A stretch of DNA of 64,000 nt, from the IMG/VR virus record IMGVR_UViG_3300025387_000009, one strand, 5' to 3'. Source of the stretch: a virus. Its lineage: Duplodnaviria; Caudoviricetes. The position numbers were made by a program, and so were the translations under genes. Shown one piece after another: positions 1 through 64,000 of the stretch. Each line of letters starts with the position of its first letter. The stretch's first letter is position 1. Under the pieces are notes generated by a model. That model had not been told where the DNA came from. It searched no databases and saw only the letters and a list, made by a program, of their open reading frames with translations.

Positions 1-249
1 ATCGATCCCATGAATCAAAAGTGCTTCTTTTGCTCTATGATTTTTTAATTCCGAAGCATGGTTAACAATTTCAATTTGGGAATAACGAAGTTTTAATTGC
101 TTTTCAAAAAAATCTGGTTTGTAAGTCAAGTAAATATACTTGTTAATAGCCATAGAAACGACTAGTCCGCCATGTTTTGAGTAAAAACTGGGTAGGTCTG
201 TTCCACCGCCACCTAAAGTAATTCTTAAAGGAGTTCTGCTAATGATCAT
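1..249 (-). CDS. hddA: GHMP-family sugar kinase, D-glycero-alpha-D-manno-heptose-7-phosphate kinase (HddA-like), runs off the window edge
   Basis: Not in the ORF track. Hand translation from the ATG at 249 (overlapping the transaldolase TGA) gives MIISRTPLRITLGGGGTDLPSFYSKHGGLVVSMAINKYIY, the typical HddA/GHMP N-terminus. Open to position 1. Confidence 0.85.
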   Translation of the reverse strand, partial: MIISRTPLRITLGGGGTDLPSFYSKHGGLVVSMAINKYIYLTYKPDFFEKQLKLRYSQIEIVNHASELKNHRAKEALLIHGID

Positions 250-953
250 ATGTTCAAATTTGATAATTTTGCATCATCAAAGAACATTTTAACAGTTTCT
301 AAAGAAAAGTCACTTAAATTTTTATCTTTAAGCTTTAATTTTGGTAAAATATCAGGAGTTACTGTAATAATATCGCAACCAGAACGTTCTGCTTCGTATA
401 CATTATACACTGAACGTGTACTCGCCCACAATGTTTCTATTTTTGACTTCCTATCTTTTAAAAATTGCGTGGTTGCAGATGTTAATTCGATTGGATTTCT
501 ACCAGTATCAGAAATTCTACCAGCAAATATTGAAATTATAAGAGGATGAAAAGTTCCTATAAGGTTTTTGATGATGCTTCCAACCTGTACACCATCAAAA
601 ACAGCCGTAACGTTAATTTTTATACCTTTATCATTCATTTTGGTAATCAAATCGACAGTAGAAACACCTTTAGTGTTGGTTATGGGAACTTTCACGTAAA
701 TATTATCACCATATTCTGCAATTTTTTGGATTTGATATTCCATTTCATCCAATTCATCGGCAAAAATCTCAAAGGAAAAAGGTAAATCTGAAATCTTACT
801 AGTTATTTCTTTTATAAATGGAACATATTCGGTAATACCAGCCTTTTTCATGAGGCTAGGATTAGTTGTAAAACCTGTTACTGTTTTATTATTTTCATAT
901 ATGTCAAATATCTCTTTGACATTTGATGTATCAGCGAATATTTTAATGCTCAT
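246..953 (-). CDS. tal: Transaldolase (TalC/FSA family)
   Basis: IFADT, GFTTNPSL, YVKVP (Schiff-base Lys), NVTAVF and SIFAGRISD motifs. Start moved to MSIKIF at 953, just after the gmhA stop. Confidence 0.93.
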   Translation of the reverse strand: MSIKIFADTSNVKEIFDIYENNKTVTGFTTNPSLMKKAGITEYVPFIKEITSKISDLPFSFEIFADELDEMEYQIQKIAEYGDNIYVKVPITNTKGVSTVDLITKMNDKGIKINVTAVFDGVQVGSIIKNLIGTFHPLIISIFAGRISDTGRNPIELTSATTQFLKDRKSKIETLWASTRSVYNVYEAERSGCDIITVTPDILPKLKLKDKNLSDFSLETVKMFFDDAKLSNLNI

Positions 954-954
954 A

Positions 955-1521
955 TTATTTTGTAAAGTAATTAACAACCAAATGTAAAATTATACCTTGC
1001 CATTCTTCTGCATGGGCAGTGACTCTTTCGGGTTTTATAGGCGGAATTAGGATACAAGCATTTGAAAGCTGTTTAGCAACACCACCATCTTTACTCACAA
1101 CAGAAAGTATATAGCTTTTTGTTTTCTTTGCTAATTTCATTGCGTTAACAAGATTTTTAGATGTTGTTTCAGAACCACCGCCAACGGAAAAAATAATAAT
1201 TGCATCCTTTGATGAAAGTTTACTACCCTTTAACCAATTTGCATAAGAATCTTCCCAAGATTCATCGTTTATTCTTGCGGTAAGTTCAGAAACATTATCA
1301 GTAACTGCGTAAGTTTCTATTCCAAGAATCTTTCTAAAATCATTTACGGCATGGCTGGCATTTGCAGCACTTCCACCAACACCTAAAACAAAAAGTCTAC
1401 CTTTTGTAGATTTAATTTTTTTAATTATTTCAATAAATTTAACAATTGAATCCGTTTCAATGTTATCTATAATTGATATTATCTCACCAAAATATGTTGT
1501 AATGTAATTTTTAATTTTCAT
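955..1521 (-). CDS. gmhA: Sedoheptulose-7-phosphate isomerase (SIS domain)
   Basis: GVGGSAANASHAVNDF, TARIND, SVGGGS and AEEWQGIILHL motifs. Confidence 0.85.
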   Translation of the reverse strand: MKIKNYITTYFGEIISIIDNIETDSIVKFIEIIKKIKSTKGRLFVLGVGGSAANASHAVNDFRKILGIETYAVTDNVSELTARINDESWEDSYANWLKGSKLSSKDAIIIFSVGGGSETTSKNLVNAMKLAKKTKSYILSVVSKDGGVAKQLSNACILIPPIKPERVTAHAEEWQGIILHLVVNYFTK

Positions 1522-2150
1522 ATGTAAAAAGTGTATCTACGTCTGATATATTTTCCAAAATTTTGTAATTCTTAGAAGTCATATAAGAAGATATCATATT
1601 ATACCTATATTCGTTACCAGTTTCAATTAAAAAATATTTAGGTTTATATTCATTTATGTCAAATCCATTTAAAACTTCTATTTCATATCCTTCGACATCT
1701 AAACTAAAAAAATCTATATTAGATATGTTATGTTTCTTTAAAATAGAATTTAAAGTTGTACAAGGTACATTTATAATCGAACTGTTTTCGTTTTTAAAAT
1801 CCAAACTGTTTTTTAAATCATCATCAAAATAATTTTCTTTACGAGTAATCTGTCCACATAAAGATGAGGAAATATCACTATAAGAAAAATCACCACTTAT
1901 AGTTTTATCTTCGTAATTATCGCTAACTAATGCATAATTTTCCACTATACAATTTGGTCTATTTTTTTTTACATTCTTCATATTTTATAAAAGAAGGTTC
2001 AATTAGTAATCCAGACCAACCATATTTTTGTTCGTACATTAATGTGTTAGATTGATTAACTCCATCATTAGCACCAGCTTCTATAAAGAATCCATTATTA
2101 AAATTTAAATATTTTAATAATTTTTCGTCTAAATTATTTAAAGAATACAT
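1511..2150 (-). pseudogene. FkbM-family methyltransferase split by a frameshift in an A9 tract
   Basis: The N-half (FFIEAGANDG...GLLIEP, 1959-2150) and C-half (IDFFSLDVEGYE, 1511-1981) join in frame if the T9 at 1962-1970 (+ strand) is T8. Confidence 0.8.
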
Positions 2151-2151
2151 T

Positions 2152-2871
2152 TTACCCCTTTAAAAAAAGCTCATCGATATCATCATATTCCATTAAATCT
2201 ACTAATTTAGATTTTTTTTCTGGGTGTGTAAAATTATCATTGTATTGATAAGGAGGAGTAAAATCCATTTCAAAATTTTCTTCCCATAAAAAGGCAATTT
2301 CCGTTTGTAAATCTCCGAATTTATTATGATACGCCTGACTAGAAGCAAAATTAAAATTTACATGCTCCATTAATCCCATTTTAGGGTATCCACAAAATAC
2401 TTTATTTTTAATAGTGTAAATCCACCTATGGTGATGATACCCCAAATAATTTCCTTCCCATCTCTTCGTATCCATGTATTTAGTTGGAACTGCAATCAGT
2501 CCTGCGTCCGCTATTTTGAATAAATTTAAAATAACCTGAATAGGTGCATTAAGATCTTCTAATGTATGAGTGCATACCACGAAATCAAACTTACCATTTT
2601 TCTCGACGTATTTAAAAATAGGAGTCCACGTATCATTTAATTCCATATCTCCACCAAATTTAATAACATTGTCATTTTTTAATTTTTCTGGTTGAAAATC
2701 TAAAATATGAGTTGTGTATTCTGGTATTCTTAATTTGGCAGCACCACCAATATCTATTAATGTAATATCTCTCCCCTTTTTTTGTTTTAATTCATTTAAA
2801 TAGTCATAAACTTCTTTATCCTTGGTGTGTTCATGTTCACCATTCCAACTGGATTTTATATATTTTATCAT
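2152..2871 (-). CDS. Class I SAM-dependent methyltransferase-like protein
   Basis: LIDIGG motif I and FDFVVCTHTLEDL. Confidence 0.65.
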   Translation of the reverse strand: MIKYIKSSWNGEHEHTKDKEVYDYLNELKQKKGRDITLIDIGGAAKLRIPEYTTHILDFQPEKLKNDNVIKFGGDMELNDTWTPIFKYVEKNGKFDFVVCTHTLEDLNAPIQVILNLFKIADAGLIAVPTKYMDTKRWEGNYLGYHHHRWIYTIKNKVFCGYPKMGLMEHVNFNFASSQAYHNKFGDLQTEIAFLWEENFEMDFTPPYQYNDNFTHPEKKSKLVDLMEYDDIDELFLKG

Positions 2872-2874
2872 ATT

Positions 2875-3549
2875 TTATATTAATTTAAATAAACCTTGAC
2901 TGTAGCTTTCTTTTTGATGTAGCAATGGCTGATAATCAAAACCAGTATCCAATAAAAATTCAGCAAAAGCTTTAATCTCATGATTTCGGTAATCATCATA
3001 ATCATTGATTTCATCAAACAATAATACCGAGCCTTTTTTGAATCTAGGAGTCAATTCTGTTAAAACTGTTTTAGCGGATGAATATAAGTCACCATCAATA
3101 TGAACGAAAGCAACATCACCTTCAAACTTTTTTAAGAAAAGTGGTAAAGAATCCTCGAAAAGACCCTTTATAAGTTTTACGTTTTCGGGCCATGGCTTCC
3201 AATTTTGTGGAAGGCTACTATCAAACATAGAATGATTTTCGCCAACAATATAACCTGGTGGTACATTACCACCTAAACTATAACAATTTTTTGGATTATT
3301 TGAATCCCAATACTCAGGTAATCCTTCAAAGCAATCAAAGCCATATATTTCCTTTGGTGCTTTTCTGGAAAATTGTTCAATACTTCTTCCAGTAAATACA
3401 CCAAATTCTAACCATAATCCATCAAGTTCAACGTATTCGGTGCATTTTAAATGAAACGTTTCATGATAATCATGAATGCAATCCGTTACAATTGCTTCGG
3501 TTCTGAGTCTATGTTCTATTTCGTCTATTTTTTCTTCTACTGTTTTCAT
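2875..3549 (-). CDS. TylF/MycF-like sugar O-methyltransferase
   Basis: WLEFGVFTG, YGFDCFEGLP, LIKGLFEDSL and AFVHIDGDLYSS motifs. Confidence 0.8.
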   Translation of the reverse strand: MKTVEEKIDEIEHRLRTEAIVTDCIHDYHETFHLKCTEYVELDGLWLEFGVFTGRSIEQFSRKAPKEIYGFDCFEGLPEYWDSNNPKNCYSLGGNVPPGYIVGENHSMFDSSLPQNWKPWPENVKLIKGLFEDSLPLFLKKFEGDVAFVHIDGDLYSSAKTVLTELTPRFKKGSVLLFDEINDYDDYRNHEIKAFAEFLLDTGFDYQPLLHQKESYSQGLFKLI

Positions 3550-3553
3550 ATTT

Positions 3554-4645
3554 TTATTTAGAGAGGTTATCGTATAAGTCTATAATAGATTGTTCAACTT
3601 TTCTATAATCATATTTTTGATAATATCTAGTTAGAGTGTTTTCGCTTTTTTCGACATAGTAATCTTTATTATCTCTTAACAATGATAATTCTGATGCATA
3701 TTCTTCAACTGAATATGCCACCTTTCCACATCCTTCTATTTGCTCTAAATGTCCCATATTTAACGCAGGATGACTTACAACAGGTTTACCGTGATACATT
3801 GCTTCTATTATTGAAGCAGAACAAACCTCGCCGTCTGATCTTGCATGAGCAAAAACATCAATTCCTTCTAAATAATTGTGAATGTTTTCAACAGAACTTG
3901 TAAATTTTACAAAATAAACATTTTTAAGCTGTAATTCTCTAGCTAAATTTATATGTTGTTCACTTCCACCCAGAATAATAAAACAAGTATTGTCATTCTG
4001 CACTAATGAATATGCTTGCAAAGAAACAGGTGAAAATATATCACCTCTGGTTGCTTGGTGAAAGCCGTATACAAATTTATCCTCACTTATACCTAATAAT
4101 TCTCTAATATTTGATTTCTTTTTTTCTGGTACTTTTACAATAGATGGGATTATTTCGGCTTTTGATATATTACCACCATTAGCTCCCCATTTATCAGCTT
4201 GCCATTTGCACAATAAAATAGCTTTCTTAATGTTTGGTTTATCTTCTCCTGTAAAACTATGAATGCTATCAATGATTGAACATTGGTTAATTAAATTAAA
4301 TGGATATTCGGGATAACCACATCTACCAGTTTGCACAAAATCATAATTGGATTCTTTAAAAATATCCCAAAAATTAGTACCAACCCATTCATACGGTTCA
4401 ACGTTACCGATTTTATGATCAACATGAACTTGGATTGTTTTTATACCATTGTTTTCTACGAATTCTTTTCTTTTGAGGTCGTTATCAGGATGTTCAAAAC
4501 TAGAATACCAAAATGGTGCGGCATTAGTGTAAAAATAATCAACTTGATAACGATCTTTAGGTAATAAACAAGCTATAGTCTGGAGATATTTTTCAATTCC
4601 ACCGGAAGCTAATCCTGCAAATTTAATAAATGCTATTTTTTTCAT
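3554..4645 (-). CDS. Glycosyltransferase, GT-B fold (GT4-like)
   Basis: GGIE N-terminal motif; DVFAHARSDGEVCSASIIEAMYHGKPVV. Confidence 0.85.
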   Translation of the reverse strand: MKKIAFIKFAGLASGGIEKYLQTIACLLPKDRYQVDYFYTNAAPFWYSSFEHPDNDLKRKEFVENNGIKTIQVHVDHKIGNVEPYEWVGTNFWDIFKESNYDFVQTGRCGYPEYPFNLINQCSIIDSIHSFTGEDKPNIKKAILLCKWQADKWGANGGNISKAEIIPSIVKVPEKKKSNIRELLGISEDKFVYGFHQATRGDIFSPVSLQAYSLVQNDNTCFIILGGSEQHINLARELQLKNVYFVKFTSSVENIHNYLEGIDVFAHARSDGEVCSASIIEAMYHGKPVVSHPALNMGHLEQIEGCGKVAYSVEEYASELSLLRDNKDYYVEKSENTLTRYYQKYDYRKVEQSIIDLYDNLSK

Positions 4646-5358
4646 TATCTTTGTCTTTGTCCCGAATCTAATGTTGATGTATATAATCCGGTTCTAGAAC
4701 CTTGTGTCGCTATAGATGGATACCACCAATAGGTTTTAGCATCAAATTTATATAACTGATAAGCAATCTCCCAATCGGAAACTAATTGGAATGGAACAGC
4801 CGATTCATATATTTTAGATGCTATTTGCGGTTTTAAAAGATAAGCTTCTGCACAATTTGTTGCAGGATGATTCATTAAAAATGAATTCTCGCTTACCTTT
4901 TTACTTTCCATAAGTTTATGACTTTGAAAATTGACACCACATCCTTCGCCTAAGAATATCGCATCCCAATCATTTGGTGTTTCTTGAAAATATTTCTTAT
5001 AAAAACTGTTAAAATTACTATTAAACAGTACATCATCTTCTAAAATAAGACCAAAATTTTCACATTCAATTGAAAGTTTTTTAATTGCAATCAAGTGTTT
5101 GATTGTACATGATATTTCAGGCATATTTAATACTCTGAATTTATGAATATTAGAATCCCATAATGGTTTAATTTTATTTGCAAATTTTTCTTCATCCGCA
5201 AGATAAAATTGATTTAAAACATCTACATTTAAATCTTCTTTATCGTATTCTGTTATAAATTCATAAGGAATTTTACAATTTTCTAAAAAAGGAATTAGAT
5301 TGGAGTATCTATCATTTAATTTAGTGTAATGAACTATGTAAATTTTATCAGGTTTCAT
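4645..5358 (-). CDS. Glycosyltransferase family 25-like
   Basis: IYIVHYTKLNDR, SCTIKH, LILEDD and AEAYLL motifs. Confidence 0.75.
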   Translation of the reverse strand: MKPDKIYIVHYTKLNDRYSNLIPFLENCKIPYEFITEYDKEDLNVDVLNQFYLADEEKFANKIKPLWDSNIHKFRVLNMPEISCTIKHLIAIKKLSIECENFGLILEDDVLFNSNFNSFYKKYFQETPNDWDAIFLGEGCGVNFQSHKLMESKKVSENSFLMNHPATNCAEAYLLKPQIASKIYESAVPFQLVSDWEIAYQLYKFDAKTYWWYPSIATQGSRTGLYTSTLDSGQRQR

Positions 5359-6257
5359 TTAATTTGATTAGAAATCAAGGTTATAACGGATTCAGGTTGA
5401 ACGAAATCGGGTATCTTATTATCAATAAACCAAGGTTGGCGCAATATATTTTTATATTTTTCAATATCTGAATCTATCTCTTTTATTTTTTCTATGACTT
5501 CTTCATCTGAAGAATAATCATGGCAATTTATAAATGATTCGGGATTAAAATCCTTATTAACAGATTTAGACCCCCAATAAATTGGAACGCACATTGCAAA
5601 CATAGAATGTATTATCTTTTCGGTGCAATATCCAAGAGATTCGCAATTTTCCATTGCAATATTAAATTTACATTGTTTTAACCAATCAATTTTATATTTT
5701 TGATCTCCTCTTGCCCAATTGCCTTTAGAATCAAGCACTAAATGCCCCGTATTATTATATAAAGGTCCGACACAATCTACTTTCTTATAGTTGTTTAGCT
5801 TTGGAACGAACTCAACTCTTTTACCTTTAGGTTGTGTTGCCATAAATCCACAAAATTTAGTCTTATTAATTTGCTTTGGCTTATTTAAAAAATCTTCTAA
5901 TGAAACCAAATTTGCTTGATCTCTATCATCATTATATGGGCGATTAAACCAATTTAAATATAATGCCCATAAAGGTAAACGATACTCTCTAGGATCATCG
6001 GAATGACGAAAAGTATAAGCTAAATGGCATTCATTCCAATTTGGTGCTACGTCCTCACCCGTGTAAAAAACCTTTAGACAATTATTATAGCGATCTCTTT
6101 CCCTTGCATTACCATAATCAACAGAAAAAAATAAAATATCTGGATTTACTTCATCAATTTCTACATCATATTTTGTTTTTAATAGATTGTAAAAATAATT
6201 GTCATCTTTAATAAGATTGGGCCAAAAGTCTACAAAGTTTAATTTTAATTTTCTCAT
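5355..6257 (-). CDS. Glycosyltransferase family 10 (alpha-1,3-fucosyltransferase-like)
   Basis: KFNIAMENCESLGYCTEKIIHSMFAMCVPIYWG, the GT10 alpha-1,3 motif. Confidence 0.85.
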   Translation of the reverse strand: MRKLKLNFVDFWPNLIKDDNYFYNLLKTKYDVEIDEVNPDILFFSVDYGNARERDRYNNCLKVFYTGEDVAPNWNECHLAYTFRHSDDPREYRLPLWALYLNWFNRPYNDDRDQANLVSLEDFLNKPKQINKTKFCGFMATQPKGKRVEFVPKLNNYKKVDCVGPLYNNTGHLVLDSKGNWARGDQKYKIDWLKQCKFNIAMENCESLGYCTEKIIHSMFAMCVPIYWGSKSVNKDFNPESFINCHDYSSDEEVIEKIKEIDSDIEKYKNILRQPWFIDNKIPDFVQPESVITLISNQIK

Positions 6258-7288
6258 TTTAAAAAGGTTTCGATGATTTTCTCCATGTTATATTCTTGTT
6301 TCCAGTTTGGAAAATGTCTTTTAAATTTTCTAGTATCAGAAATCCACCATATATGATCTCCTATTCTATTTTCGTCTTTAATAGTATAGTTTAATTTCTT
6401 ATTTATCATATTTTCTATTAAATTGATAGCTTCTATGACAGAACAATTTGAATATGTTCCTCCTCCAATGTTATAAACTTCACCATTTGCTCTAGGTGAT
6501 TCAAAATATGCATCAAAGGCAGATATTAAATCCGAAGAATGGATATTATCTCTTACTTGCTTACCTTTGTACCCAAAAATTGTATATGGAATATCATTTA
6601 CGCAACATTTTACCAAATATGAAAGAAATCCATGAAGTTCAACACCGGAATGTTTTTGTCCAGTTAAGCAACCACCTCTAAATACAACGGTTTTTAAATT
6701 AAAATATTTTCCATATTCTTGAACCATTATATCAGCAGCCACTTTACTAGCACCAAATACACTATGTAAACAATGATCTATTGATACCCATTCATCAAAT
6801 CCATTTTCATGATCGGGTAAAAGAGGAGTGAATCTAGTTTCATCTTCGTGTAATGCAATTCTATTTGGTGTATCGCCATAAACCTTGTTAGTTGATGTGA
6901 AAATAAATACTGCATCAGGTGAATACAATCTATAAGACTCTAAAAGGTTAATAGTACCGACTGCATTTACATTAAAATCGGTTAATGGTTCTTTACATGC
7001 CCAATCATGAGAAGGTTGAGCCGCCGTATGAATGATAAGGTCAAAATTACCCTGCTGTATAAAAATATTTTCAACTTCTTCTCGGTTAACGATATTAGAA
7101 TTATAGTGAGTATAGTTTTTATGTTTTTTTAATTCGTTAAGTCTCCATTCAACTGATCCACCTTTACCAAAAAAATACTCTCTAAAATTATTATCGGTTC
7201 CCACAACCTGATAACCTTTATTGCAATAATATTCAACGGCTTCGGAGCCAATTAATCCACCAGAACCAGTAATTAAAACTTTTTTCAT
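6254..7288 (-). CDS. NAD-dependent NDP-sugar epimerase/dehydratase (CDP-paratose 2-epimerase-like)
   Basis: ITGSGGLIG, HTAAQPSHD, TSTNKVYGD, FGASK, GKQVRDNIHS. Confidence 0.88.
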   Translation of the reverse strand: MKKVLITGSGGLIGSEAVEYYCNKGYQVVGTDNNFREYFFGKGGSVEWRLNELKKHKNYTHYNSNIVNREEVENIFIQQGNFDLIIHTAAQPSHDWACKEPLTDFNVNAVGTINLLESYRLYSPDAVFIFTSTNKVYGDTPNRIALHEDETRFTPLLPDHENGFDEWVSIDHCLHSVFGASKVAADIMVQEYGKYFNLKTVVFRGGCLTGQKHSGVELHGFLSYLVKCCVNDIPYTIFGYKGKQVRDNIHSSDLISAFDAYFESPRANGEVYNIGGGTYSNCSVIEAINLIENMINKKLNYTIKDENRIGDHIWWISDTRKFKRHFPNWKQEYNMEKIIETFLK

Positions 7289-7291
7289 GCT

Positions 7292-8056
7292 TTAATTTAT
7301 CCAGTTCCTTACTTTATTCCAATCCTGACCACCAGCAAAATGTCTTATCATAACATTATCAATTGATACTCTGTTTATATTAAAACTACCACCTGTTTCA
7401 CCAATCCATTCGGTTACATTAAACCCAGTATCAAATATATGAACATTTTCATTTAATTCATCAATTGAATACACCACATCTTCGTTTATTTCACTATGAA
7501 ACCCATTATTTGGATATTCCCAAAAAGATTTATCAGAGTGTCTTTTAATACCTGCTAAACTATACCAACTCGCTTGCTCTCTAAACTCATGCCAAAAGCT
7601 AGATTGAATTTGAAATCTTTCGTGTATTGAGATTTTATTATTTAATTTATTAAATCTATCATCTGATAAAATATTATTAATAAGCTTTTTTGACCATTCA
7701 TTAACTTTTATACTATACCAGCCCATACAATGGGTGTTACCGGAATCTATGGCGTATGAAAATGATTTTGGTGTTTCAATTGAGACCGAATCATTAACAA
7801 AATACATATCTGCATCAATGTGTGCAAGCATATCGTCATCTACCAGAGTTCCCTTATCAATTAAATTCTTTACAATTGAAAATTTCCACCATGTTGGATT
7901 ACCCCTATACAATTCAAGGGGTGCATCATTACCTATTACAACATATTTAAACCCATGTTTATCACAATATGCTTTATTTCTTGGTGAAATTATCTCATCA
8001 AAAATTTGTTGTCGGTAATCGTTATAACGTGCTATTACAAATAATATTTTTTTCAT
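7292..8056 (-). CDS. GT-A glycosyltransferase (GT34/GMA12-MNN10-like)
   Basis: AYCDKHGFKY, WWKF and AHIDADMYF (DXD) motifs. Confidence 0.6.
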   Translation of the reverse strand: MKKILFVIARYNDYRQQIFDEIISPRNKAYCDKHGFKYVVIGNDAPLELYRGNPTWWKFSIVKNLIDKGTLVDDDMLAHIDADMYFVNDSVSIETPKSFSYAIDSGNTHCMGWYSIKVNEWSKKLINNILSDDRFNKLNNKISIHERFQIQSSFWHEFREQASWYSLAGIKRHSDKSFWEYPNNGFHSEINEDVVYSIDELNENVHIFDTGFNVTEWIGETGGSFNINRVSIDNVMIRHFAGGQDWNKVRNWIN

Positions 8057-8934
8057 TTCTGCAATGTTTTTAAGATATTAACACAAGTTCCTTCTAAAGT
8101 AAAATACTTTGGGTAAATTTCTTTTATTTTTTCAAGCATGAAATTATATCTTTCATCGGATATTGATTTTAATATACCATCTAAATTTTCAATATCATCA
8201 AAATCAACTAATACACATATATCATGCCAGTTTATATCATCGATAAAAGGTAAAAATGGTTTTTGGTAATAAATATAAACCGGAACTGAACCCAATTGCA
8301 TTGATTCATATAGTCTAAAACTGGTTGCACCATAACCCCTTGGACATAAGGTAAATCTACTACGAGCAGTAGTAGTTAAAAATAAATCTATCTTTTCTTT
8401 TTCTACATTAGAAGACCAACTTTTAGTGTTTAATACATATTCACACTTTCCATTTAAAACTTCTAACATTTTATTTCTAATATCGTGTGATATTTTCCCC
8501 CAAAATGTATCCCCATATGTTACGCTACCTACAAAACTACAGAATATATCTTTATCAAGAATTGGTTTGTTTGGTATTTCGCTGCAAATTAAGGGAATTG
8601 GTATTGTATTTGGTACATTCCCACCAGCGGAAAAATTTATTGTATTTATAGGTAGCTTTAAAGATGGCGCATCATCATGTTGTGATACTGTAAAATATTT
8701 TTTTGATCCATCTAATTCCTTTAGATCTTTTTGTAAATCAGGAATCATAGTTAATGCTTTTATGTAGATATCAGTCCACATGATAGGTATATACTTTCTA
8801 TCTAACTTTTCAAATTCATCATAATTTTTTAAATAAAAATCTAAAAAGTATTGCTCCAAATATTTTCCTTGATGATAAGGCGGATATTGTGGATATTCTG
8901 CCTTTATACAGTATTTTTTAAATTGATCTAGCAT
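8053..8934 (-). CDS. Exostosin-family glycosyltransferase (GT47-like)
   Basis: SRFTLCPRGYGATSFRLYESMQLGSVPVYI...LPFIDDINW. Confidence 0.82.
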   Translation of the reverse strand: MLDQFKKYCIKAEYPQYPPYHQGKYLEQYFLDFYLKNYDEFEKLDRKYIPIMWTDIYIKALTMIPDLQKDLKELDGSKKYFTVSQHDDAPSLKLPINTINFSAGGNVPNTIPIPLICSEIPNKPILDKDIFCSFVGSVTYGDTFWGKISHDIRNKMLEVLNGKCEYVLNTKSWSSNVEKEKIDLFLTTTARSRFTLCPRGYGATSFRLYESMQLGSVPVYIYYQKPFLPFIDDINWHDICVLVDFDDIENLDGILKSISDERYNFMLEKIKEIYPKYFTLEGTCVNILKTLQK

Positions 8935-9592
8935 CGTATTTCTCCTTTACTAAATTTAACATTTTTATTTTATTTTTAAAAGGCGTTGCCCAATTAGCAT
9001 GATGAATTACAATATCGCTAGGTATATCAAAAGGCTCTTCGCCTGTCCAAGTTTTACCTGTTCTAGCTGCTATTTCACCATAAGTCCAGTATTTTACTGG
9101 TAGCATTTTCCAATTAAATGCAATCTTTTGATAAATTGGAAAATTTCCCAATAAATGATTAAAACATACTTGTTCTTCTGGAAAATGATGAAGATTACCT
9201 TTAACAGTCTGAAGAAATGCACGGGTTTTGGGCGTAGATCTCATCATAAAAAAACCAGTGTTGACACCTCCACCAAAATCATTTTGAAAAATTGCATCAG
9301 CATCACCAAGATAATTTAATATTTCATCATGAAAAGGTTTAAAAAACTGAATATCTGGATCAGAAAACATAAAACATTTTCCATTTTCCGTTTCATAAGC
9401 GGCATCAATAAAACATTGAACCTTATACATCATTGTATCTCTCCAACCCTCACTATGAAATTCTGAACTAGGACAAACTTGTGGTTTAAATTTAACAACA
9501 AGTTCTAAATTTGGATCAAAAGGAAAACTTTTTATAAAATAATCCTTGAACATCCCATAATGAGATTCTGTAAAAACTGTATATAGTTTCAT
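8918..9592 (-). CDS. Nucleotide-diphospho-sugar transferase (GT77-like)
   Basis: FMFSDPDIQF, NTGFFMMRS, EQVCFN and IHHANW motifs. Confidence 0.7.
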   Translation of the reverse strand: MKLYTVFTESHYGMFKDYFIKSFPFDPNLELVVKFKPQVCPSSEFHSEGWRDTMMYKVQCFIDAAYETENGKCFMFSDPDIQFFKPFHDEILNYLGDADAIFQNDFGGGVNTGFFMMRSTPKTRAFLQTVKGNLHHFPEEQVCFNHLLGNFPIYQKIAFNWKMLPVKYWTYGEIAARTGKTWTGEEPFDIPSDIVIHHANWATPFKNKIKMLNLVKEKYDARSI

Positions 9593-10251
9593 GTTCTGTA
9601 ATTACCCTTTGAATCTCTTATATCAACAAAAGCACTTTTATATTTTCCTGTTTCGGAACCTTGTTTTAAAACTAAACCCGACCAAAGAACTCTTATTTTC
9701 ATACGTGGAATAAAATAATTTAAAATTCTATCTATTGCATGACAATTTATTTTAGCAGCTATCAATAAACTTTCAACACACCGAAGACTAACAATATAAG
9801 CTCCTGTGCATCTGGTAATATATGAGGGATCATAATATAAAAGTGTGGGAGGTTTTTTATTTTGAACTTCCATACCACAACATGAACTCAAAAATGCAAC
9901 ATCACCATCTAATTTTTCAAATTCAAAAGCAGCTTGTTCCAAATATAAATTAAGATTGATATTTTGAAAATCAATGTCATCTTCTAATATAAGAACGTGT
10001 TCATATTTTCTTTTTAATTGTTGCTCATAGCAATATATGTGCGATTGATTTACGCAGAGTAAACGTGGATTAATATGGAAAGCATTTTTAATTTTTTTAA
10101 TGCTTTCGGGTTTATCATATTGATCAACCCATTCAACTAAATCAGTTAATCCGAATTCTTCTAATTTCTTTTCCATATATTCCCTTCTATCTGTTAAGGG
10201 TTTCCAATGTATAATATAGATTTTACTATAAAATTCTCTTATACTTTTCAT
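9589..10251 (-). CDS. Glycosyltransferase family 25-like
   Basis: IYIIHWKPLTDRR, SH, LILEDD and TGAYIVS motifs; paralogous to 4645-5358. Confidence 0.7.
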   Translation of the reverse strand: MKSIREFYSKIYIIHWKPLTDRREYMEKKLEEFGLTDLVEWVDQYDKPESIKKIKNAFHINPRLLCVNQSHIYCYEQQLKRKYEHVLILEDDIDFQNINLNLYLEQAAFEFEKLDGDVAFLSSCCGMEVQNKKPPTLLYYDPSYITRCTGAYIVSLRCVESLLIAAKINCHAIDRILNYFIPRMKIRVLWSGLVLKQGSETGKYKSAFVDIRDSKGNYRT

Positions 10252-11018
10252 ATTTTTAAAAATTCCATTTCTTTTTCATTCTCATCAGATAAAGGATATA
10301 AAAATTGACCGTATGGTAATCGTTTTACAAGATATGAATATATAAATTCATGCCATTTTTTATGGTAAGGCGTACTTTCCCATAATTTGGAATTATGAAC
10401 TGCTTCAGGAGAAAATTCATTCCATTTTAACTCGTGTTTTTCATGACAAATATAAACTTCTTTATTTCCTAAAAATGAATTGCTTCTATTGTATAACTCT
10501 ATTGCAAACGCAACATCCCATAAATGTTCAGCATAGATATAGTCTTGAAAATAATTTCTATTTTGTATCCACCAATCCTTTTTAACCGCCCATGCATCAA
10601 ATCCAGCAATCTCTATTCTAAATGGTATAATATTATTTAAAGAATCAATTTTATAACAATCATGTCGAGAAAAAGAATAAGATTCATATTCACCCTTTGA
10701 TATTAATTTTAATAATCTATCGGTTAATAAAATGTCACTATTTAAAAATAAAAAGTAATCGCAATCAACAGTAGATAAAGCATCAAAAAAATCTTTAGCT
10801 ATTGGTTTATCAGAATTTGACCCTTTAATTATATCTTTTGCTTTTCTTTTTAGTACTGGCAAATGATTAAATCCTAAAGTGTAATTTTTTTCATTTTCAA
10901 ATGTTATATTATAAAGAGAAACATTTGAATGTTTTGCCACAAGCCGATTTAATACTTCTATACATTGATCTTGTCTAGTGTAATATCCAAAAATATTAAT
11001 TCCTATCGCTATTTTCAT
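10248..11018 (-). CDS. Putative GT-A glycosyltransferase
   Basis: FLFLNSDI DXD-like motif, GFDAWAV and WD motifs; operon context. Confidence 0.5.
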   Translation of the reverse strand: MKIAIGINIFGYYTRQDQCIEVLNRLVAKHSNVSLYNITFENEKNYTLGFNHLPVLKRKAKDIIKGSNSDKPIAKDFFDALSTVDCDYFLFLNSDILLTDRLLKLISKGEYESYSFSRHDCYKIDSLNNIIPFRIEIAGFDAWAVKKDWWIQNRNYFQDYIYAEHLWDVAFAIELYNRSNSFLGNKEVYICHEKHELKWNEFSPEAVHNSKLWESTPYHKKWHEFIYSYLVKRLPYGQFLYPLSDENEKEMEFLKI

Positions 11019-11925
11019 ATATTTTACTGATTTCTTTTATAAACCCCAGTGGCGATATGCTATTTTCATATATCTCTCTTATTTTAATCTGTAAATCAAT
11101 ATATTGATTATCCGATATGGAATTCCAAAAATTATTAACCGCTTCGTTTATTTCATCTATTGAATTAACAAATATCGATATATTTTTCCAATCTATTTTA
11201 TCTTCGAATGGGAAGATCATATCAGAATTAACTATCAATGGTATTTTACCTAAACTCATTGTCTCGTATAATCGATATGAAAAATTACCAACGCCTTTAC
11301 AGCATAATATTATATCACTATCATACATGTTATCTATATATTGTTTTCTTAAAGTTGGATTATGAACGGAACCACCCCAAAATCCTTCCTTTCTAACTAA
11401 AAAATTAGTAATAACGTTTTCATTTATATTTAAAATATCCATTGCTTGTTGTCTATATTCATTAGATAAAGCACCACAAAAACCAATTGTTGGTTTTTTG
11501 GTTTTTATTTTTGGTTGAAAATATTTTGTATTATTAAAATCATCCGACCATGCTGGCAAAGCATATTCATTTTGTTTTCTTTTTGATCTATAGAAAGAAG
11601 TTCTGTAGACATCAATGCAATTTGGTAAGTTTGTCGGTGTTGCATTATCATCGTTATATAATGCAATAACTTTTTTATTATATTTTTCTGCTAAATTTAT
11701 ATATTCACCTATATTTTGATTTAATTTAGCGTGATATACTATAACATCGCAGTCATCTATTGATGTATATTGAATATATTTTCTGGCTTCTTTAATCCAT
11801 TTTCTTACATCAACAAAATCTAAATTTTTTTCTATTAATTCAAGACTAAGAAAAGGAAATAGCAAAATATGCTCTTGAACTACTTCATTTGTTGGAAACA
11901 TGTGTGGGTTTGACCAAATTTTCAT
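10996..11925 (-). CDS. Exostosin-family glycosyltransferase (GT47-like)
   Basis: SDIILCCKGVGNFSYRLYETMSLGKIPLIV...FPFEDKIDW. Confidence 0.8.
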   Translation of the reverse strand: MKIWSNPHMFPTNEVVQEHILLFPFLSLELIEKNLDFVDVRKWIKEARKYIQYTSIDDCDVIVYHAKLNQNIGEYINLAEKYNKKVIALYNDDNATPTNLPNCIDVYRTSFYRSKRKQNEYALPAWSDDFNNTKYFQPKIKTKKPTIGFCGALSNEYRQQAMDILNINENVITNFLVRKEGFWGGSVHNPTLRKQYIDNMYDSDIILCCKGVGNFSYRLYETMSLGKIPLIVNSDMIFPFEDKIDWKNISIFVNSIDEINEAVNNFWNSISDNQYIDLQIKIREIYENSISPLGFIKEISKIYENSDRN

Positions 11926-12701
11926 GATTTAATATTTTTTAATTTTTTAATAACATCTTCTTGTGGGATATCTGGTATTTGATTGACCATTATACCATGT
12001 TTTTTGATAAAAAGCTGCCATTGTTCTTGTATTCTTTGTTCTCTTGATCCATCTGGACGATCTGCTTGTAAACGACTTACCGCAACAGGATTATTTTCAA
12101 TATATAAGTCCGAATCGGCTATATCAGCAAAATACCAAAAGGGTGCTGCATAATCTTGTTGGGATTCTCTATATGCCATGTCAATATCAAAAGGATCTCT
12201 AAATTGAGTATCATATAAACCAACTTTTTCATAGCATGATTTATGATGATATGTAAATTCGTTGCACATATTTTTATAAAAGGATATTTTAACATTGTTT
12301 TTATAATTAACTGTTAAACGAGGTGTTCTATTACCGATTGGACCAGATTCCCATGCCATGCTTGTATAGCAGAGATATTTTAAACCAGTTTCTTTAGATG
12401 CTTTAATATATTCATCAAATATATCAGGTCTTTTTATTATCATATCGTCTTCAATTATGAAGATGTGTTCGCAATTCCTGTTTAAAAGAAAATTTATAGC
12501 ATCATTTCGACAAATTGCTGGATAGCAGTTAGTGTTATGTTGCACCCAATGGCATGCATAGTTCTCCTTGTAATGATTACCTCCATTGATGACAACTAAT
12601 TCATCAATTTTGGCAAGAGGAAGTGATTCATAAAGAGTTTTAAAGTAATCTTCTGAATTATATGTAACTATTCCTACTCCGATTTTTTCTTTTTTTTCCA
12701 T
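11922..12701 (-). CDS. Glycosyltransferase family 2-like
   Basis: IGVGIVTYN, VVINGG, RNDAINF and FIIEDDM. Confidence 0.75.
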   Translation of the reverse strand: MEKKEKIGVGIVTYNSEDYFKTLYESLPLAKIDELVVINGGNHYKENYACHWVQHNTNCYPAICRNDAINFLLNRNCEHIFIIEDDMIIKRPDIFDEYIKASKETGLKYLCYTSMAWESGPIGNRTPRLTVNYKNNVKISFYKNMCNEFTYHHKSCYEKVGLYDTQFRDPFDIDMAYRESQQDYAAPFWYFADIADSDLYIENNPVAVSRLQADRPDGSREQRIQEQWQLFIKKHGIMVNQIPDIPQEDVIKKLKNIKS

Positions 12702-13498
12702 ATTTCTTGTAATGATTTAACACAATCTTGTTCAGTGTAAGGTTTTTCAGCGGGTCCGTAACCACCAATAACACTAAATCCTTGTTTTTTAATAAATAAA
12801 TCTAAACCATTTTTAAATGTTTGTTGAAAATCGGATTCAGTTCTAATTTTACTCTGCTGATGATCTGGGACAATATCCTTTAACATCTTATCCGAACCAT
12901 GAACATCAGCAAACCAACGAAATGGAGGATGATAACCTGCTTTAATGGCTCTGTAGGTGTGATCTACATGCTCCATAGCATTATAATAGTCTTCATCAAT
13001 TAAACCAATCTCATCTAAAACGGATATATGAAAATAACTAAATGCACCAAGAAGATTTGGGTATAAATCTATCTTTGTGTCATCTGGATAATTTACGGTT
13101 TTTCTTATTATTGGATTTCCGTAACCATCTCGGTTATGATTACCATGTAATCCATAATTTAAATGTTTAACACCAGTAACATTTGCGGTTTTAATATATT
13201 CTCTGAATACAAATACGTCTTCGATCTCAATATCATCTTCCATTAAGAAGATATGCTCACAATTTCTTTCCATTAAGAATTTTAAAGCTGCGTTTTTAGC
13301 TTTACCAACACCTTGTCTACCAATTGTATCTATTAAATTTATTGGTTGGTACTTTAATTTATTAGTACCATCATTTACCGTTACCGTCTCAAAATCTGTA
13401 TATATTTGAAGTGCTTTACTAAGACTTTCACTAGCCTTAATATAAAAATCTTCCCTGTCGCATGTAATTATACCGACACCAATTTTATTTTTTTGCAT
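12674..13498 (-). CDS. Glycosyltransferase family 2-like
   Basis: IGVGIITCDR, VNDG, GVGKAKN, FLMEDDI and MEHVD. Confidence 0.78.
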   Translation of the reverse strand: MQKNKIGVGIITCDREDFYIKASESLSKALQIYTDFETVTVNDGTNKLKYQPINLIDTIGRQGVGKAKNAALKFLMERNCEHIFLMEDDIEIEDVFVFREYIKTANVTGVKHLNYGLHGNHNRDGYGNPIIRKTVNYPDDTKIDLYPNLLGAFSYFHISVLDEIGLIDEDYYNAMEHVDHTYRAIKAGYHPPFRWFADVHGSDKMLKDIVPDHQQSKIRTESDFQQTFKNGLDLFIKKQGFSVIGGYGPAEKPYTEQDCVKSLQEIWKKKKKSE

Positions 13499-14279
13499 AA
13501 TTGGTTTGAATTACTTCCATTGATTTGAGTAATTCCTCTTGAGATACATGTGGTGGATCATTTTGCGTAGGCAGATACTTGTGTTCATTCAAGAAATGTG
13601 CATAACTTAATTGAACGTCTCTTGATTGATCTGGCATATCCTTAAATCCAAGTTTATTGATATTACCGATACCGCTTTCTAACCAATCACTAGGTATTGT
13701 TGGATGATAGTTGTTTGGTGGGTAAGCATTTTTGTTTCTGACCTTTGTGACATAATCTAAAACATCTAATTGTAAACTATTGAAGTATCTTTCATCGAAA
13801 TAGCCAAATGTTTTTACTATTCCTGAAAACAAAAATAAAAACTCTGTATTTAAATGTTTGGAAAGGTTAAGTGTTACACCCTTTTCATCATCTTCAAGAG
13901 GAATATTATCGGTTGATGCTCCTGTAATAATCCACGTACCAAAGGTGTCAGCAAGCTTAAGAGTCTTTTCAAAAATTTCTGGATTTTTGATAACTTGATT
14001 GGAATGAATAAGAAAATAATACTTTAATCCCTTTAATCTCATTTGAGAAATTAACCAATTTCTCATTGTTGCTAACTGTACAGACGTTGTATATTTTTTA
14101 TATTCTTGTACAACACCATATGGATCTTTATTATTGTTATTTGAAACAACAAATACTTGATTTGGTCTAGGATCACCATCTCCACGGTATATAAAATCTT
14201 GAGGTACAGATTTTAAACAATTATTTAAATCTTCTTGAGTATAAAGGTCAAGAATGCCTATTCCTATTTCGTTGTTCAT
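13485..14279 (-). CDS. Degenerate GT2-like paralog lacking the acidic DXD motif
   Basis: Colinear with the two adjacent GT2s (IGIGI, RNWLI, FGYFDERY) but has FLIHSNQ where they have FxxEDD. Confidence 0.55.
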   Translation of the reverse strand: MNNEIGIGILDLYTQEDLNNCLKSVPQDFIYRGDGDPRPNQVFVVSNNNNKDPYGVVQEYKKYTTSVQLATMRNWLISQMRLKGLKYYFLIHSNQVIKNPEIFEKTLKLADTFGTWIITGASTDNIPLEDDEKGVTLNLSKHLNTEFLFLFSGIVKTFGYFDERYFNSLQLDVLDYVTKVRNKNAYPPNNYHPTIPSDWLESGIGNINKLGFKDMPDQSRDVQLSYAHFLNEHKYLPTQNDPPHVSQEELLKSMEVIQTNYAKK

Positions 14280-15334
14280 TTTGATAATAAATTATAACTT
14301 TCTGTAAGATATTCAATGACTTCTTTTTTGTTTTCGATGTCTAGAGTGTTAACAAATTCCTCAATATCCTTGAGTAAGTTACCAGAGTCAATTTCCTTTG
14401 CCTCATTTAAGATGGCTGAATCGGTATTATCCGCTAAATAATCGGTTCTAATTGATAACGGCAATGTTTTATGGAGTTTTGTGGTTAAAAGTGCAAGCTC
14501 CTCTTGCCCAATTTCAGTATCAACTACCAAACTAACAATATTATTCTCTAAAATTGCCTTTAACTGTTCTATATTTTCAGAATTAGAATTATCTATGAAA
14601 TTTTTTACTGATACTTTATGATGTTTAGGTGAAATATTATTTTCGATGAACTCAAATTCATTATTTTGTAGATCTAGTATATAGATACCCCTTGCATCAC
14701 CTGCATCTCCGAAATTATGTTGATAAGGACTTCCAAGATAAACAATCCTACCATTATCATATTTTCTGTCATCTTTTTTATGGAAATGACCTGAAACTAT
14801 CAACGGTGCTTTCTTAAAAAGCTGTTTTGATTCCATCCCGTGTTCACAAACTTTATAAGAGTTCATGTAAAAAGAACTAATCTCAAAATGACCAAAGATA
14901 ATACCATCAGTTTTGGGAATTTGATCATATTCAACACCCCAAGGAACCATAACAATATCCTTATATGGTGTTTTTATGGTTTCACATTCTTTATCAACTA
15001 TATTGATATTACCCCATCCATCAAGAATTGATATAGAATTTACCGTACTATTGTTTTTATAAAAACAATCATGATTTCCGCTGGAAATATAAATTGTAAA
15101 ATCTTTAAAATAATCAAAAAACTCTTTTGCGGTTGCTAGAGTAGCAACATTGATCTCACTTCTGTTGTGAAATATGTCACCAGGTATTATAATCTCATCA
15201 ATTCCTAATTTTAGGTATTCTTCGGATGCCCATTTAGCAAAATTCAAAGCAATATCATGCCATTGCTTGCTATCTTGTCCAAGCCCAATGTGGATATCAG
15301 AAAAACATCCTATTTTTCTACTAGAAATCTTCAT
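14276..15334 (-). CDS. gp47: Recombination endonuclease subunit, Mre11/SbcD-like (T4 gp47)
   Basis: FSDIHIG, GDIFH, GNHD, FGHFE, SGHFH and YLGSPYQ metallophosphoesterase motifs. Confidence 0.9.
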   Translation of the reverse strand: MKISSRKIGCFSDIHIGLGQDSKQWHDIALNFAKWASEEYLKLGIDEIIIPGDIFHNRSEINVATLATAKEFFDYFKDFTIYISSGNHDCFYKNNSTVNSISILDGWGNINIVDKECETIKTPYKDIVMVPWGVEYDQIPKTDGIIFGHFEISSFYMNSYKVCEHGMESKQLFKKAPLIVSGHFHKKDDRKYDNGRIVYLGSPYQHNFGDAGDARGIYILDLQNNEFEFIENNISPKHHKVSVKNFIDNSNSENIEQLKAILENNIVSLVVDTEIGQEELALLTTKLHKTLPLSIRTDYLADNTDSAILNEAKEIDSGNLLKDIEEFVNTLDIENKKEVIEYLTESYNLLSK

Positions 15335-15341
15335 TAAGAAG

Positions 15342-15369
15342 ATAATAACAGGTAATTTAAATTTTTCAA
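15342..15369 (-). promoter_or_regulatory. Sigma70-type promoter of gp47 and the glycan operon
   Basis: TTGAAA-N16-TATTAT-N7-ATG on the minus strand. Confidence 0.55.
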
Positions 15370-16031
15370 TGCCTTTCTCTTTCTTTGTTTATTCTAATGT
15401 TGTTATTTTTCATCAAAACGTTGTAATTTTGAGACATCATTAAAATTTCATTTGAATATTTGTCATGGGTTTCAGCCATATGCTTCTCTTTTTTGATTCG
15501 ATTACGGAAAGCATTAAATGCAATGCGTGTGAAATAAGAAAAAGGATTTGTTCCCTTATCACGATTGTACTTTTTAGCCATAAGTGCTTTCATCATTCTA
15601 ATAACGCCATCTCCAACCATTTCTTCTCGATATGTGTAGTTAATAAAATTTGGTGCATAACTTAATTTATGTGAAATTTTACTAACCATATTGGCTAAAT
15701 TATCAGACATTTTACCAGTGTCATAATAATTCATGATTTCGGCATCGAATTCCTTTGGATCTACATAAAACTTTGCCTTGTCAGCAGTAGCCTTTCCTCT
15801 TTTTTTAGGTGCTTCAACTTCTTCTAAAATGGGTTCATCCTCTAGGGGTTGTTCGTCCTCTAAAGCATTTTCGACTAAATCGGTGTCATCTTCTTCATTT
15901 ATTAATAGTTCTTCTTCGTGATCATCTCTTAAGTCATACCCATCATCGATGACATCATGATAGATTAGATCATCAAATGTATCTTCTTTTTTTATTCGTT
16001 TTTTTCTTTTAATGTATGTCGGTTTTTTCAT
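15366..16031 (-). CDS. gp55: Late-transcription sigma factor (T4 gp55-like) with acidic N-terminal extension
   Basis: FYVDPKEF, PNFINYTYREEMVGDG and NPFSYFTRIAFNAFRNRIKKEK. Confidence 0.88.
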   Translation of the reverse strand: MKKPTYIKRKKRIKKEDTFDDLIYHDVIDDGYDLRDDHEEELLINEEDDTDLVENALEDEQPLEDEPILEEVEAPKKRGKATADKAKFYVDPKEFDAEIMNYYDTGKMSDNLANMVSKISHKLSYAPNFINYTYREEMVGDGVIRMMKALMAKKYNRDKGTNPFSYFTRIAFNAFRNRIKKEKHMAETHDKYSNEILMMSQNYNVLMKNNNIRINKERERH

Positions 16032-17436
16032 AAATGTAATTTTCGGAAATATATAAAGTTTCTCTTTCTGTTAAATGTCTTTTGCCATACTTTGTATTAT
16101 CGGAAATATCAAAAATATTAGCCATTGTTTTTGTTGGATGTAATCTCAATGCACGACCTATGGACTGCATGATTTTAATCTTTGCTTTTCCAGCAGATGC
16201 AAAAATAATATTATGTAGATTGGGTATATTTATACCTGTGCTGAATATCTTTGATATTGCAACAACAATTACATCACTTCTACCATCCATTAATTTTCTT
16301 ATGGCTTCACGATCTTCCATTTCGGTTGATCCTCTTATGAAATAAACAATTTTATTAAACTCTTTGCATTTTTCTTTCAAAAGTTGCTCTAGCGTTTCTC
16401 CGTGTTGGATTCTATCAGCCATTATGATAGTGTTATTTTTGAGTTTTAACGCAAGATTTGTGATAATTTCGTTCCTTCTTGAGTTATTTGTCAAAAATTC
16501 AAGTTCTTTTTCGAAAGCTTCACTCGGTCTATTAGGGTTATGTTCTATTTTTGGTATATTTTTATGAACTACATTTAATATAAAGATTTTAAAATCTGAA
16601 ACGTAATTTTTATCTTTAAGATCTTGAGTTTTTTCTTGGAATATGATGGGTCCTATCTTTCCAATGATATTCCATTGATCAATCAAAGAGGTTGGCATCG
16701 TTCCAGTAAAACCAAACCTATAGTTAGTGTTTACAAGTTGCAAAACTTTGTTGATTTCGTTACCTTTTCTTAAACCATGCGTTTCATCAACTAATAATAG
16801 ATCTATATCACCCAAAAGCGATAAATCTGATTTTTCACTCAATAGAATTTGGGTTCCTGCAACAATTGTTGTCGCCTGTGGATCAGGGATATTGTCACCT
16901 GACCATTTAGTAACGCTTTCCATGCCATATTCTTCAAAATCTTTTGATGTTTGCTCGACAAGTTGTATATTTGGAACTAAAACCAATGCTTTTGCGTTTG
17001 GTTTATACATTGAAAGTCTCATACTCTCAATGATACCAGCCATGATAAGAGTTTTACCACCAGCAGTAGGAATGCAAATTACGCCTCTTCCTTTTTTTAC
17101 TGCTTCTCTTATCGACTTGTCTTGGTGATCTCTATAGGTTAAACAATATTTTTTAATAATAGGATCTTCGTATCCAACAAAAAATTTATTTTTTAAATCT
17201 TCGGTTATTTGATATTTTTTCTGGGTGCTATCAAGATAAGATGTGATATCTTTAAGCATACCTATTTCAAATTTTCCAGCTGGGGTTATACAATAAAGTC
17301 TTGCTGGTACAAATCTAGTATTTCTTCGATGTGCAGGATTAGAAATGGAAAACTTCTCACGTATTAATGCAAGTGTAGTCGCATCAGAATCAATCTGACC
17401 TTGCTTACCATTTGAAGTTATCCCTAAATTGATCAT
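16009..17436 (-). CDS. uvsW: SF2 DNA helicase UvsW
   Basis: PTAGGKT, VDETH, FGFTGT, FSTGINIPNL and QSIGRALR. Confidence 0.92.
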   Translation of the reverse strand: MINLGITSNGKQGQIDSDATTLALIREKFSISNPAHRRNTRFVPARLYCITPAGKFEIGMLKDITSYLDSTQKKYQITEDLKNKFFVGYEDPIIKKYCLTYRDHQDKSIREAVKKGRGVICIPTAGGKTLIMAGIIESMRLSMYKPNAKALVLVPNIQLVEQTSKDFEEYGMESVTKWSGDNIPDPQATTIVAGTQILLSEKSDLSLLGDIDLLLVDETHGLRKGNEINKVLQLVNTNYRFGFTGTMPTSLIDQWNIIGKIGPIIFQEKTQDLKDKNYVSDFKIFILNVVHKNIPKIEHNPNRPSEAFEKELEFLTNNSRRNEIITNLALKLKNNTIIMADRIQHGETLEQLLKEKCKEFNKIVYFIRGSTEMEDREAIRKLMDGRSDVIVVAISKIFSTGINIPNLHNIIFASAGKAKIKIMQSIGRALRLHPTKTMANIFDISDNTKYGKRHLTERETLYISENYIYEKTDIH

Positions 17437-17831
17437 GTTGTTTCAAGTTTGGTAATTTCAGTAATATTACGAATATCATACGTAATACTTGAAAATACCT
17501 TTTCTACCTTTTCTAGATATTCAATTAATAAATCAACATCTTCTATTTCTTCATTTATTTTTTTAATAGTATCAGATGCTTCAACCTTTTCCTTTATTGA
17601 TGCCTTCGGAACGCCTGTTGGTATACCTCCGCTTTCCAGTTGCTTTAAAACGCTTTCTTTTAATTCCTTCTTTCTTTTTTCTAATCTGTTTTTATTTCTT
17701 TTTTGCTCCATTAAACGAGCGATCCACTTATGTTTAAGTGCAGGAGCACGTAACTGCCTATCCATCAGATTAATCTGGTCAATTTGCAAATCTTCTTTAA
17801 TTTCTTCCTGAAATTTATCAAATAGCTCCAT
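17433..17831 (-). CDS. uvsY: Recombination mediator UvsY-like
   Basis: Helical 132-aa protein (DLQID...PALKHKW...) next to uvsW, as in T4-like phages. Confidence 0.65.
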   Translation of the reverse strand: MELFDKFQEEIKEDLQIDQINLMDRQLRAPALKHKWIARLMEQKRNKNRLEKRKKELKESVLKQLESGGIPTGVPKASIKEKVEASDTIKKINEEIEDVDLLIEYLEKVEKVFSSITYDIRNITEITKLETT

Positions 17832-17855
17832 AAGTATTAATTAATATAACATATT

Positions 17856-18092
17856 ATGAATGGATTGCAAATAATAATTAAAAATGTTTTAGAAGAAATG
17901 GCAACTAATTGTGCTGGTCAAGGTGGAGCACTCGGTTCTTCTTCTGGAACACCCTCTCAATTTAGTGGAGATGGAGTGTGGAATCCTAAAGAAACAAGAT
18001 TGGCTCAACCATTAGGTGGTGTTATCAGAAGAAATTTCCCACCGTTAATGAATTCTAAACGCAAAAGAAAAAAGAAGAGTAAAAAGAAATAA
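17856..18092 (+). CDS. Hypothetical protein with basic C-terminal tail
   Basis: ORF fills the gap and is TAATG-coupled to the next gene; ends KRKRKKKSKKK. Confidence 0.55.
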   Translation: MNGLQIIIKNVLEEMATNCAGQGGALGSSSGTPSQFSGDGVWNPKETRLAQPLGGVIRRNFPPLMNSKRKRKKKSKKK

Positions 18093-18523
18093 TGGATACA
18101 GGGCACTGGATCTTAAATGAATCTGTTGAAATAACAGAAGAAACTTTCGGCTTTATATACGAAATAACAAATACAGTTACCAATAAAAAATATATTGGTA
18201 AAAAACAATGTCATTCTCGTATTAAAAGAAAACCATTAAAGGGTAAAAAACGAAATAGAATAGATTCAAAGGAATCGGATTGGAAAACGTATACTAGTTC
18301 ATCTAATGAACTGATTGAAGATATTAAAAAACATGGAAAGGATAAGTTTATTTTTAAAATATTAAGAACTTGTGATTCGAAATGGGCATTGGCTTATTTT
18401 GAAGCAAAAGAACAGATGGAAAAGGATGTTTTATTCAGAAAAGATTACTATAATGGCATTTTAAACTTGAGAATTGGTAAAGCACCCAAGCAAGAGCTAG
18501 AAAAATACGGTATTTTAGACTAA
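18092..18523 (+). CDS. GIY-YIG endonuclease-domain protein
   Basis: FGFIYEITN...KKYIGKK, then E and YYNG motifs. Confidence 0.8.
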   Translation: MDTGHWILNESVEITEETFGFIYEITNTVTNKKYIGKKQCHSRIKRKPLKGKKRNRIDSKESDWKTYTSSSNELIEDIKKHGKDKFIFKILRTCDSKWALAYFEAKEQMEKDVLFRKDYYNGILNLRIGKAPKQELEKYGILD

Positions 18524-18533
18524 ATATTAAGAC

Positions 18534-19079
18534 ATGGACTCTAGATGTATATATTGCGCTTCAAAGTATTATGGTAGACCTTGCCTTTATAGTCCAACCA
18601 AAACCCATGTTCACTTTGATGCGCCAAATAAATGTATTTTTTGTGGTTCAAAGGTAACAGGAACGGGTTGCCCCTTTAATCCATATGGAAAAGTTCATAT
18701 TAAAGGTCCTGAATTCCTTGCAAACGTCAAAGAACAGGTAGAAAAATCTACGATTTTGAGTTATCTTTATGAGAATATCTCAAAATTGAACCTAACGCCT
18801 ATAATATCACCTCTAAATCGTTTTTATAAAAGATTGGCTGGAATCCTTGCGAATGCTGGTCAACCATTACTGGAGGCATTGGAGCTTCAGCATACCCCTA
18901 CATACGAAAAGCTCTCAAGAGAACAGAATGTTTTAGCATTTGAACTTAAAGAAAGACTCAAAAAGCAGTATAAAGACATAAATGAGAGTGTGAAATATGC
19001 AAATACTGCTCTGCCACAAGAAATTGTTGAAAATATACTGTTAGATGTTATAATATCTAATAGGGATGAGAACATCTAA
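18534..19079 (+). CDS. Hypothetical protein with two tandem CxxC-x8-C-x7-H motifs
   Basis: CIYCASKYYGRPC...H and CIFCGSKVTGTGC...H; preceded by TAAATA-N7-ATG. Confidence 0.6.
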   Translation: MDSRCIYCASKYYGRPCLYSPTKTHVHFDAPNKCIFCGSKVTGTGCPFNPYGKVHIKGPEFLANVKEQVEKSTILSYLYENISKLNLTPIISPLNRFYKRLAGILANAGQPLLEALELQHTPTYEKLSREQNVLAFELKERLKKQYKDINESVKYANTALPQEIVENILLDVIISNRDENI

Positions 19080-19575
19080 AGAGTATTTTTGTTACTACAT
19101 CAAAGATAATGTCCTTATCTTTGATGTTTTTGATTATATTGAAGAGTTAGCAGCTGATTATGTTGATTATGCCCATGAATGGGGGTTTGTCAAAGAAGAC
19201 AAGGTTTCTGATAAGAAATTAAGAATCAAAGAGTTTATTCAGCTATGGATTTCAGATGCTGTAATTAGCATAAATGATAAAGCCAGCAAATCAAAATGTA
19301 AAATTCTGTGTTTTTATAGAGAAAAACAAGATTTAAATATATGGTCTACCTTTTTTGAAGAACCTTTTAAGTTTATTTCTATAGCAAAAAAGAATTTAAA
19401 GCAAAGATTGCCTAATTTTATTGAACATCAGAGTGAAAAACCTATGTTTCAGACTATTAAAGGTACTTTTAACCATATTCCTTGCATTATTCCTACAGGA
19501 GAAGATGAAGAATTTTTAACAAAAGTTAAAAAAAGGTTAAAACACCCTATTGACAAATATAAACCAATTGGGTAA
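19066..19575 (+). CDS. Hypothetical protein
   Basis: 169-aa ORF overlapping the previous gene. Confidence 0.55.
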   Translation: MRTSKEYFCYYIKDNVLIFDVFDYIEELAADYVDYAHEWGFVKEDKVSDKKLRIKEFIQLWISDAVISINDKASKSKCKILCFYREKQDLNIWSTFFEEPFKFISIAKKNLKQRLPNFIEHQSEKPMFQTIKGTFNHIPCIIPTGEDEEFLTKVKKRLKHPIDKYKPIG

Positions 19576-19578
19576 AAT
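19550..19578 (+). promoter_or_regulatory. Sigma70-type promoter facing an AT-rich non-coding tract
   Basis: TTGACA-N17-TAAAAT. Confidence 0.6.
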
Positions 19579-19691
19579 AGGATGTCGTCCGTTTTAATAC
19601 CTTTAAGTTCTTTTAATTTAACTATATTATTAATTATAATACTTAAAGTACTTTAATATACTATAATACTTTTAATATTTCTTGGCAAAAT

Positions 19692-19719
19692 TTGACTTTT
19701 GCACTTTTTGCGTTAAATT
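19692..19719 (+). promoter_or_regulatory. Sigma70-type promoter
   Basis: TTGACT-N16-TAAATT-N7-ATG (19727). Confidence 0.55.
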
Positions 19720-19726
19720 TTTCTAT

Positions 19727-20035
19727 ATGACTAGAATTGAAATGAGAATGGATGAATTAGTAAATGCTTTAGAGCGTATAGCAAATGCATTAGAAGAACA
19801 AAACAAGCCAAAGGGGTTGGGTAGTTCTTTTAAGAGTAAATGGTCTGGTAACGGTGTTGCACCATTAAATTGCTATAGTGGAGATGAAGTACATTTACCT
19901 ACAGCAACGAGTGATTTAGTTACTGCATCACATGATGGTGATATTTTATATAAAGCACCAGAAAAGCCAACTTGGTATAATATTAAAGATCCCAACTTTA
20001 CCAATCAAGACTTGAATAATGAACTTTACGGTTAA
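19727..20035 (+). CDS. Hypothetical protein
   Basis: ORF track entry 19682..20035, start moved to the ATG at 19727 behind the promoter. Confidence 0.55.
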   Translation: MTRIEMRMDELVNALERIANALEEQNKPKGLGSSFKSKWSGNGVAPLNCYSGDEVHLPTATSDLVTASHDGDILYKAPEKPTWYNIKDPNFTNQDLNNELYG

Positions 20036-20043
20036 ATAAAATT

Positions 20044-20625
20044 ATGAAAAAATTATTTATTTTAGCAACTTTACTACTTGTTTCCTGTACGGTTTATACC
20101 GAAAAACAATCAGAAGCACTCAGTCAAAATGTATATGCAACAAATGATTCTGTAAACAAGGGTCGAGTTGATCTTGCATACTATTATTCAGATCAAACTA
20201 CACGTTTAGTTAAAATCCCAAAACATAGAATCAATATTCAATCGGTTTACGAAGCAGGTGATGTTGTTAAAGATTCAAAACAAGGAGAAAAAACTCAAGT
20301 TGTTTTAGTTCCAAAACAGTATCAAAATAGTAAAGTTATAGTTGTTGAATCATCTGAATATGACAACCTCTTAAAAGATAGAGAAACCAAAGATCAGTTG
20401 GCAAAAGATAATATTAATATGAAGAATGACAAAATTAATACCGATAAAGAAATTGCAAGACAAAAGGATATGAATGACAAGATGGTAAATGACTTAAACA
20501 ATTATAAAACACTTGTAGTCAAGAAAGATCTGGCTATTCTTTGGCGAAATTGCGTAATCGTAGGATTAATGGCACTTATTGCTCTTTATTTCTATCTTAA
20601 AGCTAATGGATTATTCTTTTTATGA
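20044..20625 (+). CDS. Lipoprotein with C-terminal transmembrane helix, candidate unimolecular spanin
   Basis: Signal II MKKLFILATLLLVS|C, coiled-coil-like middle, C-terminal hydrophobic VIVGLMALIALYFYL; upstream of holin-like and endolysin genes. Confidence 0.6.
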   Translation: MKKLFILATLLLVSCTVYTEKQSEALSQNVYATNDSVNKGRVDLAYYYSDQTTRLVKIPKHRINIQSVYEAGDVVKDSKQGEKTQVVLVPKQYQNSKVIVVESSEYDNLLKDRETKDQLAKDNINMKNDKINTDKEIARQKDMNDKMVNDLNNYKTLVVKKDLAILWRNCVIVGLMALIALYFYLKANGLFFL

Positions 20626-20792
20626 CAACATTAACACAAATAACATCCGCAGTTGAAACTGACATTCCTATAGTAAAAAAAGAAGTCGTAAAGGATGCAA
20701 ATATACTTGTTTTATGGATTAAAACCAATCCATACAAAGCAGTATTTTTGCTAGGATTCATTGTTGGATTTATTTTAGGCACATTGATTTAA
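20622..20792 (+). CDS. 56-aa tail-anchored membrane protein (DUF883/YqjD-like C-terminus)
   Basis: Not in the ORF track. ATGA-coupled to the spanin-like gene; ends TNPYKAVFLLGFIVGFILGTLI. Confidence 0.6.
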   Translation: MTTLTQITSAVETDIPIVKKEVVKDANILVLWIKTNPYKAVFLLGFIVGFILGTLI

Positions 20793-20813
20793 ATTGCCTG
20801 AATAAGTAACTAT

Positions 20814-21284
20814 ATGTGGAATCATATAGTTCTTATAGCTCAAACAGCTAGTGCTTTTTTAACAAATGGAAAAGCACCGCCGAATACTCCACCTGAATTG
20901 GAAAAACAGATGGAGGATGTAAATCATTTAGCATCAAAAAAGTTTTTTGTTATCATGACTTCTTTGTTGATAATTGTATCGATGTTTTTTATCGCCGTAG
21001 GAATTTTATTTTGGATTCCTAAAGATCACGATATTGTTATTACAACTTATGCAACAATTTTTACAAAAATAATGGAGCAAATTGCTCTTGTTATTTCTGT
21101 TTATTTAGGTGCTCAAGGTTTAGTTGATTTAAAATATAATAGTTCTTCAAGTGTTGGTGTTTTTGGTAACGCTCAATCAATAACACAAAATTCAAATGTA
21201 CCAATGGCTCTTCCTGTCAGCGTAGTTGAACAAGTTTTAACAAATAATGCAAAAGAGCAAGATTATAATATAACCGAATTATGA
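20814..21284 (+). CDS. Holin-like membrane protein
   Basis: Two hydrophobic segments (SKKFFVIMTSLLIIVSMFF...; VISVYLGAQGLVD); ATGA overlap with the endolysin. Confidence 0.5.
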   Translation: MWNHIVLIAQTASAFLTNGKAPPNTPPELEKQMEDVNHLASKKFFVIMTSLLIIVSMFFIAVGILFWIPKDHDIVITTYATIFTKIMEQIALVISVYLGAQGLVDLKYNSSSSVGVFGNAQSITQNSNVPMALPVSVVEQVLTNNAKEQDYNITEL

Positions 21285-21892
21285 AACAACCTAGTCCAAA
21301 AGCATTAAGTCTAATTTTAGAATACGAGATTGGTGGAGGCAAATCTTACTATGATCAGCATCTTTCCCATCCTACATGGCCCGGAGGTCACAGCGGTCTA
21401 ACATTGGGAATTGGTGTAGATTGCGGATATTATACACCAGATGAATTGCAAAAAATATTTTATTTCTTACCAGAAAAACAACTTAATGCAGTCAAAGAGG
21501 CATCAGGTAAAACTGGTCAAGAAGGAAAGGAATATGTTCAAAAAGTTAAACCGTTAGGAATTACCGTAAGTTATGATCAAGCGATTGATATTTTTGATAA
21601 ACTTACGTGGCCCAAATTCGCACGATTAACCGAAAACACATTCCCCCAAGTTGAAAATCTCTGTGATAATGCCTATGGTGCATTAGTATCATTGGTTTTC
21701 AATCGTGGTGGATCATTACAGGGAGATAGTAGAATAGAAATGAGAAATATAAGAGACTTAGTACCTAAAAAGGATTATAAAGGTATAGCTGAGCAAATAA
21801 GAAATATGAAAAGAATTTGGAAAGGTCAAGGTTTAGATGGTCTTTTGGAAAGAAGAGATGCAGAGGCAAATTTAATTGAAACCTGTGCATAA
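21281..21892 (+). CDS. Endolysin, pesticin/T4-lysozyme-like muramidase
   Basis: ILEYE, SGLTLGIGVDCG, ALVSLVFNRG and GLLERRDAEA. Confidence 0.8.
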   Translation: MKQPSPKALSLILEYEIGGGKSYYDQHLSHPTWPGGHSGLTLGIGVDCGYYTPDELQKIFYFLPEKQLNAVKEASGKTGQEGKEYVQKVKPLGITVSYDQAIDIFDKLTWPKFARLTENTFPQVENLCDNAYGALVSLVFNRGGSLQGDSRIEMRNIRDLVPKKDYKGIAEQIRNMKRIWKGQGLDGLLERRDAEANLIETCA

Positions 21893-21909
21893 AAGATAAA
21901 TATTGAAAT

Positions 21910-22371
21910 ATGAGTAAATTTTTAAAACTAGTTAGTAGATACAATAATCTATTAAGCGAAGCTGATCAGATTTCGCAAGAAGATGATGAAAACACTAGTC
22001 CTGATGTAGCGGAAAATCCGCAAGCAGCAACAGAAGGCGAAGAGTCCGCAGAGTTACAACAAGTTTCACCTACGATTCCGAGTGAATTACCAACCCAAGA
22101 AGCAAATCCACCAATGAATGATGATGGAACGGATGTTGAAACTTTCTTAGGAGCATTAAATGATTTCTTTGAGCAGACATATGAAGGTGATGAAAATTTT
22201 AAAAATCAAGTTATTAATGCATTAAGCGGTAGAACAAATGCAACCAATTTACCATCTATTTTAAAAAAACTTACAGATTTGTTAAGTCCATCAACAACAA
22301 CAAATCCACAGCAACAAATTAAAAACACAAGACAAGATTTAAATAATATTAATTCAGACGAAACTGTATAA
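21910..22371 (+). CDS. Acidic hypothetical protein, candidate internal head protein
   Basis: Late-type TAAATA-N7-ATG; N-terminus ...NNLLSE|A. Confidence 0.55.
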   Translation: MSKFLKLVSRYNNLLSEADQISQEDDENTSPDVAENPQAATEGEESAELQQVSPTIPSELPTQEANPPMNDDGTDVETFLGALNDFFEQTYEGDENFKNQVINALSGRTNATNLPSILKKLTDLLSPSTTTNPQQQIKNTRQDLNNINSDETV

Positions 22372-22375
22372 TAGT

Positions 22376-22403
22376 TTGACTTTTAGTAAAAAACTATTAA
22401 GAT
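22376..22403 (+). promoter_or_regulatory. Sigma70-type promoter
   Basis: TTGACT-N16-TAAGAT-N7-ATG (22411). Confidence 0.55.
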
Positions 22404-22410
22404 AGTATTA

Positions 22411-22713
22411 ATGAATAATATTAATGAAACGTTTAGCATTAATTCTCTAACAAGAGAAGAAGTCAGAACAATCTTAGAAAGCCTTTTATTTGCATCATCG
22501 TGTGATGTATCGGGTTCATTCTACAAAGATGAATCGCTTAACATGTTTGAAATTGCTAAAAAGATTCGTACAATGTTTCCTTCTATCTTATTAGAAGATA
22601 TTAATATAACACCTGTAGTTGATGAAAACGATAAGGAAGTATTTCATGATGATCATACTTCCGAAATTGTAAAGTTTTTCCCTGAAATCTTAGAACACAC
22701 ATTAGTTAAATAA
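22411..22713 (+). CDS. Hypothetical protein
   Basis: 100-aa ORF behind a promoter. Confidence 0.6.
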   Translation: MNNINETFSINSLTREEVRTILESLLFASSCDVSGSFYKDESLNMFEIAKKIRTMFPSILLEDINITPVVDENDKEVFHDDHTSEIVKFFPEILEHTLVK

Positions 22714-22714
22714 T

Positions 22715-23404
22715 ATGAGAATTGCAATATCAGGTTCAACCAATATGGGTAAGTCCACCTTTATCACGGACTTTATTAAAAAGTGGGATATGTACGAAAC
22801 CCCGCAGAAATCTTATCGTGATATCTTAAAGGATAAGAATCTTCCTCATAGCAAAGAGTCAACGGAAGAGACTCAAAAAGTTATCATGGACTTCTTGACT
22901 GATCAAGCTCTTGAAAACTCTACAAAAGAAAATGTTATTACTGATCGTTGCGTATTAGATTGTTTAGCATATTCGGCTTGGTTAAACCTCAACGGAGTTG
23001 TATCAGATAAGTTTTTAGATGAGCAAAGGATTTTGGTTAGAGAGACAATTAAACTTTATGATATTATTTTCTTCACGCCTTTAACAAAGGCAGCAACTGT
23101 ACCAATTGAAAACGATGGCTTCAGGGAAATTGATGAAACTTTCCGTGAAGAAATTGATAATATTTTTAAAGCATTTGGTCAATCTTATAATCAAGGTGAT
23201 GGTAGAATTTTTCCAAAGGAAGATTCTCCTGCTTGGATTGAAATCTTTGGTAGTAGAGAAGAGAGAATTAAGATTTGTGAACTTTACATAGGCGAAGATG
23301 GTAATATGTACGGAGGCGATGAAAGTCTACTCAGCGATATTATTGGCGCATCAGAAAGCGATCTTAAGAGGATAGAAAAAGATATGGGCATTACTACGAG
23401 ATAA
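22715..23404 (+). CDS. P-loop NTPase / nucleotide kinase-like (AAA_28 type)
   Basis: IAISGSTNMGKST Walker A; ITDRCVLD; YDIIFF. Confidence 0.75.
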   Translation: MRIAISGSTNMGKSTFITDFIKKWDMYETPQKSYRDILKDKNLPHSKESTEETQKVIMDFLTDQALENSTKENVITDRCVLDCLAYSAWLNLNGVVSDKFLDEQRILVRETIKLYDIIFFTPLTKAATVPIENDGFREIDETFREEIDNIFKAFGQSYNQGDGRIFPKEDSPAWIEIFGSREERIKICELYIGEDGNMYGGDESLLSDIIGASESDLKRIEKDMGITTR

Positions 23405-23412
23405 GTAGTAAT

Positions 23413-23922
23413 ATGTTAAAAAATTACGATATTCTGGTTGAAAGTCTTTTAAACGAAGGTAGAAAAAGAGACGAGGTTAAAAAATTCAAATTTAATCTCG
23501 ATTCCGTTAAAAAATTAGTCGATGACTTAGATGCCGAAGATGAGCATAAGGGTCATTTTAAATCCATCGTTTTAAAATTAAAAGATAAAGATTTTTATAC
23601 ACCAAAAACATTCAAACAAGCAATTGCTTTAATTTTTAGACAATTAAAGAAGGGTGAAATTGCAGAAGGTTATGCTACACTTTTTTATGATTGGTTAAAA
23701 AATCACGATGAATGTCCATTCGAACCCTACACCAGTGAAGAGCCAGAAGATGACGAAGGCGAAGAACACAAATCAGTAGAAAATAGAGAACCAACCTCAA
23801 AAGAGACTGCTGAGTGGTTTGATAAAGAACCTTTACCAAAAGAGGATTCTACTGAGCTACCAGATGGTAAAGTAGATCAAGATGAAAAAGAAGAAGAAGC
23901 CGAGGTATTCTTCAAAAAGTAA
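23413..23922 (+). CDS. Hypothetical protein with acidic C-terminus, candidate internal head protein
   Basis: TAAGTA-N5-ATG; N-terminus ...SLLNE|G. Confidence 0.55.
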   Translation: MLKNYDILVESLLNEGRKRDEVKKFKFNLDSVKKLVDDLDAEDEHKGHFKSIVLKLKDKDFYTPKTFKQAIALIFRQLKKGEIAEGYATLFYDWLKNHDECPFEPYTSEEPEDDEGEEHKSVENREPTSKETAEWFDKEPLPKEDSTELPDGKVDQDEKEEEAEVFFKK

Positions 23923-23950
23923 TTGACATAAATCTACCATATGTTAAAGT
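23923..23950 (+). promoter_or_regulatory. Sigma70-type promoter of primase
   Basis: TTGACA-N16-TAAAGT with extended TG, then N6-ATG. Confidence 0.65.
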
Positions 23951-23956
23951 TAGGCG

Positions 23957-24922
23957 ATGAAGTATCGCTTACCTGAAACATATGTCATGAACAAGTTCAT
24001 GCATTATGCAATTGAACCTGAGTTCAAAAAGCATAATGGATTATACAATGCAGCTTGTCCGATTTGCAAAGAGGGTAAGAGTTTAGGTAAAAAGAAAAGA
24101 CTTTGGTATTATCCCCAATCTAATACTTTTCATTGTTTCAATTGTAATCAAACATGGAGTGCTCTTAATTGGATTAAGAAAGCTTCTGGTATGTCTTATG
24201 AGGATATTCAGGTTGAAATATCAACAAATGATTTTTCCGTAGATGTTTTTAAAAAGGAAATCAATACACCAACATTTAAAAGAAAAGATATTCCTGATTT
24301 ACCATATGATTCAATTAATATTTTTGATCAGGTTCAACAGCAATATTACCAAAAAAGTAAAGAATTCCAGAGAGCATTAGAATATGTAACGGGAAGAAGA
24401 TTGCATACTGCTGTTAATAAATCACCAAATCTTTTTATTAGTTTAACCGATAGCATTCATGCAAATAGATTTTGTATTCCTTTTTATGATAGAAATAAAA
24501 AGGTAGTGTTTTATCAAACCAGAGCACTTGATAAAACCGAGCCAAGATATTTAGGTAAATCTGGCTACGAGAAAACCGTTTTTGGTATCGATAGAGTTAA
24601 CGTAGATATTCCTTACATTTTTTTGTTTGAAGGACCTATCGATTCAATGTTTGTTAAAAACGGAGTTGGTGTTGCTGGTATATCCTTGACTAAAACACAA
24701 TCAATTCAGTTAGCCGAATTTCCATTCCACCAAAGGATTTGGGTTTTAGACAACCCTCAACATGACGATACAACAAAGGATAAAATAAAGGAGCTTCTAG
24801 AGAGAGGCGAAAAGGTTTTTAATTGGGGAATCGGTAAAGGCTATAAAGACTTTAATGAATGGGCTATGTTTGAAGATCTCGATGAAATCAATTATCAAGG
24901 AATACTTGACAATTGTTTTTAA
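23957..24922 (+). CDS. gp61: DNA primase (T4 gp61-like)
   Basis: CPIC...FHCFNC zinc finger; FYQTRAL, FEGPIDSMF, WVLDN and KDFNE TOPRIM motifs. Confidence 0.9.
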   Translation: MKYRLPETYVMNKFMHYAIEPEFKKHNGLYNAACPICKEGKSLGKKKRLWYYPQSNTFHCFNCNQTWSALNWIKKASGMSYEDIQVEISTNDFSVDVFKKEINTPTFKRKDIPDLPYDSINIFDQVQQQYYQKSKEFQRALEYVTGRRLHTAVNKSPNLFISLTDSIHANRFCIPFYDRNKKVVFYQTRALDKTEPRYLGKSGYEKTVFGIDRVNVDIPYIFLFEGPIDSMFVKNGVGVAGISLTKTQSIQLAEFPFHQRIWVLDNPQHDDTTKDKIKELLERGEKVFNWGIGKGYKDFNEWAMFEDLDEINYQGILDNCF

Positions 24923-25284
24923 GCTGTCTTTGCTTTGGCGTAACCTTCTAAGTCACGAGCGGTGATTGGTCCTATTCCATTACCAGCACCGGATGCTCTG
25001 ATGTCTTTTCTAGTTGGGTAACCCAATTTAACCCAAAATCTAATTAATTCAGGGCTTGGTGTGTCGTATGGGCTAAAATCAAATTCTGCGATAGTATTGC
25101 CGTCTCTATCTTTAAAGTAGTGATCAATCTTACGATTTGAAGGTCTACCTTTTTCATCGGTTTCTATATCATCATAAGGAGCATAATGGGTTTCGATACC
25201 ATTTATCATATATTTCTCATCCTTGTGAGGATCAGAAAGTTTGCCATAAGCTTCTTGAAGTAAAATTGTATCTTTATCTCTCAT
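24919..25284 (-). CDS. Hypothetical protein
   Basis: 121-aa ORF coupled to 25284-25949; N-terminus ILLQE|A. Confidence 0.55.
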   Translation of the reverse strand: MRDKDTILLQEAYGKLSDPHKDEKYMINGIETHYAPYDDIETDEKGRPSNRKIDHYFKDRDGNTIAEFDFSPYDTPSPELIRFWVKLGYPTRKDIRASGAGNGIGPITARDLEGYAKAKTA

Positions 25285-25949
25285 TATTGTACGACATTAT
25301 TTTGTTCAAGATCACGGATCTTCTTAGGAGCCGTATTAACGAATGTATTAAGAACTTCTTTAAGCTTTGCGATTTCGCCAGCGATACGTGTGATTGAGTC
25401 CGAAGCCTTACGAGTAATACCTCTTAAGAGACTTCCTGCACGATCATTATCTGAAAGGATACGATGAAGAGAATCATCGGATGGGTTATTCAAGAACTTT
25501 TCAAATTCATTGAGTTTTAATGCCCATTCTTTAACTTTCTTAATTGTTTCCATTGTTACATCTGGCGAAATACCTTCAACATCAAATTTTGAACCGTCTG
25601 TTTCTGGTTCTAAAGAATTTTGGAAATCTTCTTGATTTTTTTCTGGTGTAAAATCTTCAGGCGCAGCTTCTTCAGATGGCGCAGCTGGCAACTCCTCAAG
25701 TTCTTCCTGCTCCCTTAAAAGGGCAACTAAGAAACTTTTGGCAAAAAGATAATCAGAAGACTCTTCTTTTACTTTGTTAAATTCAGGTGAACCACTCATG
25801 CTTCTAGCATTTATAATTGCTTGAGCTTTTCTTTCGCAGCAACATCTCTCTGGTACAGTAGTTTTAACCTTAGATGTCTTAAACTTATTTTGAGTTTGGA
25901 ACTTAGGTTGGCTACTTTTTTTACTGTTGACTTTCTTAATAGGTTTCAT
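25284..25949 (-). CDS. Hypothetical protein (basic N-terminus, acidic middle, helical C-terminus)
   Basis: 221-aa ORF with TAAATA-N5-ATG. Confidence 0.6.
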   Translation of the reverse strand: MKPIKKVNSKKSSQPKFQTQNKFKTSKVKTTVPERCCCERKAQAIINARSMSGSPEFNKVKEESSDYLFAKSFLVALLREQEELEELPAAPSEEAAPEDFTPEKNQEDFQNSLEPETDGSKFDVEGISPDVTMETIKKVKEWALKLNEFEKFLNNPSDDSLHRILSDNDRAGSLLRGITRKASDSITRIAGEIAKLKEVLNTFVNTAPKKIRDLEQNNVVQ

Positions 25950-25955
25950 TAGTAT
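25927..25955 (+). promoter_or_regulatory. Sigma70-type promoter for the 25980 operon
   Basis: TTGACT-N17-TAGTAT. Confidence 0.5.
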
Positions 25956-25979
25956 ATTTACAACTATTTACCTTAAAAA

Positions 25980-26651
25980 ATGCCAAATCTACCAAGTAAT
26001 TATCATTTTGTTATTGCGACACAATTTAACGATAAGGATTTTTGGGAAAAATCGCAAATTGCAATATTTTTAGAAAAAGCAGGTTATACAAATAACTGCA
26101 CAGTCTTCTTTGAAAATAAAGAAGGACTGCCAAAAGTATATAATCAGTTTTTTACTGAACAAAATAAACTGAAGAAGATTATTTTTGTTCATGATGATGT
26201 TTTAATTGAAGATTTATTTTGGGAAGAAAAGCTAAACATAGCATTTGAAAAATATGATATAGTTGGTTTGGCTGGGTCGAAGAAATGCGATCTTACAAGA
26301 CCACCAGCATGGCATTTAATGAGCGATAGACAAGATCAAGTTGGTGAAGTTGGTCATTCACATCAAAAAAATGTATGGACAACTGTTTTTGGTAAATCCG
26401 AATCTCGTGCATTAGTATTGGATGGACTTTTTATTGCCCTTAATATGGAAAGGGTTGTTCAAACCCTTTTAAGATTTGATGAAAACTTTGATTTTCATCA
26501 TTATGATATAACATTTTGTTTGAATGCTAATAAAAATAAGCTTAAAATGGGTGTAACTCCTATAAGAGTCGTTCATTTTGGGTTAGGTGATTCCATGAAT
26601 ACCAATGAATGGCAAGTTAGTGCTCAAAAATTTAATCAACTTTATAAATGA
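25980..26651 (+). CDS. GT2-like glycosyltransferase (StrF-like)
   Basis: YNQ, FVHDDV, GLAGS, LDGLFIA and FHHYDITFC motifs. Confidence 0.75.
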   Translation: MPNLPSNYHFVIATQFNDKDFWEKSQIAIFLEKAGYTNNCTVFFENKEGLPKVYNQFFTEQNKLKKIIFVHDDVLIEDLFWEEKLNIAFEKYDIVGLAGSKKCDLTRPPAWHLMSDRQDQVGEVGHSHQKNVWTTVFGKSESRALVLDGLFIALNMERVVQTLLRFDENFDFHHYDITFCLNANKNKLKMGVTPIRVVHFGLGDSMNTNEWQVSAQKFNQLYK

Positions 26652-27025
26652 AAAACATTTTCTTTCCATATTTGCAATGGATTTTAAAAGTTACTACAAA
26701 TAAACCAGAAATTCCTAATCATGTTGGATTTCTTAGTAATAGATGGTTGTCGATGGCTAGTAAACCGATTGCACAGATTGTAAATGCTACCACTAACAGA
26801 TGGAACAATTGTCAAAATAGCTTTGATGATGCAAATGTAGTTAAAATTTATAGAACTTTAATCCCAAAGTATACAAAAAGAATAGAATACATAAAAAAAT
26901 CCCCTAAAGAAGACGAAGAGATTAATGAAAATATTGAAATTTATTCTAATTTAATGGAAATCTCAAAAAGAGAAATTGAATTATATCAAAACACACTTGA
27001 AGAATTAAATTTAACATCTAAATAA
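26648..27025 (+). CDS. gp62: Clamp-loader small subunit-like (T4 gp62)
   Basis: FLSNRWLSM, N, Y...IPK..KRIEYIKK pattern resembling gp62. Confidence 0.45.
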   Translation: MKNIFFPYLQWILKVTTNKPEIPNHVGFLSNRWLSMASKPIAQIVNATTNRWNNCQNSFDDANVVKIYRTLIPKYTKRIEYIKKSPKEDEEINENIEIYSNLMEISKREIELYQNTLEELNLTSK

Positions 27026-27031
27026 TACGAT

Positions 27032-27433
27032 ATGATACCCAGACCCAAACAAGAAGACCGCATCGGCGGTAAAGTACAACTAGATCATTATCTAGGACAT
27101 GCATTTGAACTAGACAATTGGAATTTAACAAAAGTATTGGATGATATTTTACTATGTCAATATATTGACGTAAACGAAGATGGTACTGAAATCCTCAGAG
27201 GTAGCGTTTGGGTTCCAATTAATGTAGTAAACATGACATGGAGACTTGCAAAGGTGTTATTAGCAGGACCGGACTGCAAAACCGTTAAACAGGGTGATGT
27301 AATAGTATTCCCAAACGATAAGGGTATTCAGGTGGCAAATCTTAACGATATGAAGAATATTGTTTTCTTAAATGAATCCCGAATTTTTGGTGTTTGTGAA
27401 CCAAAAGGAGAAAAGAAAAAGTCTAAAAAGTAA
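27032..27433 (+). CDS. groES: GroES/cpn10-like co-chaperonin (gp31 analogue)
   Basis: LDDILL, mobile loop GSVWVP, AKVLLAGPDCKTVKQGDVIVF and NESRIFG. Confidence 0.72.
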   Translation: MIPRPKQEDRIGGKVQLDHYLGHAFELDNWNLTKVLDDILLCQYIDVNEDGTEILRGSVWVPINVVNMTWRLAKVLLAGPDCKTVKQGDVIVFPNDKGIQVANLNDMKNIVFLNESRIFGVCEPKGEKKKSKK

Positions 27434-27813
27434 TGGCAATAAGTGTAGAAGGTTTATATGCTCTTTGTTCTAGCAATCTTGTTGAATTAAGATTTGTTAG
27501 GAGAAATAAGCGTGTAAACCCTAATACACGACGAATGCTTTGCACAAACGATCAAAGCTTATTTAAATCTGTCTTTGGTAAAGATGTTTTAAATTATAAA
27601 AAACCAAAACAAACGCCTCCGTATAATGCAAAATCGAAAGGTTTATGCACATTATGGGATATTTTAATGCAAGATTGGCGAAATATCCCAACCGAATCCG
27701 TAGAAGTTGTTGCTGTCATTCCAACCAAACCTTTAAAACAATTTTTAGTTTATTTCGACAAGGTTATTAGACCAATGAGTGCTGTTCAGAAAGAGCAGTT
27801 TATGAAAAAATAA
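27433..27813 (+). CDS. SH3/WYL-like beta-barrel protein (DUF2693-like)
   Basis: VELRFVRR...RRMLCT...LWDILMQDWRNI. Confidence 0.55.
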   Translation: MAISVEGLYALCSSNLVELRFVRRNKRVNPNTRRMLCTNDQSLFKSVFGKDVLNYKKPKQTPPYNAKSKGLCTLWDILMQDWRNIPTESVEVVAVIPTKPLKQFLVYFDKVIRPMSAVQKEQFMKK

Positions 27814-27814
27814 A

Positions 27815-28174
27815 ATGACAATATACGGAACAAAATTAGAAGAGGTTTGTAAGTTTTTATTACAAAAAAATATCACTCTGGAGTTAGGAAAAAAACTCCA
27901 CAAGCAGGGTAAATTAATTTTGTTTTATCAAAAGAATTTTTATCTTACTTTTATAATGGATACACCAAAAAAGGCAAAGGAAAAAATAGAAATACCTATT
28001 CCCTTTGATGTAGAGCTTCATGAGGAAGACGATTTGGTGTATTTTGATTATAGAATTAAAACTTTATCAAAACATGCACCTGAAATAGAAAATAATTTAA
28101 TTTTATACCCTTCAAAGGTTGCAGGAAATAAATTTTGGGATACAATATTAACTATCAATGCAAGAATCAACTAA
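27815..28174 (+). CDS. Hypothetical protein
   Basis: 119-aa ORF in a co-directional run. Confidence 0.55.
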   Translation: MTIYGTKLEEVCKFLLQKNITLELGKKLHKQGKLILFYQKNFYLTFIMDTPKKAKEKIEIPIPFDVELHEEDDLVYFDYRIKTLSKHAPEIENNLILYPSKVAGNKFWDTILTINARIN

Positions 28175-28424
28175 AAACATATATAGTGCTTTTTCAGGAA
28201 CGTTTTATACGATCCCCGAAAAAGATTTTTCACTTTTGGATATGGGGCAACTACCTTTAACCAAAAAACCATCTTCAAGCTGTAAGAAATGTCTAGGAAG
28301 AGGTCATATTGGTAGAGATAGTCAAACTTTTACATATCAAATATGTAATTGTGTTAGAAAAGTGCTAGATATAGAAGAAATTAAGAAAAGTATTACTGAT
28401 AAAATTGATTTGAATAATCTATAG
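28158..28424 (+). CDS. Small zinc-finger protein
   Basis: CKKCLGRG...CNC. Confidence 0.55.
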   Translation: MQESTKNIYSAFSGTFYTIPEKDFSLLDMGQLPLTKKPSSSCKKCLGRGHIGRDSQTFTYQICNCVRKVLDIEEIKKSITDKIDLNNL

Positions 28425-28447
28425 TAAAAAGGGGTAAATAGTATGTA

Positions 28448-28786
28448 ATGATGACATACAATATACCTCAACATATTGCTGGTGATACTTGGGTCGGTAT
28501 CACCGATATTACCATTAATAGAAATGGTTCAGCAATAGATTTAACAGGAGCATATGCGGAATTTCAAGTTAAATTTCAAATCGATGCCCCAACGGTTATT
28601 GATTTAAATACAAAAGCTGGCACAATAACATTTATAAACCCTACATCATCAGGTCAACTTGTAATTCCGCCTCAGATAATCGACGTTCCGCCAGCTAATT
28701 ACACTTATACTTTAAGAGTTACGTTATCATCGGGTGAAGTTGATACGTTTTTAACAGGAACGTGGCCCATCGTTAGATATACCTAA
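28448..28786 (+). CDS. BppU-N-like tail/baseplate adaptor protein
   Basis: GDTW, IDLTGA, Y-x-L-x-V and FLTGTW pattern; first gene of the fibre block. Confidence 0.55.
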   Translation: MMTYNIPQHIAGDTWVGITDITINRNGSAIDLTGAYAEFQVKFQIDAPTVIDLNTKAGTITFINPTSSGQLVIPPQIIDVPPANYTYTLRVTLSSGEVDTFLTGTWPIVRYT

Positions 28787-28787
28787 A

Positions 28788-31700
28788 ATGAGTTGTAACG
28801 ATGAAATTATTATAAATCAAAACACGACTCAAAATAGTGTTTTTGTAAATGAATTATCTGCTAATCAATCAATAGAAATTATTGCAGGTGGTGGTTCTTT
28901 AGTTTTATCTGTTAATGGGCAGATTGGTAATGTCATTATAACACCATCATCAATAGGGTTAGGTAACGTTGACAATACAAGTGATTTAAATAAACCTCTA
29001 TCATATGCTACTATCAGTGCTTTATTGTTAAAAACTGATTTATCGGCATTTAATGCACTTAATAATTTAGTAACTAGTCAATATCTTTCATGGGAAAACG
29101 TATATTTTACGGTTAATACTTTAAGTGGTAATTGGAATAATAGTTATAATTGGGTTAACAATAATAGTTCGAATGCAATATTTAATACAATTTCTGCATC
29201 ATCATTATCTGGTGTTTTTTATGGTGATGGCAGTCATTTAATTGGCGCATCTTTACCAAATCAAGTAACTATTAATAGTATAGTTTCTTCTAATTCTGCA
29301 AATTGGAATTCATCATATAATACGGTATTAAATTTAAGTGCTAATTGGAATTCTATTTCTTTTTTACAGACTCTTTCAACTAATGATCAATCTGTTTATG
29401 CTCAAGTTAATACATTAAGTTCTAATTGGAACAGCGGAAGTGGATTTCAGTCTCAATCCGCTAATAATGCTAGTGTTTATAGTAATGTAAATTCGAATTC
29501 TGCTAATTGGAATAGTATATCATTTTTACAGGCTTTATCTGCTAATGATAAGTCTGTTTATTCTACATTTAACGCACAGTCTGCAAATAATGCATCGGTA
29601 TATAACCAAGTTAACAGTTTAAGTTCTGGTTGGGGTAATGGTGGATCTAGTATTTCTGCATCGGTTAGTGGTAATTGGCAGTCAACATATGCAACTGTAT
29701 CAAGTTTAAGTTCTACTTGGAGTTCAATTTCTTTCTTACAGGTACTATCAGCTAACGATCAATCAGTATTCAGTAACGTAAATTCTAATTCTGCTAATTG
29801 GAGTTCAATTTCTTTCTTACAGGTAGCTAGTGCTAATAATGCTAGTGTTTATAGTAATGTAAATTCGAATTCTGCTAATTGGAATAGTATATCATTTTTA
29901 CAGGCTTTATCTGCTAATGATAAGTCTGTTTATTCTACATTTAACGCACAGTCTGCAAATAATGCATCGGTATACACTAATGTAAACTCAAATTCAGCAA
30001 ACTGGAGTTCGATATCTTTCTTACAATCAGCTAGTGCTAATAATGCATCGGTATACACTAATGTAAACTCAAATTCAGCAAACTGGAGTTCGATATCTTT
30101 CTTACAATCAGCTAGTGCTAATAATGCATCTGTTTATACATATGTAAATCAAAATACTTCTAATTGGAATAATGCATACAATAATGCAATTTATACAATT
30201 AACGGAACTAGTAATCAAATAACAGTAACACCTGCTGGTAATAATACTGGAAATAATTCAGCAACAATTAGTTTACCTAATACTGTTAACATAACTACTC
30301 TTAATGTCCTTAGTACACTTAATGTTACTGGATCTGCTAATTTTTATAATACAAATTATTTTGCAGTTAGCGACAATATAATTTATTTTGGTGAAGGTAA
30401 TACTGGTAACACTCTTGATTTGGGATTGGTATCGCATTTTGTAGGAAACCTTAATAACGGTCAGAATAAATATCAACATACTGGTTTAGTTAGACAAGCG
30501 GGACAAAATTCACCAGCAGTCTGGACATTATTTTCAGGATTAACATCAGAGCCTGAATCAACACCAAGCGGAATTAATTGGAGTGATCCTTATCTCCAAA
30601 TGGATAGTTTAAGTGCTAATATATACGCCGCAGGTGGTAATAGCAATCAATGGTCTTCAACATATACAGCTTTTAATACACAAAGCGCAAATAATGTTAG
30701 TGTATACAGTTCTGTTAATTCAAATTCAGCTAATTGGAATAGTATATCGTTCTTACAGTCAGCTAGTGCAAATAATTCATCTGTTTATAGTACCTTTAAC
30801 GCACAATCTGCAAATAATGCATCGGTTTATAGTTCAGTAAATTCAAATAGTGCAAATTGGAGTTCAATATCTTTCTTACAATCAGCTAGCGCAAATAACA
30901 CATCAGTATTCAGTTCATTTAATACACAGTCAGCTAACAATGCATCTGTATATTCAACTTTTAACATTCAAAGTGCAAATAATGCATCAGTTTATAGTTC
31001 GGTAAACACCAATAGTGCAAATTGGAGTTCAATATCTTTCTTACAGTCTGCATCAGCTAACAATATTAGTGTTTATAGTTCATTTAATACACAGTCAGCT
31101 AACAATGTTAGTGTTTATAGTTCATTTAATACACAGTCAGCTAACAATGCATCTGTATATTCAACTTTTAACATTCAAAGTGCAAATAATGCATCAGTTT
31201 ATAGCTCATATAATCAAAATTCATCTTATATAACTACAACAAGTAATATAACAGCAACTATAGCAGCTGGAAATATTGCTATTGGTAATGTTATTAATGC
31301 TGGTACTACTTTACAGCAATTTATAACCAATTTAATAACAACAATTTATTATCCAACATCATCGGCTCCATCTACTTCTTTATCTTTATCATCACCATTT
31401 AATACATCCACTGTTGAAGCTGGTACATCAGCAACATCTATAACATTTACCGACACCTTAAACCAAGGTAACGTAGCTGGTAAATTGGTAGGCGGATTCT
31501 GGCAAGCTGGTACATCTCAAGGTACATTAGTAGGCTCACCTTCTGCTTATTATTTTATGGGTGTTAATGTAGGGTCAACAAATCCTTATGTATCATCTGC
31601 AAATGTTATTATTGCAGACGGTGCTAACACTTTCAATACAACTGTTTATTATAATTCAGGTTCTCAATTTTATAATAGCGTAAATCAACCTTGGAATCAA

Positions 31701-32090
31701 CCATATCCAGCTGGATCAGTTAATGGATCAACAACAGTTACTGGGTATAGAAAAGCATTTTATGGTACTAATATAACAAATGTGGCTAGTCCAACCGCAT
31801 CTGATGTCAGAGCTTTAGCAGGAAGTGTTTTAAATCCAAACAACTCAACTAATTTTTCAGTAAACGTAGTTGCTGGTACGACAACAAATGTAGCATTTGC
31901 ATATCCAACGTCGTATATTTCAAACACACCACAGGCAATTAATAGCGGAACTGGATATAACGATATTAATGCATTTAACAAATCTACAATATTAGTAGGC
32001 GGAGCAAATAATTATAACCCAGTAAGTACTACAGTGTATATCTTAACAGGGGTATTCACAACAAATTACTCGTATTCAATAACTTTATAA
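28788..32090 (+). CDS. Tail fibre-like protein with Ser/Asn repeats
   Basis: SVNGQIGNV...IGLGNVDNTSD...KP fibre motif; 10 xWxSISFLQ repeats. Confidence 0.75.
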   Translation: MSCNDEIIINQNTTQNSVFVNELSANQSIEIIAGGGSLVLSVNGQIGNVIITPSSIGLGNVDNTSDLNKPLSYATISALLLKTDLSAFNALNNLVTSQYLSWENVYFTVNTLSGNWNNSYNWVNNNSSNAIFNTISASSLSGVFYGDGSHLIGASLPNQVTINSIVSSNSANWNSSYNTVLNLSANWNSISFLQTLSTNDQSVYAQVNTLSSNWNSGSGFQSQSANNASVYSNVNSNSANWNSISFLQALSANDKSVYSTFNAQSANNASVYNQVNSLSSGWGNGGSSISASVSGNWQSTYATVSSLSSTWSSISFLQVLSANDQSVFSNVNSNSANWSSISFLQVASANNASVYSNVNSNSANWNSISFLQALSANDKSVYSTFNAQSANNASVYTNVNSNSANWSSISFLQSASANNASVYTNVNSNSANWSSISFLQSASANNASVYTYVNQNTSNWNNAYNNAIYTINGTSNQITVTPAGNNTGNNSATISLPNTVNITTLNVLSTLNVTGSANFYNTNYFAVSDNIIYFGEGNTGNTLDLGLVSHFVGNLNNGQNKYQHTGLVRQAGQNSPAVWTLFSGLTSEPESTPSGINWSDPYLQMDSLSANIYAAGGNSNQWSSTYTAFNTQSANNVSVYSSVNSNSANWNSISFLQSASANNSSVYSTFNAQSANNASVYSSVNSNSANWSSISFLQSASANNTSVFSSFNTQSANNASVYSTFNIQSANNASVYSSVNTNSANWSSISFLQSASANNISVYSSFNTQSANNVSVYSSFNTQSANNASVYSTFNIQSANNASVYSSYNQNSSYITTTSNITATIAAGNIAIGNVINAGTTLQQFITNLITTIYYPTSSAPSTSLSLSSPFNTSTVEAGTSATSITFTDTLNQGNVAGKLVGGFWQAGTSQGTLVGSPSAYYFMGVNVGSTNPYVSSANVIIADGANTFNTTVYYNSGSQFYNSVNQPWNQPYPAGSVNGSTTVTGYRKAFYGTNITNVASPTASDVRALAGSVLNPNNSTNFSVNVVAGTTTNVAFAYPTSYISNTPQAINSGTGYNDINAFNKSTILVGGANNYNPVSTTVYILTGVFTTNYSYSITL
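29460..29974 (+). repeat. 143-bp exact direct repeat (29460-29602 = 29832-29974) within the fibre gene
   Basis: Base-by-base comparison, offset 372. Confidence 0.85.
29958..30130 (+). repeat. 81-bp tandem repeat, about 2.1 copies (27-aa unit)
   Basis: The unit starting aataatgcatcggtatacactaatg recurs at 29958 and 30039, with a partial copy at 30120. Confidence 0.85.
31066..31149 (+). repeat. 42-bp tandem repeat, 2 copies (14-aa unit)
   Basis: ttagtgtttatagttcatttaatacacagtcagctaacaatg twice. Confidence 0.85.
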
Positions 32091-32091
32091 A

Positions 32092-33912
32092 ATGGCTATA
32101 GTAAATACACCACTTTTCTTTCAAAGAACCGTATCCGGTCCACTGGACTACGATTTGGTTTTTTCTAGTACAACAACCAGAACCAGCTTTTTAACGTCTG
32201 GACATGGTAGTAGTACAAAATATGCAGGTATGATTGTTGCCGATACGCAAGATGGCAACGTTTATGTGTTAGATCCAACCGCAACAACTTGGATTCCTAT
32301 AAATATAAATTATAATAATTTTTATAGTGTTTTTATTAGTCAGTCTGCGAATAATTTATCTGTTTATACTCAAGTTAACAGTTTAAGTTCTGGGTGGGGT
32401 AATGGTGGATCTAGTATTTCTGCATCGGTTAGTGGTAATTGGCAGTCAACTTATGTTACTGTATCAAGTTTAAGTTCCACTTGGAATAGTATTTCATTTT
32501 TACAAGCTCTTTCGGCTAATGATCAATCGGTTTATTCTTCATTTAATGCTCAAAGTGCTAATAATGCTAGTGTATACACTCAAGTTAACACTTTAAGTTC
32601 TGGTTGGGGTGGCTCTAGTATATCTGCATCAGTTAGTGGCAACTGGCAGTCAACATATGCAACTGTATCATCTTTAAGTGCCAATTGGAATACCGCATAT
32701 CAAGCAGTTTCATCAATTCCTTATATACTCAATCAGACGCTTTCATCTACAAATACAATTATTGGACTAAATGTATCTAATGCCAAATTTTCTGAAGTTT
32801 TAGGCGGCTCATGCAATGCCGCATCAGGTTGCTATTCAACAGTTGTTAATGGATTTAGTAGTTGCGCCACGGGTTATGGAACATTTGTAGGCGGAGGCTC
32901 AGCTATTTGCGCTACGGGTTGTTATTCTGTAGCAGTTGGCGGAAGACTTAACACTGCTTCTGGATGTTATAGTTTTATTGGTAGTGGTTTTTGTAATTCA
33001 ACCTCAACTGGTACTAGCAATGTAATAATCGGCGGAAGTAACAATAATATATTGGGTACAGGTAATGCTAATTTCATTGGAGGTGGTAATTTCAATTGTA
33101 CAAACGTTTCTGGTGGTGTGATCACAGGTGGTTGCTGCAATATAATATGCGGCGGTGGAAATAATTTCACTACTATTGCTGGTGGTACTAATAACTGCAT
33201 TTATAATGGACAATATTCAAATATTGGGGGTGGTAATTGCAATCTTATTAATACAGGTAGTTTTTTAAGCCCAAATGCAACTATTGCAGGTGGTAGCGGT
33301 AACATTGTATGTTCACCAGCCTCAAGTATATTAGGTGGCTATAGTAATACAATTTATACTAATAGTGGATGTTCTGCCATATTGGGAGGTTGTAAAAATA
33401 ATTTAAATGGCATTGCAACAACAATCGTTGGTGGATTTAAAAATACAACATCTAGTGCATATTCATTTATTGCAGGTGGTTCTGCAAATGATACCAAAGG
33501 ATTTACTAACACCTTTATATTGGGTACATTGTTAAGTGCAAACCAAGCTAATTTTACATATGTAAATAACATATCTTCACAAGGGTTTATATATGATAGT
33601 ATTGGTAATAGCAGTCAATGGAATAGCTCTTATACAAGCTTTAACGCACAATCTGCTAATAATGCATCCGTTTATACATCGGTAAATTCAAACAGTGCAT
33701 CTTGGAATCCAGTTGGGGTTTATTTACCTTTATCAGGTGGTCAGTTAACAGGTGCTCTCACCACAACATCCACTATATCAGCACAAGGTAATATTACTGG
33801 CAATAGTGTTGCTATTAATACTCAAATACAATTTTTAACAGGTAATAACTTTGTTAAAGTTTATCAATTTTATAATTCTGTTACCAATAGTATAGATACG
33901 ATATTTAACTAA
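32092..33912 (+). CDS. Tail fibre/adhesin-like protein with Cys-rich GGxxN repeats
   Basis: Shared Ser/Asn module plus repeated (S/T)xxxGGxxN units. Confidence 0.72.
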   Translation: MAIVNTPLFFQRTVSGPLDYDLVFSSTTTRTSFLTSGHGSSTKYAGMIVADTQDGNVYVLDPTATTWIPININYNNFYSVFISQSANNLSVYTQVNSLSSGWGNGGSSISASVSGNWQSTYVTVSSLSSTWNSISFLQALSANDQSVYSSFNAQSANNASVYTQVNTLSSGWGGSSISASVSGNWQSTYATVSSLSANWNTAYQAVSSIPYILNQTLSSTNTIIGLNVSNAKFSEVLGGSCNAASGCYSTVVNGFSSCATGYGTFVGGGSAICATGCYSVAVGGRLNTASGCYSFIGSGFCNSTSTGTSNVIIGGSNNNILGTGNANFIGGGNFNCTNVSGGVITGGCCNIICGGGNNFTTIAGGTNNCIYNGQYSNIGGGNCNLINTGSFLSPNATIAGGSGNIVCSPASSILGGYSNTIYTNSGCSAILGGCKNNLNGIATTIVGGFKNTTSSAYSFIAGGSANDTKGFTNTFILGTLLSANQANFTYVNNISSQGFIYDSIGNSSQWNSSYTSFNAQSANNASVYTSVNSNSASWNPVGVYLPLSGGQLTGALTTTSTISAQGNITGNSVAINTQIQFLTGNNFVKVYQFYNSVTNSIDTIFN

Positions 33913-33913
33913 T

Positions 33914-34951
33914 ATGGCAACTCTTGTAACAAGATTATCATCTAACGGTGTATATTTTACAAATACATATTTTGACGAAATTACATATACTTCTAATAAA
34001 ATATCTTTAAGTGCTACCTATAGTGCTGGTTTTGATGAAGTCACTCTTCAAGGTTCTAATGTTGTTAAACGAGAGACAAAAAACGGTAATTTTCTTGTAT
34101 CTGGTTATTTTGATGAAATAACACTATCAACCCCGACATCTATTTATAATATTGACATGCTATTAATAGCTGGAGGCGGTTCTGGTGGTTCTGGTACTTC
34201 ACCAGGTGGTGGTGGCGCAGGAGGCGTATTAAATGTTTTATCTTTTAGTGTAACACCAACTAATTCTTATACTATAAGTGTTGGCGGAGGAGGAACAGCC
34301 GTAACAGGAGGCATAAACGGAATAAACGGTGTTAATACAACATTCTCCCTAGGAGGAACAACCTTTTTTACAGCATCTGGAGGTGGTGGTGGAGGTAATG
34401 GAACTAATGGAAATGGTCTTAATGGCGGTTCGGGCGGAGGTGCTGGGAGCGGAGCTTCTGGTGGTTTAAGTGTAATAAATCAAGGTAATAATGGAGGATC
34501 ATCAACATCAGGTAGTGCTGGTGCTGGTGGTGGCGGTGCTGGAGGAGTTGCGCCAAATTCAACAACTACAACACCAACTTCAGGCGGTATTGGAACGAGT
34601 TTATTTTCCTCTTGGGCAGTTGCAACTAATACTGGACAATTATCAGGAGGATTATATTACTATGGTGGAGGTGGTGGCGGTAAGGGTAGTGGTTCATCTG
34701 CTATCGGTGGATTAGGCGGCGGTGGGAACGGAGGTATTGCTAGTGCTTTACCAACCGCAGGTTTATCAAATACAGGCGGTGGCGGTGGAGCAGGACCGAA
34801 TTTGCAAGGTAGCGGAGCAGGTGGTTCAGGACTCGCTATAATACGTTATTTAGGTACAACACAAAAAGGTACTGGCGGAACTGTTACAAATGATGGAACT
34901 TACACTTATCATACGTTTAAATTAACGGGATCAAATACCTTTATTGCATAG
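33914..34951 (+). CDS. Glycine-rich virion-associated protein
   Basis: LLIAGGGSGG...GGGGAGG...GGSGLAIIRY...YTYHTF, a glycine-rich domain typical of phage tail regions. Confidence 0.7.
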   Translation: MATLVTRLSSNGVYFTNTYFDEITYTSNKISLSATYSAGFDEVTLQGSNVVKRETKNGNFLVSGYFDEITLSTPTSIYNIDMLLIAGGGSGGSGTSPGGGGAGGVLNVLSFSVTPTNSYTISVGGGGTAVTGGINGINGVNTTFSLGGTTFFTASGGGGGGNGTNGNGLNGGSGGGAGSGASGGLSVINQGNNGGSSTSGSAGAGGGGAGGVAPNSTTTTPTSGGIGTSLFSSWAVATNTGQLSGGLYYYGGGGGGKGSGSSAIGGLGGGGNGGIASALPTAGLSNTGGGGGAGPNLQGSGAGGSGLAIIRYLGTTQKGTGGTVTNDGTYTYHTFKLTGSNTFIA

Positions 34952-34985
34952 CATAATGCAATTTACAAGTAAATATTAGAAGATC

Positions 34986-37460
34986 ATGGCAAAATTACTA
35001 GGAGGAACAACAATAGCTGGTACGCTGACGGCATCTGGAATCATTTCGGATGCAACTGGTAATTCGTCACAGTGGAATTCGGTTTATACAACAGTTAGTA
35101 CAACATCTGCATCTTGGGGCGGTTCTAGTATTTCTCCATCGGTTAGTGGTAATTGGCAGTCAACTTATGTCACCGTATCAAGTTTAAGCTCCACATGGAG
35201 TAGTATTTCATTTTTACAAGCTCTTTCGGCTAATAATCAATCAGTTTATAGTAATGTTAATTCAAATTCAGCAAACTGGAATTCAATTTCTTTCTTACAA
35301 GTAGCTAGTGCTAACAATGCATCAGTTTATAGTAACGTAAATTCTAATAGTGCAAATTGGAATTCTATTTCATTCTTGCAGTCTGCTAGTGCTAATAATG
35401 CATCAGTTTATAGTAATGTAAATTCAAATTCCGCCATCTGGAACAGTATATCTTTCTTACAAGCTCTTTCTGCTAATGATCAATCTGTTTACTCTTCATT
35501 TAATACACAGTCTGCAAACAATGCGTCAGTATTCAGCAACGTAAATTCTAGTTCAGCCAACTGGAACAGCATTTCATTCTTGCAATCCTTATCAGCTAAT
35601 GATAAATCGGTTTACAGTTCAGTAAACTCAAATTCAGCTAACTGGAATACAGTTTACAACAATGCAATTTATTCGGTTAGTGGTACACCAAATCAAATTT
35701 CAGCATCCGTTAATACGGTTGCGGGTAATAATGCAATAACATTAAGTTTACCATCATCGGTTAACATAACAACATTAAATGTTCTTAGTACGCTTAATAT
35801 TTCTGGAACTGCAAACTTTATTAATACAACAAATTTAAATGTTAGTAGTAATATTATTTATTTTGGAGAAGGTAACACTGGTAATGCATTAGATCTTGGT
35901 ATAGTAACTCACTTTATTGGTAATCTTAACAATGGTAGTTCAAAATATCAACATACTGGTTTAGTTAGACAAGCAGGGCAAAATTCACCAGCAGTTTGGA
36001 CGTTGTTCTCTGGTCTTACGAGTGAACCAGGCACGACAAATAGCGGTATCAATTGGGCAGATCCATATCTTCAAGTTGATACATTAAGCGCAAACGTATA
36101 TTCATCTGGTGGTAATAGTAACCAGTGGAATTCAAATTACACATCATTTAATGCTCAAAGCGCAAATAATGCTAGCGTTTATTCATCTTTTAATTCCCAA
36201 TCTGCTAATAATGCATCGGTTTATAGTTCAGTAAATTCTAATTCAGCAAATTGGAATTCAATATCGTTCTTACAAGCTCTTTCAACTAATGACCAATCTG
36301 TTTACAGTTCAGTAAACTCAAATTCGGCTAATTGGAGTTCAATATCTTTCTTACAAGCCTTATCAGCTAATGATAAATCTGTTTATTCTTCTTTTAATTC
36401 TCAAAGTGGAAACAATGCATCTGTTTATAGTTCTGTAAATTCGAATTCTGCCAATTGGAACTCTATATCTTTCTTACAAGCTGCATCGGCTAACAATTCT
36501 AGTGTTTATAGTTATGTAAATTCAAATTCCGCAACAAATAATCCTTCTTATAACACTTCAACATTTAGCAAACTATCTAGTCAAGCTTATTATGTTAATC
36601 CATCTAACTGTAATATAAATCCAACTTACGGATCAAATTCTGCATCTGGTTATTATAATACAATTCTTGGTGGAAACACTAATTGCATTAATTATAACAG
36701 TCCTTACAATTTAATCGGCGGAGGTTGTAACAATAGCATTTGCGGTCGCTACAATACAATTTTAAATGGATGTAATAACTTTTTAAATGGATTAAATTCA
36801 TTTATTTTGGGATCTAACATATCAGTTAGTGCAAATAATTTTACATTTGTTAATAATATTTCTTCTCAAGGATTAGTAGCTTCACCATCTGCTCAATTTG
36901 GTTCAACTTCTAATATTGCAAAGTTAAATTCTGCTCCATTAACTATTATATCTTCTGCTAGCGGATCTGTATTTAATCAAATACAAAATATTACGCCAAG
37001 TGTTAGTTCCAGTACGGATATTTCATTATATAATGATGATAATATTAATTATTTGGACTTAGGTATAGCTAGTACAAAATATAATGGTAATCTTTATAGC
37101 CCAACATTCAATGTAGTTAATGCTGGAGACTCGTATGTTTACTCAACGAGTGCAAATCTTGTATTAGGCGCAGCATCAACAACAAGTAGTTTAACGTTCT
37201 TTACTGGTGGTACATTAAGTGGCAATGAAAGAATGCGTATTAATCCCAATGGTAATGTTGGAATTGGTACGAGAACACCAAATACAAATTTAACAGTTGT
37301 TGGAAATATTAGTTCTACAAATACAATATATGCAAGTTCATTAAATATAACTTCTGCACCCACAACATTTGTAAATCCGGTAACAGCATCTGGAACATTT
37401 TTAATCGTGAATGTAAACGGAACAAATCAAGCAATTCAACTTTGGAACTATACATCTTAA
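34986..37460 (+). CDS. Tail fibre-like protein with Ser/Asn repeats
   Basis: 8 xWxSISFLQ repeats; ~150-aa domain paralogous to one in 28788-32090; ERMRINPNGNVGIGT motif. Confidence 0.75.
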   Translation: MAKLLGGTTIAGTLTASGIISDATGNSSQWNSVYTTVSTTSASWGGSSISPSVSGNWQSTYVTVSSLSSTWSSISFLQALSANNQSVYSNVNSNSANWNSISFLQVASANNASVYSNVNSNSANWNSISFLQSASANNASVYSNVNSNSAIWNSISFLQALSANDQSVYSSFNTQSANNASVFSNVNSSSANWNSISFLQSLSANDKSVYSSVNSNSANWNTVYNNAIYSVSGTPNQISASVNTVAGNNAITLSLPSSVNITTLNVLSTLNISGTANFINTTNLNVSSNIIYFGEGNTGNALDLGIVTHFIGNLNNGSSKYQHTGLVRQAGQNSPAVWTLFSGLTSEPGTTNSGINWADPYLQVDTLSANVYSSGGNSNQWNSNYTSFNAQSANNASVYSSFNSQSANNASVYSSVNSNSANWNSISFLQALSTNDQSVYSSVNSNSANWSSISFLQALSANDKSVYSSFNSQSGNNASVYSSVNSNSANWNSISFLQAASANNSSVYSYVNSNSATNNPSYNTSTFSKLSSQAYYVNPSNCNINPTYGSNSASGYYNTILGGNTNCINYNSPYNLIGGGCNNSICGRYNTILNGCNNFLNGLNSFILGSNISVSANNFTFVNNISSQGLVASPSAQFGSTSNIAKLNSAPLTIISSASGSVFNQIQNITPSVSSSTDISLYNDDNINYLDLGIASTKYNGNLYSPTFNVVNAGDSYVYSTSANLVLGAASTTSSLTFFTGGTLSGNERMRINPNGNVGIGTRTPNTNLTVVGNISSTNTIYASSLNITSAPTTFVNPVTASGTFLIVNVNGTNQAIQLWNYTS

Positions 37461-37530
37461 AAATATAACTATATTACAAAGAAGATATGTGTCTACACAA
37501 TAACGTTTTTAAATACTAAATATATAATAT

Positions 37531-38289
37531 ATGAGTGCAACACAGAATGAATTAATAAACCCTTATTATGGTTTATTTTTTGGGTATCCAAATGGAACTG
37601 CCCAAATTTATGAATTATCTGGTAAGTTTGTTCCATTTTCTCCATTGATATTTCTTGCTCAAACTCAAGAAGAAGTTACAAATAAAGCAAACGAGTTAAA
37701 TTTGGTTACAGAAAGTTATCAAAGTATATATTTTAATCTTCCTAATGGTCATTCTCTTGCAAACATTAGAAGAGCAGGAAGTACAACTCTTACAACCCAA
37801 ATAGCACAAACATTTTTTCCAAGTATTAGTCCTATAGATTTTGGTGCTGGTATTATGCAATATAGTACACAACTTCCAATTTCAAGCGTTCCAACTGGTA
37901 TTCCTCATGCCGTTGTTAGACATCCAATTGAAAGATTCAAGAGTGCATTTGCAAAAAAACTTAAAGGTGTTCCACAACTCACCGCAGTAGGAGATTTTAT
38001 TGATTGGTTGGTTGAACAGGATAGAGGAACTTTAAATTGGCACTACAGACCACAAAGTATTATTATTGGCAATTTTCCAAATATTAAATATTATGATTTT
38101 GCCACTCAACTTGATCAATTAGCTTCTGATATTGGTTTACAATCACCATTACCAGTTATTAATAATACAAATTCATTATTAAAACCCGAATTAACACCGG
38201 AACAAATCACCGCATTGGAGAATTATTATTACGATGATATGACATTATATGCGAGTGTATCTACGGTGATCCCTTCAGTATCTAGTTAA
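37531..38289 (+). CDS. Sulfotransferase family 2-like protein
   Basis: IRRAGSTTL (variant PAPS loop), VVRHPIERFKSAF and HYRPQS. Confidence 0.7.
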   Translation: MSATQNELINPYYGLFFGYPNGTAQIYELSGKFVPFSPLIFLAQTQEEVTNKANELNLVTESYQSIYFNLPNGHSLANIRRAGSTTLTTQIAQTFFPSISPIDFGAGIMQYSTQLPISSVPTGIPHAVVRHPIERFKSAFAKKLKGVPQLTAVGDFIDWLVEQDRGTLNWHYRPQSIIIGNFPNIKYYDFATQLDQLASDIGLQSPLPVINNTNSLLKPELTPEQITALENYYYDDMTLYASVSTVIPSVSS

Positions 38290-38291
38290 TT

Positions 38292-41200
38292 ATGTCGCTA
38301 CAGGTAGAAACAAATCCATTTCAGTATAACAGTACATTAAGTGTATTAAGTACGCTTAATGCTTCTTGCATTCAAGGTACAGGAAATCAAACTATATTTT
38401 ATGACGGTCTTTCGGCTAATTGTATCGGTAACGGACCGCAAACGCTTTCCATAAACTATTCCAATGGAACTTACATAAGTTGCGGACTGACCGTTGGTGG
38501 CACACTAACTGTCCCTAATGGGATCAATGCAACAACTGCACAGTGCGATAGTGGTGGTTGTTGCATTAACTGGTTTATAACTGGAGCTTATGGGTGTTAT
38601 GTAGCATGTGCAAACAATGCTAACGCTGCACATAATGGAGTTGTACAACCTGGCTTCGGTAGTTCTCCTTTCATTGGCGCAGGTAGTTGTAATACAGCAT
38701 CAGCAAATTATGCAATCGTAGTTGGCGGTCGTTCAAATACGGCTTCCGCTACATATTCATTCGTCGGTAGCGGTCAAAATAATAATTCAACTAATAGTAA
38801 ATCCACCATATCAGGTGGTTATGGTAATAATGCTACGGGAGATAGTTCGTTTATAGGCGGCGGTTGCGGTAACCAAGCAACAGAATTAAATTCTACTGTA
38901 TCAGGTGGATATAATAATCAAGCAAATGGAATTAGATCATTTGTTGGTGCGGGTTATAGCAATCTTTCTAATGGTCAAGATTCCACCGTTTCTGGTGGTT
39001 ATACCAACAAGGCATATGCTGCCTGTTCAACAATAGGTGGTGGGTGCAACAATCTTGTTAATACATATGGCGGTCTCAGTACAATATCAGGTGGATATGG
39101 TAACAGTGTAGGCAACGGCGGTTGCGATACTATCGCAGGTGGATCACATAATACAGCATGTCCAAATGGGGGCGGATCTTTTATTGGCGGTGGTCTAACC
39201 AATTCGATACTTCCTAATGGAGATCAAAGTGTTATCGTTGGTGGCGATGGCAACTTAATACAAGATTACAATGGATTTATTGGTGGCGGCGGTAGCAACG
39301 TTTTATGTGGCACTGTTACTTATGTATTTAATTGTTATTCAACGATTGGTGGTGGTTTCGGTAATGTTATATGCTCTGCATATTCCTTTATTGGTGGTGG
39401 TTTGAGTAACATTGCAGGTTGGGGAGGTATGAGACCAACCGGAGCAGACTATAATAGTTATGCAGTTGTTGGCGGAGGTCAAAGTAATATTGCTTGCGGA
39501 TATTATTCTGCAATAGTTGGTGGAAAATCAAACACCGCATCTGGTTATTATTCTTTTATTGCTGGTGGATCTGCCAATAATACAAACAGACTTAGTAATA
39601 CATTTATCCTAGGTTCAAACATAACAGCTAATATAGCAAACTATACATATGTAAATAATATTTCTTCGCTGGGTATAGTAGCTGATGCATCAGGAAACAG
39701 CAATAATTGGAACAGTGTATATAATACTTGGGGTAGTACTACAAATAATAGTTCCAACTGGAACAGTGTATATAATACTTGGGGTAGTACTACAAATAAT
39801 AGTTCCAACTGGAACAGTATTTCATTTTTACAAGCATTATCTGCTAATGATAAATCGGTTTATAGTTATGTAAATTCAAATTCCTCAAATTGGAATAGTA
39901 TATCCTTTTTACAATCAGCTAGTGCAAATAACGCATCTGTATACAGTAAGGTAAATTCCACTTCAGCTAACTGGAGTTCTGTCTACACTTTGGTTAATTC
40001 AACTACGGCAACCACATTTAAAGTTAGTGCATTGAGTGCACAAAGTACAATAATTGGTAGTGGATTTTGGGCAAATAGTACATATGCTGGAGTAAGTGGA
40101 GACGGTGTTATTATTGATTATATACAAGGTTCGCCAGGCATTGGTCGCATCAGCGTAGGTAATGCAACAGGCGCAGATAGTTTAGCTTTTTATAGTAACG
40201 GACCTGGATTTTCAAATCCAACCACAACAATGTATTTGTCATCCAATGGTTATGTTGGTATTAATACTTCTACACCAAATCAAGTATTAACAGTTTCTGG
40301 TACGATATCAGCATCTAATGCGGTTTATGCTAATGGTGTATTACTAGGAAGCGGCGGGAGTAGTTCCGTTACAGCGGTAAGTGGTACAGCAAATCAAATA
40401 GCAGCTAGCTATTCTTCTGGTACTGTTACGTTAAGCCTACCATCACCTGTATGTACACCAAGTAGTATATGTTTGGCATCAGGATTTCTTGTTTCAAGAG
40501 GAAATTATATTGGTGGTAATAATACAGCTTTAGGTGTTAATGCATTGAGAGTTAATACTTCATGTGGTATAAATAATATTGCTTTAGGCGATACAACTTT
40601 ATATTCAAATACAAGTGGTTCTTGTAATACAGCATCTGGTTATAATGCGCTCTATTATAATGTTTGCGGTAGCAATAACAATGCTATTGGTTGGAGATCT
40701 CTTTTTAATAATACATGCGGAAATGCTAATGTAGCTATAGGCCCTGCAGCCTCGTATTGTAACACTACCGGATGCAATAACGTATCAATTGGTTCATATT
40801 CAGGTTATGCTAATAGACTAGGTATACACAATATTGCAATTGGAAATAATGCGCTTTATAGCTCTAATGCTACAGGGTCGACAGTTAGTAACTATAATGT
40901 CGCTATTGGTAAATCAGTAATGACTCGAAACAGCACGGGTAGTTTTAATGTTAATATTGGTACAGCATCTAACTATAATAATACTGTAGGCAGCTGCAAT
41001 ACAAGTATTGGTACAAATACTCTTTATAATAATGTATCAGGTTGCAATAATTCAGCATTTGGTTTTAGAGCTTTGTGCTCAAATATAGGTGGTTGCAGCA
41101 ATCTCACTTTTGGAGATTTTGCATTAGCTGCCAATACATTTGGAAATTTTAATATTGCGTTGGGATCAAATGCGGGTTGTAATCTCACTACAGGAAATAA

Positions 41201-41831
41201 TAACACAATAATAGGTGCTAATATGACGGGCACTGCTGGTTTAGCAAATACATTTATCGCTGGTGCGGGTGGTACTGAACGTTTTAGAGTGGATCAAAAT
41301 GGTAATTTTGGTATTAATACCACAATACCTAATAATACATTAACAGTTAATGGTAGCATTAGCGCAACAGGAAGTCTTATTGCAAATGGTGCTTATACTG
41401 CCACCGCATATCTTTCGGCTAACGTAACAGCACCACAAAATAATGATCTTTGGTTGCCATTATCACCAAAAAATGATCCTAATAATTGGATTTCAAATAT
41501 TGGTACGTATCCAGCACTATCTGGTAAGATAACCCCAACCGTGCCAGGCTACTATTTTATAAATTATCAAATAGCATGGAATGGGACTACAGGTACTGGA
41601 CAAAATAATGCTCAAATTCGCATAAATGGTACTAATACAAAATCTCTTGTACAAATGCCATTATTTACTGGTTCTGGTGGTGCTCAAACTCAAACGGCAA
41701 CTTCTATAATTTATCTTAATGGTGTTTCAGATTATATTGACGTTTCTGGCTATAGCAGTGCAACAAGTCAAACTATAGTCGGTACAACTGACGGTAATTG
41801 GACAAAAGTTGAGATATATAGAATCAACTAA
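38292..41831 (+). CDS. Long tail fibre/adhesin: GGxxN repeats, Ser/Asn module, NxAxG repeats, C1q-like tip
   Basis: Autotransporter-like repeats; C-terminal TPTVPGYYFINYQI resembles C1q/TNF-like domains. Confidence 0.75.
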   Translation: MSLQVETNPFQYNSTLSVLSTLNASCIQGTGNQTIFYDGLSANCIGNGPQTLSINYSNGTYISCGLTVGGTLTVPNGINATTAQCDSGGCCINWFITGAYGCYVACANNANAAHNGVVQPGFGSSPFIGAGSCNTASANYAIVVGGRSNTASATYSFVGSGQNNNSTNSKSTISGGYGNNATGDSSFIGGGCGNQATELNSTVSGGYNNQANGIRSFVGAGYSNLSNGQDSTVSGGYTNKAYAACSTIGGGCNNLVNTYGGLSTISGGYGNSVGNGGCDTIAGGSHNTACPNGGGSFIGGGLTNSILPNGDQSVIVGGDGNLIQDYNGFIGGGGSNVLCGTVTYVFNCYSTIGGGFGNVICSAYSFIGGGLSNIAGWGGMRPTGADYNSYAVVGGGQSNIACGYYSAIVGGKSNTASGYYSFIAGGSANNTNRLSNTFILGSNITANIANYTYVNNISSLGIVADASGNSNNWNSVYNTWGSTTNNSSNWNSVYNTWGSTTNNSSNWNSISFLQALSANDKSVYSYVNSNSSNWNSISFLQSASANNASVYSKVNSTSANWSSVYTLVNSTTATTFKVSALSAQSTIIGSGFWANSTYAGVSGDGVIIDYIQGSPGIGRISVGNATGADSLAFYSNGPGFSNPTTTMYLSSNGYVGINTSTPNQVLTVSGTISASNAVYANGVLLGSGGSSSVTAVSGTANQIAASYSSGTVTLSLPSPVCTPSSICLASGFLVSRGNYIGGNNTALGVNALRVNTSCGINNIALGDTTLYSNTSGSCNTASGYNALYYNVCGSNNNAIGWRSLFNNTCGNANVAIGPAASYCNTTGCNNVSIGSYSGYANRLGIHNIAIGNNALYSSNATGSTVSNYNVAIGKSVMTRNSTGSFNVNIGTASNYNNTVGSCNTSIGTNTLYNNVSGCNNSAFGFRALCSNIGGCSNLTFGDFALAANTFGNFNIALGSNAGCNLTTGNNNTIIGANMTGTAGLANTFIAGAGGTERFRVDQNGNFGINTTIPNNTLTVNGSISATGSLIANGAYTATAYLSANVTAPQNNDLWLPLSPKNDPNNWISNIGTYPALSGKITPTVPGYYFINYQIAWNGTTGTGQNNAQIRINGTNTKSLVQMPLFTGSGGAQTQTATSIIYLNGVSDYIDVSGYSSATSQTIVGTTDGNWTKVEIYRIN
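39708..39818 (+). repeat. 51-bp tandem repeat, about 2.2 copies (WNSVYNTWGSTTNNSSN)
   Basis: tggaacagt recurs at 39708, 39759 and 39810. Confidence 0.85.
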
Positions 41832-41836
41832 AATAG

Positions 41837-43993
41837 ATGTCAAATATTTTAACAACGCAAGCTACTAAAACTTTTCCAACAGGTGCAATAGCCTATTGGA
41901 GTTTAGGTAATGATGGTTCAGGTAATTTAAATTTAACAGATTTAACAGGCAACGGAAATACCTTAACAAACAATGGAGGTGTTACGTTAGGCACTGGACT
42001 TTTAAGCGGTTGCGCCGTTTTTAACCCAAACAATAACACTTATTTATACATATCTCCTAATAACGCTTTTAATTTTTCTGGAGATTTTTCCATCCAAGCG
42101 TGGATTAATTCGGCAGGTCAAACTAGATCATATCCTGCAATATTTTCTTCTCAGTATGGTTGGGTAACAAATAGTGTTAAGTTAGATTTTTTTTATGCAA
42201 ATAATCAAGCAATTGGTTATGAACACAATGGCACGATTGTTAACGGAATTGTTAATTCCAGCAACGCAACAGTTGGCGTATGGTATCATGCAGTTATTGT
42301 AAAACAAAACAATTTAGCAACTCTTTATATCAATAATGTAGCAGTTGCTTCACAAAACGATAATATTTTAGCTGCATTCAATAATAATAATAGTGGTACT
42401 GTTATAGGAGGAGGTGATTGGGATGGATATAATAGTTATTTTAATGGTAGTTTGTGCGAAATAGGTGTTTGGAATAGAGCATTATCCCCAAATGAAATCT
42501 CAATTCTTTACAACCGTGGCAATGCTTTTTCTTATAATAGCACTATCAGCCTACAAACTAACCCACAATTTATAACTAGTAACCCACGATTTTTAACAAA
42601 TCAATTATCTGCGGTTTCAACACAGCCATCATTATTAATGGTTATGAATAATAATTTTAATGATAGTTCAACTTATAATAATAGTATTACAATTAATACA
42701 GGAACCCCGATAATAAAATCGTTTAATGATTTATCTAATAAAACATATAGCGCAGGATATTTTAATGGTTCAAGCTCATTGGTATTAAATGATGCCAGTG
42801 AATTTAATTTAGCTAGTGTACCATCAACAATTGAAGCATGGTTTTATGCAAAATCACTATATACAAATGGGAATGCAGCGAGTACGATTATATCTAAAGA
42901 TACATATGGTTCAAATTTTTCTTGGTGTATAGCAATTTATAGTGATGCAATATTTGTGGGAACCGATAATATTAATGGTAATTGGAATTTTACAAGTACA
43001 GGTCTTAATATTACAACAAACACTTGGCATCATGTTGCATTTTGTTCTGATGGTTCTAATCAGTATATGTATCTTGATGGCAATTTGGTCGGTAGTGTTA
43101 ATTTTCCATTAACAGATGCTTCTTCAAATATATCTATTGGTTGCATGAGTTATAACAATCTTGGTAATTATTTTAATGGTTATATCCAAGATATAAGAGT
43201 TACACAAGGAACGATGATATATCATTCTAATTTCACACCATTGCCACCAATTAGTAACTTGCCGCCAATAACTAATAATGCTCAAATTATAACAACAACT
43301 GTTTCCCCTCAACTTCCCACTGGCAATATTACTCTTTTGCTAGATGCAACAAATACATCTAGCTATTCTGGTAGCGGTGGAGTATGGTATGATGTGAGCG
43401 GAAATGGTAATAATTTTAATATTAATTCTGCTGCGTTTAATTCCGGTAGCAAATATATGGACTTCAAAGGAAGTTATGGAATGGCAAAAAATTCTTCTGA
43501 CATAAATCTGTCTGGAGATGTTACGTATATTTGTGCAACCAGAATTTTAAATTCGGCAGGAGATTGGAGAACACTAACTCGTGCATATGGATCGCCTGGT
43601 AATCATCAGGTAATTGTACAATCTGGTGGATGGGATATAGGAACATACATAGGTAACGGTTCTGGTTTTAGAGATACTGGATATTCTCAACAATCTCTCC
43701 CTGGCTATGCATCTAATTCCTTTGATATAATGTGTTGGAGATGGACAGATGGTGATAATCCTACATATAATTTAAATGTTAATGGTGTAAATGTAGGATC
43801 TATAACAGATTCTGTTGCTAGGTATGTAATAGGATTTGGTTCTATTGGCGGATATCACAATGGAAACACAGACCCTAATAGCGGATCTCAATATTGGGGA
43901 GATATAAAATATTTTATAGTTTACAACAGAAGACTAACGGATGTAGAGGTACGATTTGCTTATTCTTATTTAAAATCTTATTTAGGAATCTAA
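41837..43993 (+). CDS. Multi-domain LamG/concanavalin A-like virion protein
   Basis: AYWSL...DLTGNGNTL, WYHAVIV, TWHHVAF, YLDG and FNGYIQDIRVT motifs. Confidence 0.8.
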   Translation: MSNILTTQATKTFPTGAIAYWSLGNDGSGNLNLTDLTGNGNTLTNNGGVTLGTGLLSGCAVFNPNNNTYLYISPNNAFNFSGDFSIQAWINSAGQTRSYPAIFSSQYGWVTNSVKLDFFYANNQAIGYEHNGTIVNGIVNSSNATVGVWYHAVIVKQNNLATLYINNVAVASQNDNILAAFNNNNSGTVIGGGDWDGYNSYFNGSLCEIGVWNRALSPNEISILYNRGNAFSYNSTISLQTNPQFITSNPRFLTNQLSAVSTQPSLLMVMNNNFNDSSTYNNSITINTGTPIIKSFNDLSNKTYSAGYFNGSSSLVLNDASEFNLASVPSTIEAWFYAKSLYTNGNAASTIISKDTYGSNFSWCIAIYSDAIFVGTDNINGNWNFTSTGLNITTNTWHHVAFCSDGSNQYMYLDGNLVGSVNFPLTDASSNISIGCMSYNNLGNYFNGYIQDIRVTQGTMIYHSNFTPLPPISNLPPITNNAQIITTTVSPQLPTGNITLLLDATNTSSYSGSGGVWYDVSGNGNNFNINSAAFNSGSKYMDFKGSYGMAKNSSDINLSGDVTYICATRILNSAGDWRTLTRAYGSPGNHQVIVQSGGWDIGTYIGNGSGFRDTGYSQQSLPGYASNSFDIMCWRWTDGDNPTYNLNVNGVNVGSITDSVARYVIGFGSIGGYHNGNTDPNSGSQYWGDIKYFIVYNRRLTDVEVRFAYSYLKSYLGI

Positions 43994-43998
43994 ATTAA

Positions 43999-44823
43999 TT
44001 ATTTGGTATATCCAAATCCTTGCTGATACCAAGCGAGATTATTATCGATCCAATCACAAACTTGTTTACCTAAAATATTGTTATAATCAGGTGTTAAAGG
44101 TTGAACTTTTCTTCTAATAGTATGAAGATCATTTGAAAACCCATAAACCGAATCGTCTTCCTTTACGGTTTGTTCTACGTTGTCAAAATCATGTTTATGT
44201 GAATTTAATCCAAGATATTCGTATGCTTTATCCATTTCCTTTTGGGGATATGAGGTTAAATCTTCTGCTCTTATATAAAGAACCTCTTTGTTAATTCCTT
44301 CTAAAAAGGTTTGTTGCAATCTTTCAAGAGCTAATCCAACAGGAGGAGCAGCAAGCCAAGAATCTATTCTCTTTGCCGTGGATGTGCCTTTCATTTCCGA
44401 ATGATTCTGGATAGCCTGATGATATTCTTGACCATTCCTATAAAGTTTTTCCATCGATGCAAAAATACTCTTTAGATTTCTGACCATACAAATCATTTTA
44501 GGCTTATATGGCATAAAAGACTCAAACCATTTATAGTGAATAGTTCCACCACGAGTCTTAATACAGATATTTGGTTTATCGGTGTAAGAATTTGCATAAC
44601 CTTCTAATCCACCCCAACAGAAACCTCTCCATGTTTGCTGAGCCAATGCCTTATCTATTGCCTTAACTTCGGGTGTATTAGTGTAGTTCATTCTAGCACC
44701 ATACAAATATTCTAATACTGGATCAGTTGGAGTTGCGTGGATCTCAGGATGTTGATTTAAAATACACTGAAATAGTGTACTCATGCTGCGAGGCATTGAT
44801 GAATTAAAGAATATGTTTTTCAT
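43999..44823 (-). CDS. Sulfotransferase family protein
   Basis: SSMPRSMSTLFQCILNQHPEI (PAPS loop) and VRNLKSIFAS. Confidence 0.78.
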   Translation of the reverse strand: MKNIFFNSSMPRSMSTLFQCILNQHPEIHATPTDPVLEYLYGARMNYTNTPEVKAIDKALAQQTWRGFCWGGLEGYANSYTDKPNICIKTRGGTIHYKWFESFMPYKPKMICMVRNLKSIFASMEKLYRNGQEYHQAIQNHSEMKGTSTAKRIDSWLAAPPVGLALERLQQTFLEGINKEVLYIRAEDLTSYPQKEMDKAYEYLGLNSHKHDFDNVEQTVKEDDSVYGFSNDLHTIRRKVQPLTPDYNNILGKQVCDWIDNNLAWYQQGFGYTK

Positions 44824-45761
44824 TAGTTAAATTTAATAGTTGGCTGATCAACAATATCAAAGGTTAATTCATTTTTGGAGCCTAAAATCGATTCAATGAA
44901 CTGATCTTTGTCAAAAAGATTAGCCAAATTATCATAAGGACATTCATGGAACCTTCCACCCGTCCAATCATCCTCTTCAAGATATGAATCAATACGATGA
45001 CGGAACGATTCTGCTCCGTTTGCTACGATATTGTCATGGATTTCATGTCCAAAAACAACAGGAGAGTTGGAAATCCAACCAACTGTTGCTTTTTTACCAA
45101 ATGCAGCAGCTGCATGCTGAGCAAATGAATCAATTCCAAGAATTTTATCAGAAAGTGCGACATAACAGAACAAATTCCTGAAATTATCACTTACAAAAAT
45201 AGTTCCATCAAGTGGTGGTTGATTTTCTCTTCTAACATGAAGAATTTTACTGAATTTATCACTAACGGAATTAACAAGTTCCTGTGCAAAAGCAGGAGGA
45301 AGGTCTCTTGACCATGAATACGGATGACCTTGCTGTTCAGCACCACCCGAAGACTGAATTAGGAGAACAGGTCCGTCCTTTTGAAGTTGCTTTTGAGCAA
45401 ATAAAAGCTCTCTTTCCGTTAAGAATATCTCTGGTTTCTTATCGATGCATGGAATATTAAAAACATCACACCAAATTTCGGTTAATGACTTTCTACGATA
45501 TAATAAATCACCAGAATGATAAGGTTCGGAGCGTAAAATTACTGAATCCGTACCATTAATGTAATCATCGTAGAAATAAGGAATATTACCAAACTTATAA
45601 ACTCTATAAATACTGGGATTGTGTACGAAAACTTCGGGCCATGCCGTAACAACAATTAACTTACGATCAGGGTAAGCTGCCTTGATTGATTTAACGACAG
45701 AAGTTGCAACAATGTTTTTACCACAACCACCGTCAATGTGAAAGATAACATATTTGTCCAT
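44823..45761 (-). CDS. GT9 (heptosyltransferase)-like glycosyltransferase
   Basis: GGCGKNIVAT...IKAAYPDRKLIV...PEVFVHNP; GIDSFAQHAAAAFGK. Confidence 0.65.
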   Translation of the reverse strand: MDKYVIFHIDGGCGKNIVATSVVKSIKAAYPDRKLIVVTAWPEVFVHNPSIYRVYKFGNIPYFYDDYINGTDSVILRSEPYHSGDLLYRRKSLTEIWCDVFNIPCIDKKPEIFLTERELLFAQKQLQKDGPVLLIQSSGGAEQQGHPYSWSRDLPPAFAQELVNSVSDKFSKILHVRRENQPPLDGTIFVSDNFRNLFCYVALSDKILGIDSFAQHAAAAFGKKATVGWISNSPVVFGHEIHDNIVANGAESFRHRIDSYLEEDDWTGGRFHECPYDNLANLFDKDQFIESILGSKNELTFDIVDQPTIKFN

Positions 45762-45767
45762 ATGTCA

Positions 45768-45795
45768 AATTTATCATAATGTAAAATTAAATCAA
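45768..45795 (-). promoter_or_regulatory. Sigma70-type promoter of the GT9/sulfotransferase pair
   Basis: TTGATT-N16-TAAATT-N6-ATG on the minus strand. Confidence 0.45.
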
Positions 45796-45833
45796 GTATC
45801 TTGATAAGTATAATATTACACTAAATAATTCAA

Positions 45834-47696
45834 ATGCCTGACGTATTACCTACACCGAATAGACAGCCAGATAACGGTAGAAATTTCATATCAAATATTC
45901 TTTCTAGATTGCCTTATATCCAAGACGCAGTGGATGCTGATATTGGAAATCCAAGATATGAACTTTTCGACCGCTTATCAAAAAGACATGAATATCGTGT
46001 CATGCAGCAGTCCGTTATTACCGGTCCCGCAATGCGCCAGAATACGGATCAGTACGGACCTGGCTCCTTTACCTCTGATCACGCATATCACAAATACATT
46101 TATGCCAGTGTTGACGTTGATAAAATCAGAAGAATTGCAGAGTATCGCAGAATGGGATCTTATGCAGAAATCGCAGACTGTTTAGATGAAATTTGTGATG
46201 AATTTCTAAATAAGGATGATGAGGATAAATTTTTAAGAATTGGATTTTCAACATTTGGTAAATTAGACTCAAATGAGAGAAGTGAAATTGAAAAAGAGTT
46301 TTACAAATTCATTCAAGTTTTTGACTTGGAGCACAAAGGTTGGGGATATTGTAGACAGCTTTTAATCGAAGGTGAAATTTTCTTTGAAAACGTTGTTCAC
46401 GAAAGAAAAAGAGAATTAGGTATTATTGGTGTGTTGAATATACCAGGTGAATTGATCAATCCAGTTTACGATAATGTTCAAAATAACGTAATTGAAAACT
46501 TCATTTTCCAAAAACCAATTAGCTTACAACAACACGCAAGTAGTCCAAATAGCCCATCTGCTCCACCTTCATCACAGAATAATTCCAATTCCTTGCAACA
46601 ACAATTAATCACATTCCAAGGAAATCAGATTACCTATATTAATTCTGGCATGTGGAATGAAGACATGTCAATTAAGGTTCCGTTCCTTGAAAATGCTCGT
46701 CGTTCATATAAGCAGGTTTCATTACTTGAAGATGCGGTAGTCATTTATCGAATGGTTCGTGCACCAGAACGTCTTAAATTTAAAATTGATGTTGGTAATA
46801 TGCCACCCGCTAAAGCAGAGGCATATTTAAAACAACTCATGCAAGCATATTGGTCTAAAAAGACATATGATGCGCAATCTGGAAAGGGTGCTGGTAACAT
46901 TTACGATCCACAATCTATGTTGGATGCTTTTTGGTTTGCAAAGCGTCAAGGTGAAGCAGGAAGTGATGTAGAACTTATGCAAGGTGGAGCAAATCTTGGT
47001 AAGATTGAAGATTTGACCTATTTTGTCAATAAACTTTATAAGAGCCTCAAGGTTCCTTTAACTCGTATGAACCCAGACGAGGGATATAAAGATGGTGCAG
47101 AAATTTTAAGAGAAGAATTACGTTTTGCAAAATTTGTTGTTCGTATTCAAAATCAATTTGCAACAGGTCTTAAAGAAACATTCATTACTCATTTAAAACT
47201 CCGTGGATGGTGGAAAGAATACGGAATGCATGAATCGTATTTCGATATTCACTTTAATCCTCCTTCCAATTATTTTGCAATTAGAAAGAATCAAGAATTT
47301 GAATTAAAGTATAATAATTTCAATAACATGTCTCAGAATGAATCAATTTCTAAGACATTTGCCCAGCGTCACTATCTCGGATTAAACGATGCCAAGATTT
47401 CCGAAAACATGGAATGGCTCAGAAAGGATGCAGCACTCAAATGGGAGTTGGATCAGATTGCTCAGACCGGACCCAACTGGCGTGAACACATTCAAGCGGC
47501 AGAGCAAGCCGCTGGTGCACTTGGAGCAGGTGGCGCAGCCGCACCAGCAGCGGGTGGAGGCGGTGGAGCACCAACGGCAGCTGAAATCCCAGAATTCGGT
47601 GGTGGTGCTACAGCAGAAACGACACAAGCACCGGAAGCAGCTACAACGGAAGTTCCTGAAGCTGGCGCAGAAGCTACGGAAACACCAGCAGCATAA
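45834..47696 (+). CDS. gp20: Portal vertex protein (T4 gp20)
   Basis: LEDAVVIYRMVRAPER..FKIDVGNMPPAKAEAYL, SMLDAFW, YKSLKVP.TR and ELRFAKF. Confidence 0.95.
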   Translation: MPDVLPTPNRQPDNGRNFISNILSRLPYIQDAVDADIGNPRYELFDRLSKRHEYRVMQQSVITGPAMRQNTDQYGPGSFTSDHAYHKYIYASVDVDKIRRIAEYRRMGSYAEIADCLDEICDEFLNKDDEDKFLRIGFSTFGKLDSNERSEIEKEFYKFIQVFDLEHKGWGYCRQLLIEGEIFFENVVHERKRELGIIGVLNIPGELINPVYDNVQNNVIENFIFQKPISLQQHASSPNSPSAPPSSQNNSNSLQQQLITFQGNQITYINSGMWNEDMSIKVPFLENARRSYKQVSLLEDAVVIYRMVRAPERLKFKIDVGNMPPAKAEAYLKQLMQAYWSKKTYDAQSGKGAGNIYDPQSMLDAFWFAKRQGEAGSDVELMQGGANLGKIEDLTYFVNKLYKSLKVPLTRMNPDEGYKDGAEILREELRFAKFVVRIQNQFATGLKETFITHLKLRGWWKEYGMHESYFDIHFNPPSNYFAIRKNQEFELKYNNFNNMSQNESISKTFAQRHYLGLNDAKISENMEWLRKDAALKWELDQIAQTGPNWREHIQAAEQAAGALGAGGAAAPAAGGGGGAPTAAEIPEFGGGATAETTQAPEAATTEVPEAGAEATETPAA

Positions 47697-47699
47697 TGT

Positions 47700-48167
47700 A
47701 TGGATCATTTCATAATAAATGCCAGACCACAACCATTTAATGTAGAGCCTTATGCATTTACACTACATCCATATGCATCTAGTATTCCCCCGATATTATT
47801 AATAGGTAGATCATTTATTAATGTATCAAATGTGTATTTGAGTTCTGTAGACGCAAATATGTTTTCGCTTAGTACAGAATATATAAATCCATTTTATAAT
47901 ATTAAAAATCTTTCAGCTAATAATATAGGATTTAGTGGTGTTGATGTAACGCAATATGCTGATTTTATATCGGGACAATATATAAATTTAAATTTGCCTG
48001 ATATTTTTCATGATTCAGGGTATTTTGATGTTATTGTCCAAAATGAAGCAGGATTCGGTATATTAACTCAAGACAGTATAGTTCCATTTGTGAGTTCATG
48101 GAAGGGTGCTATAAACATACAAAAACCTTGTGTTTCAGGAATTAAAGTAAATGTTAATATAAATTAA
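47700..48167 (+). CDS. Hypothetical virion-region protein
   Basis: 155-aa beta-rich ORF after portal. Confidence 0.55.
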   Translation: MDHFIINARPQPFNVEPYAFTLHPYASSIPPILLIGRSFINVSNVYLSSVDANMFSLSTEYINPFYNIKNLSANNIGFSGVDVTQYADFISGQYINLNLPDIFHDSGYFDVIVQNEAGFGILTQDSIVPFVSSWKGAINIQKPCVSGIKVNVNIN

Positions 48168-48180
48168 TAAGTAATAATAT

Positions 48181-48417
48181 ATGGATATCATAATTCAAAC
48201 AACCCAAACCATAAAATTAGCAGATCCAATTGTAATAGAATTCGTAAGAGATTTATTTGTAGAGAAAAAAATCGTTGCAAAAATTAAAGGGTTACCTAAA
48301 CAAATTGTTCTTTGGGATGGTGATGAGCAATATGCCGCAGCTGGCAATTGGACAAACGATACCGCAATATCACAAGCATTAGTCGTTCTAGCTCTTTCCT
48401 CGATTCCTTGGATTTAA
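48181..48417 (+). CDS. Hypothetical protein
   Basis: 78-aa ORF with TAAGTA-N7-ATG. Confidence 0.55.
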   Translation: MDIIIQTTQTIKLADPIVIEFVRDLFVEKKIVAKIKGLPKQIVLWDGDEQYAAAGNWTNDTAISQALVVLALSSIPWI

Positions 48418-48444
48418 TAAAATTATTTAGGTAAGTATTCATTA

Positions 48445-49230
48445 ATGAAGAACTATACCTTTAATTGGGAAGTCCAGACTCTTATTGAACAATTTTGTCA
48501 GGCTTTCAATGATGTTATCATTAAACGTTATGATAACACAGAAACTTTGGTTGCTCCAACAAGTGGCGACAAAGTTTTGTTTGTATATTCACCAAAACAA
48601 AGAGTATTCAGTAATTTAAATAGCCCAGCGGCTGGTGGCTTAACGGTTCCTGTTATTGCTATAAATCTTTCTTCTATTTCCAGAGATCAAAGTAGAGTTG
48701 TTAATAAGATTGATGGATTTAAAGTTGAATACGATTCAACTGACGGAAGTGGTGAATATATATTACCAGTTTTACAACCTGTTCCTGTAAACATAGCAGT
48801 TGAGATGACAATTATAACACGTTATCAATCTGATATGGATCAAATTTTAACAAACTTTATTCCTTATTGCGATCCATATATTGTAGTTTCTTGGAAGTTA
48901 CCAAATCTTAAAAATTCATCTATTCCATATGAAATAAGAAGTGAAGTTTTATGGAGTGGTAATGTGAACTTACAATACCCAAACGACCTTACTGGCACTC
49001 AACCATATAGAATTTCTGCTACAACTTCATTTACTATCAAAGGATGGATGTTTAAAGCCTTTAATAATGTTATTAATAAAATTTATACGATTGATTCTAA
49101 ATTTTTAACTATGGGTTCCGATGGAACAGCGGAAGCAGATACGCCAGTTCCACCTGCATCCATATTACAAGATTTTTCTGATTTTTATTCTGATTATATT
49201 TCTCCGAATATTATCAATACAATACCATAA
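48445..49230 (+). CDS. gp15: Tail sheath stabilizer/tail terminator (T4 gp15-like)
   Basis: F...FNDVIIKR, YSPKQR, PVPVNI..EM.I...YQSDMDQILTNFIPY and FTIKGWMF. Confidence 0.78.
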   Translation: MKNYTFNWEVQTLIEQFCQAFNDVIIKRYDNTETLVAPTSGDKVLFVYSPKQRVFSNLNSPAAGGLTVPVIAINLSSISRDQSRVVNKIDGFKVEYDSTDGSGEYILPVLQPVPVNIAVEMTIITRYQSDMDQILTNFIPYCDPYIVVSWKLPNLKNSSIPYEIRSEVLWSGNVNLQYPNDLTGTQPYRISATTSFTIKGWMFKAFNNVINKIYTIDSKFLTMGSDGTAEADTPVPPASILQDFSDFYSDYISPNIINTIP

Positions 49231-49239
49231 GTATTCAAA

Positions 49240-50202
49240 ATGGCTAATTCAGTACTACCAAACAGATTCCACGGATCAATGACCTTTTCACCAAAGGTTA
49301 CCACCTATGATTTATTAGCGCAAAGAATCAGAAGGGGATTAGGCGAACCGCTAATTCAAATCGAATTATCAAGTGAGCAAATCTATGAGAATATTGATAT
49401 TGCATGTGAATGGTTTACAAAGTTTTCTGGTACAACAGAAGAATATCTAATTTTTAGATCAGATTTATATACCCAAGGCGTAGGCTTACATATCGATAGG
49501 TTAATTAACATAACACCTGATATGTATAATTCTACAACCTTTAATCCACCAGCTAGTACAACAGGTTCAGGTTATTATGGTGGTACTGCTTCACAATATT
49601 ACGGAACAACATTTACTCCGCCGCCTAGTGCATTCCCAGGTTCTATGGGTTGGGATTATGACATGAATCAATATAGAAAAGTTATTGATGTTTTTTCATA
49701 CGAAGAGGGAAATAATTCTGGTGTTAATACACTTTTCACAATTGAAAATACAATTGCTCAACAAGCATACTTTGGTCAACTTCTTGGTAATGTAGGATAT
49801 GATTTAGTTACTTGGCAAGCACTTAAATCTTGGATTGATACAAGAGAAAAAGTCCTCGCTCTTAAACCTTATCTTAGATTTTATCCTGAGACTCAAATTT
49901 TAAAAATTATACCTGAACCAAATCCATTCTTATCCGCTTATTTTGGGTTGATTGGTTGCAGAGTACAAAAAGCAATTAAAGATATCGTAAGCCAATTATG
50001 GGTTTATAGATACACGATGGCTCTTTGCAAAATTACTATGGGTCACACCAGAGGTAAATACGCTGGAACAAATTTATTCGGAAACCAAACCGTAAACTAT
50101 CAAGATATTCTCCGTCAAGGCGAAGCAGAAAAAGCAGAATTGGAAAAGGAAATCATGACCGATATGGTTGATAGAGATCCTATTTCGTTCTATCTTGGAT
50201 AA
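49240..50202 (+). CDS. gp13: Neck protein (T4 gp13-like)
   Basis: LGEPLIQIELS..Q...ID; W..RY..AL.K...G..RGKY.G...GNQTVN. Confidence 0.75.
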   Translation: MANSVLPNRFHGSMTFSPKVTTYDLLAQRIRRGLGEPLIQIELSSEQIYENIDIACEWFTKFSGTTEEYLIFRSDLYTQGVGLHIDRLINITPDMYNSTTFNPPASTTGSGYYGGTASQYYGTTFTPPPSAFPGSMGWDYDMNQYRKVIDVFSYEEGNNSGVNTLFTIENTIAQQAYFGQLLGNVGYDLVTWQALKSWIDTREKVLALKPYLRFYPETQILKIIPEPNPFLSAYFGLIGCRVQKAIKDIVSQLWVYRYTMALCKITMGHTRGKYAGTNLFGNQTVNYQDILRQGEAEKAELEKEIMTDMVDRDPISFYLG

Positions 50203-50270
50203 TCTTATTGATTATCTTTGTGGCAATAAATGAACTAACAATTCATTTATTATCACAAAAATAAACAACT

Positions 50271-50717
50271 ATGAAAAAAAACCGCAACTACACACAGGGA
50301 ATTTATCAACCGCTAAATCCCGAAAAATACAAAGGAAGTATTCCTATAATATATAGATCAAAACTAGAACTTATTAGTTTTAGATATCTGGATAAAAATC
50401 CTAATATATTAACATGGGGAAGCGAATCCGTTATAATCCCATATCAATCACCAAAAGACGGCAAAGTACATAGATACTTTGTTGATTTGGTTGCCTCATT
50501 AAAAGATAGCACTGGCAAGATGCAGAAACTTTTAATTGAAGTTAAACCCGAAAAACAAACGAAACCACCTACGATTACATCGAAGAAAAAGCAATCTACT
50601 ATGCTTTATGAAAAAGTTACATGGGCAGTAAATCAAGCAAAATGGGATGCGGCTCGTCAATGGTGTAAAAAAAATGGATATACTTTTTTAATTCTTAATG
50701 AAAAACATCTTAACTAG
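50271..50717 (+). CDS. gp4: Head completion nuclease (T4 gp4-like)
   Basis: QGIYQPLNPEKYKG, YRSKLE, WGSE, HRYFVD, IEVKP and NQAKWDAA. Confidence 0.9.
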   Translation: MKKNRNYTQGIYQPLNPEKYKGSIPIIYRSKLELISFRYLDKNPNILTWGSESVIIPYQSPKDGKVHRYFVDLVASLKDSTGKMQKLLIEVKPEKQTKPPTITSKKKQSTMLYEKVTWAVNQAKWDAARQWCKKNGYTFLILNEKHLN

Positions 50718-50745
50718 TATAAATAGAAGACTAAGTAATTAATAT

Positions 50746-51414
50746 ATGAGTAACGTTTATAATCTTTTGGTCGAGCAACCTACCTACGAATTAAAGTATT
50801 TGGTTGAAGAACAAAATCGTAATTCGCCTTCAAACATGTACATTAAAGGACCATTCTTAATGGCTAATGAAGCAAATCGCAATAAGCGTGTTTATCCATT
50901 AGAAGAAATGGTTCGTGAAGTTGCTCGTTATGATAAGGAAATGATTAAGGGTAATCGTGCAACGGGTGAACTTAATCACCCAACATCACCAGAAATTAAT
51001 TTAGAAAGAGCTTGCCATATCGTCACCGAATTAAAACAAGATGGCAATATTTTTGAAGGTAAATCAAAGATCCTTTCAACTCCTGTTGGACAAGTTGTTC
51101 GTTCGTTAATTTTAGATGGCGTTAAACTTGGTGTATCTTCTCGTGCTCTTGGTCGTGTCGATCAAGAAAACGGAATTGGCAAAGTTTCAGATTTTCGTTT
51201 AGTAGCAATTGACGTTGTTGCTGATCCATCAGTTCCTACAGCCTTTGTTAATGGTATTTTAGAATCCAAGCAATGGGTATTAAAAGACAATGGAGAGCTT
51301 GAAGCACTTTATGACAATTTCCAAAAAAATATTTCAACTCTTCCATTGAAAAATAAAGATGCTTATTTACGTGAACAATTTGTTTCATTTATTAATGCAT
51401 TAAAAAGCTATTAA
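50746..51414 (+). CDS. gp21: Prohead core protease (T4 gp21)
   Basis: ANRNKRVYP, GELNHP, GVSSRALG and DVVADPS. Confidence 0.93.
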   Translation: MSNVYNLLVEQPTYELKYLVEEQNRNSPSNMYIKGPFLMANEANRNKRVYPLEEMVREVARYDKEMIKGNRATGELNHPTSPEINLERACHIVTELKQDGNIFEGKSKILSTPVGQVVRSLILDGVKLGVSSRALGRVDQENGIGKVSDFRLVAIDVVADPSVPTAFVNGILESKQWVLKDNGELEALYDNFQKNISTLPLKNKDAYLREQFVSFINALKSY

Positions 51415-51447
51415 TTGCAACAATCGAGAGTAAGTAATAATACACAT

Positions 51448-51687
51448 ATGGAAATTCGCAAATTAATTTCAAAATTCATCACACAACTTTGTGAAAAGAA
51501 TTACGCACAAGCCAACGCAACGCTTCAACAGGTAGTTGAAAAAAAGACCGTCGAAAAAGTTAAGAAGACTGCTTCTTCACAAAAGGTAAAAGGATGGTCA
51601 GGCGAAAAATCAGCTTTCGGCAAAAAGGGTGCAAAAGGAAAATTTCCTAAAACAAAAAAGTCTGAAAAAAAAGTCAGCAAAATGTAA
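51448..51687 (+). CDS. Small prohead core-like protein
   Basis: Between gp21 and gp22; start moved to the ATG at 51448; Lys-rich tail. Confidence 0.5.
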   Translation: MEIRKLISKFITQLCEKNYAQANATLQQVVEKKTVEKVKKTASSQKVKGWSGEKSAFGKKGAKGKFPKTKKSEKKVSKM

Positions 51688-51716
51688 TTATCAAGGGATA
51701 AGTTATTATACATAAT

Positions 51717-52634
51717 ATGAAGAATTTCAAAGCTATTTTAGAAAACTTAGACAAGAGTGTAATTTCCGAAGAGACAGCAACTGCAATTGCTGAAGCATTC
51801 GAAGCAGCAGTTAATGAGAAAGTTGAATCTCGCTTATCACTCCAAGTTGAAAGTGCTCTCTCAAAACAGGATGTTGATCATGCTGAAAAATTAGAAAAAC
51901 TTTTAGAAGCTATTGATACCGATCACACCGACAAACTCAAGAAAGTTTTAACAGCAATTAACGAAGATCATTCCGCTAAGTTAGAAAAGCTTGCAACTCA
52001 TTATCGCAAGGCTTTAAATGAAAAAGCTCTTGCATTCAAAAATTCTATGATTGATGAAGTTAGTAACTTCATTGATATTTCGTTAGATAAAGCACTTCCA
52101 ACAAATCAATTACAAGAAGCTGTGGAGAACACATACGCTCGTACACAGCTTGACAAAATCCGTCAGATTGTCGGAATTGATCAGGAGTCCATTGACTCTG
52201 GTATCAAGTCCACAATTGCTGAAGGTAAAAAGGCAATTGACTCTCTTAATGAGAAGCTCAATGAGTCTTATAAAGAAAATGAAGCTCTCGTTGAGAAGCT
52301 TAAGATGGTTGAGGCAACCATTATCCTTGAACAAAAGACCAAGGGGATGCCATCAAGCAAAAAAGATTTTATCGTTAAATTGTTAAACGACAAGGATTCC
52401 TCTTATATTGAAGAGAATTTTAACTATGTTGTTGAGATGTTCGAACGCAGTGAAGAAAAAACTGCGTCTGAACTTGTTAGTGAAGCTAAGCAATCTGCTA
52501 AAACCAGAGATGCTAAAGTTCCTAGCAGTTCTGTAGTTACTGAATCAGTAGCTATATCTAACGAGGGTTCATCCCAAGTTAACGGATATCTGAGTGAGTT
52601 AAAGAAAACCGAAAGTTACTCCGTAAGGAAGTAA
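51717..52634 (+). CDS. gp22: Prohead scaffolding protein (T4 gp22-like)
   Basis: Coiled-coil acidic protein (FEAAVNEKV; YVVEMF) directly upstream of the major capsid gene. Confidence 0.8.
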   Translation: MKNFKAILENLDKSVISEETATAIAEAFEAAVNEKVESRLSLQVESALSKQDVDHAEKLEKLLEAIDTDHTDKLKKVLTAINEDHSAKLEKLATHYRKALNEKALAFKNSMIDEVSNFIDISLDKALPTNQLQEAVENTYARTQLDKIRQIVGIDQESIDSGIKSTIAEGKKAIDSLNEKLNESYKENEALVEKLKMVEATIILEQKTKGMPSSKKDFIVKLLNDKDSSYIEENFNYVVEMFERSEEKTASELVSEAKQSAKTRDAKVPSSSVVTESVAISNEGSSQVNGYLSELKKTESYSVRK

Positions 52635-52686
52635 TTTAGGTATCTTTCAATCTCACAGTATTCTATCCATAGGAGTAAACAAACAA

Positions 52687-54237
52687 ATGAGAAATTCCAA
52701 TCCAGCTACAGGCTACATTGATCGTTCTCGTGCTCAGCAGTTAGTTGAAAAGTGGGCCCCAGTTCTCGATTATTCATCCGATAAGGTTGCACCAATCGAA
52801 AACGAGCACCAACGCTTAACTACTGCTATTCTCATGGAGAACCAAGAAAGATGGTGCATCGAAGAAGCATCCTACAATATCTCAGGTGGTAGTTCTACCA
52901 ACGGCGGTGTTTTCGGAACAGCTGCAACATACAATCAGTTCTCTGGAGATACATATGCTCAAGGAGATTCACGCTTACCAAAGGTACTCATCCCAATGGT
53001 TCGCCGTACTTTCCCAGAGCTTATCACGAATGAGATCGTAGGTGTACAGCCAATGAGCGGCCCAGTCGGACTTGCATTTGCTTTACGTTACCGCTATGAG
53101 GCTACTTCATTAGGTGCTAATGGTATTGATGGTTATGCAACTGGTTCGACCACACTCGGACCTGGTAATGCAGGAACAACCAATAACAATAGCGAAGCAT
53201 CTGGAGATTCCACATGGGATCGTTCCAATGTTGAAGGACCTAACGGAGCAAACGCTGATACATCATTCAGTCCTGCACGAAATGCAGAATTGGGTTATCA
53301 GTTCTTAGATACAAGATTCACAGGCACAAGTGCTGCATCATACTTCCAAGGAATTAGTGGTGCAAACTCCGCTGACTTCACCATCGTTGGTCAAGATCAG
53401 GGTGTTGCTGCACTTCTCAGTGACTATGAATTAACTGGCAACATCCCACAGGTTGTTGTTGAGTTCAGCAAGACAGCAGTTGAAGCTGGCACACGCCGCC
53501 TCGCTGCTCGTTGGTCAGTTGAACTTGAACAGGATCTTAAGAACATGAACGGACTCGATATCGACTCTGAATTAACAAATGCAATGTCATATGAAATTCA
53601 GGCTGAAATCGACCGTGAAATGGTCATGCGTATGATCCAAGTATGTCTCAATGCAGGTACACCTAACGGATACACATATTGGTACGCTCAATCCGCTGAC
53701 GCACGTTGGTTAGGAGAGAGAAACCGTGATTTCTACAGTAAGGTAATTGTCGAGGCTAATCGTGTCGCAATCCGTAACCGTAGAGGTTCTGCTAACTTCA
53801 TCATTGCTACACCTCGTGTGTGCGCAATTCTTGAAATGTTACCAGAATTCCAGTGGATGCCAGTTAACGGCAACGTTAACACGCAGCCAACCGGAATCGC
53901 AAAGGTTGGTACTCTCGGAGGACGTTTCACCGTCTACCGTGATACCCGTACTGATGCGCAGTATCTTTCAGGTCAAAGAGCAAATCCGCTTGAGTATGCC
54001 CTCTTAGGCTATAAGGGAACCGAATACTATGACACAGGTATTGTATATTGCCCATACATCCCAGTTATGATCCAGCGCACAGTTGGTCCTAACGACTTTG
54101 CACCACGCGTAGGTCTTATGACCCGCTACGGTGTAGTCGATCATATCTTTGGTGCATCTTTATACTACCACGTTATCATAGTTAAGGGTCTCGGAACAAG
54201 CTTCGTAGGTAATGCAGCTGCTGCAAACTACCTCTAA
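52687..54237 (+). CDS. gp23: Major capsid protein (T4 gp23)
   Basis: KWAPVL, MVRRTFP, GVQPMSGPVGLAFALR, RRLAARWSVELEQDL and YCPYIP. Confidence 0.97.
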   Translation: MRNSNPATGYIDRSRAQQLVEKWAPVLDYSSDKVAPIENEHQRLTTAILMENQERWCIEEASYNISGGSSTNGGVFGTAATYNQFSGDTYAQGDSRLPKVLIPMVRRTFPELITNEIVGVQPMSGPVGLAFALRYRYEATSLGANGIDGYATGSTTLGPGNAGTTNNNSEASGDSTWDRSNVEGPNGANADTSFSPARNAELGYQFLDTRFTGTSAASYFQGISGANSADFTIVGQDQGVAALLSDYELTGNIPQVVVEFSKTAVEAGTRRLAARWSVELEQDLKNMNGLDIDSELTNAMSYEIQAEIDREMVMRMIQVCLNAGTPNGYTYWYAQSADARWLGERNRDFYSKVIVEANRVAIRNRRGSANFIIATPRVCAILEMLPEFQWMPVNGNVNTQPTGIAKVGTLGGRFTVYRDTRTDAQYLSGQRANPLEYALLGYKGTEYYDTGIVYCPYIPVMIQRTVGPNDFAPRVGLMTRYGVVDHIFGASLYYHVIIVKGLGTSFVGNAAAANYL

Positions 54238-54264
54238 GTCTTAGTTCAACCTAAAGAAAAGTTC

Positions 54265-54302
54265 GCCCCCATGTCGATTGCTAGGCATGGGGGCATTTCT
54301 TT
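54265..54302 (+). terminator. Rho-independent terminator after gp23
   Basis: gcccccatg-N12-catgggggc stem followed by atttcttt. Confidence 0.8.
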
Positions 54303-54403
54303 GCCCAAATTTAATAGTGTATGAATAAATACACAAAAATATAAATTGTTTAAAATAAACAACTTAAATAAAAAACGAATAGAAAACTTTATCTATTCAC
54401 AAT

Positions 54404-54431
54404 ATGTTCCCGAAATTGGTTTCGGGAACAT
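54404..54431 (-). terminator. 12-bp hairpin at the end of the minus-strand gp16-like gene
   Basis: atgttcccgaaa-ttgg-tttcgggaacat; no clear U-tract. Confidence 0.45.
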
Positions 54432-54919
54432 TAATCTTCTTTTTTAAATTCAGCATCAACAATTTCTAATTGTTGTTTTTTAGATGTTTTCGGGTTGAAA
54501 ATCTGTGACATAATTTCATCCCTCGTTGCAATTAATACATTAGTTGTATTAGGTAATGGAGGTCTTTCCATATGAGCAGCAATTTCCATCTTTTTAATCT
54601 CAATATTACTCTTACTTTGTTTATTTTGAATATTGATTTTATTTAGTTGATCCAATGCTTTTGTTGCTGAATTAATTAATTGAGACAATGCAGCTATTTC
54701 TTTTGGGTCGCTGCCTGTCAGTACACTATCTTTTAAATTTTGAACCGCACCTAAAGTTGATTCAACTAACTCAGCAGATTTTTTATAAACATAATCGCCA
54801 ACGTTATCATCATTAACTTCTTCGTGCTCTACTGGCTTATAAGGCTTTGCGTGTTCACTAGGAACAGAATCAGCTTTAAGTTGTTCTATAATGGAGTTTA
54901 TTTCGTTATCGCTTGACAT
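54431..54919 (-). CDS. gp16: Terminase small subunit-like (T4 gp16)
   Basis: Helical DPKEIAALSQLINSATKALDQL...TTNVLIATRDEIM pattern; late-type promoter. Confidence 0.55.
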   Translation of the reverse strand: MSSDNEINSIIEQLKADSVPSEHAKPYKPVEHEEVNDDNVGDYVYKKSAELVESTLGAVQNLKDSVLTGSDPKEIAALSQLINSATKALDQLNKINIQNKQSKSNIEIKKMEIAAHMERPPLPNTTNVLIATRDEIMSQIFNPKTSKKQQLEIVDAEFKKED

Positions 54920-54947
54920 GTGTTAATATTTACCTATATATTAACAT

Positions 54948-55130
54948 ATGACAACAACTATTACAATTCAAAACGTAGGAACTTATACAATTTTAACATC
55001 AGAAGTTCATACAATTTTGTCACTAATCCAAGCAGCCGCACAGAGAGCACAACAAGTAACACAGGGGCAACAGACCCAAATTCAGTCAAATTATATTAAC
55101 AACGATGGCAGAACTTTGATTAACGGTTGA
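54948..55130 (+). CDS. Small hypothetical protein
   Basis: 60-aa Gln/Thr-rich ORF filling the gap. Confidence 0.4.
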   Translation: MTTTITIQNVGTYTILTSEVHTILSLIQAAAQRAQQVTQGQQTQIQSNYINNDGRTLING

Positions 55131-55155
55131 CATTTAAATAACCATAGCTTATGAT
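55127..55155 (+). promoter_or_regulatory. Sigma70-type promoter of the clamp loader
   Basis: TTGACA-N17-TATGAT-N6-ATG. Confidence 0.75.
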
Positions 55156-55161
55156 AAGGTT

Positions 55162-56091
55162 ATGGGATTATATGATCAACTTTGGGTAGAACGCTACAGA
55201 CCTAAAAAACTAGATGACTTGGTTCTCACTGAAGAGAATAGGAAATTCTTTTCGGGCATAAATGAAGATACGCCCCATCTTCTTTTGTACGGTCATGCTG
55301 GCACAGGAAAGACTACTCTAGCAAAGATCATTGTAAATGATATCCTAAAATGTCAATCGCTTTATATCAATGCCAGTGATGAAAACGGTATTGATACAAT
55401 AAGAAACAAAGTTACTTTATTTGCTCAGACTTCTTCACTTGACGGTAAGAAGAAAGTAATCATTTTAGATGAGTTTTGTGGCACTACAAATGATGCCCAA
55501 AGAATTCTTCGTAGTGTTATGGAAGAATATTCTGATACGACCAGATTTATTCTTACTTCAAACTACATCAACAAAATCATCGAACCAATTCAATCAAGAT
55601 GTTTGCTTTTTAATATAGTGCCAGATTTAGCAGAGTGTGCAAAGAGATGTATTAACATCTTGAAGCAGGAAAATGTCGATATAGGTTCACAGAGGGAGTT
55701 TATTACATTTGTAAAAAATAACTTCCCTGATATGAGGAGAATTATTAATGATCTTCAGAGATTTTCAATTACCGGAACCTTGATTATCAATCAAATAAAT
55801 GAAGTAAAAAACATAGCAGAAAATGTTTATAGTTCTTTACTATCGAAACTCGATGCAATTCAAATAAGGAAAATGGTAATAGAAAATGAAAAGACATTTT
55901 CGGCGGATTACCAGAGTCTATTAAAATCATTGTTGGATTTCTTTTATGAAACCACAAAGATTAAAGAAAATATAAAGAAGAGAATTATCCTAGAAATAGG
56001 AGAGCATATGTATAGGGATAATTTCGTAATTGATCACGAAATCAATTTTTTCTGTTGCTTAATCGCAATAGAAAACGCCTTACTTTCTTAA
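55162..56091 (+). CDS. gp44: Clamp loader large subunit (T4 gp44/RFC)
   Basis: WVERYRP, GHAGTGKTT, INASDENGID, IILDE and SRC motifs. Confidence 0.93.
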   Translation: MGLYDQLWVERYRPKKLDDLVLTEENRKFFSGINEDTPHLLLYGHAGTGKTTLAKIIVNDILKCQSLYINASDENGIDTIRNKVTLFAQTSSLDGKKKVIILDEFCGTTNDAQRILRSVMEEYSDTTRFILTSNYINKIIEPIQSRCLLFNIVPDLAECAKRCINILKQENVDIGSQREFITFVKNNFPDMRRIINDLQRFSITGTLIINQINEVKNIAENVYSSLLSKLDAIQIRKMVIENEKTFSADYQSLLKSLLDFFYETTKIKENIKKRIILEIGEHMYRDNFVIDHEINFFCCLIAIENALLS

Positions 56092-56661
56092 TTTAAGCTT
56101 CTTTGGCTTATCGAACTTAGCAGCCTGTGCAGGTGATGCAGGGATTGCTGTGTTATCTTCTGGCAAATCCTTATCAGTTGGTTGATTATTGATAGTAATA
56201 TCAATTTGAACAGGCTGTGGCTTCTGGTAGCCCATTGGCAATTCATATCTATTAGGAACAGCTTGGACAGGTGGTAAGTTGCCACCAAAGTTTAATACTT
56301 CTACAAGGGTAAAATCACCTGGCACGGTGAATTCACCAAATTCCGTTGGCGCATTAACTGTTCTAGGGTCGAGTTTTAAAACAAGGAAAGTTTCCCCTGC
56401 GCCTTCATTATCATTTGAATCTTTTGGATTCTGCAAAGCAGCATGACCAACTACTCTTTTAACGAAAAAGAAATACTTTCTTTCTGCTAAATCGGTTAAC
56501 CAATTAACAAATACTTCATCACCGCTGTAATGCTTTTTGAAATAAGCAGATTTAAAGAATTCAGGTTTAAGTCTTACCTGTGTACCTTCTCTGAATCCGC
56601 CATTTGAATAGTGGGAGAATGCCGTTTCTAAAAGTGTATCAAATTTATTGAACTTTGCCAT
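56080..56661 (-). CDS. Hypothetical protein, candidate internal head protein
   Basis: Start moved to MAKFNKFDTLLE at 56661, preceded by TATAAATA-N5. Confidence 0.6.
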   Translation of the reverse strand: MAKFNKFDTLLETAFSHYSNGGFREGTQVRLKPEFFKSAYFKKHYSGDEVFVNWLTDLAERKYFFFVKRVVGHAALQNPKDSNDNEGAGETFLVLKLDPRTVNAPTEFGEFTVPGDFTLVEVLNFGGNLPPVQAVPNRYELPMGYQKPQPVQIDITINNQPTDKDLPEDNTAIPASPAQAAKFDKPKKLKLRK

Positions 56662-56666
56662 AAGTA

Positions 56667-56674
56667 TATTTATA
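56667..56674 (-). promoter_or_regulatory. T4-type late promoter TATAAATA
   Basis: Exact T4 late consensus 5 nt upstream of an ATG. Confidence 0.7.
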
Positions 56675-56692
56675 CAACTATTTACCCTTTTC

Positions 56693-57271
56693 ATGGCAAT
56701 AATCGACTTAAATAATTTAATTCAACCCAAACAGGTTAATTCTACTGGAGTAGCAGTGAACAAGCAGGTTCAGGTTACAACACCCATTTATAGTGATTTA
56801 CATTTAGATCTAACGATAGGTCAATCAGTTGGATTGGGTGATAACGGTAGCGTCGAGTCAAGAGATATTGAAGCAGACGTTGATATCCAAGCAATTAGAA
56901 ATTCTTTATATAATATTTTCAACACCTTACCAGGTCAAAAGGTCTTAAATCCAACATTTGGTTGCTCATTATTAAAGTACCTATTTGAACCCGTTTCGAT
57001 TTTAGGTGCAAATGCCATAGGTAATGATATCAATAACGCCATATCTCAATACGAGCCAAGAGTTAATGTTATTAATGTCTATGTTCAACCTAATCCGCAA
57101 TCGACACCAGTTATAAATTTAAATGGAACACAGTTAACATTACAAACTGTTTCAGATTTAAATACATTAGGTCCGGGCTATGCCGTATCTTTGATTTATG
57201 AGATTTTACCAATAAGTGTTCAGGACACGTTAAACGTTTTTGCACAATTAGGAGGACAAATCTTAATATAA
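56693..57271 (+). CDS. gp25: Baseplate wedge subunit (T4 gp25-like)
   Basis: AIRNSLYNIFNTLPGQKVLNPTFGCSL..YLFEP...I...ISQYEPRV; start moved to 56693. Confidence 0.88.
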   Translation: MAIIDLNNLIQPKQVNSTGVAVNKQVQVTTPIYSDLHLDLTIGQSVGLGDNGSVESRDIEADVDIQAIRNSLYNIFNTLPGQKVLNPTFGCSLLKYLFEPVSILGANAIGNDINNAISQYEPRVNVINVYVQPNPQSTPVINLNGTQLTLQTVSDLNTLGPGYAVSLIYEILPISVQDTLNVFAQLGGQILI

Positions 57272-57284
57272 GATAAATATTACA

Positions 57285-59084
57285 ATGGCTACCAATCCTG
57301 TTTTCGACCAAAGTTCATATGTTGCCTTTGATGGTACAAGCATCCGTGATTTAATTATCAGTAAATTAAACCAAGGACAAATTTTTACTGATCAAAATTA
57401 TCAGGGGTCAAATTTATCAGCTTTAATAGACGTTATTGGTTATTCTTTTAGTACTCTTTTATACTATCTTAATAAAACATCCTCCGAGAGTATGTTTACA
57501 GAAGCTCAACTTTACGAGAACATGAATCGTATTGTAAAGCTTTTAAATTATAATCCTGTTGGAAGATTAGGAGCAAATGTTCCTTTTACTATGACAGTTT
57601 CACCAGCGGTTGTTGCTGGGAATTACACTATTCCAAGATATAGCTATTTAAACGTTGGTGGTACAATATATTCAGTTAATCAGGATATAAATTTTACAAA
57701 ATTTACACCATATCAAGAAGTTATTTCAAACATAGCAGACACCTATTTGGCATACCAAGGAATATTTCAAGAGTATCCGCTTTATACTGCTTTAGGTATC
57801 GATAATGAAATTTCTTTCGTTACGTTACCACCTAATGTATATATTGATCACTTTAATATTTTTGTATTTGTTAAACCAATTGCAACTGGCGTATGGCAAG
57901 AATGGACAAGAGCAACTGATTTATTTTTATATAATGCTAATGATACAGTTTACGAAGTAAGATTCAATCAAAATAAAAATTACGAAATAAAGTTTGGTGA
58001 TAATGTTAACGGTAAAGCATTGAGCACCGGAGATCAAGTTCAAATTTATTATTTACAAATTGATCAAAACTCTCAGGGTATTGGGCCTAACGGATTGAAT
58101 AATTCACCTTTGGTTCCTTACAATTCTGTAACATTCAATCAAATCATCAAGGACGTATCAGTTAATCAAAATTATTTAACAATTAATCAATTAAGTCAGG
58201 TATCTTTAAACAATCAATATCCATCAACAGTTTATACAATCGAGGAATCTGTTGATTCTATTCGTAATAACGCACCGAATGCATTTAGATCGCAATACAG
58301 ATTAGTTACTACAAAGGATTATATAACATATATAAATCAAAACTATTCCAATTTATTATCCGATATACAATTGGTTGGTAATGATGATTACCTATCTGGT
58401 CATATTGCATATCTTTATGATATAGGATTAAATGCACCTCAATTAGAAAATAGAATTTTAATTAACCAAGTCAACTTTGCAAATGCTTGTAATTTCAATA
58501 ATCTATATCTCTATGTTGTCCCAAGCAGTCCGCTTCAAAACTATTTAAATTCCACTCAAAAGGAAATGATAATAAATGGTATTGCTCCATATAAAACGAT
58601 TACATCGGAAATTGTTCCAATGGACCCTGTTTACATATATATTGATTTTTATTTACCAAGTCCATATGTAAAACCCTCTCCAAATGATCTTGGTAATTCT
58701 AAATTAATCATAACAAAAAATCCAAACACGAGACGAGCAGATACTGCAATTTTAAATGATGTTCAAAATATTTTCAACAAAGCATTTAATAGAAATACCA
58801 ATAAACTAGGTCAAATAATTGACATCTATCAATTATCAACAAGTATATTAAATGTTGATGGTGTTCAAAGAGTGCAAACGTATCGTTCTGATATAGATAC
58901 GTATGTAGAAGGTGTATCTTTACTTTTTTGGGATTATGTGTACCCTGAAAATTATTCAGAGGTTTATACGCAAAATGTAAATTTAAAATATTTCCAATAT
59001 CCTATATTTAACAATGTTTCAAATATAGCATCTAGAATTACCATACAAGAGACAACTGGTTCCATTAAAGCGGCTGATTTTTAA
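57285..59084 (+). CDS. gp6: Baseplate wedge subunit (T4 gp6-like)
   Basis: FTDQNYQGSNLSALID, YEIKFGD, ESVDSIRNNAP and QYRLVT..DY. Confidence 0.88.
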   Translation: MATNPVFDQSSYVAFDGTSIRDLIISKLNQGQIFTDQNYQGSNLSALIDVIGYSFSTLLYYLNKTSSESMFTEAQLYENMNRIVKLLNYNPVGRLGANVPFTMTVSPAVVAGNYTIPRYSYLNVGGTIYSVNQDINFTKFTPYQEVISNIADTYLAYQGIFQEYPLYTALGIDNEISFVTLPPNVYIDHFNIFVFVKPIATGVWQEWTRATDLFLYNANDTVYEVRFNQNKNYEIKFGDNVNGKALSTGDQVQIYYLQIDQNSQGIGPNGLNNSPLVPYNSVTFNQIIKDVSVNQNYLTINQLSQVSLNNQYPSTVYTIEESVDSIRNNAPNAFRSQYRLVTTKDYITYINQNYSNLLSDIQLVGNDDYLSGHIAYLYDIGLNAPQLENRILINQVNFANACNFNNLYLYVVPSSPLQNYLNSTQKEMIINGIAPYKTITSEIVPMDPVYIYIDFYLPSPYVKPSPNDLGNSKLIITKNPNTRRADTAILNDVQNIFNKAFNRNTNKLGQIIDIYQLSTSILNVDGVQRVQTYRSDIDTYVEGVSLLFWDYVYPENYSEVYTQNVNLKYFQYPIFNNVSNIASRITIQETTGSIKAADF

Positions 59085-59090
59085 TAGATT

Positions 59091-62000
59091 ATGGCAAGCT
59101 CATATATAATTTTAAATCCTCCTAATTTTGGTTATACTTTAACTACGGATTTTACATTTGTTCCTGATAGTTACACTGCCCAAAATTATAATCAATTTTA
59201 TTGGGATCTTGGTGACGGAACAACTACTACACAGATTTCAGGAAATCATATCTATACTTCGCCAAATAATTACACGGTTGCTTTAACAGCTTATAATATT
59301 ATTAATGGTAATGTTAATTCACTTACTAGCGTATCAACAAACGTAAATGTCAGTTTATTTAATACAAATTATCCTAATGGATTTGCTAATGCTACGAATT
59401 TTCAATTTATAACTGATAATCAATTAGCAACTTTAGGATATAATACTTATTATTGGGATTTTGGTGATTATTCAAGTAGCAGAGAACCAAACCCAACACA
59501 TTTATATAAATTACCAAACAATTACAATGTAACATTAACCGTATACGATAGCGCAGGTAATTTCTACAAAGAAACTCATCCTATAAATGTAGAGTTATTT
59601 TTAAATGAATCAATATATTTTGAAGTCTTACCTCCTCCAACTTTTGCGGGTCATTATAATCGTTATCCCTTTAAGTTAGTAATAACTTCATCTAGCACAG
59701 AACCTCATTATATAGATTTAGGTGCTCAGTTTTCGAAATCTTATCAGTACCAAGAACCCGAAAACAATTGGTCGTTTCTAAGACCGCAGTGGAGATTTTT
59801 AGATTTAAATGGTAATCAAATAGATTCAATTCAAACAATAGATACACCAGTTGCAATCGATGACACCGGAAAATTAAATCCCACTGCTAATGTTGTTGGC
59901 GTTTCGGGTTACGCAGAATTTTATTTTGTTGATGATCTTTATAATACAGATTTATATTTAAATAATAAACCATATAGTACAATAATTGCTACACTTAGAA
60001 CATCTGGAATACGTTCGTTTAATGATTCTTATAATTCAGATAATAACACACCAAGCTTTTCAAATAGTTTAGCAACGGTTTCTGTTCCTCATATTTTTAC
60101 ATTCAGAGAACCCGATTACATTAGCATAACGCAAAATGGAATATCACCAATATCTAAAATTAGATTTATAGGTCAAGATAACCCAATTTTAGTAAATCTT
60201 AAAGTTAATTCTTATTATATATTTGACTATCTCGTAGATGGTAACGGAACTCTTATTGCAAACTCAAATGAGTTTATACACTATATACCAGCCGATGGTA
60301 CAACTTATTATGAATTGTTTAGTTCGGTAAATATCCCATTTCAATTAAGCGCAAAAGATTTAGCAGGTGATATTTTAACTTTTAATTATACGCCGACACC
60401 AACCGAATTTGAATTTAAAGATTCGAATGGCTTCTTAACATCAGGATACTATAAAGGATCTTTTGTTAATAATCAAAGTGCAATAGATTCACAAATTGAT
60501 GCTTCGGGATCTTTTCCGATTTTACCTGCATCAGCAATAACGATAAATCCAATTTTATGGATTTCCAATCCAAATGCTGGAATGCTTACTACATCTCAAT
60601 ATCAAAATATTGTAAATTTATCATCTGTTTATTTGCATACAAATGCATTTAATATGCCAGTAATACAAACATACAATACAGAATTTCAAAATGATGTGAT
60701 GGCGGTTTCTGGTATACATGGAATCAATGCTATTGCTGCTTTGCCATTACCAAGTTATCATGCATGGGCAACGGATACTGAATTAAATAAATTATATAGA
60801 ATTAATTCTGTTGGTAATATATTAATAGAAGTCGATTTAAATAGTATTATTAACAACTTGCAATATAGTTTAACCGCATTAAACTTTTTAATTCCTAATC
60901 AGTTGTCTCCGGTTTCTCTTGCTGTTGATTCGAATGAAAATGTTTGGGTTGCTTGTTTTGATACGCCATATATATTAAAATTTGATAAACTTGGAAATTA
61001 TATTCAAACGGTAACATTTAATTCATCTCAGATAAGCAATCCAGACTTTTTACAAGCATGGATTGATCAATCTAATCAATGGGTTGATCCAAGCACTTTA
61101 CCAACAAATTATACAAAAGTTGATACAGAAGATAGTTATCCCATTCAACCGACTTTTATTGATACAGATTTAAACAATAACGTATGGGTAACATATTCCA
61201 ATCCATTTAGTGGTTGGTTAGTTAAATATGATACCTATGGAGCCATATTAACATCTATTCAATTTCCATATTATAAATCGCCAAATGAAATAGTTTGTGA
61301 TACAAATAATAATCTATGGGTTTCTTTAAATGATGAAATAACACAAGCTGGTATTAATAATGGTTATTTACAATATATAAACGGAACAACAGGTGCAGTG
61401 ATATCATCGTTCGGTCCTTTCAATTCCGTCAATCATCTTACCATCGATACTAATCAAAATGTATGGTTTACTTATAGCTATCACTTTTTAGGATCTATAA
61501 ACCCTAATACAGGAGCTACAATAACTTTCCCTGTAACTAGCACGACATATTCAAATAACACACCACAATGGTTTAACAACAAAATCAATTCTGATGATAC
61601 TGCATTAGAAGGAATCTGTAGTGATTTTTTAAATAGAATTTATGTGATTAATTCATATGAAAATGCTGTATATATTATTGATGCAAATAGTACAAATATA
61701 ATAGATCGTTTTTATATACAACCAAAAGGATTTACACCATATTTAAGTGCAGCCAATACTGCAACAATTTTTGATTATAATAATTGGTCTAAATCAGCGC
61801 AAGCTAATGGAGATTGGTCTGGCTTTAGATGGATAAGCAAATATTTCTATAATAGAAACAATGGTTCATACGTAACCGATTCAAATGGTGTATTGTATAA
61901 AAACATTGTCGGTTCAACTTCTTCCAATTATATTAATTTTTATCCGCCAGATTATTATGATCTTTATAAGATCAATGAAAACTTTGACATGTCTGGTCAA

Positions 62001-62795
62001 CTGAAATCAGTTTCTTTTCAAGATAAACTAAATCAAAGTGAAAATCTTTTTAATTTCTTTTCAACTATATTTGGGTTGTCATCACATGATGATCTCGGTG
62101 TAAAATCATACGAAAAAACCGCAAATTATACTTCAAATATAGTAGATATAGATACGTGTAATGTTAATAATCTTTATGATCTAGCAGAATCTGTTGATCT
62201 TAATACAGATGATTTTCGTTTAAATTATCCAGTTGATATACAACGTTCAATTGATCTTTTAAGTATAAATCAAAGTAGATTATTTGGCAATACTCTAAAT
62301 GATAATTTTAATTTTGCGACTCCAAGCCAGTATAATAATTTTAATAGAGGCGATTTATTAGACACAAAAACTTATATGGTAACAGCAGGAATTCCTGTCG
62401 TATTGAAAGCCAAGTCTTTGAATTCTTATCGTTTAATTCCAACAGGGCAACTTCCCCTAAACGATGATGTTGTTACAAACTTAACAACTATGGGATTAAC
62501 ATCTTATAGTTTAGATAAATTAGCTTATTTTATTGGGTTAACATATTCACCTTATCCTTGGACACAATTATATGAATTTTATGAATTTGTTGCACCAGCT
62601 AACGAGATACTCGTTGAAAATACTGTGGATTGGAATAATCAATTCATGAACATCAACAGAGATGAATATTTATTAGCACTCACAAACCAAATTTCAGGCA
62701 TGTATCCCGACTCCTATCTTAACTGGAATAACGACAATGGTATGATTGAATTTATCTTCACCTATCAACTTTATAAAGGATTTGGTTTAATTTAA
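59091..62795 (+). CDS. Large baseplate-associated structural protein with PKD domains and beta-propeller-like repeats
   Basis: Two WD(L/F)GD...H.Y...Y.V.LT PKD motifs; repeated xxDxNxNxW blades; follows gp6. Confidence 0.65.
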   Translation: MASSYIILNPPNFGYTLTTDFTFVPDSYTAQNYNQFYWDLGDGTTTTQISGNHIYTSPNNYTVALTAYNIINGNVNSLTSVSTNVNVSLFNTNYPNGFANATNFQFITDNQLATLGYNTYYWDFGDYSSSREPNPTHLYKLPNNYNVTLTVYDSAGNFYKETHPINVELFLNESIYFEVLPPPTFAGHYNRYPFKLVITSSSTEPHYIDLGAQFSKSYQYQEPENNWSFLRPQWRFLDLNGNQIDSIQTIDTPVAIDDTGKLNPTANVVGVSGYAEFYFVDDLYNTDLYLNNKPYSTIIATLRTSGIRSFNDSYNSDNNTPSFSNSLATVSVPHIFTFREPDYISITQNGISPISKIRFIGQDNPILVNLKVNSYYIFDYLVDGNGTLIANSNEFIHYIPADGTTYYELFSSVNIPFQLSAKDLAGDILTFNYTPTPTEFEFKDSNGFLTSGYYKGSFVNNQSAIDSQIDASGSFPILPASAITINPILWISNPNAGMLTTSQYQNIVNLSSVYLHTNAFNMPVIQTYNTEFQNDVMAVSGIHGINAIAALPLPSYHAWATDTELNKLYRINSVGNILIEVDLNSIINNLQYSLTALNFLIPNQLSPVSLAVDSNENVWVACFDTPYILKFDKLGNYIQTVTFNSSQISNPDFLQAWIDQSNQWVDPSTLPTNYTKVDTEDSYPIQPTFIDTDLNNNVWVTYSNPFSGWLVKYDTYGAILTSIQFPYYKSPNEIVCDTNNNLWVSLNDEITQAGINNGYLQYINGTTGAVISSFGPFNSVNHLTIDTNQNVWFTYSYHFLGSINPNTGATITFPVTSTTYSNNTPQWFNNKINSDDTALEGICSDFLNRIYVINSYENAVYIIDANSTNIIDRFYIQPKGFTPYLSAANTATIFDYNNWSKSAQANGDWSGFRWISKYFYNRNNGSYVTDSNGVLYKNIVGSTSSNYINFYPPDYYDLYKINENFDMSGQLKSVSFQDKLNQSENLFNFFSTIFGLSSHDDLGVKSYEKTANYTSNIVDIDTCNVNNLYDLAESVDLNTDDFRLNYPVDIQRSIDLLSINQSRLFGNTLNDNFNFATPSQYNNFNRGDLLDTKTYMVTAGIPVVLKAKSLNSYRLIPTGQLPLNDDVVTNLTTMGLTSYSLDKLAYFIGLTYSPYPWTQLYEFYEFVAPANEILVENTVDWNNQFMNINRDEYLLALTNQISGMYPDSYLNWNNDNGMIEFIFTYQLYKGFGLI

Positions 62796-62830
62796 AGGAG
62801 AATTTTTGACCTTTAATAATAAATATTAAC

Positions 62831-64000
62831 ATGTATAGCGTATCTTCAGTACATTTTAGTGTATCAGCCAATGGGTCGTGGCCCATGGAAAGTTACGTTA
62901 TAACACCAACTTATTATAACAATAATGTTTTAGCTTTAAGTGCTATGAAGTACTTAAATCTTTTTAGATTTGTTGATAATCCTATAAATGATATAAACAA
63001 TATAATTGATGTATATGGACAGGTCGATTATAACTATGGAAATTCACAATCATTTCGTGATTCAGCTTCTGATACGTATCGTTTAATTTCAAAAACAAAC
63101 AATAGCACCTTTACTTGGGAACCATCATCATTAAGAAATAAAAATTTAGCACCACTTCTTAATAATTTTATTTTATCTATCAATACTCAAGATTTAGGAG
63201 ACAAAACTGTACCTGAGAATAATTCGATTAACTATCTTTCTGATACTGGCTATTTAATGTATCCACAAAGATTGTTTTTAAAACCGATTGCTCTTTCGGC
63301 TAACAATAATGGAACGTATAATTTAATGACATCGACAGTTTTATTATCACCAAATGTCATATTTTTGTCTGGTAATGCGGTTGAGCACGATTCATATTTA
63401 AAACATGTAAATTATAAAACAACTCAACCAAGCTTTAGTACAATAAGAGGAAATTCCATCCCAATTAATTTAGTTTACAGTTTATCGGCTACAAAATACG
63501 TAATAAATACCCTTTTTACGTATACACCTAATTATAATCCGATAACATTTACAACCCAATTAGAAGACAATAATACATATATTTGCCCCGAATCAATTAA
63601 TATAAAATATAATATATCAACTTATAGTGATTATTGGGCAAATTATTATTCAAATAATCCTGCAAAATCAGCATTATATTTAAACGGTATACCACTTGGA
63701 CAACTTTTTGCAGAAGAGCACCAAGATACTTGGTTTGATTTTAGATCATCTTTTATTAATAACTTTAATTTAAATTCTATAAATTATCAAACTTTACAAT
63801 TAACGCAAAGTACATTAAATCCAAACATAGCATTATCAGATGTTAGCAATTGTATTTTGTATGTAACTTTGTCATGTTTACCACCTACTGCACTCGCTTA
63901 TAAAAATTTAACTTATCTTGATCAGTATGGGCAAAGAATACCATATTGTAAACCAGATTATACTTCAGCAAATCAAAACTTTAAAGTAAAATATATTGCC
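62831..64000 (+). CDS. Large structural protein, truncated by the window end
   Basis: Not in the ORF track. ATG at 62831 behind TAAATA-N5; frame MYSVSSVHFSVSANGSWPMESY... read open by hand for the first several hundred nt. Confidence 0.6.
   Translation, partial: MYSVSSVHFSVSANGSWPMESYVITPTYYNNNVLALSAMKYLNLFRFVDNPINDINNIIDVYGQVDYNYGNSQSFRDSASDTYRLISKTNNSTFTWEPSSLRNKNLAPLLNNFILSINTQDLGDKTVPENNSINYLSDTGYLMYPQRLFLKPIALSANNNGTYNLMTSTVLLSPNVIFLSGNAVEHDSYLKHVNYKTTQPSFSTIRGNSIPINLVYSLSATKYVINTLFTYTPNYNPITFTTQLEDNNTYICPESINIKYNISTYSDYWANYYSNNPAKSALYLNGIPLGQLFAEEHQDTWFDFRSSFINNFNLNSINYQTLQLTQSTLNPNIALSDVSNCILYVTLSCLPPTALAYKNLTYLDQYGQRIPYCKPDYTSANQNFKVKYIA

Follow-up and report, generated by a model that had tools for sequence, protein, structure and literature searches.

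More than 14 kb of glycan-building genes in the recombination region of a T4-like phage raise the question of what is being built and onto which acceptor. The locus lies at one end of a 64,000-nucleotide stretch (the window) of IMG/VR record IMGVR_UViG_3300025387_000009, and is best explained as a cytoplasmic glycan-assembly island in the gp47-gp46 interval, head-to-tail with uvsY-uvsW-gp55-gp47. Profile and homology searches agree with the preliminary description in supporting assignment of the contig to a divergent T4-like phage, an uncultured aquatic myophage. Its major capsid protein is only about 33% identical to that of any cultured phage, no close relative of the window was found among cultured phages, and gp47 is 26 to 34% identical to annotated gp47 of T4-like phages (tblastn) and 50 to 81% identical to IMG/VR relatives.

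The island comprises 20 co-oriented minus-strand ORFs between gp47 and base 1 (ORF list), and runs as far as the window edge. These represent 19 genes, g05 and g04 being a single frameshifted FkbM methyltransferase, which bears out an initial count of about 19 glycan-building genes next to gp47. The features are as follows.

15366..17831, minus: gp55 late sigma factor, UvsW helicase, UvsY (Pfam Sigma70_r2 [weak], ResIII/Helicase_C, UvsY; synteny in all relatives)
14276..15334, minus: gp47, Mre11/SbcD-like recombination nuclease subunit, upstream island boundary (Pfam Metallophos_2)
13485..14279, minus: g20, first GT-A paralogue (hhalign to g19 family 98.5%, E 3e-15)
12674..13498, minus: g19, second GT-A paralogue, EDD (DxD-type) motif (weak PDB profile matches to GT2 enzymes)
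11922..12701, minus: g18, third GT-A paralogue, EDD motif (alignment)
10996..11925, minus: g17, GT47/exostosin-like, RXYLT1-like transferase (Pfam PF03016 and PF24785)
10248..11018, minus: g16, GT-A-fold glycosyltransferase-like, without Pfam match (AF2 model and Foldseek)
9589..10251, minus: g15, GT25-family glycosyltransferase (Pfam PF01755, E 5.7e-7)
8918..9592, minus: g14, Nucleotid_trans (GT77-like) transferase (Pfam PF03407, E 1.3e-12)
8053..8934, minus: g13, GT47/exostosin-like transferase (Pfam PF03016, E 1.5e-15; PF24785)
7292..8056, minus: g12, probable GT-A transferase (GT34/GT77-like), a lead only (Atlas feature search and D-x-D)
6254..7288, minus: g11, SDR NDP-sugar epimerase/dehydratase, GalE/RmlB-like (Pfam Epimerase, E 1e-34)
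5355..6257, minus: g10, GT10 alpha-1,3-fucosyltransferase-like (Pfam FucT_N, E 1.6e-20; Glyco_transf_10, E 1.3e-18)
4645..5358, minus: g09, GT25-family glycosyltransferase (Pfam PF01755, E 2.8e-12)
3554..4645, minus: g08, GT-B, GT4-type glycosyltransferase (Pfam Glycos_transf_1, Glyco_trans_1_4, E about 1e-10)
2875..3549, minus: g07, TylF-type sugar O-methyltransferase (Pfam PF05711, E 8e-11; Methyltransf_24)
2152..2871, minus: g06, class I SAM methyltransferase, weak match (Pfam Methyltransf_23, E 1e-4, below gathering score)
1511..2150, minus: g05 and g04, FkbM methyltransferase, frameshift-split (Pfam Methyltransf_21 on g04)
955..1521, minus: g03, GmhA-like sedoheptulose-7-P isomerase, SIS (Pfam SIS_2; NCBIfam gmhA, 43.5 bits, below cut-off)
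246..977, minus: g02, transaldolase (Pfam TAL_FSA, E 2e-35; TIGR02134, 268 bits against a cut-off of 282)
1..249, minus: g01, N-terminal 83 aa of an HddA-like GHMP heptose-7-P kinase (NCBIfam HddA model, E 1e-6)

Junction analysis found overlaps at 16 of the 20 island junctions (9 of the 4-nt ATGA type; gp47 and g20 overlap by 4 nt) and a largest gap of 4 nt; the minus-strand train continues upstream via gp55, uvsW, and uvsY with a largest gap of 31 nt. That the island forms one translationally coupled unit can only be suggested, because tight gene packing is normal in T4-like early regions. As first described, the products appear soluble and self-contained: a crude hydropathy scan detected no transmembrane-like segment in island ORFs (top 19-residue Kyte-Doolittle mean, 1.56), and profile searches of these ORFs returned no initiating polyprenyl-phosphate transferase, flippase, polymerase, or ligase.

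Eleven island proteins are supported as glycosyltransferase-like by profile, fold, or homology and g12 is a twelfth as a lead only, close to the estimate of about 12 in the preliminary description, whose concern that the ORFs might not be glycosyltransferases was not borne out; profiles or folds identify glycosyltransferases, methyltransferases, and sugar-nucleotide enzymes. Seven have Pfam/NCBIfam matches (one GT4-type, two GT25, one GT10, two GT47-like, and one Nucleotid_trans). The five ORFs blank in Pfam are the GT-A paralogues g18, g19, and g20, the GT-A-fold protein g16, and g12. E87, D88, and D89 are invariant in g19, and g20 has invariant S93 and N94 where g19 and g18 carry EDD, so that g20 is possibly a metal-independent or noncatalytic copy; its 218 metagenomic homologue clusters are all unnamed. 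In more distant relatives g18 is fused to a GT7 domain, and its homologue in contig L007 gives weak Glyco_tranf_2_3 and Glycos_transf_2 matches plus GT7 N and C domains. g17 is paralogous to g13 and is specific to this phage, with no orthologue at that position in L004, L027, or L028. The AF2 model of g16 (pLDDT 80, pTM 0.82) matched RmlT, TarP, TarS, SpsA, and WrtF best in Foldseek (E about 1e-6, TM about 0.5), and mimivirus glycosyltransferase R699 was among its structural matches. For g12, Pfam, NCBIfam, and PDB profiles gave no match, and hhalign against the g14 family was not significant. In a language-model Atlas feature search it scored 0.97 to viral clusters that are 57 to 96% PF05637, the nearest clusters including Nucleocytoviricota GT34-like proteins; with the nearly invariant D81-A82-D83, this offers a lead toward a GT34/GT77-like GT-A transferase.

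Methyltransferases account for three or four of the remaining genes; the others encode one NDP-sugar epimerase/dehydratase and the GmhA-transaldolase-HddA arm for heptose. Pfam/NCBIfam matches (FkbM, TylF, Methyltransf_23, and SDR) uphold the three methyltransferases and the epimerase originally proposed. The g05/g04 split results from a +1 frameshift within the A9 run at 1962 to 1970 (DNA alignment with intact L028; three-frame translation). NCBIfam galE and dTDP-glucose dehydratase models match g11 below cut-off; g11 is 95.6% identical to its L004 counterpart, and neighboring genes are only 77 to 87% identical. The true start of g02 is probably the ATG at 956. Heptose precursor enzymes had likewise been proposed, and the transaldolase, GmhA-like SIS protein, and HddA-like N terminus agree. 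g01 is cut by the window edge; its full orthologue in L027 has 327 aa (93% identity, 129 bits on HddA). In close relatives L027 and L028 the HddA-like kinase is full length and is joined by a second SDR and a fused phosphatase-nucleotidyltransferase, which together complete the arm into a predicted NDP-heptose pathway. A related heptose cassette was also found in phage contigs where neither T4-type capsid nor gp47 was detected.

Synteny across related phage contigs, a comparison proposed at the outset, proved to be kept: uvsY-uvsW-gp55-gp47 is followed by the same GT-A paralogues (g20-g19-[g18]) in more than 25 IMG/VR contigs. The far end, outside what could be seen from the window alone, is gp46 wherever it is visible in relatives, with islands of 6 to 14 kb (G001, 10.9 kb; L007, 7.5 kb; L020, 6.7 kb; L025, 6.2 kb; L027, 14 kb); the island therefore splits the normally neighboring gp47-gp46 pair. 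The clade has its conserved core in the GT-A triplet next to gp47, with g20 present in every relative; the distal part is variable, its gene content differing even between close relatives.

Tentatively, we favor virion proteins as the acceptor (the Ser/Asn-rich fibers, possibly head or tail subunits), ahead of a host LOS/LPS-type glycan, which is less probable, and of DNA, which is far less so. Phage-made NDP-heptose and host nucleotide sugars would be added stepwise by the glycosyltransferases to a cytoplasmic acceptor, and the growing chain would be O-methylated. The clade-conserved triplet may attach the unvarying inner portion of the chain to a conserved acceptor and the exchangeable distal genes may diversify the outer part, virion proteins being glycosylated before or during assembly. 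One line of support is homology of the core GT-A family to a glycosyltransferase in a mycobacteriophage cassette linked to virion glycosylation. Among cultured phages, homologues of this family are confined to 505 Mycobacterium phage records and a small number of enterobacterial phages, and g19 aligns with the N-terminal domain of the EleanorGeorge gp105 glycosyltransferase (hhalign 98.6%, E 5.6e-16). gp105 lies in a 3' glycosyltransferase cassette in which a flanking glycosyltransferase is 86% identical to Che8 gp110, and the summary in PMC11256854, citing Freeman 2023, gives capsid glycans for cluster F1 phages Che8 and Rita. The core family has no homology to Che8 gp108 or gp109, and its identity of 28 to 31% would leave acceptor specificity unfixed.

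Virion proteins are also favored because the fibers are Ser/Asn-rich (19 to 21% Ser, 17% Asn) and because three modification genes, kept in relatives, are embedded among fiber/portal genes.

44823..45761, minus: GT9-like GT-B protein adjoining the portal gene (AF2 and Foldseek; no Pfam match)
43999..44823, minus: sulfotransferase paired with the GT9-like gene (Pfam Sulfotransfer_3, Sulfotransfer_1)
37531..38289, plus: second sulfotransferase, between two Ser/Asn-rich fiber genes (Pfam Sulfotransfer_2, E 1e-5)

The AF2 model of the GT9-like protein (pLDDT 64) has WaaF, a GT9 structure, TibC, and WaaC as top Foldseek matches (E 5e-7 to 1e-4, TM 0.26 to 0.40), and the best 120 of its 765 homologues are 69 to 88% identical. 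The GT9-like and sulfotransferase pair is kept in G001 and G003. The GT9-like gene is present in relatives without the phage heptose arm and absent from one heptose-carrying contig; because each occurs without the other, the two are not strictly linked. Its product is possibly connected to that of the island, and with the two sulfotransferases it may add further decoration. Another glycosyltransferase gene adjoins primase (25980-26651). Finally, the island occupies about 8% of the genome and has been kept through deep clade divergence, also a reason for the virion-protein reading; such retention would be more in keeping with a particle trait than with altering a cell already doomed.

Remodeling of the host envelope is the strongest rival, though unlikely. 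The enzymes would modify host lipid A-core (LOS type) or an undecaprenyl-linked glycan at the cytoplasmic face of the inner membrane, the altered glycan would be exported by host MsbA or an ABC transporter, and the new surface would exclude superinfecting phages, prevent progeny from adsorbing to infected cells or debris, or alter grazing. Two GT25 enzymes, the GT10, GT4-type, and GT9-like enzymes, and heptose make up a classical LOS/LPS-core set, which speaks against a virion acceptor; LOS/LPS-core glycosyltransferases are also naturally soluble or peripheral, and export requires only host MsbA. The neighbors of the island are early/middle genes for replication and recombination rather than late genes, again counting against virion proteins; a promoter scan found no enrichment of T4-type late-promoter motifs. 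Distal content varies among close relatives, like O-antigen loci. Against remodeling, genes for lipid-carrier or export components are absent, which would leave it wholly dependent on the host recognizing foreign intermediates, and to our knowledge superinfection exclusion requires just one or two small proteins. The triplet is kept even where gp47 is only 50% identical, which a phage-borne acceptor fits at least as well. Remodeling is the published reading of analogous pelagimyophage and cyanomyophage clusters (PMC7029224, PMC12801897), an assignment that is itself just a hypothesis.

DNA hypermodification is improbable. Here the glycosyltransferases would attach oligosaccharide chains to a hydroxylated pyrimidine of the phage DNA, blocking restriction and CRISPR, as modeled by T-even glucosyl-hmC and the poly-arabinosyl-5hoC of RB69 and DLP3. 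The position inside a replication/recombination gene block is analogous to that of T4 a-gt (between genes 55 and 47) and b-gt (beside 42 and 43), the glycosyltransferase beside primase fits, and Straboviridae encode sugar-nucleotide synthesis genes and several glycosyltransferases for DNA (PMC13326640). However, no island ORF matches the T4 a-gt or b-gt family, relative G001 encodes ThyX beside polymerase, and neither a ThyA-family hydroxymethylase/hydroxylase nor a TET/JBP dioxygenase was found in contigs of five relatives (28 to 100% complete; TET search without positive control). About 12 glycosyltransferases, O-methyltransferases, and heptose also exceed the one to three sugars of DNA glycans known to us.

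A bacterial LPS or capsule cluster misjoined at gp47 can be dismissed, despite gene families typical of bacterial surface-polysaccharide loci and the lack of a close cultured relative: the contig is not chimeric at this junction, a flaw considered in the preliminary description, as more than 25 IMG/VR contigs, independent of one another and drawn from many samples, repeat this junction and gene order, the island is flanked on either side by a phage core gene (47 and 46) with 4-nt overlaps, GC content and strand match surrounding phage genes, and homologues are almost all viral.

Among known systems, T-even/RB69 DNA glycosylation shares the T4-like background, glycosyltransferase genes in the 55-47-46-43 early region and, in RB69-type clusters, sugar-nucleotide synthesis genes (PMC13326640); the island differs in its far more numerous glycosyltransferases and its O-methyltransferases, with no a-gt/b-gt homologue or ThyA-type base hydroxylase found. 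The GDP-D-glycero-alpha-D-manno-heptose pathway (GmhA, HddA, GmhB, and HddC; S-layer glycan, Campylobacter capsule) resembles it in the GmhA-like isomerase, the HddA-like GHMP kinase, and, in relatives, a HAD-type phosphatase domain, whereas the relatives' nucleotidyltransferase is of the cytidylyltransferase/RfaE-domain-II type, fused to the phosphatase, rather than HddC-type, the operon includes a transaldolase, and every score falls far short of its equivalog cut-off. In giant viruses (chlorovirus capsid, mimivirus fibril), clustered soluble glycosyltransferases, sugar methyltransferases, and nucleotide-sugar enzymes make complex, partly O-methylated virion glycans in the cytoplasm. By analogy they may serve as a second precedent for a virion-protein acceptor, with a likeness of logic rather than membership or orthology, given the different host domain and virus realm.

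The first such precedent, also by analogy, would be mycobacteriophage capsid and tail-tube glycosylation. The cassettes concerned (cluster F1, Che8 type, as summarized in PMC11256854 and PMC12619734, citing Freeman et al. 2023) likewise encode soluble glycosyltransferases, including GT25-like enzymes, and the EleanorGeorge type has the large enzyme whose N-terminal domain is homologous to the core GT-A family; Che8 gp108 and gp109 are not. In contrast, they hold two to four genes at the genome right end of temperate siphophages of Actinobacteria, against about 19 genes here with their own sugar-nucleotide synthesis and a virion glycosylation that is putative.

Closest are the "LPS"/cell-wall clusters of aquatic T4-like phages (P-SSM2, S-SCSM1, S-SCSM2R, and pelagimyophages), which have many soluble glycosyltransferases (among them GT2, GT10, GT11, and GT25), NDP-sugar epimerases, and genes for heptose or Kdo precursors, and whose function is a hypothesis. 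A cyanomyophage carries 13 glycosyltransferases and 22 cell-wall genes (PMC12801897), and 162 LPS-related proteins and rfaE are reported in PMC7029224. With large LPS-like glycosyltransferase and epimerase clusters already published, the term "undescribed system" in the preliminary description was too strong. The present locus differs from them in forming one uninterrupted island whose site, between gp47 and gp46 rather than in a tail-fiber hypervariable region, is fixed, with a clade-conserved GT-A triplet core and a GmhA-transaldolase-GHMP kinase (HddA type) heptose arm in place of RfaE, in a phage whose capsid protein is distant from those in culture.

All long ORFs of positions 1-17831 lie on the minus strand (ORF list), in a gene train whose first members, in transcription order, are as follows.

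17433-17831, minus strand: UvsY, first of the train
16009-17436, minus strand: UvsW helicase, after UvsY
15366-16031, minus strand: gp55-like late sigma factor, after UvsW
14276-15334, minus strand: gp47, after gp55, followed by 20 ORFs running off the window at base 1

The 20 ORFs, g20 (next to gp47) to g01 (at the edge), are here called the island. From gp47 down, 16 of the 20 junctions overlap (9 of them of the 4-nt ATGA type), no gap exceeds 4 nt, and gp47 itself overlaps g20 by 4 nt. The packed glycan-gene block noticed beside gp47 in the preliminary description is confirmed by the ORF list, junctions and profiles, and its 19 genes correspond to the 20 ORFs minus one, g05 and g04 being halves of a single FkbM methyltransferase (1511-2150, minus strand) split by an extra A in an A9 run (1962-1970). 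FkbM orthologues are unbroken in two relatives (IMG/VR loci L028 and L034); the break could be an assembly error, a true pseudogene or a slippage-prone (phase-variable) tract. Island GC is 0.26-0.32, with GC and skew like those of neighbouring phage genes. Scans for sigma-70 promoters, terminators and T4 late promoters (TATAAATA) returned hits at or below chance and were uninformative on timing. A SegE-like GIY-YIG homing endonuclease gene (18092-18523, plus strand) lies where the minus-strand block switches to a plus-strand block.

Gene identities were assigned with Pfam and NCBIfam searches and are listed in order from base 1 up to gp47.

g01: HddA-like GHMP kinase, N-terminus (83 aa within the window)
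g02: transaldolase (268 bits on TIGR02134)
g03: GmhA-like SIS isomerase (43 bits)
g04/g05: FkbM methyltransferase
g06: class I methyltransferase, weak match
g07: TylF-type O-methyltransferase
g08: GT4-type GT-B glycosyltransferase (GT)
g09: GT25
g10: GT10 fucosyltransferase-like
g11: SDR epimerase/dehydratase
g13 and g17: GT47/exostosin-like, both
g14: Nucleotid_trans
g15: GT25
g12, g16, g18, g19 and g20: five ORFs, no Pfam match

Among the five ORFs lacking a Pfam match, g16 gave a confident AlphaFold model (pLDDT 80, pTM 0.82) whose nearest structures are the GT-A enzymes RmlT, TarP, TarS, SpsA and WrtF; hhalign of g16 against g19 was not significant. For g12, Atlas features link the protein to viral GT34-like clusters at a similarity of 0.97, and its D-A-D is nearly invariant; it has no significant profile or PDB match and stays a lead, because its hhalign comparison with g14 was not significant. 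PDB profile searches with the families of g20, g16, g12 and a GT9-like protein encoded elsewhere in the window gave no significant match. By profile, fold and paralogy, 11 island GTs are supported and g12 is a probable further one, in line with the count of about 12 proposed earlier. Another GT (Glyco_tranf_2_5; 25980-26651, plus strand) lies outside the island, adjoining the primase gene.

No island ORF contained a transmembrane-like segment (maximum 1.56 in a crude 19-residue hydropathy scan, not TMHMM/SignalP), and none matched a Pfam family of initiating polyprenyl-phosphate GTs, flippases, ABC transporters, polymerases or ligases. The earlier proposal of a soluble pathway for a heptose- and methyl-bearing glycan is well founded.

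The structural genes are of T4 type (portal, gp23 capsid, prohead protease, neck proteins, baseplate wedge, clamp loader; PHROG and Pfam), only about 33% identical to those of the nearest cultured phages, cyanomyophages; gp47 shares 26-34% identity with known gp47 proteins (tblastn). Membership of the T4-like phages, at Straboviridae/Kyanoviridae grade, is borne out by gp23, gp20 portal, gp47, gp55, UvsW, UvsY, clamp loader and baseplate wedge. The island had no Megablast match among 50,697 phage records, and the GmhA-like protein had no tblastn match; by sequence comparison the window phage is without a cultured close relative. Metagenomic homologues form 218 clusters for the g20 family and 765 for the GT9-like family, on contigs of up to about 220 kb, so the clade is large and uncultured.

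In 25 IMG/VR loci with gp47 at 50-81% identity, the order uvsY-uvsW-55-47-g20-g19 is kept wherever sequence is available. A chimeric join at gp47, the artefact that the preliminary description had named as a danger, is ruled out by this recurrence. In two relatives, L019 (2081-3694) and L022 (1596-3227), the gp55 gene is enlarged in frame by an insert of some 330 aa; the resulting ORFs (537-543 aa) match gp55 at their ends only, their sole PDB match is T4 gp55, at the C-terminus, and the insert may be an intein or homing element.

The far boundary of the island was located in relatives. In the closest long relative (contig G001, 163 kb), gp47 is followed by orthologues of g20, g19, g18, g16, g15, g14, g13, g12 and g11, then by FucT, GT25, FkbM, a 320-aa unknown and gp46 (AAA_23/SMC_N); beyond gp46 lie a 447-aa protein, DNA polymerase, ThyX, UvsX and a DnaB-like helicase. 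Distances between gp47 and gp46 were as follows.

G001: 10.9 kb
L007: 7.5 kb
L020: 6.7 kb
L025: 6.2 kb
L027: 14.0 kb

Since gp46 was not found in the window, the island there is at least 14.3 kb and extends beyond base 1. The T4 order is 55, a-gt, 47, 46.2, 46.1, 46 ... 43, and its backbone 55-47-46-43 is colinear with that of the relatives; the expanded site is the counterpart of the 0.45-kb 47-46 spacer of T4. The shortest islands of relatives contain nothing but GTs and methyltransferases, so the glycan function is one of the whole clade.

Next to gp47 the island is conserved. Genes g20 and g19 occur in every relative whose sequence extends that far, and, where the sequence continues beyond them, the third paralogue comes next. 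The three are mutually paralogous (hhalign g20 versus g19, 98.5%; tblastn cross-matches), and a more distant g18 orthologue, which carries a fused GT7 domain, has weak GT2 model matches. Features of a GT2-like GT-A enzyme (the fold with DxD after beta-4) are represented by an invariant EDD motif in g19 and g18 and by the GT-A fold of g16. The exception is g20 (13485-14279, minus strand), in which an invariant Ser-Asn occupies the EDD/DxD position of its paralogues (12/12 aligned orthologues) and which may be metal-independent or non-catalytic.

Distal genes differ among relatives. Gene g17 was found in the window phage alone, and g11 (6254-7288) is 95.6% identical to its G001 copy (locus L004, 17747-18781) between flanking genes at 77-87%, which points to a recent single-gene exchange inside the island. 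The heptose arm (g03, g02, g01) is absent from G001. It is present in L027 and L028 in the same order as in the window, and downstream of HddA these loci encode a 243-aa fusion protein (HAD-type capsule-biosynthesis phosphatase plus cytidylyltransferase/RfaE-domain-II-type nucleotidyltransferase), a second SDR epimerase and gp46. Of the putative NDP-heptose pathway, the window encodes the GmhA-like protein (43 bits) and 83 aa of kinase, and L027/L028 encode the full kinase plus the fusion, all with scores under curated cut-offs. With the GmhA-like query, gmhA, tal and hddA were found together in 18/18 IMG/VR loci (L027-L044; e.g., L041, 9992-12215), their order kept in 16; hddA or both genes are inverted in L039 and L044. 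One of the 18 is a "complete" 159-kb contig in which neither a T4-like capsid nor gp47 was detected, which suggests that the heptose and outer-GT module is a mobile cassette common to phage lineages. Phage transaldolase is usually read as a pentose-phosphate auxiliary gene. In the literature collection searched, no paper describes a phage hddA or connects phage transaldolase with heptose synthesis; a second, heptose-supply role is suggested for the transaldolase here.

Further candidate glycan-modifying genes, two for sulfotransferases and one for a GT9-like protein, lie amid the fibre, LamG-domain and portal genes; they are listed here together with the fibre genes.

28788-41831, plus strand: fibre proteins, with Cys-rich Gly-rich repeat blocks at 38292-41831
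37531-38289, plus strand: sulfotransferase
43999-44823, minus strand: sulfotransferase, paired with the next
44823-45761, minus strand: GT9-like GT-B protein

The pair at 43999-45761 adjoins the portal gene in G001 and in a second relative (G003) as well. The GT9-like protein (conserved, 312 aa) has a GT-B fold nearest GT9 structures, on a moderate AlphaFold model (pLDDT 64); its top Foldseek matches are WaaF, GT9 structure 3tov, TibC and WaaC (TM 0.26-0.40), of which TibC is a protein heptosyltransferase. It had no Pfam/NCBIfam match at E <= 0.01, PF01075 included, and PF01075 is found in only 15% of members of one related Atlas cluster. The family is 69-88% identical across the best 120 of 765 metagenomic clusters. 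That the phage heptose arm feeds this enzyme is weakened by their distribution, G001 and G003 having the GT9-like gene without the arm and G006, a further relative, the arm without the gene. Ser and Asn are extremely abundant in the fibre proteins (S 13-21%, N 13-17%), which carry SANNASVYSNVNSNSANWNSISFLQ-type tandem repeats some 24 aa long. The capsid protein C-terminus has no obvious Ser/Thr tail and is uninformative.

As acceptor of the glycan, virion protein, favoured in the preliminary description, is plausible but short of probable, with some weight left for acceptors not thought of. The cultured-phage homologues of the core GT-A family come only from mycobacteriophages (505 records) and a handful of enterobacterial phages. 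The g19 family matches the N-terminal domain of EleanorGeorge gp105 (hhalign 98.6%, E 5.6e-16, 31% identity over 187 columns), whose gene lies in the same 3' cassette as the GTs of Che8, its neighbour GT being 86% identical to Che8 gp110; Che8 gp110 also has a weak similarity to g09. The core family has no homology to Che8 gp108 or gp109, and the mycobacteriophage link therefore runs only via the EleanorGeorge-type cassette. Capsid glycans of the cluster F1 phages Che8 and Rita are reported in PMC11256854 and PMC12619734 (citing Freeman 2023). Counted in favour of virion protein are the mycobacteriophage homologues with the EleanorGeorge match, these capsid glycans, the sulfotransferases, the GT9-like protein and fibres with 19-21% Ser and 17% Asn; counted against it are the missing gp108/gp109 homology, the GT9-like gene not co-varying with the heptose arm, and the position of the island among early genes.

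Host LOS/LPS is a rather unlikely acceptor that nonetheless deserves weight: no island feature specifically indicates it, but the island GT families plus heptose make up the classical LOS-core set, LOS-core enzymes are soluble, and similar clusters have been interpreted, as a hypothesis, as modifying the host surface (PMC7029224, PMC12801897). DNA is a highly improbable acceptor despite an island position like that of T4 a-gt, given that no island ORF matches the a-gt or b-gt families (Pfam), that five relatives' contigs (28-100% complete) revealed no ThyA- or TET/JBP-type base hydroxylase (the TET search lacking a positive control), that ThyX is present (G001), and that the implied chemistry far exceeds known DNA glycans (PMC13326640).

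If virion protein is the acceptor, the conserved GT-A triplet would prime Ser/Asn-rich fibres or head subunits, and the exchangeable GT, methyltransferase and NDP-heptose modules would then build strain-specific O-methylated, possibly sulfated, particle-coating glycans, with sedoheptulose-7-P for heptose synthesis provided by the phage transaldolase. This composite reading, of a widespread uncultured T4-like clade with its own cytoplasmic protein glycosylation, is tentative and more doubtful than its acceptor assignment.

Large sets of LPS-like sugar genes occur in many aquatic T4-like phages; guesses at their purpose go back to 2005 and, to our knowledge, none has been put to the test. The present clade offers a clean case: its island occupies a single constant site (gp47-gp46), keeps three core genes and swaps its outer modules, and it is represented in hundreds of metagenomic contigs. 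With a virion-coating product, T4-like phages would join giant viruses and mycobacteriophages as makers of complex protein glycans, which would matter for the stability, adhesion and host recognition of the particles and for grazing in natural waters; a product that rewrites host LOS would be the most elaborate surface-conversion system known for a lytic phage.

T4-like aquatic phages with a dozen LPS-like GTs plus sugar-nucleotide genes are a published kind (PMC7029224, PMC12801897), so the island is not categorically new, contrary to the earlier suggestion of an "undescribed system". Several features do appear to be new: the insertion site is constant (gp47-gp46); the whole clade shares a GT-A triplet core, one member of which has no DxD; the layout joins this core to an exchangeable shell; the gmhA-tal-hddA arm comes with a phosphatase-nucleotidyltransferase fusion; and homology connects the island with a glycosylation cassette of mycobacteriophages. 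Multiple GTs and NDP-sugar enzymes are common to the island and the aquatic T4-like "LPS/cell-wall" clusters. The pelagimyophage clusters, however, lie in the tail-fibre hypervariable region, whereas the gp47-gp46 interval that houses the island belongs to the replication/recombination block, and only the GT9-like and sulfotransferase genes are amid fibre genes here. From a Wzx/Wzy or ABC-transporter O-antigen/capsule locus the island differs in that the membrane components of such a locus were not found in it. Beside chlorovirus and mimivirus glycosylation, the proposed T4-like system would be the bacterial-virus counterpart.
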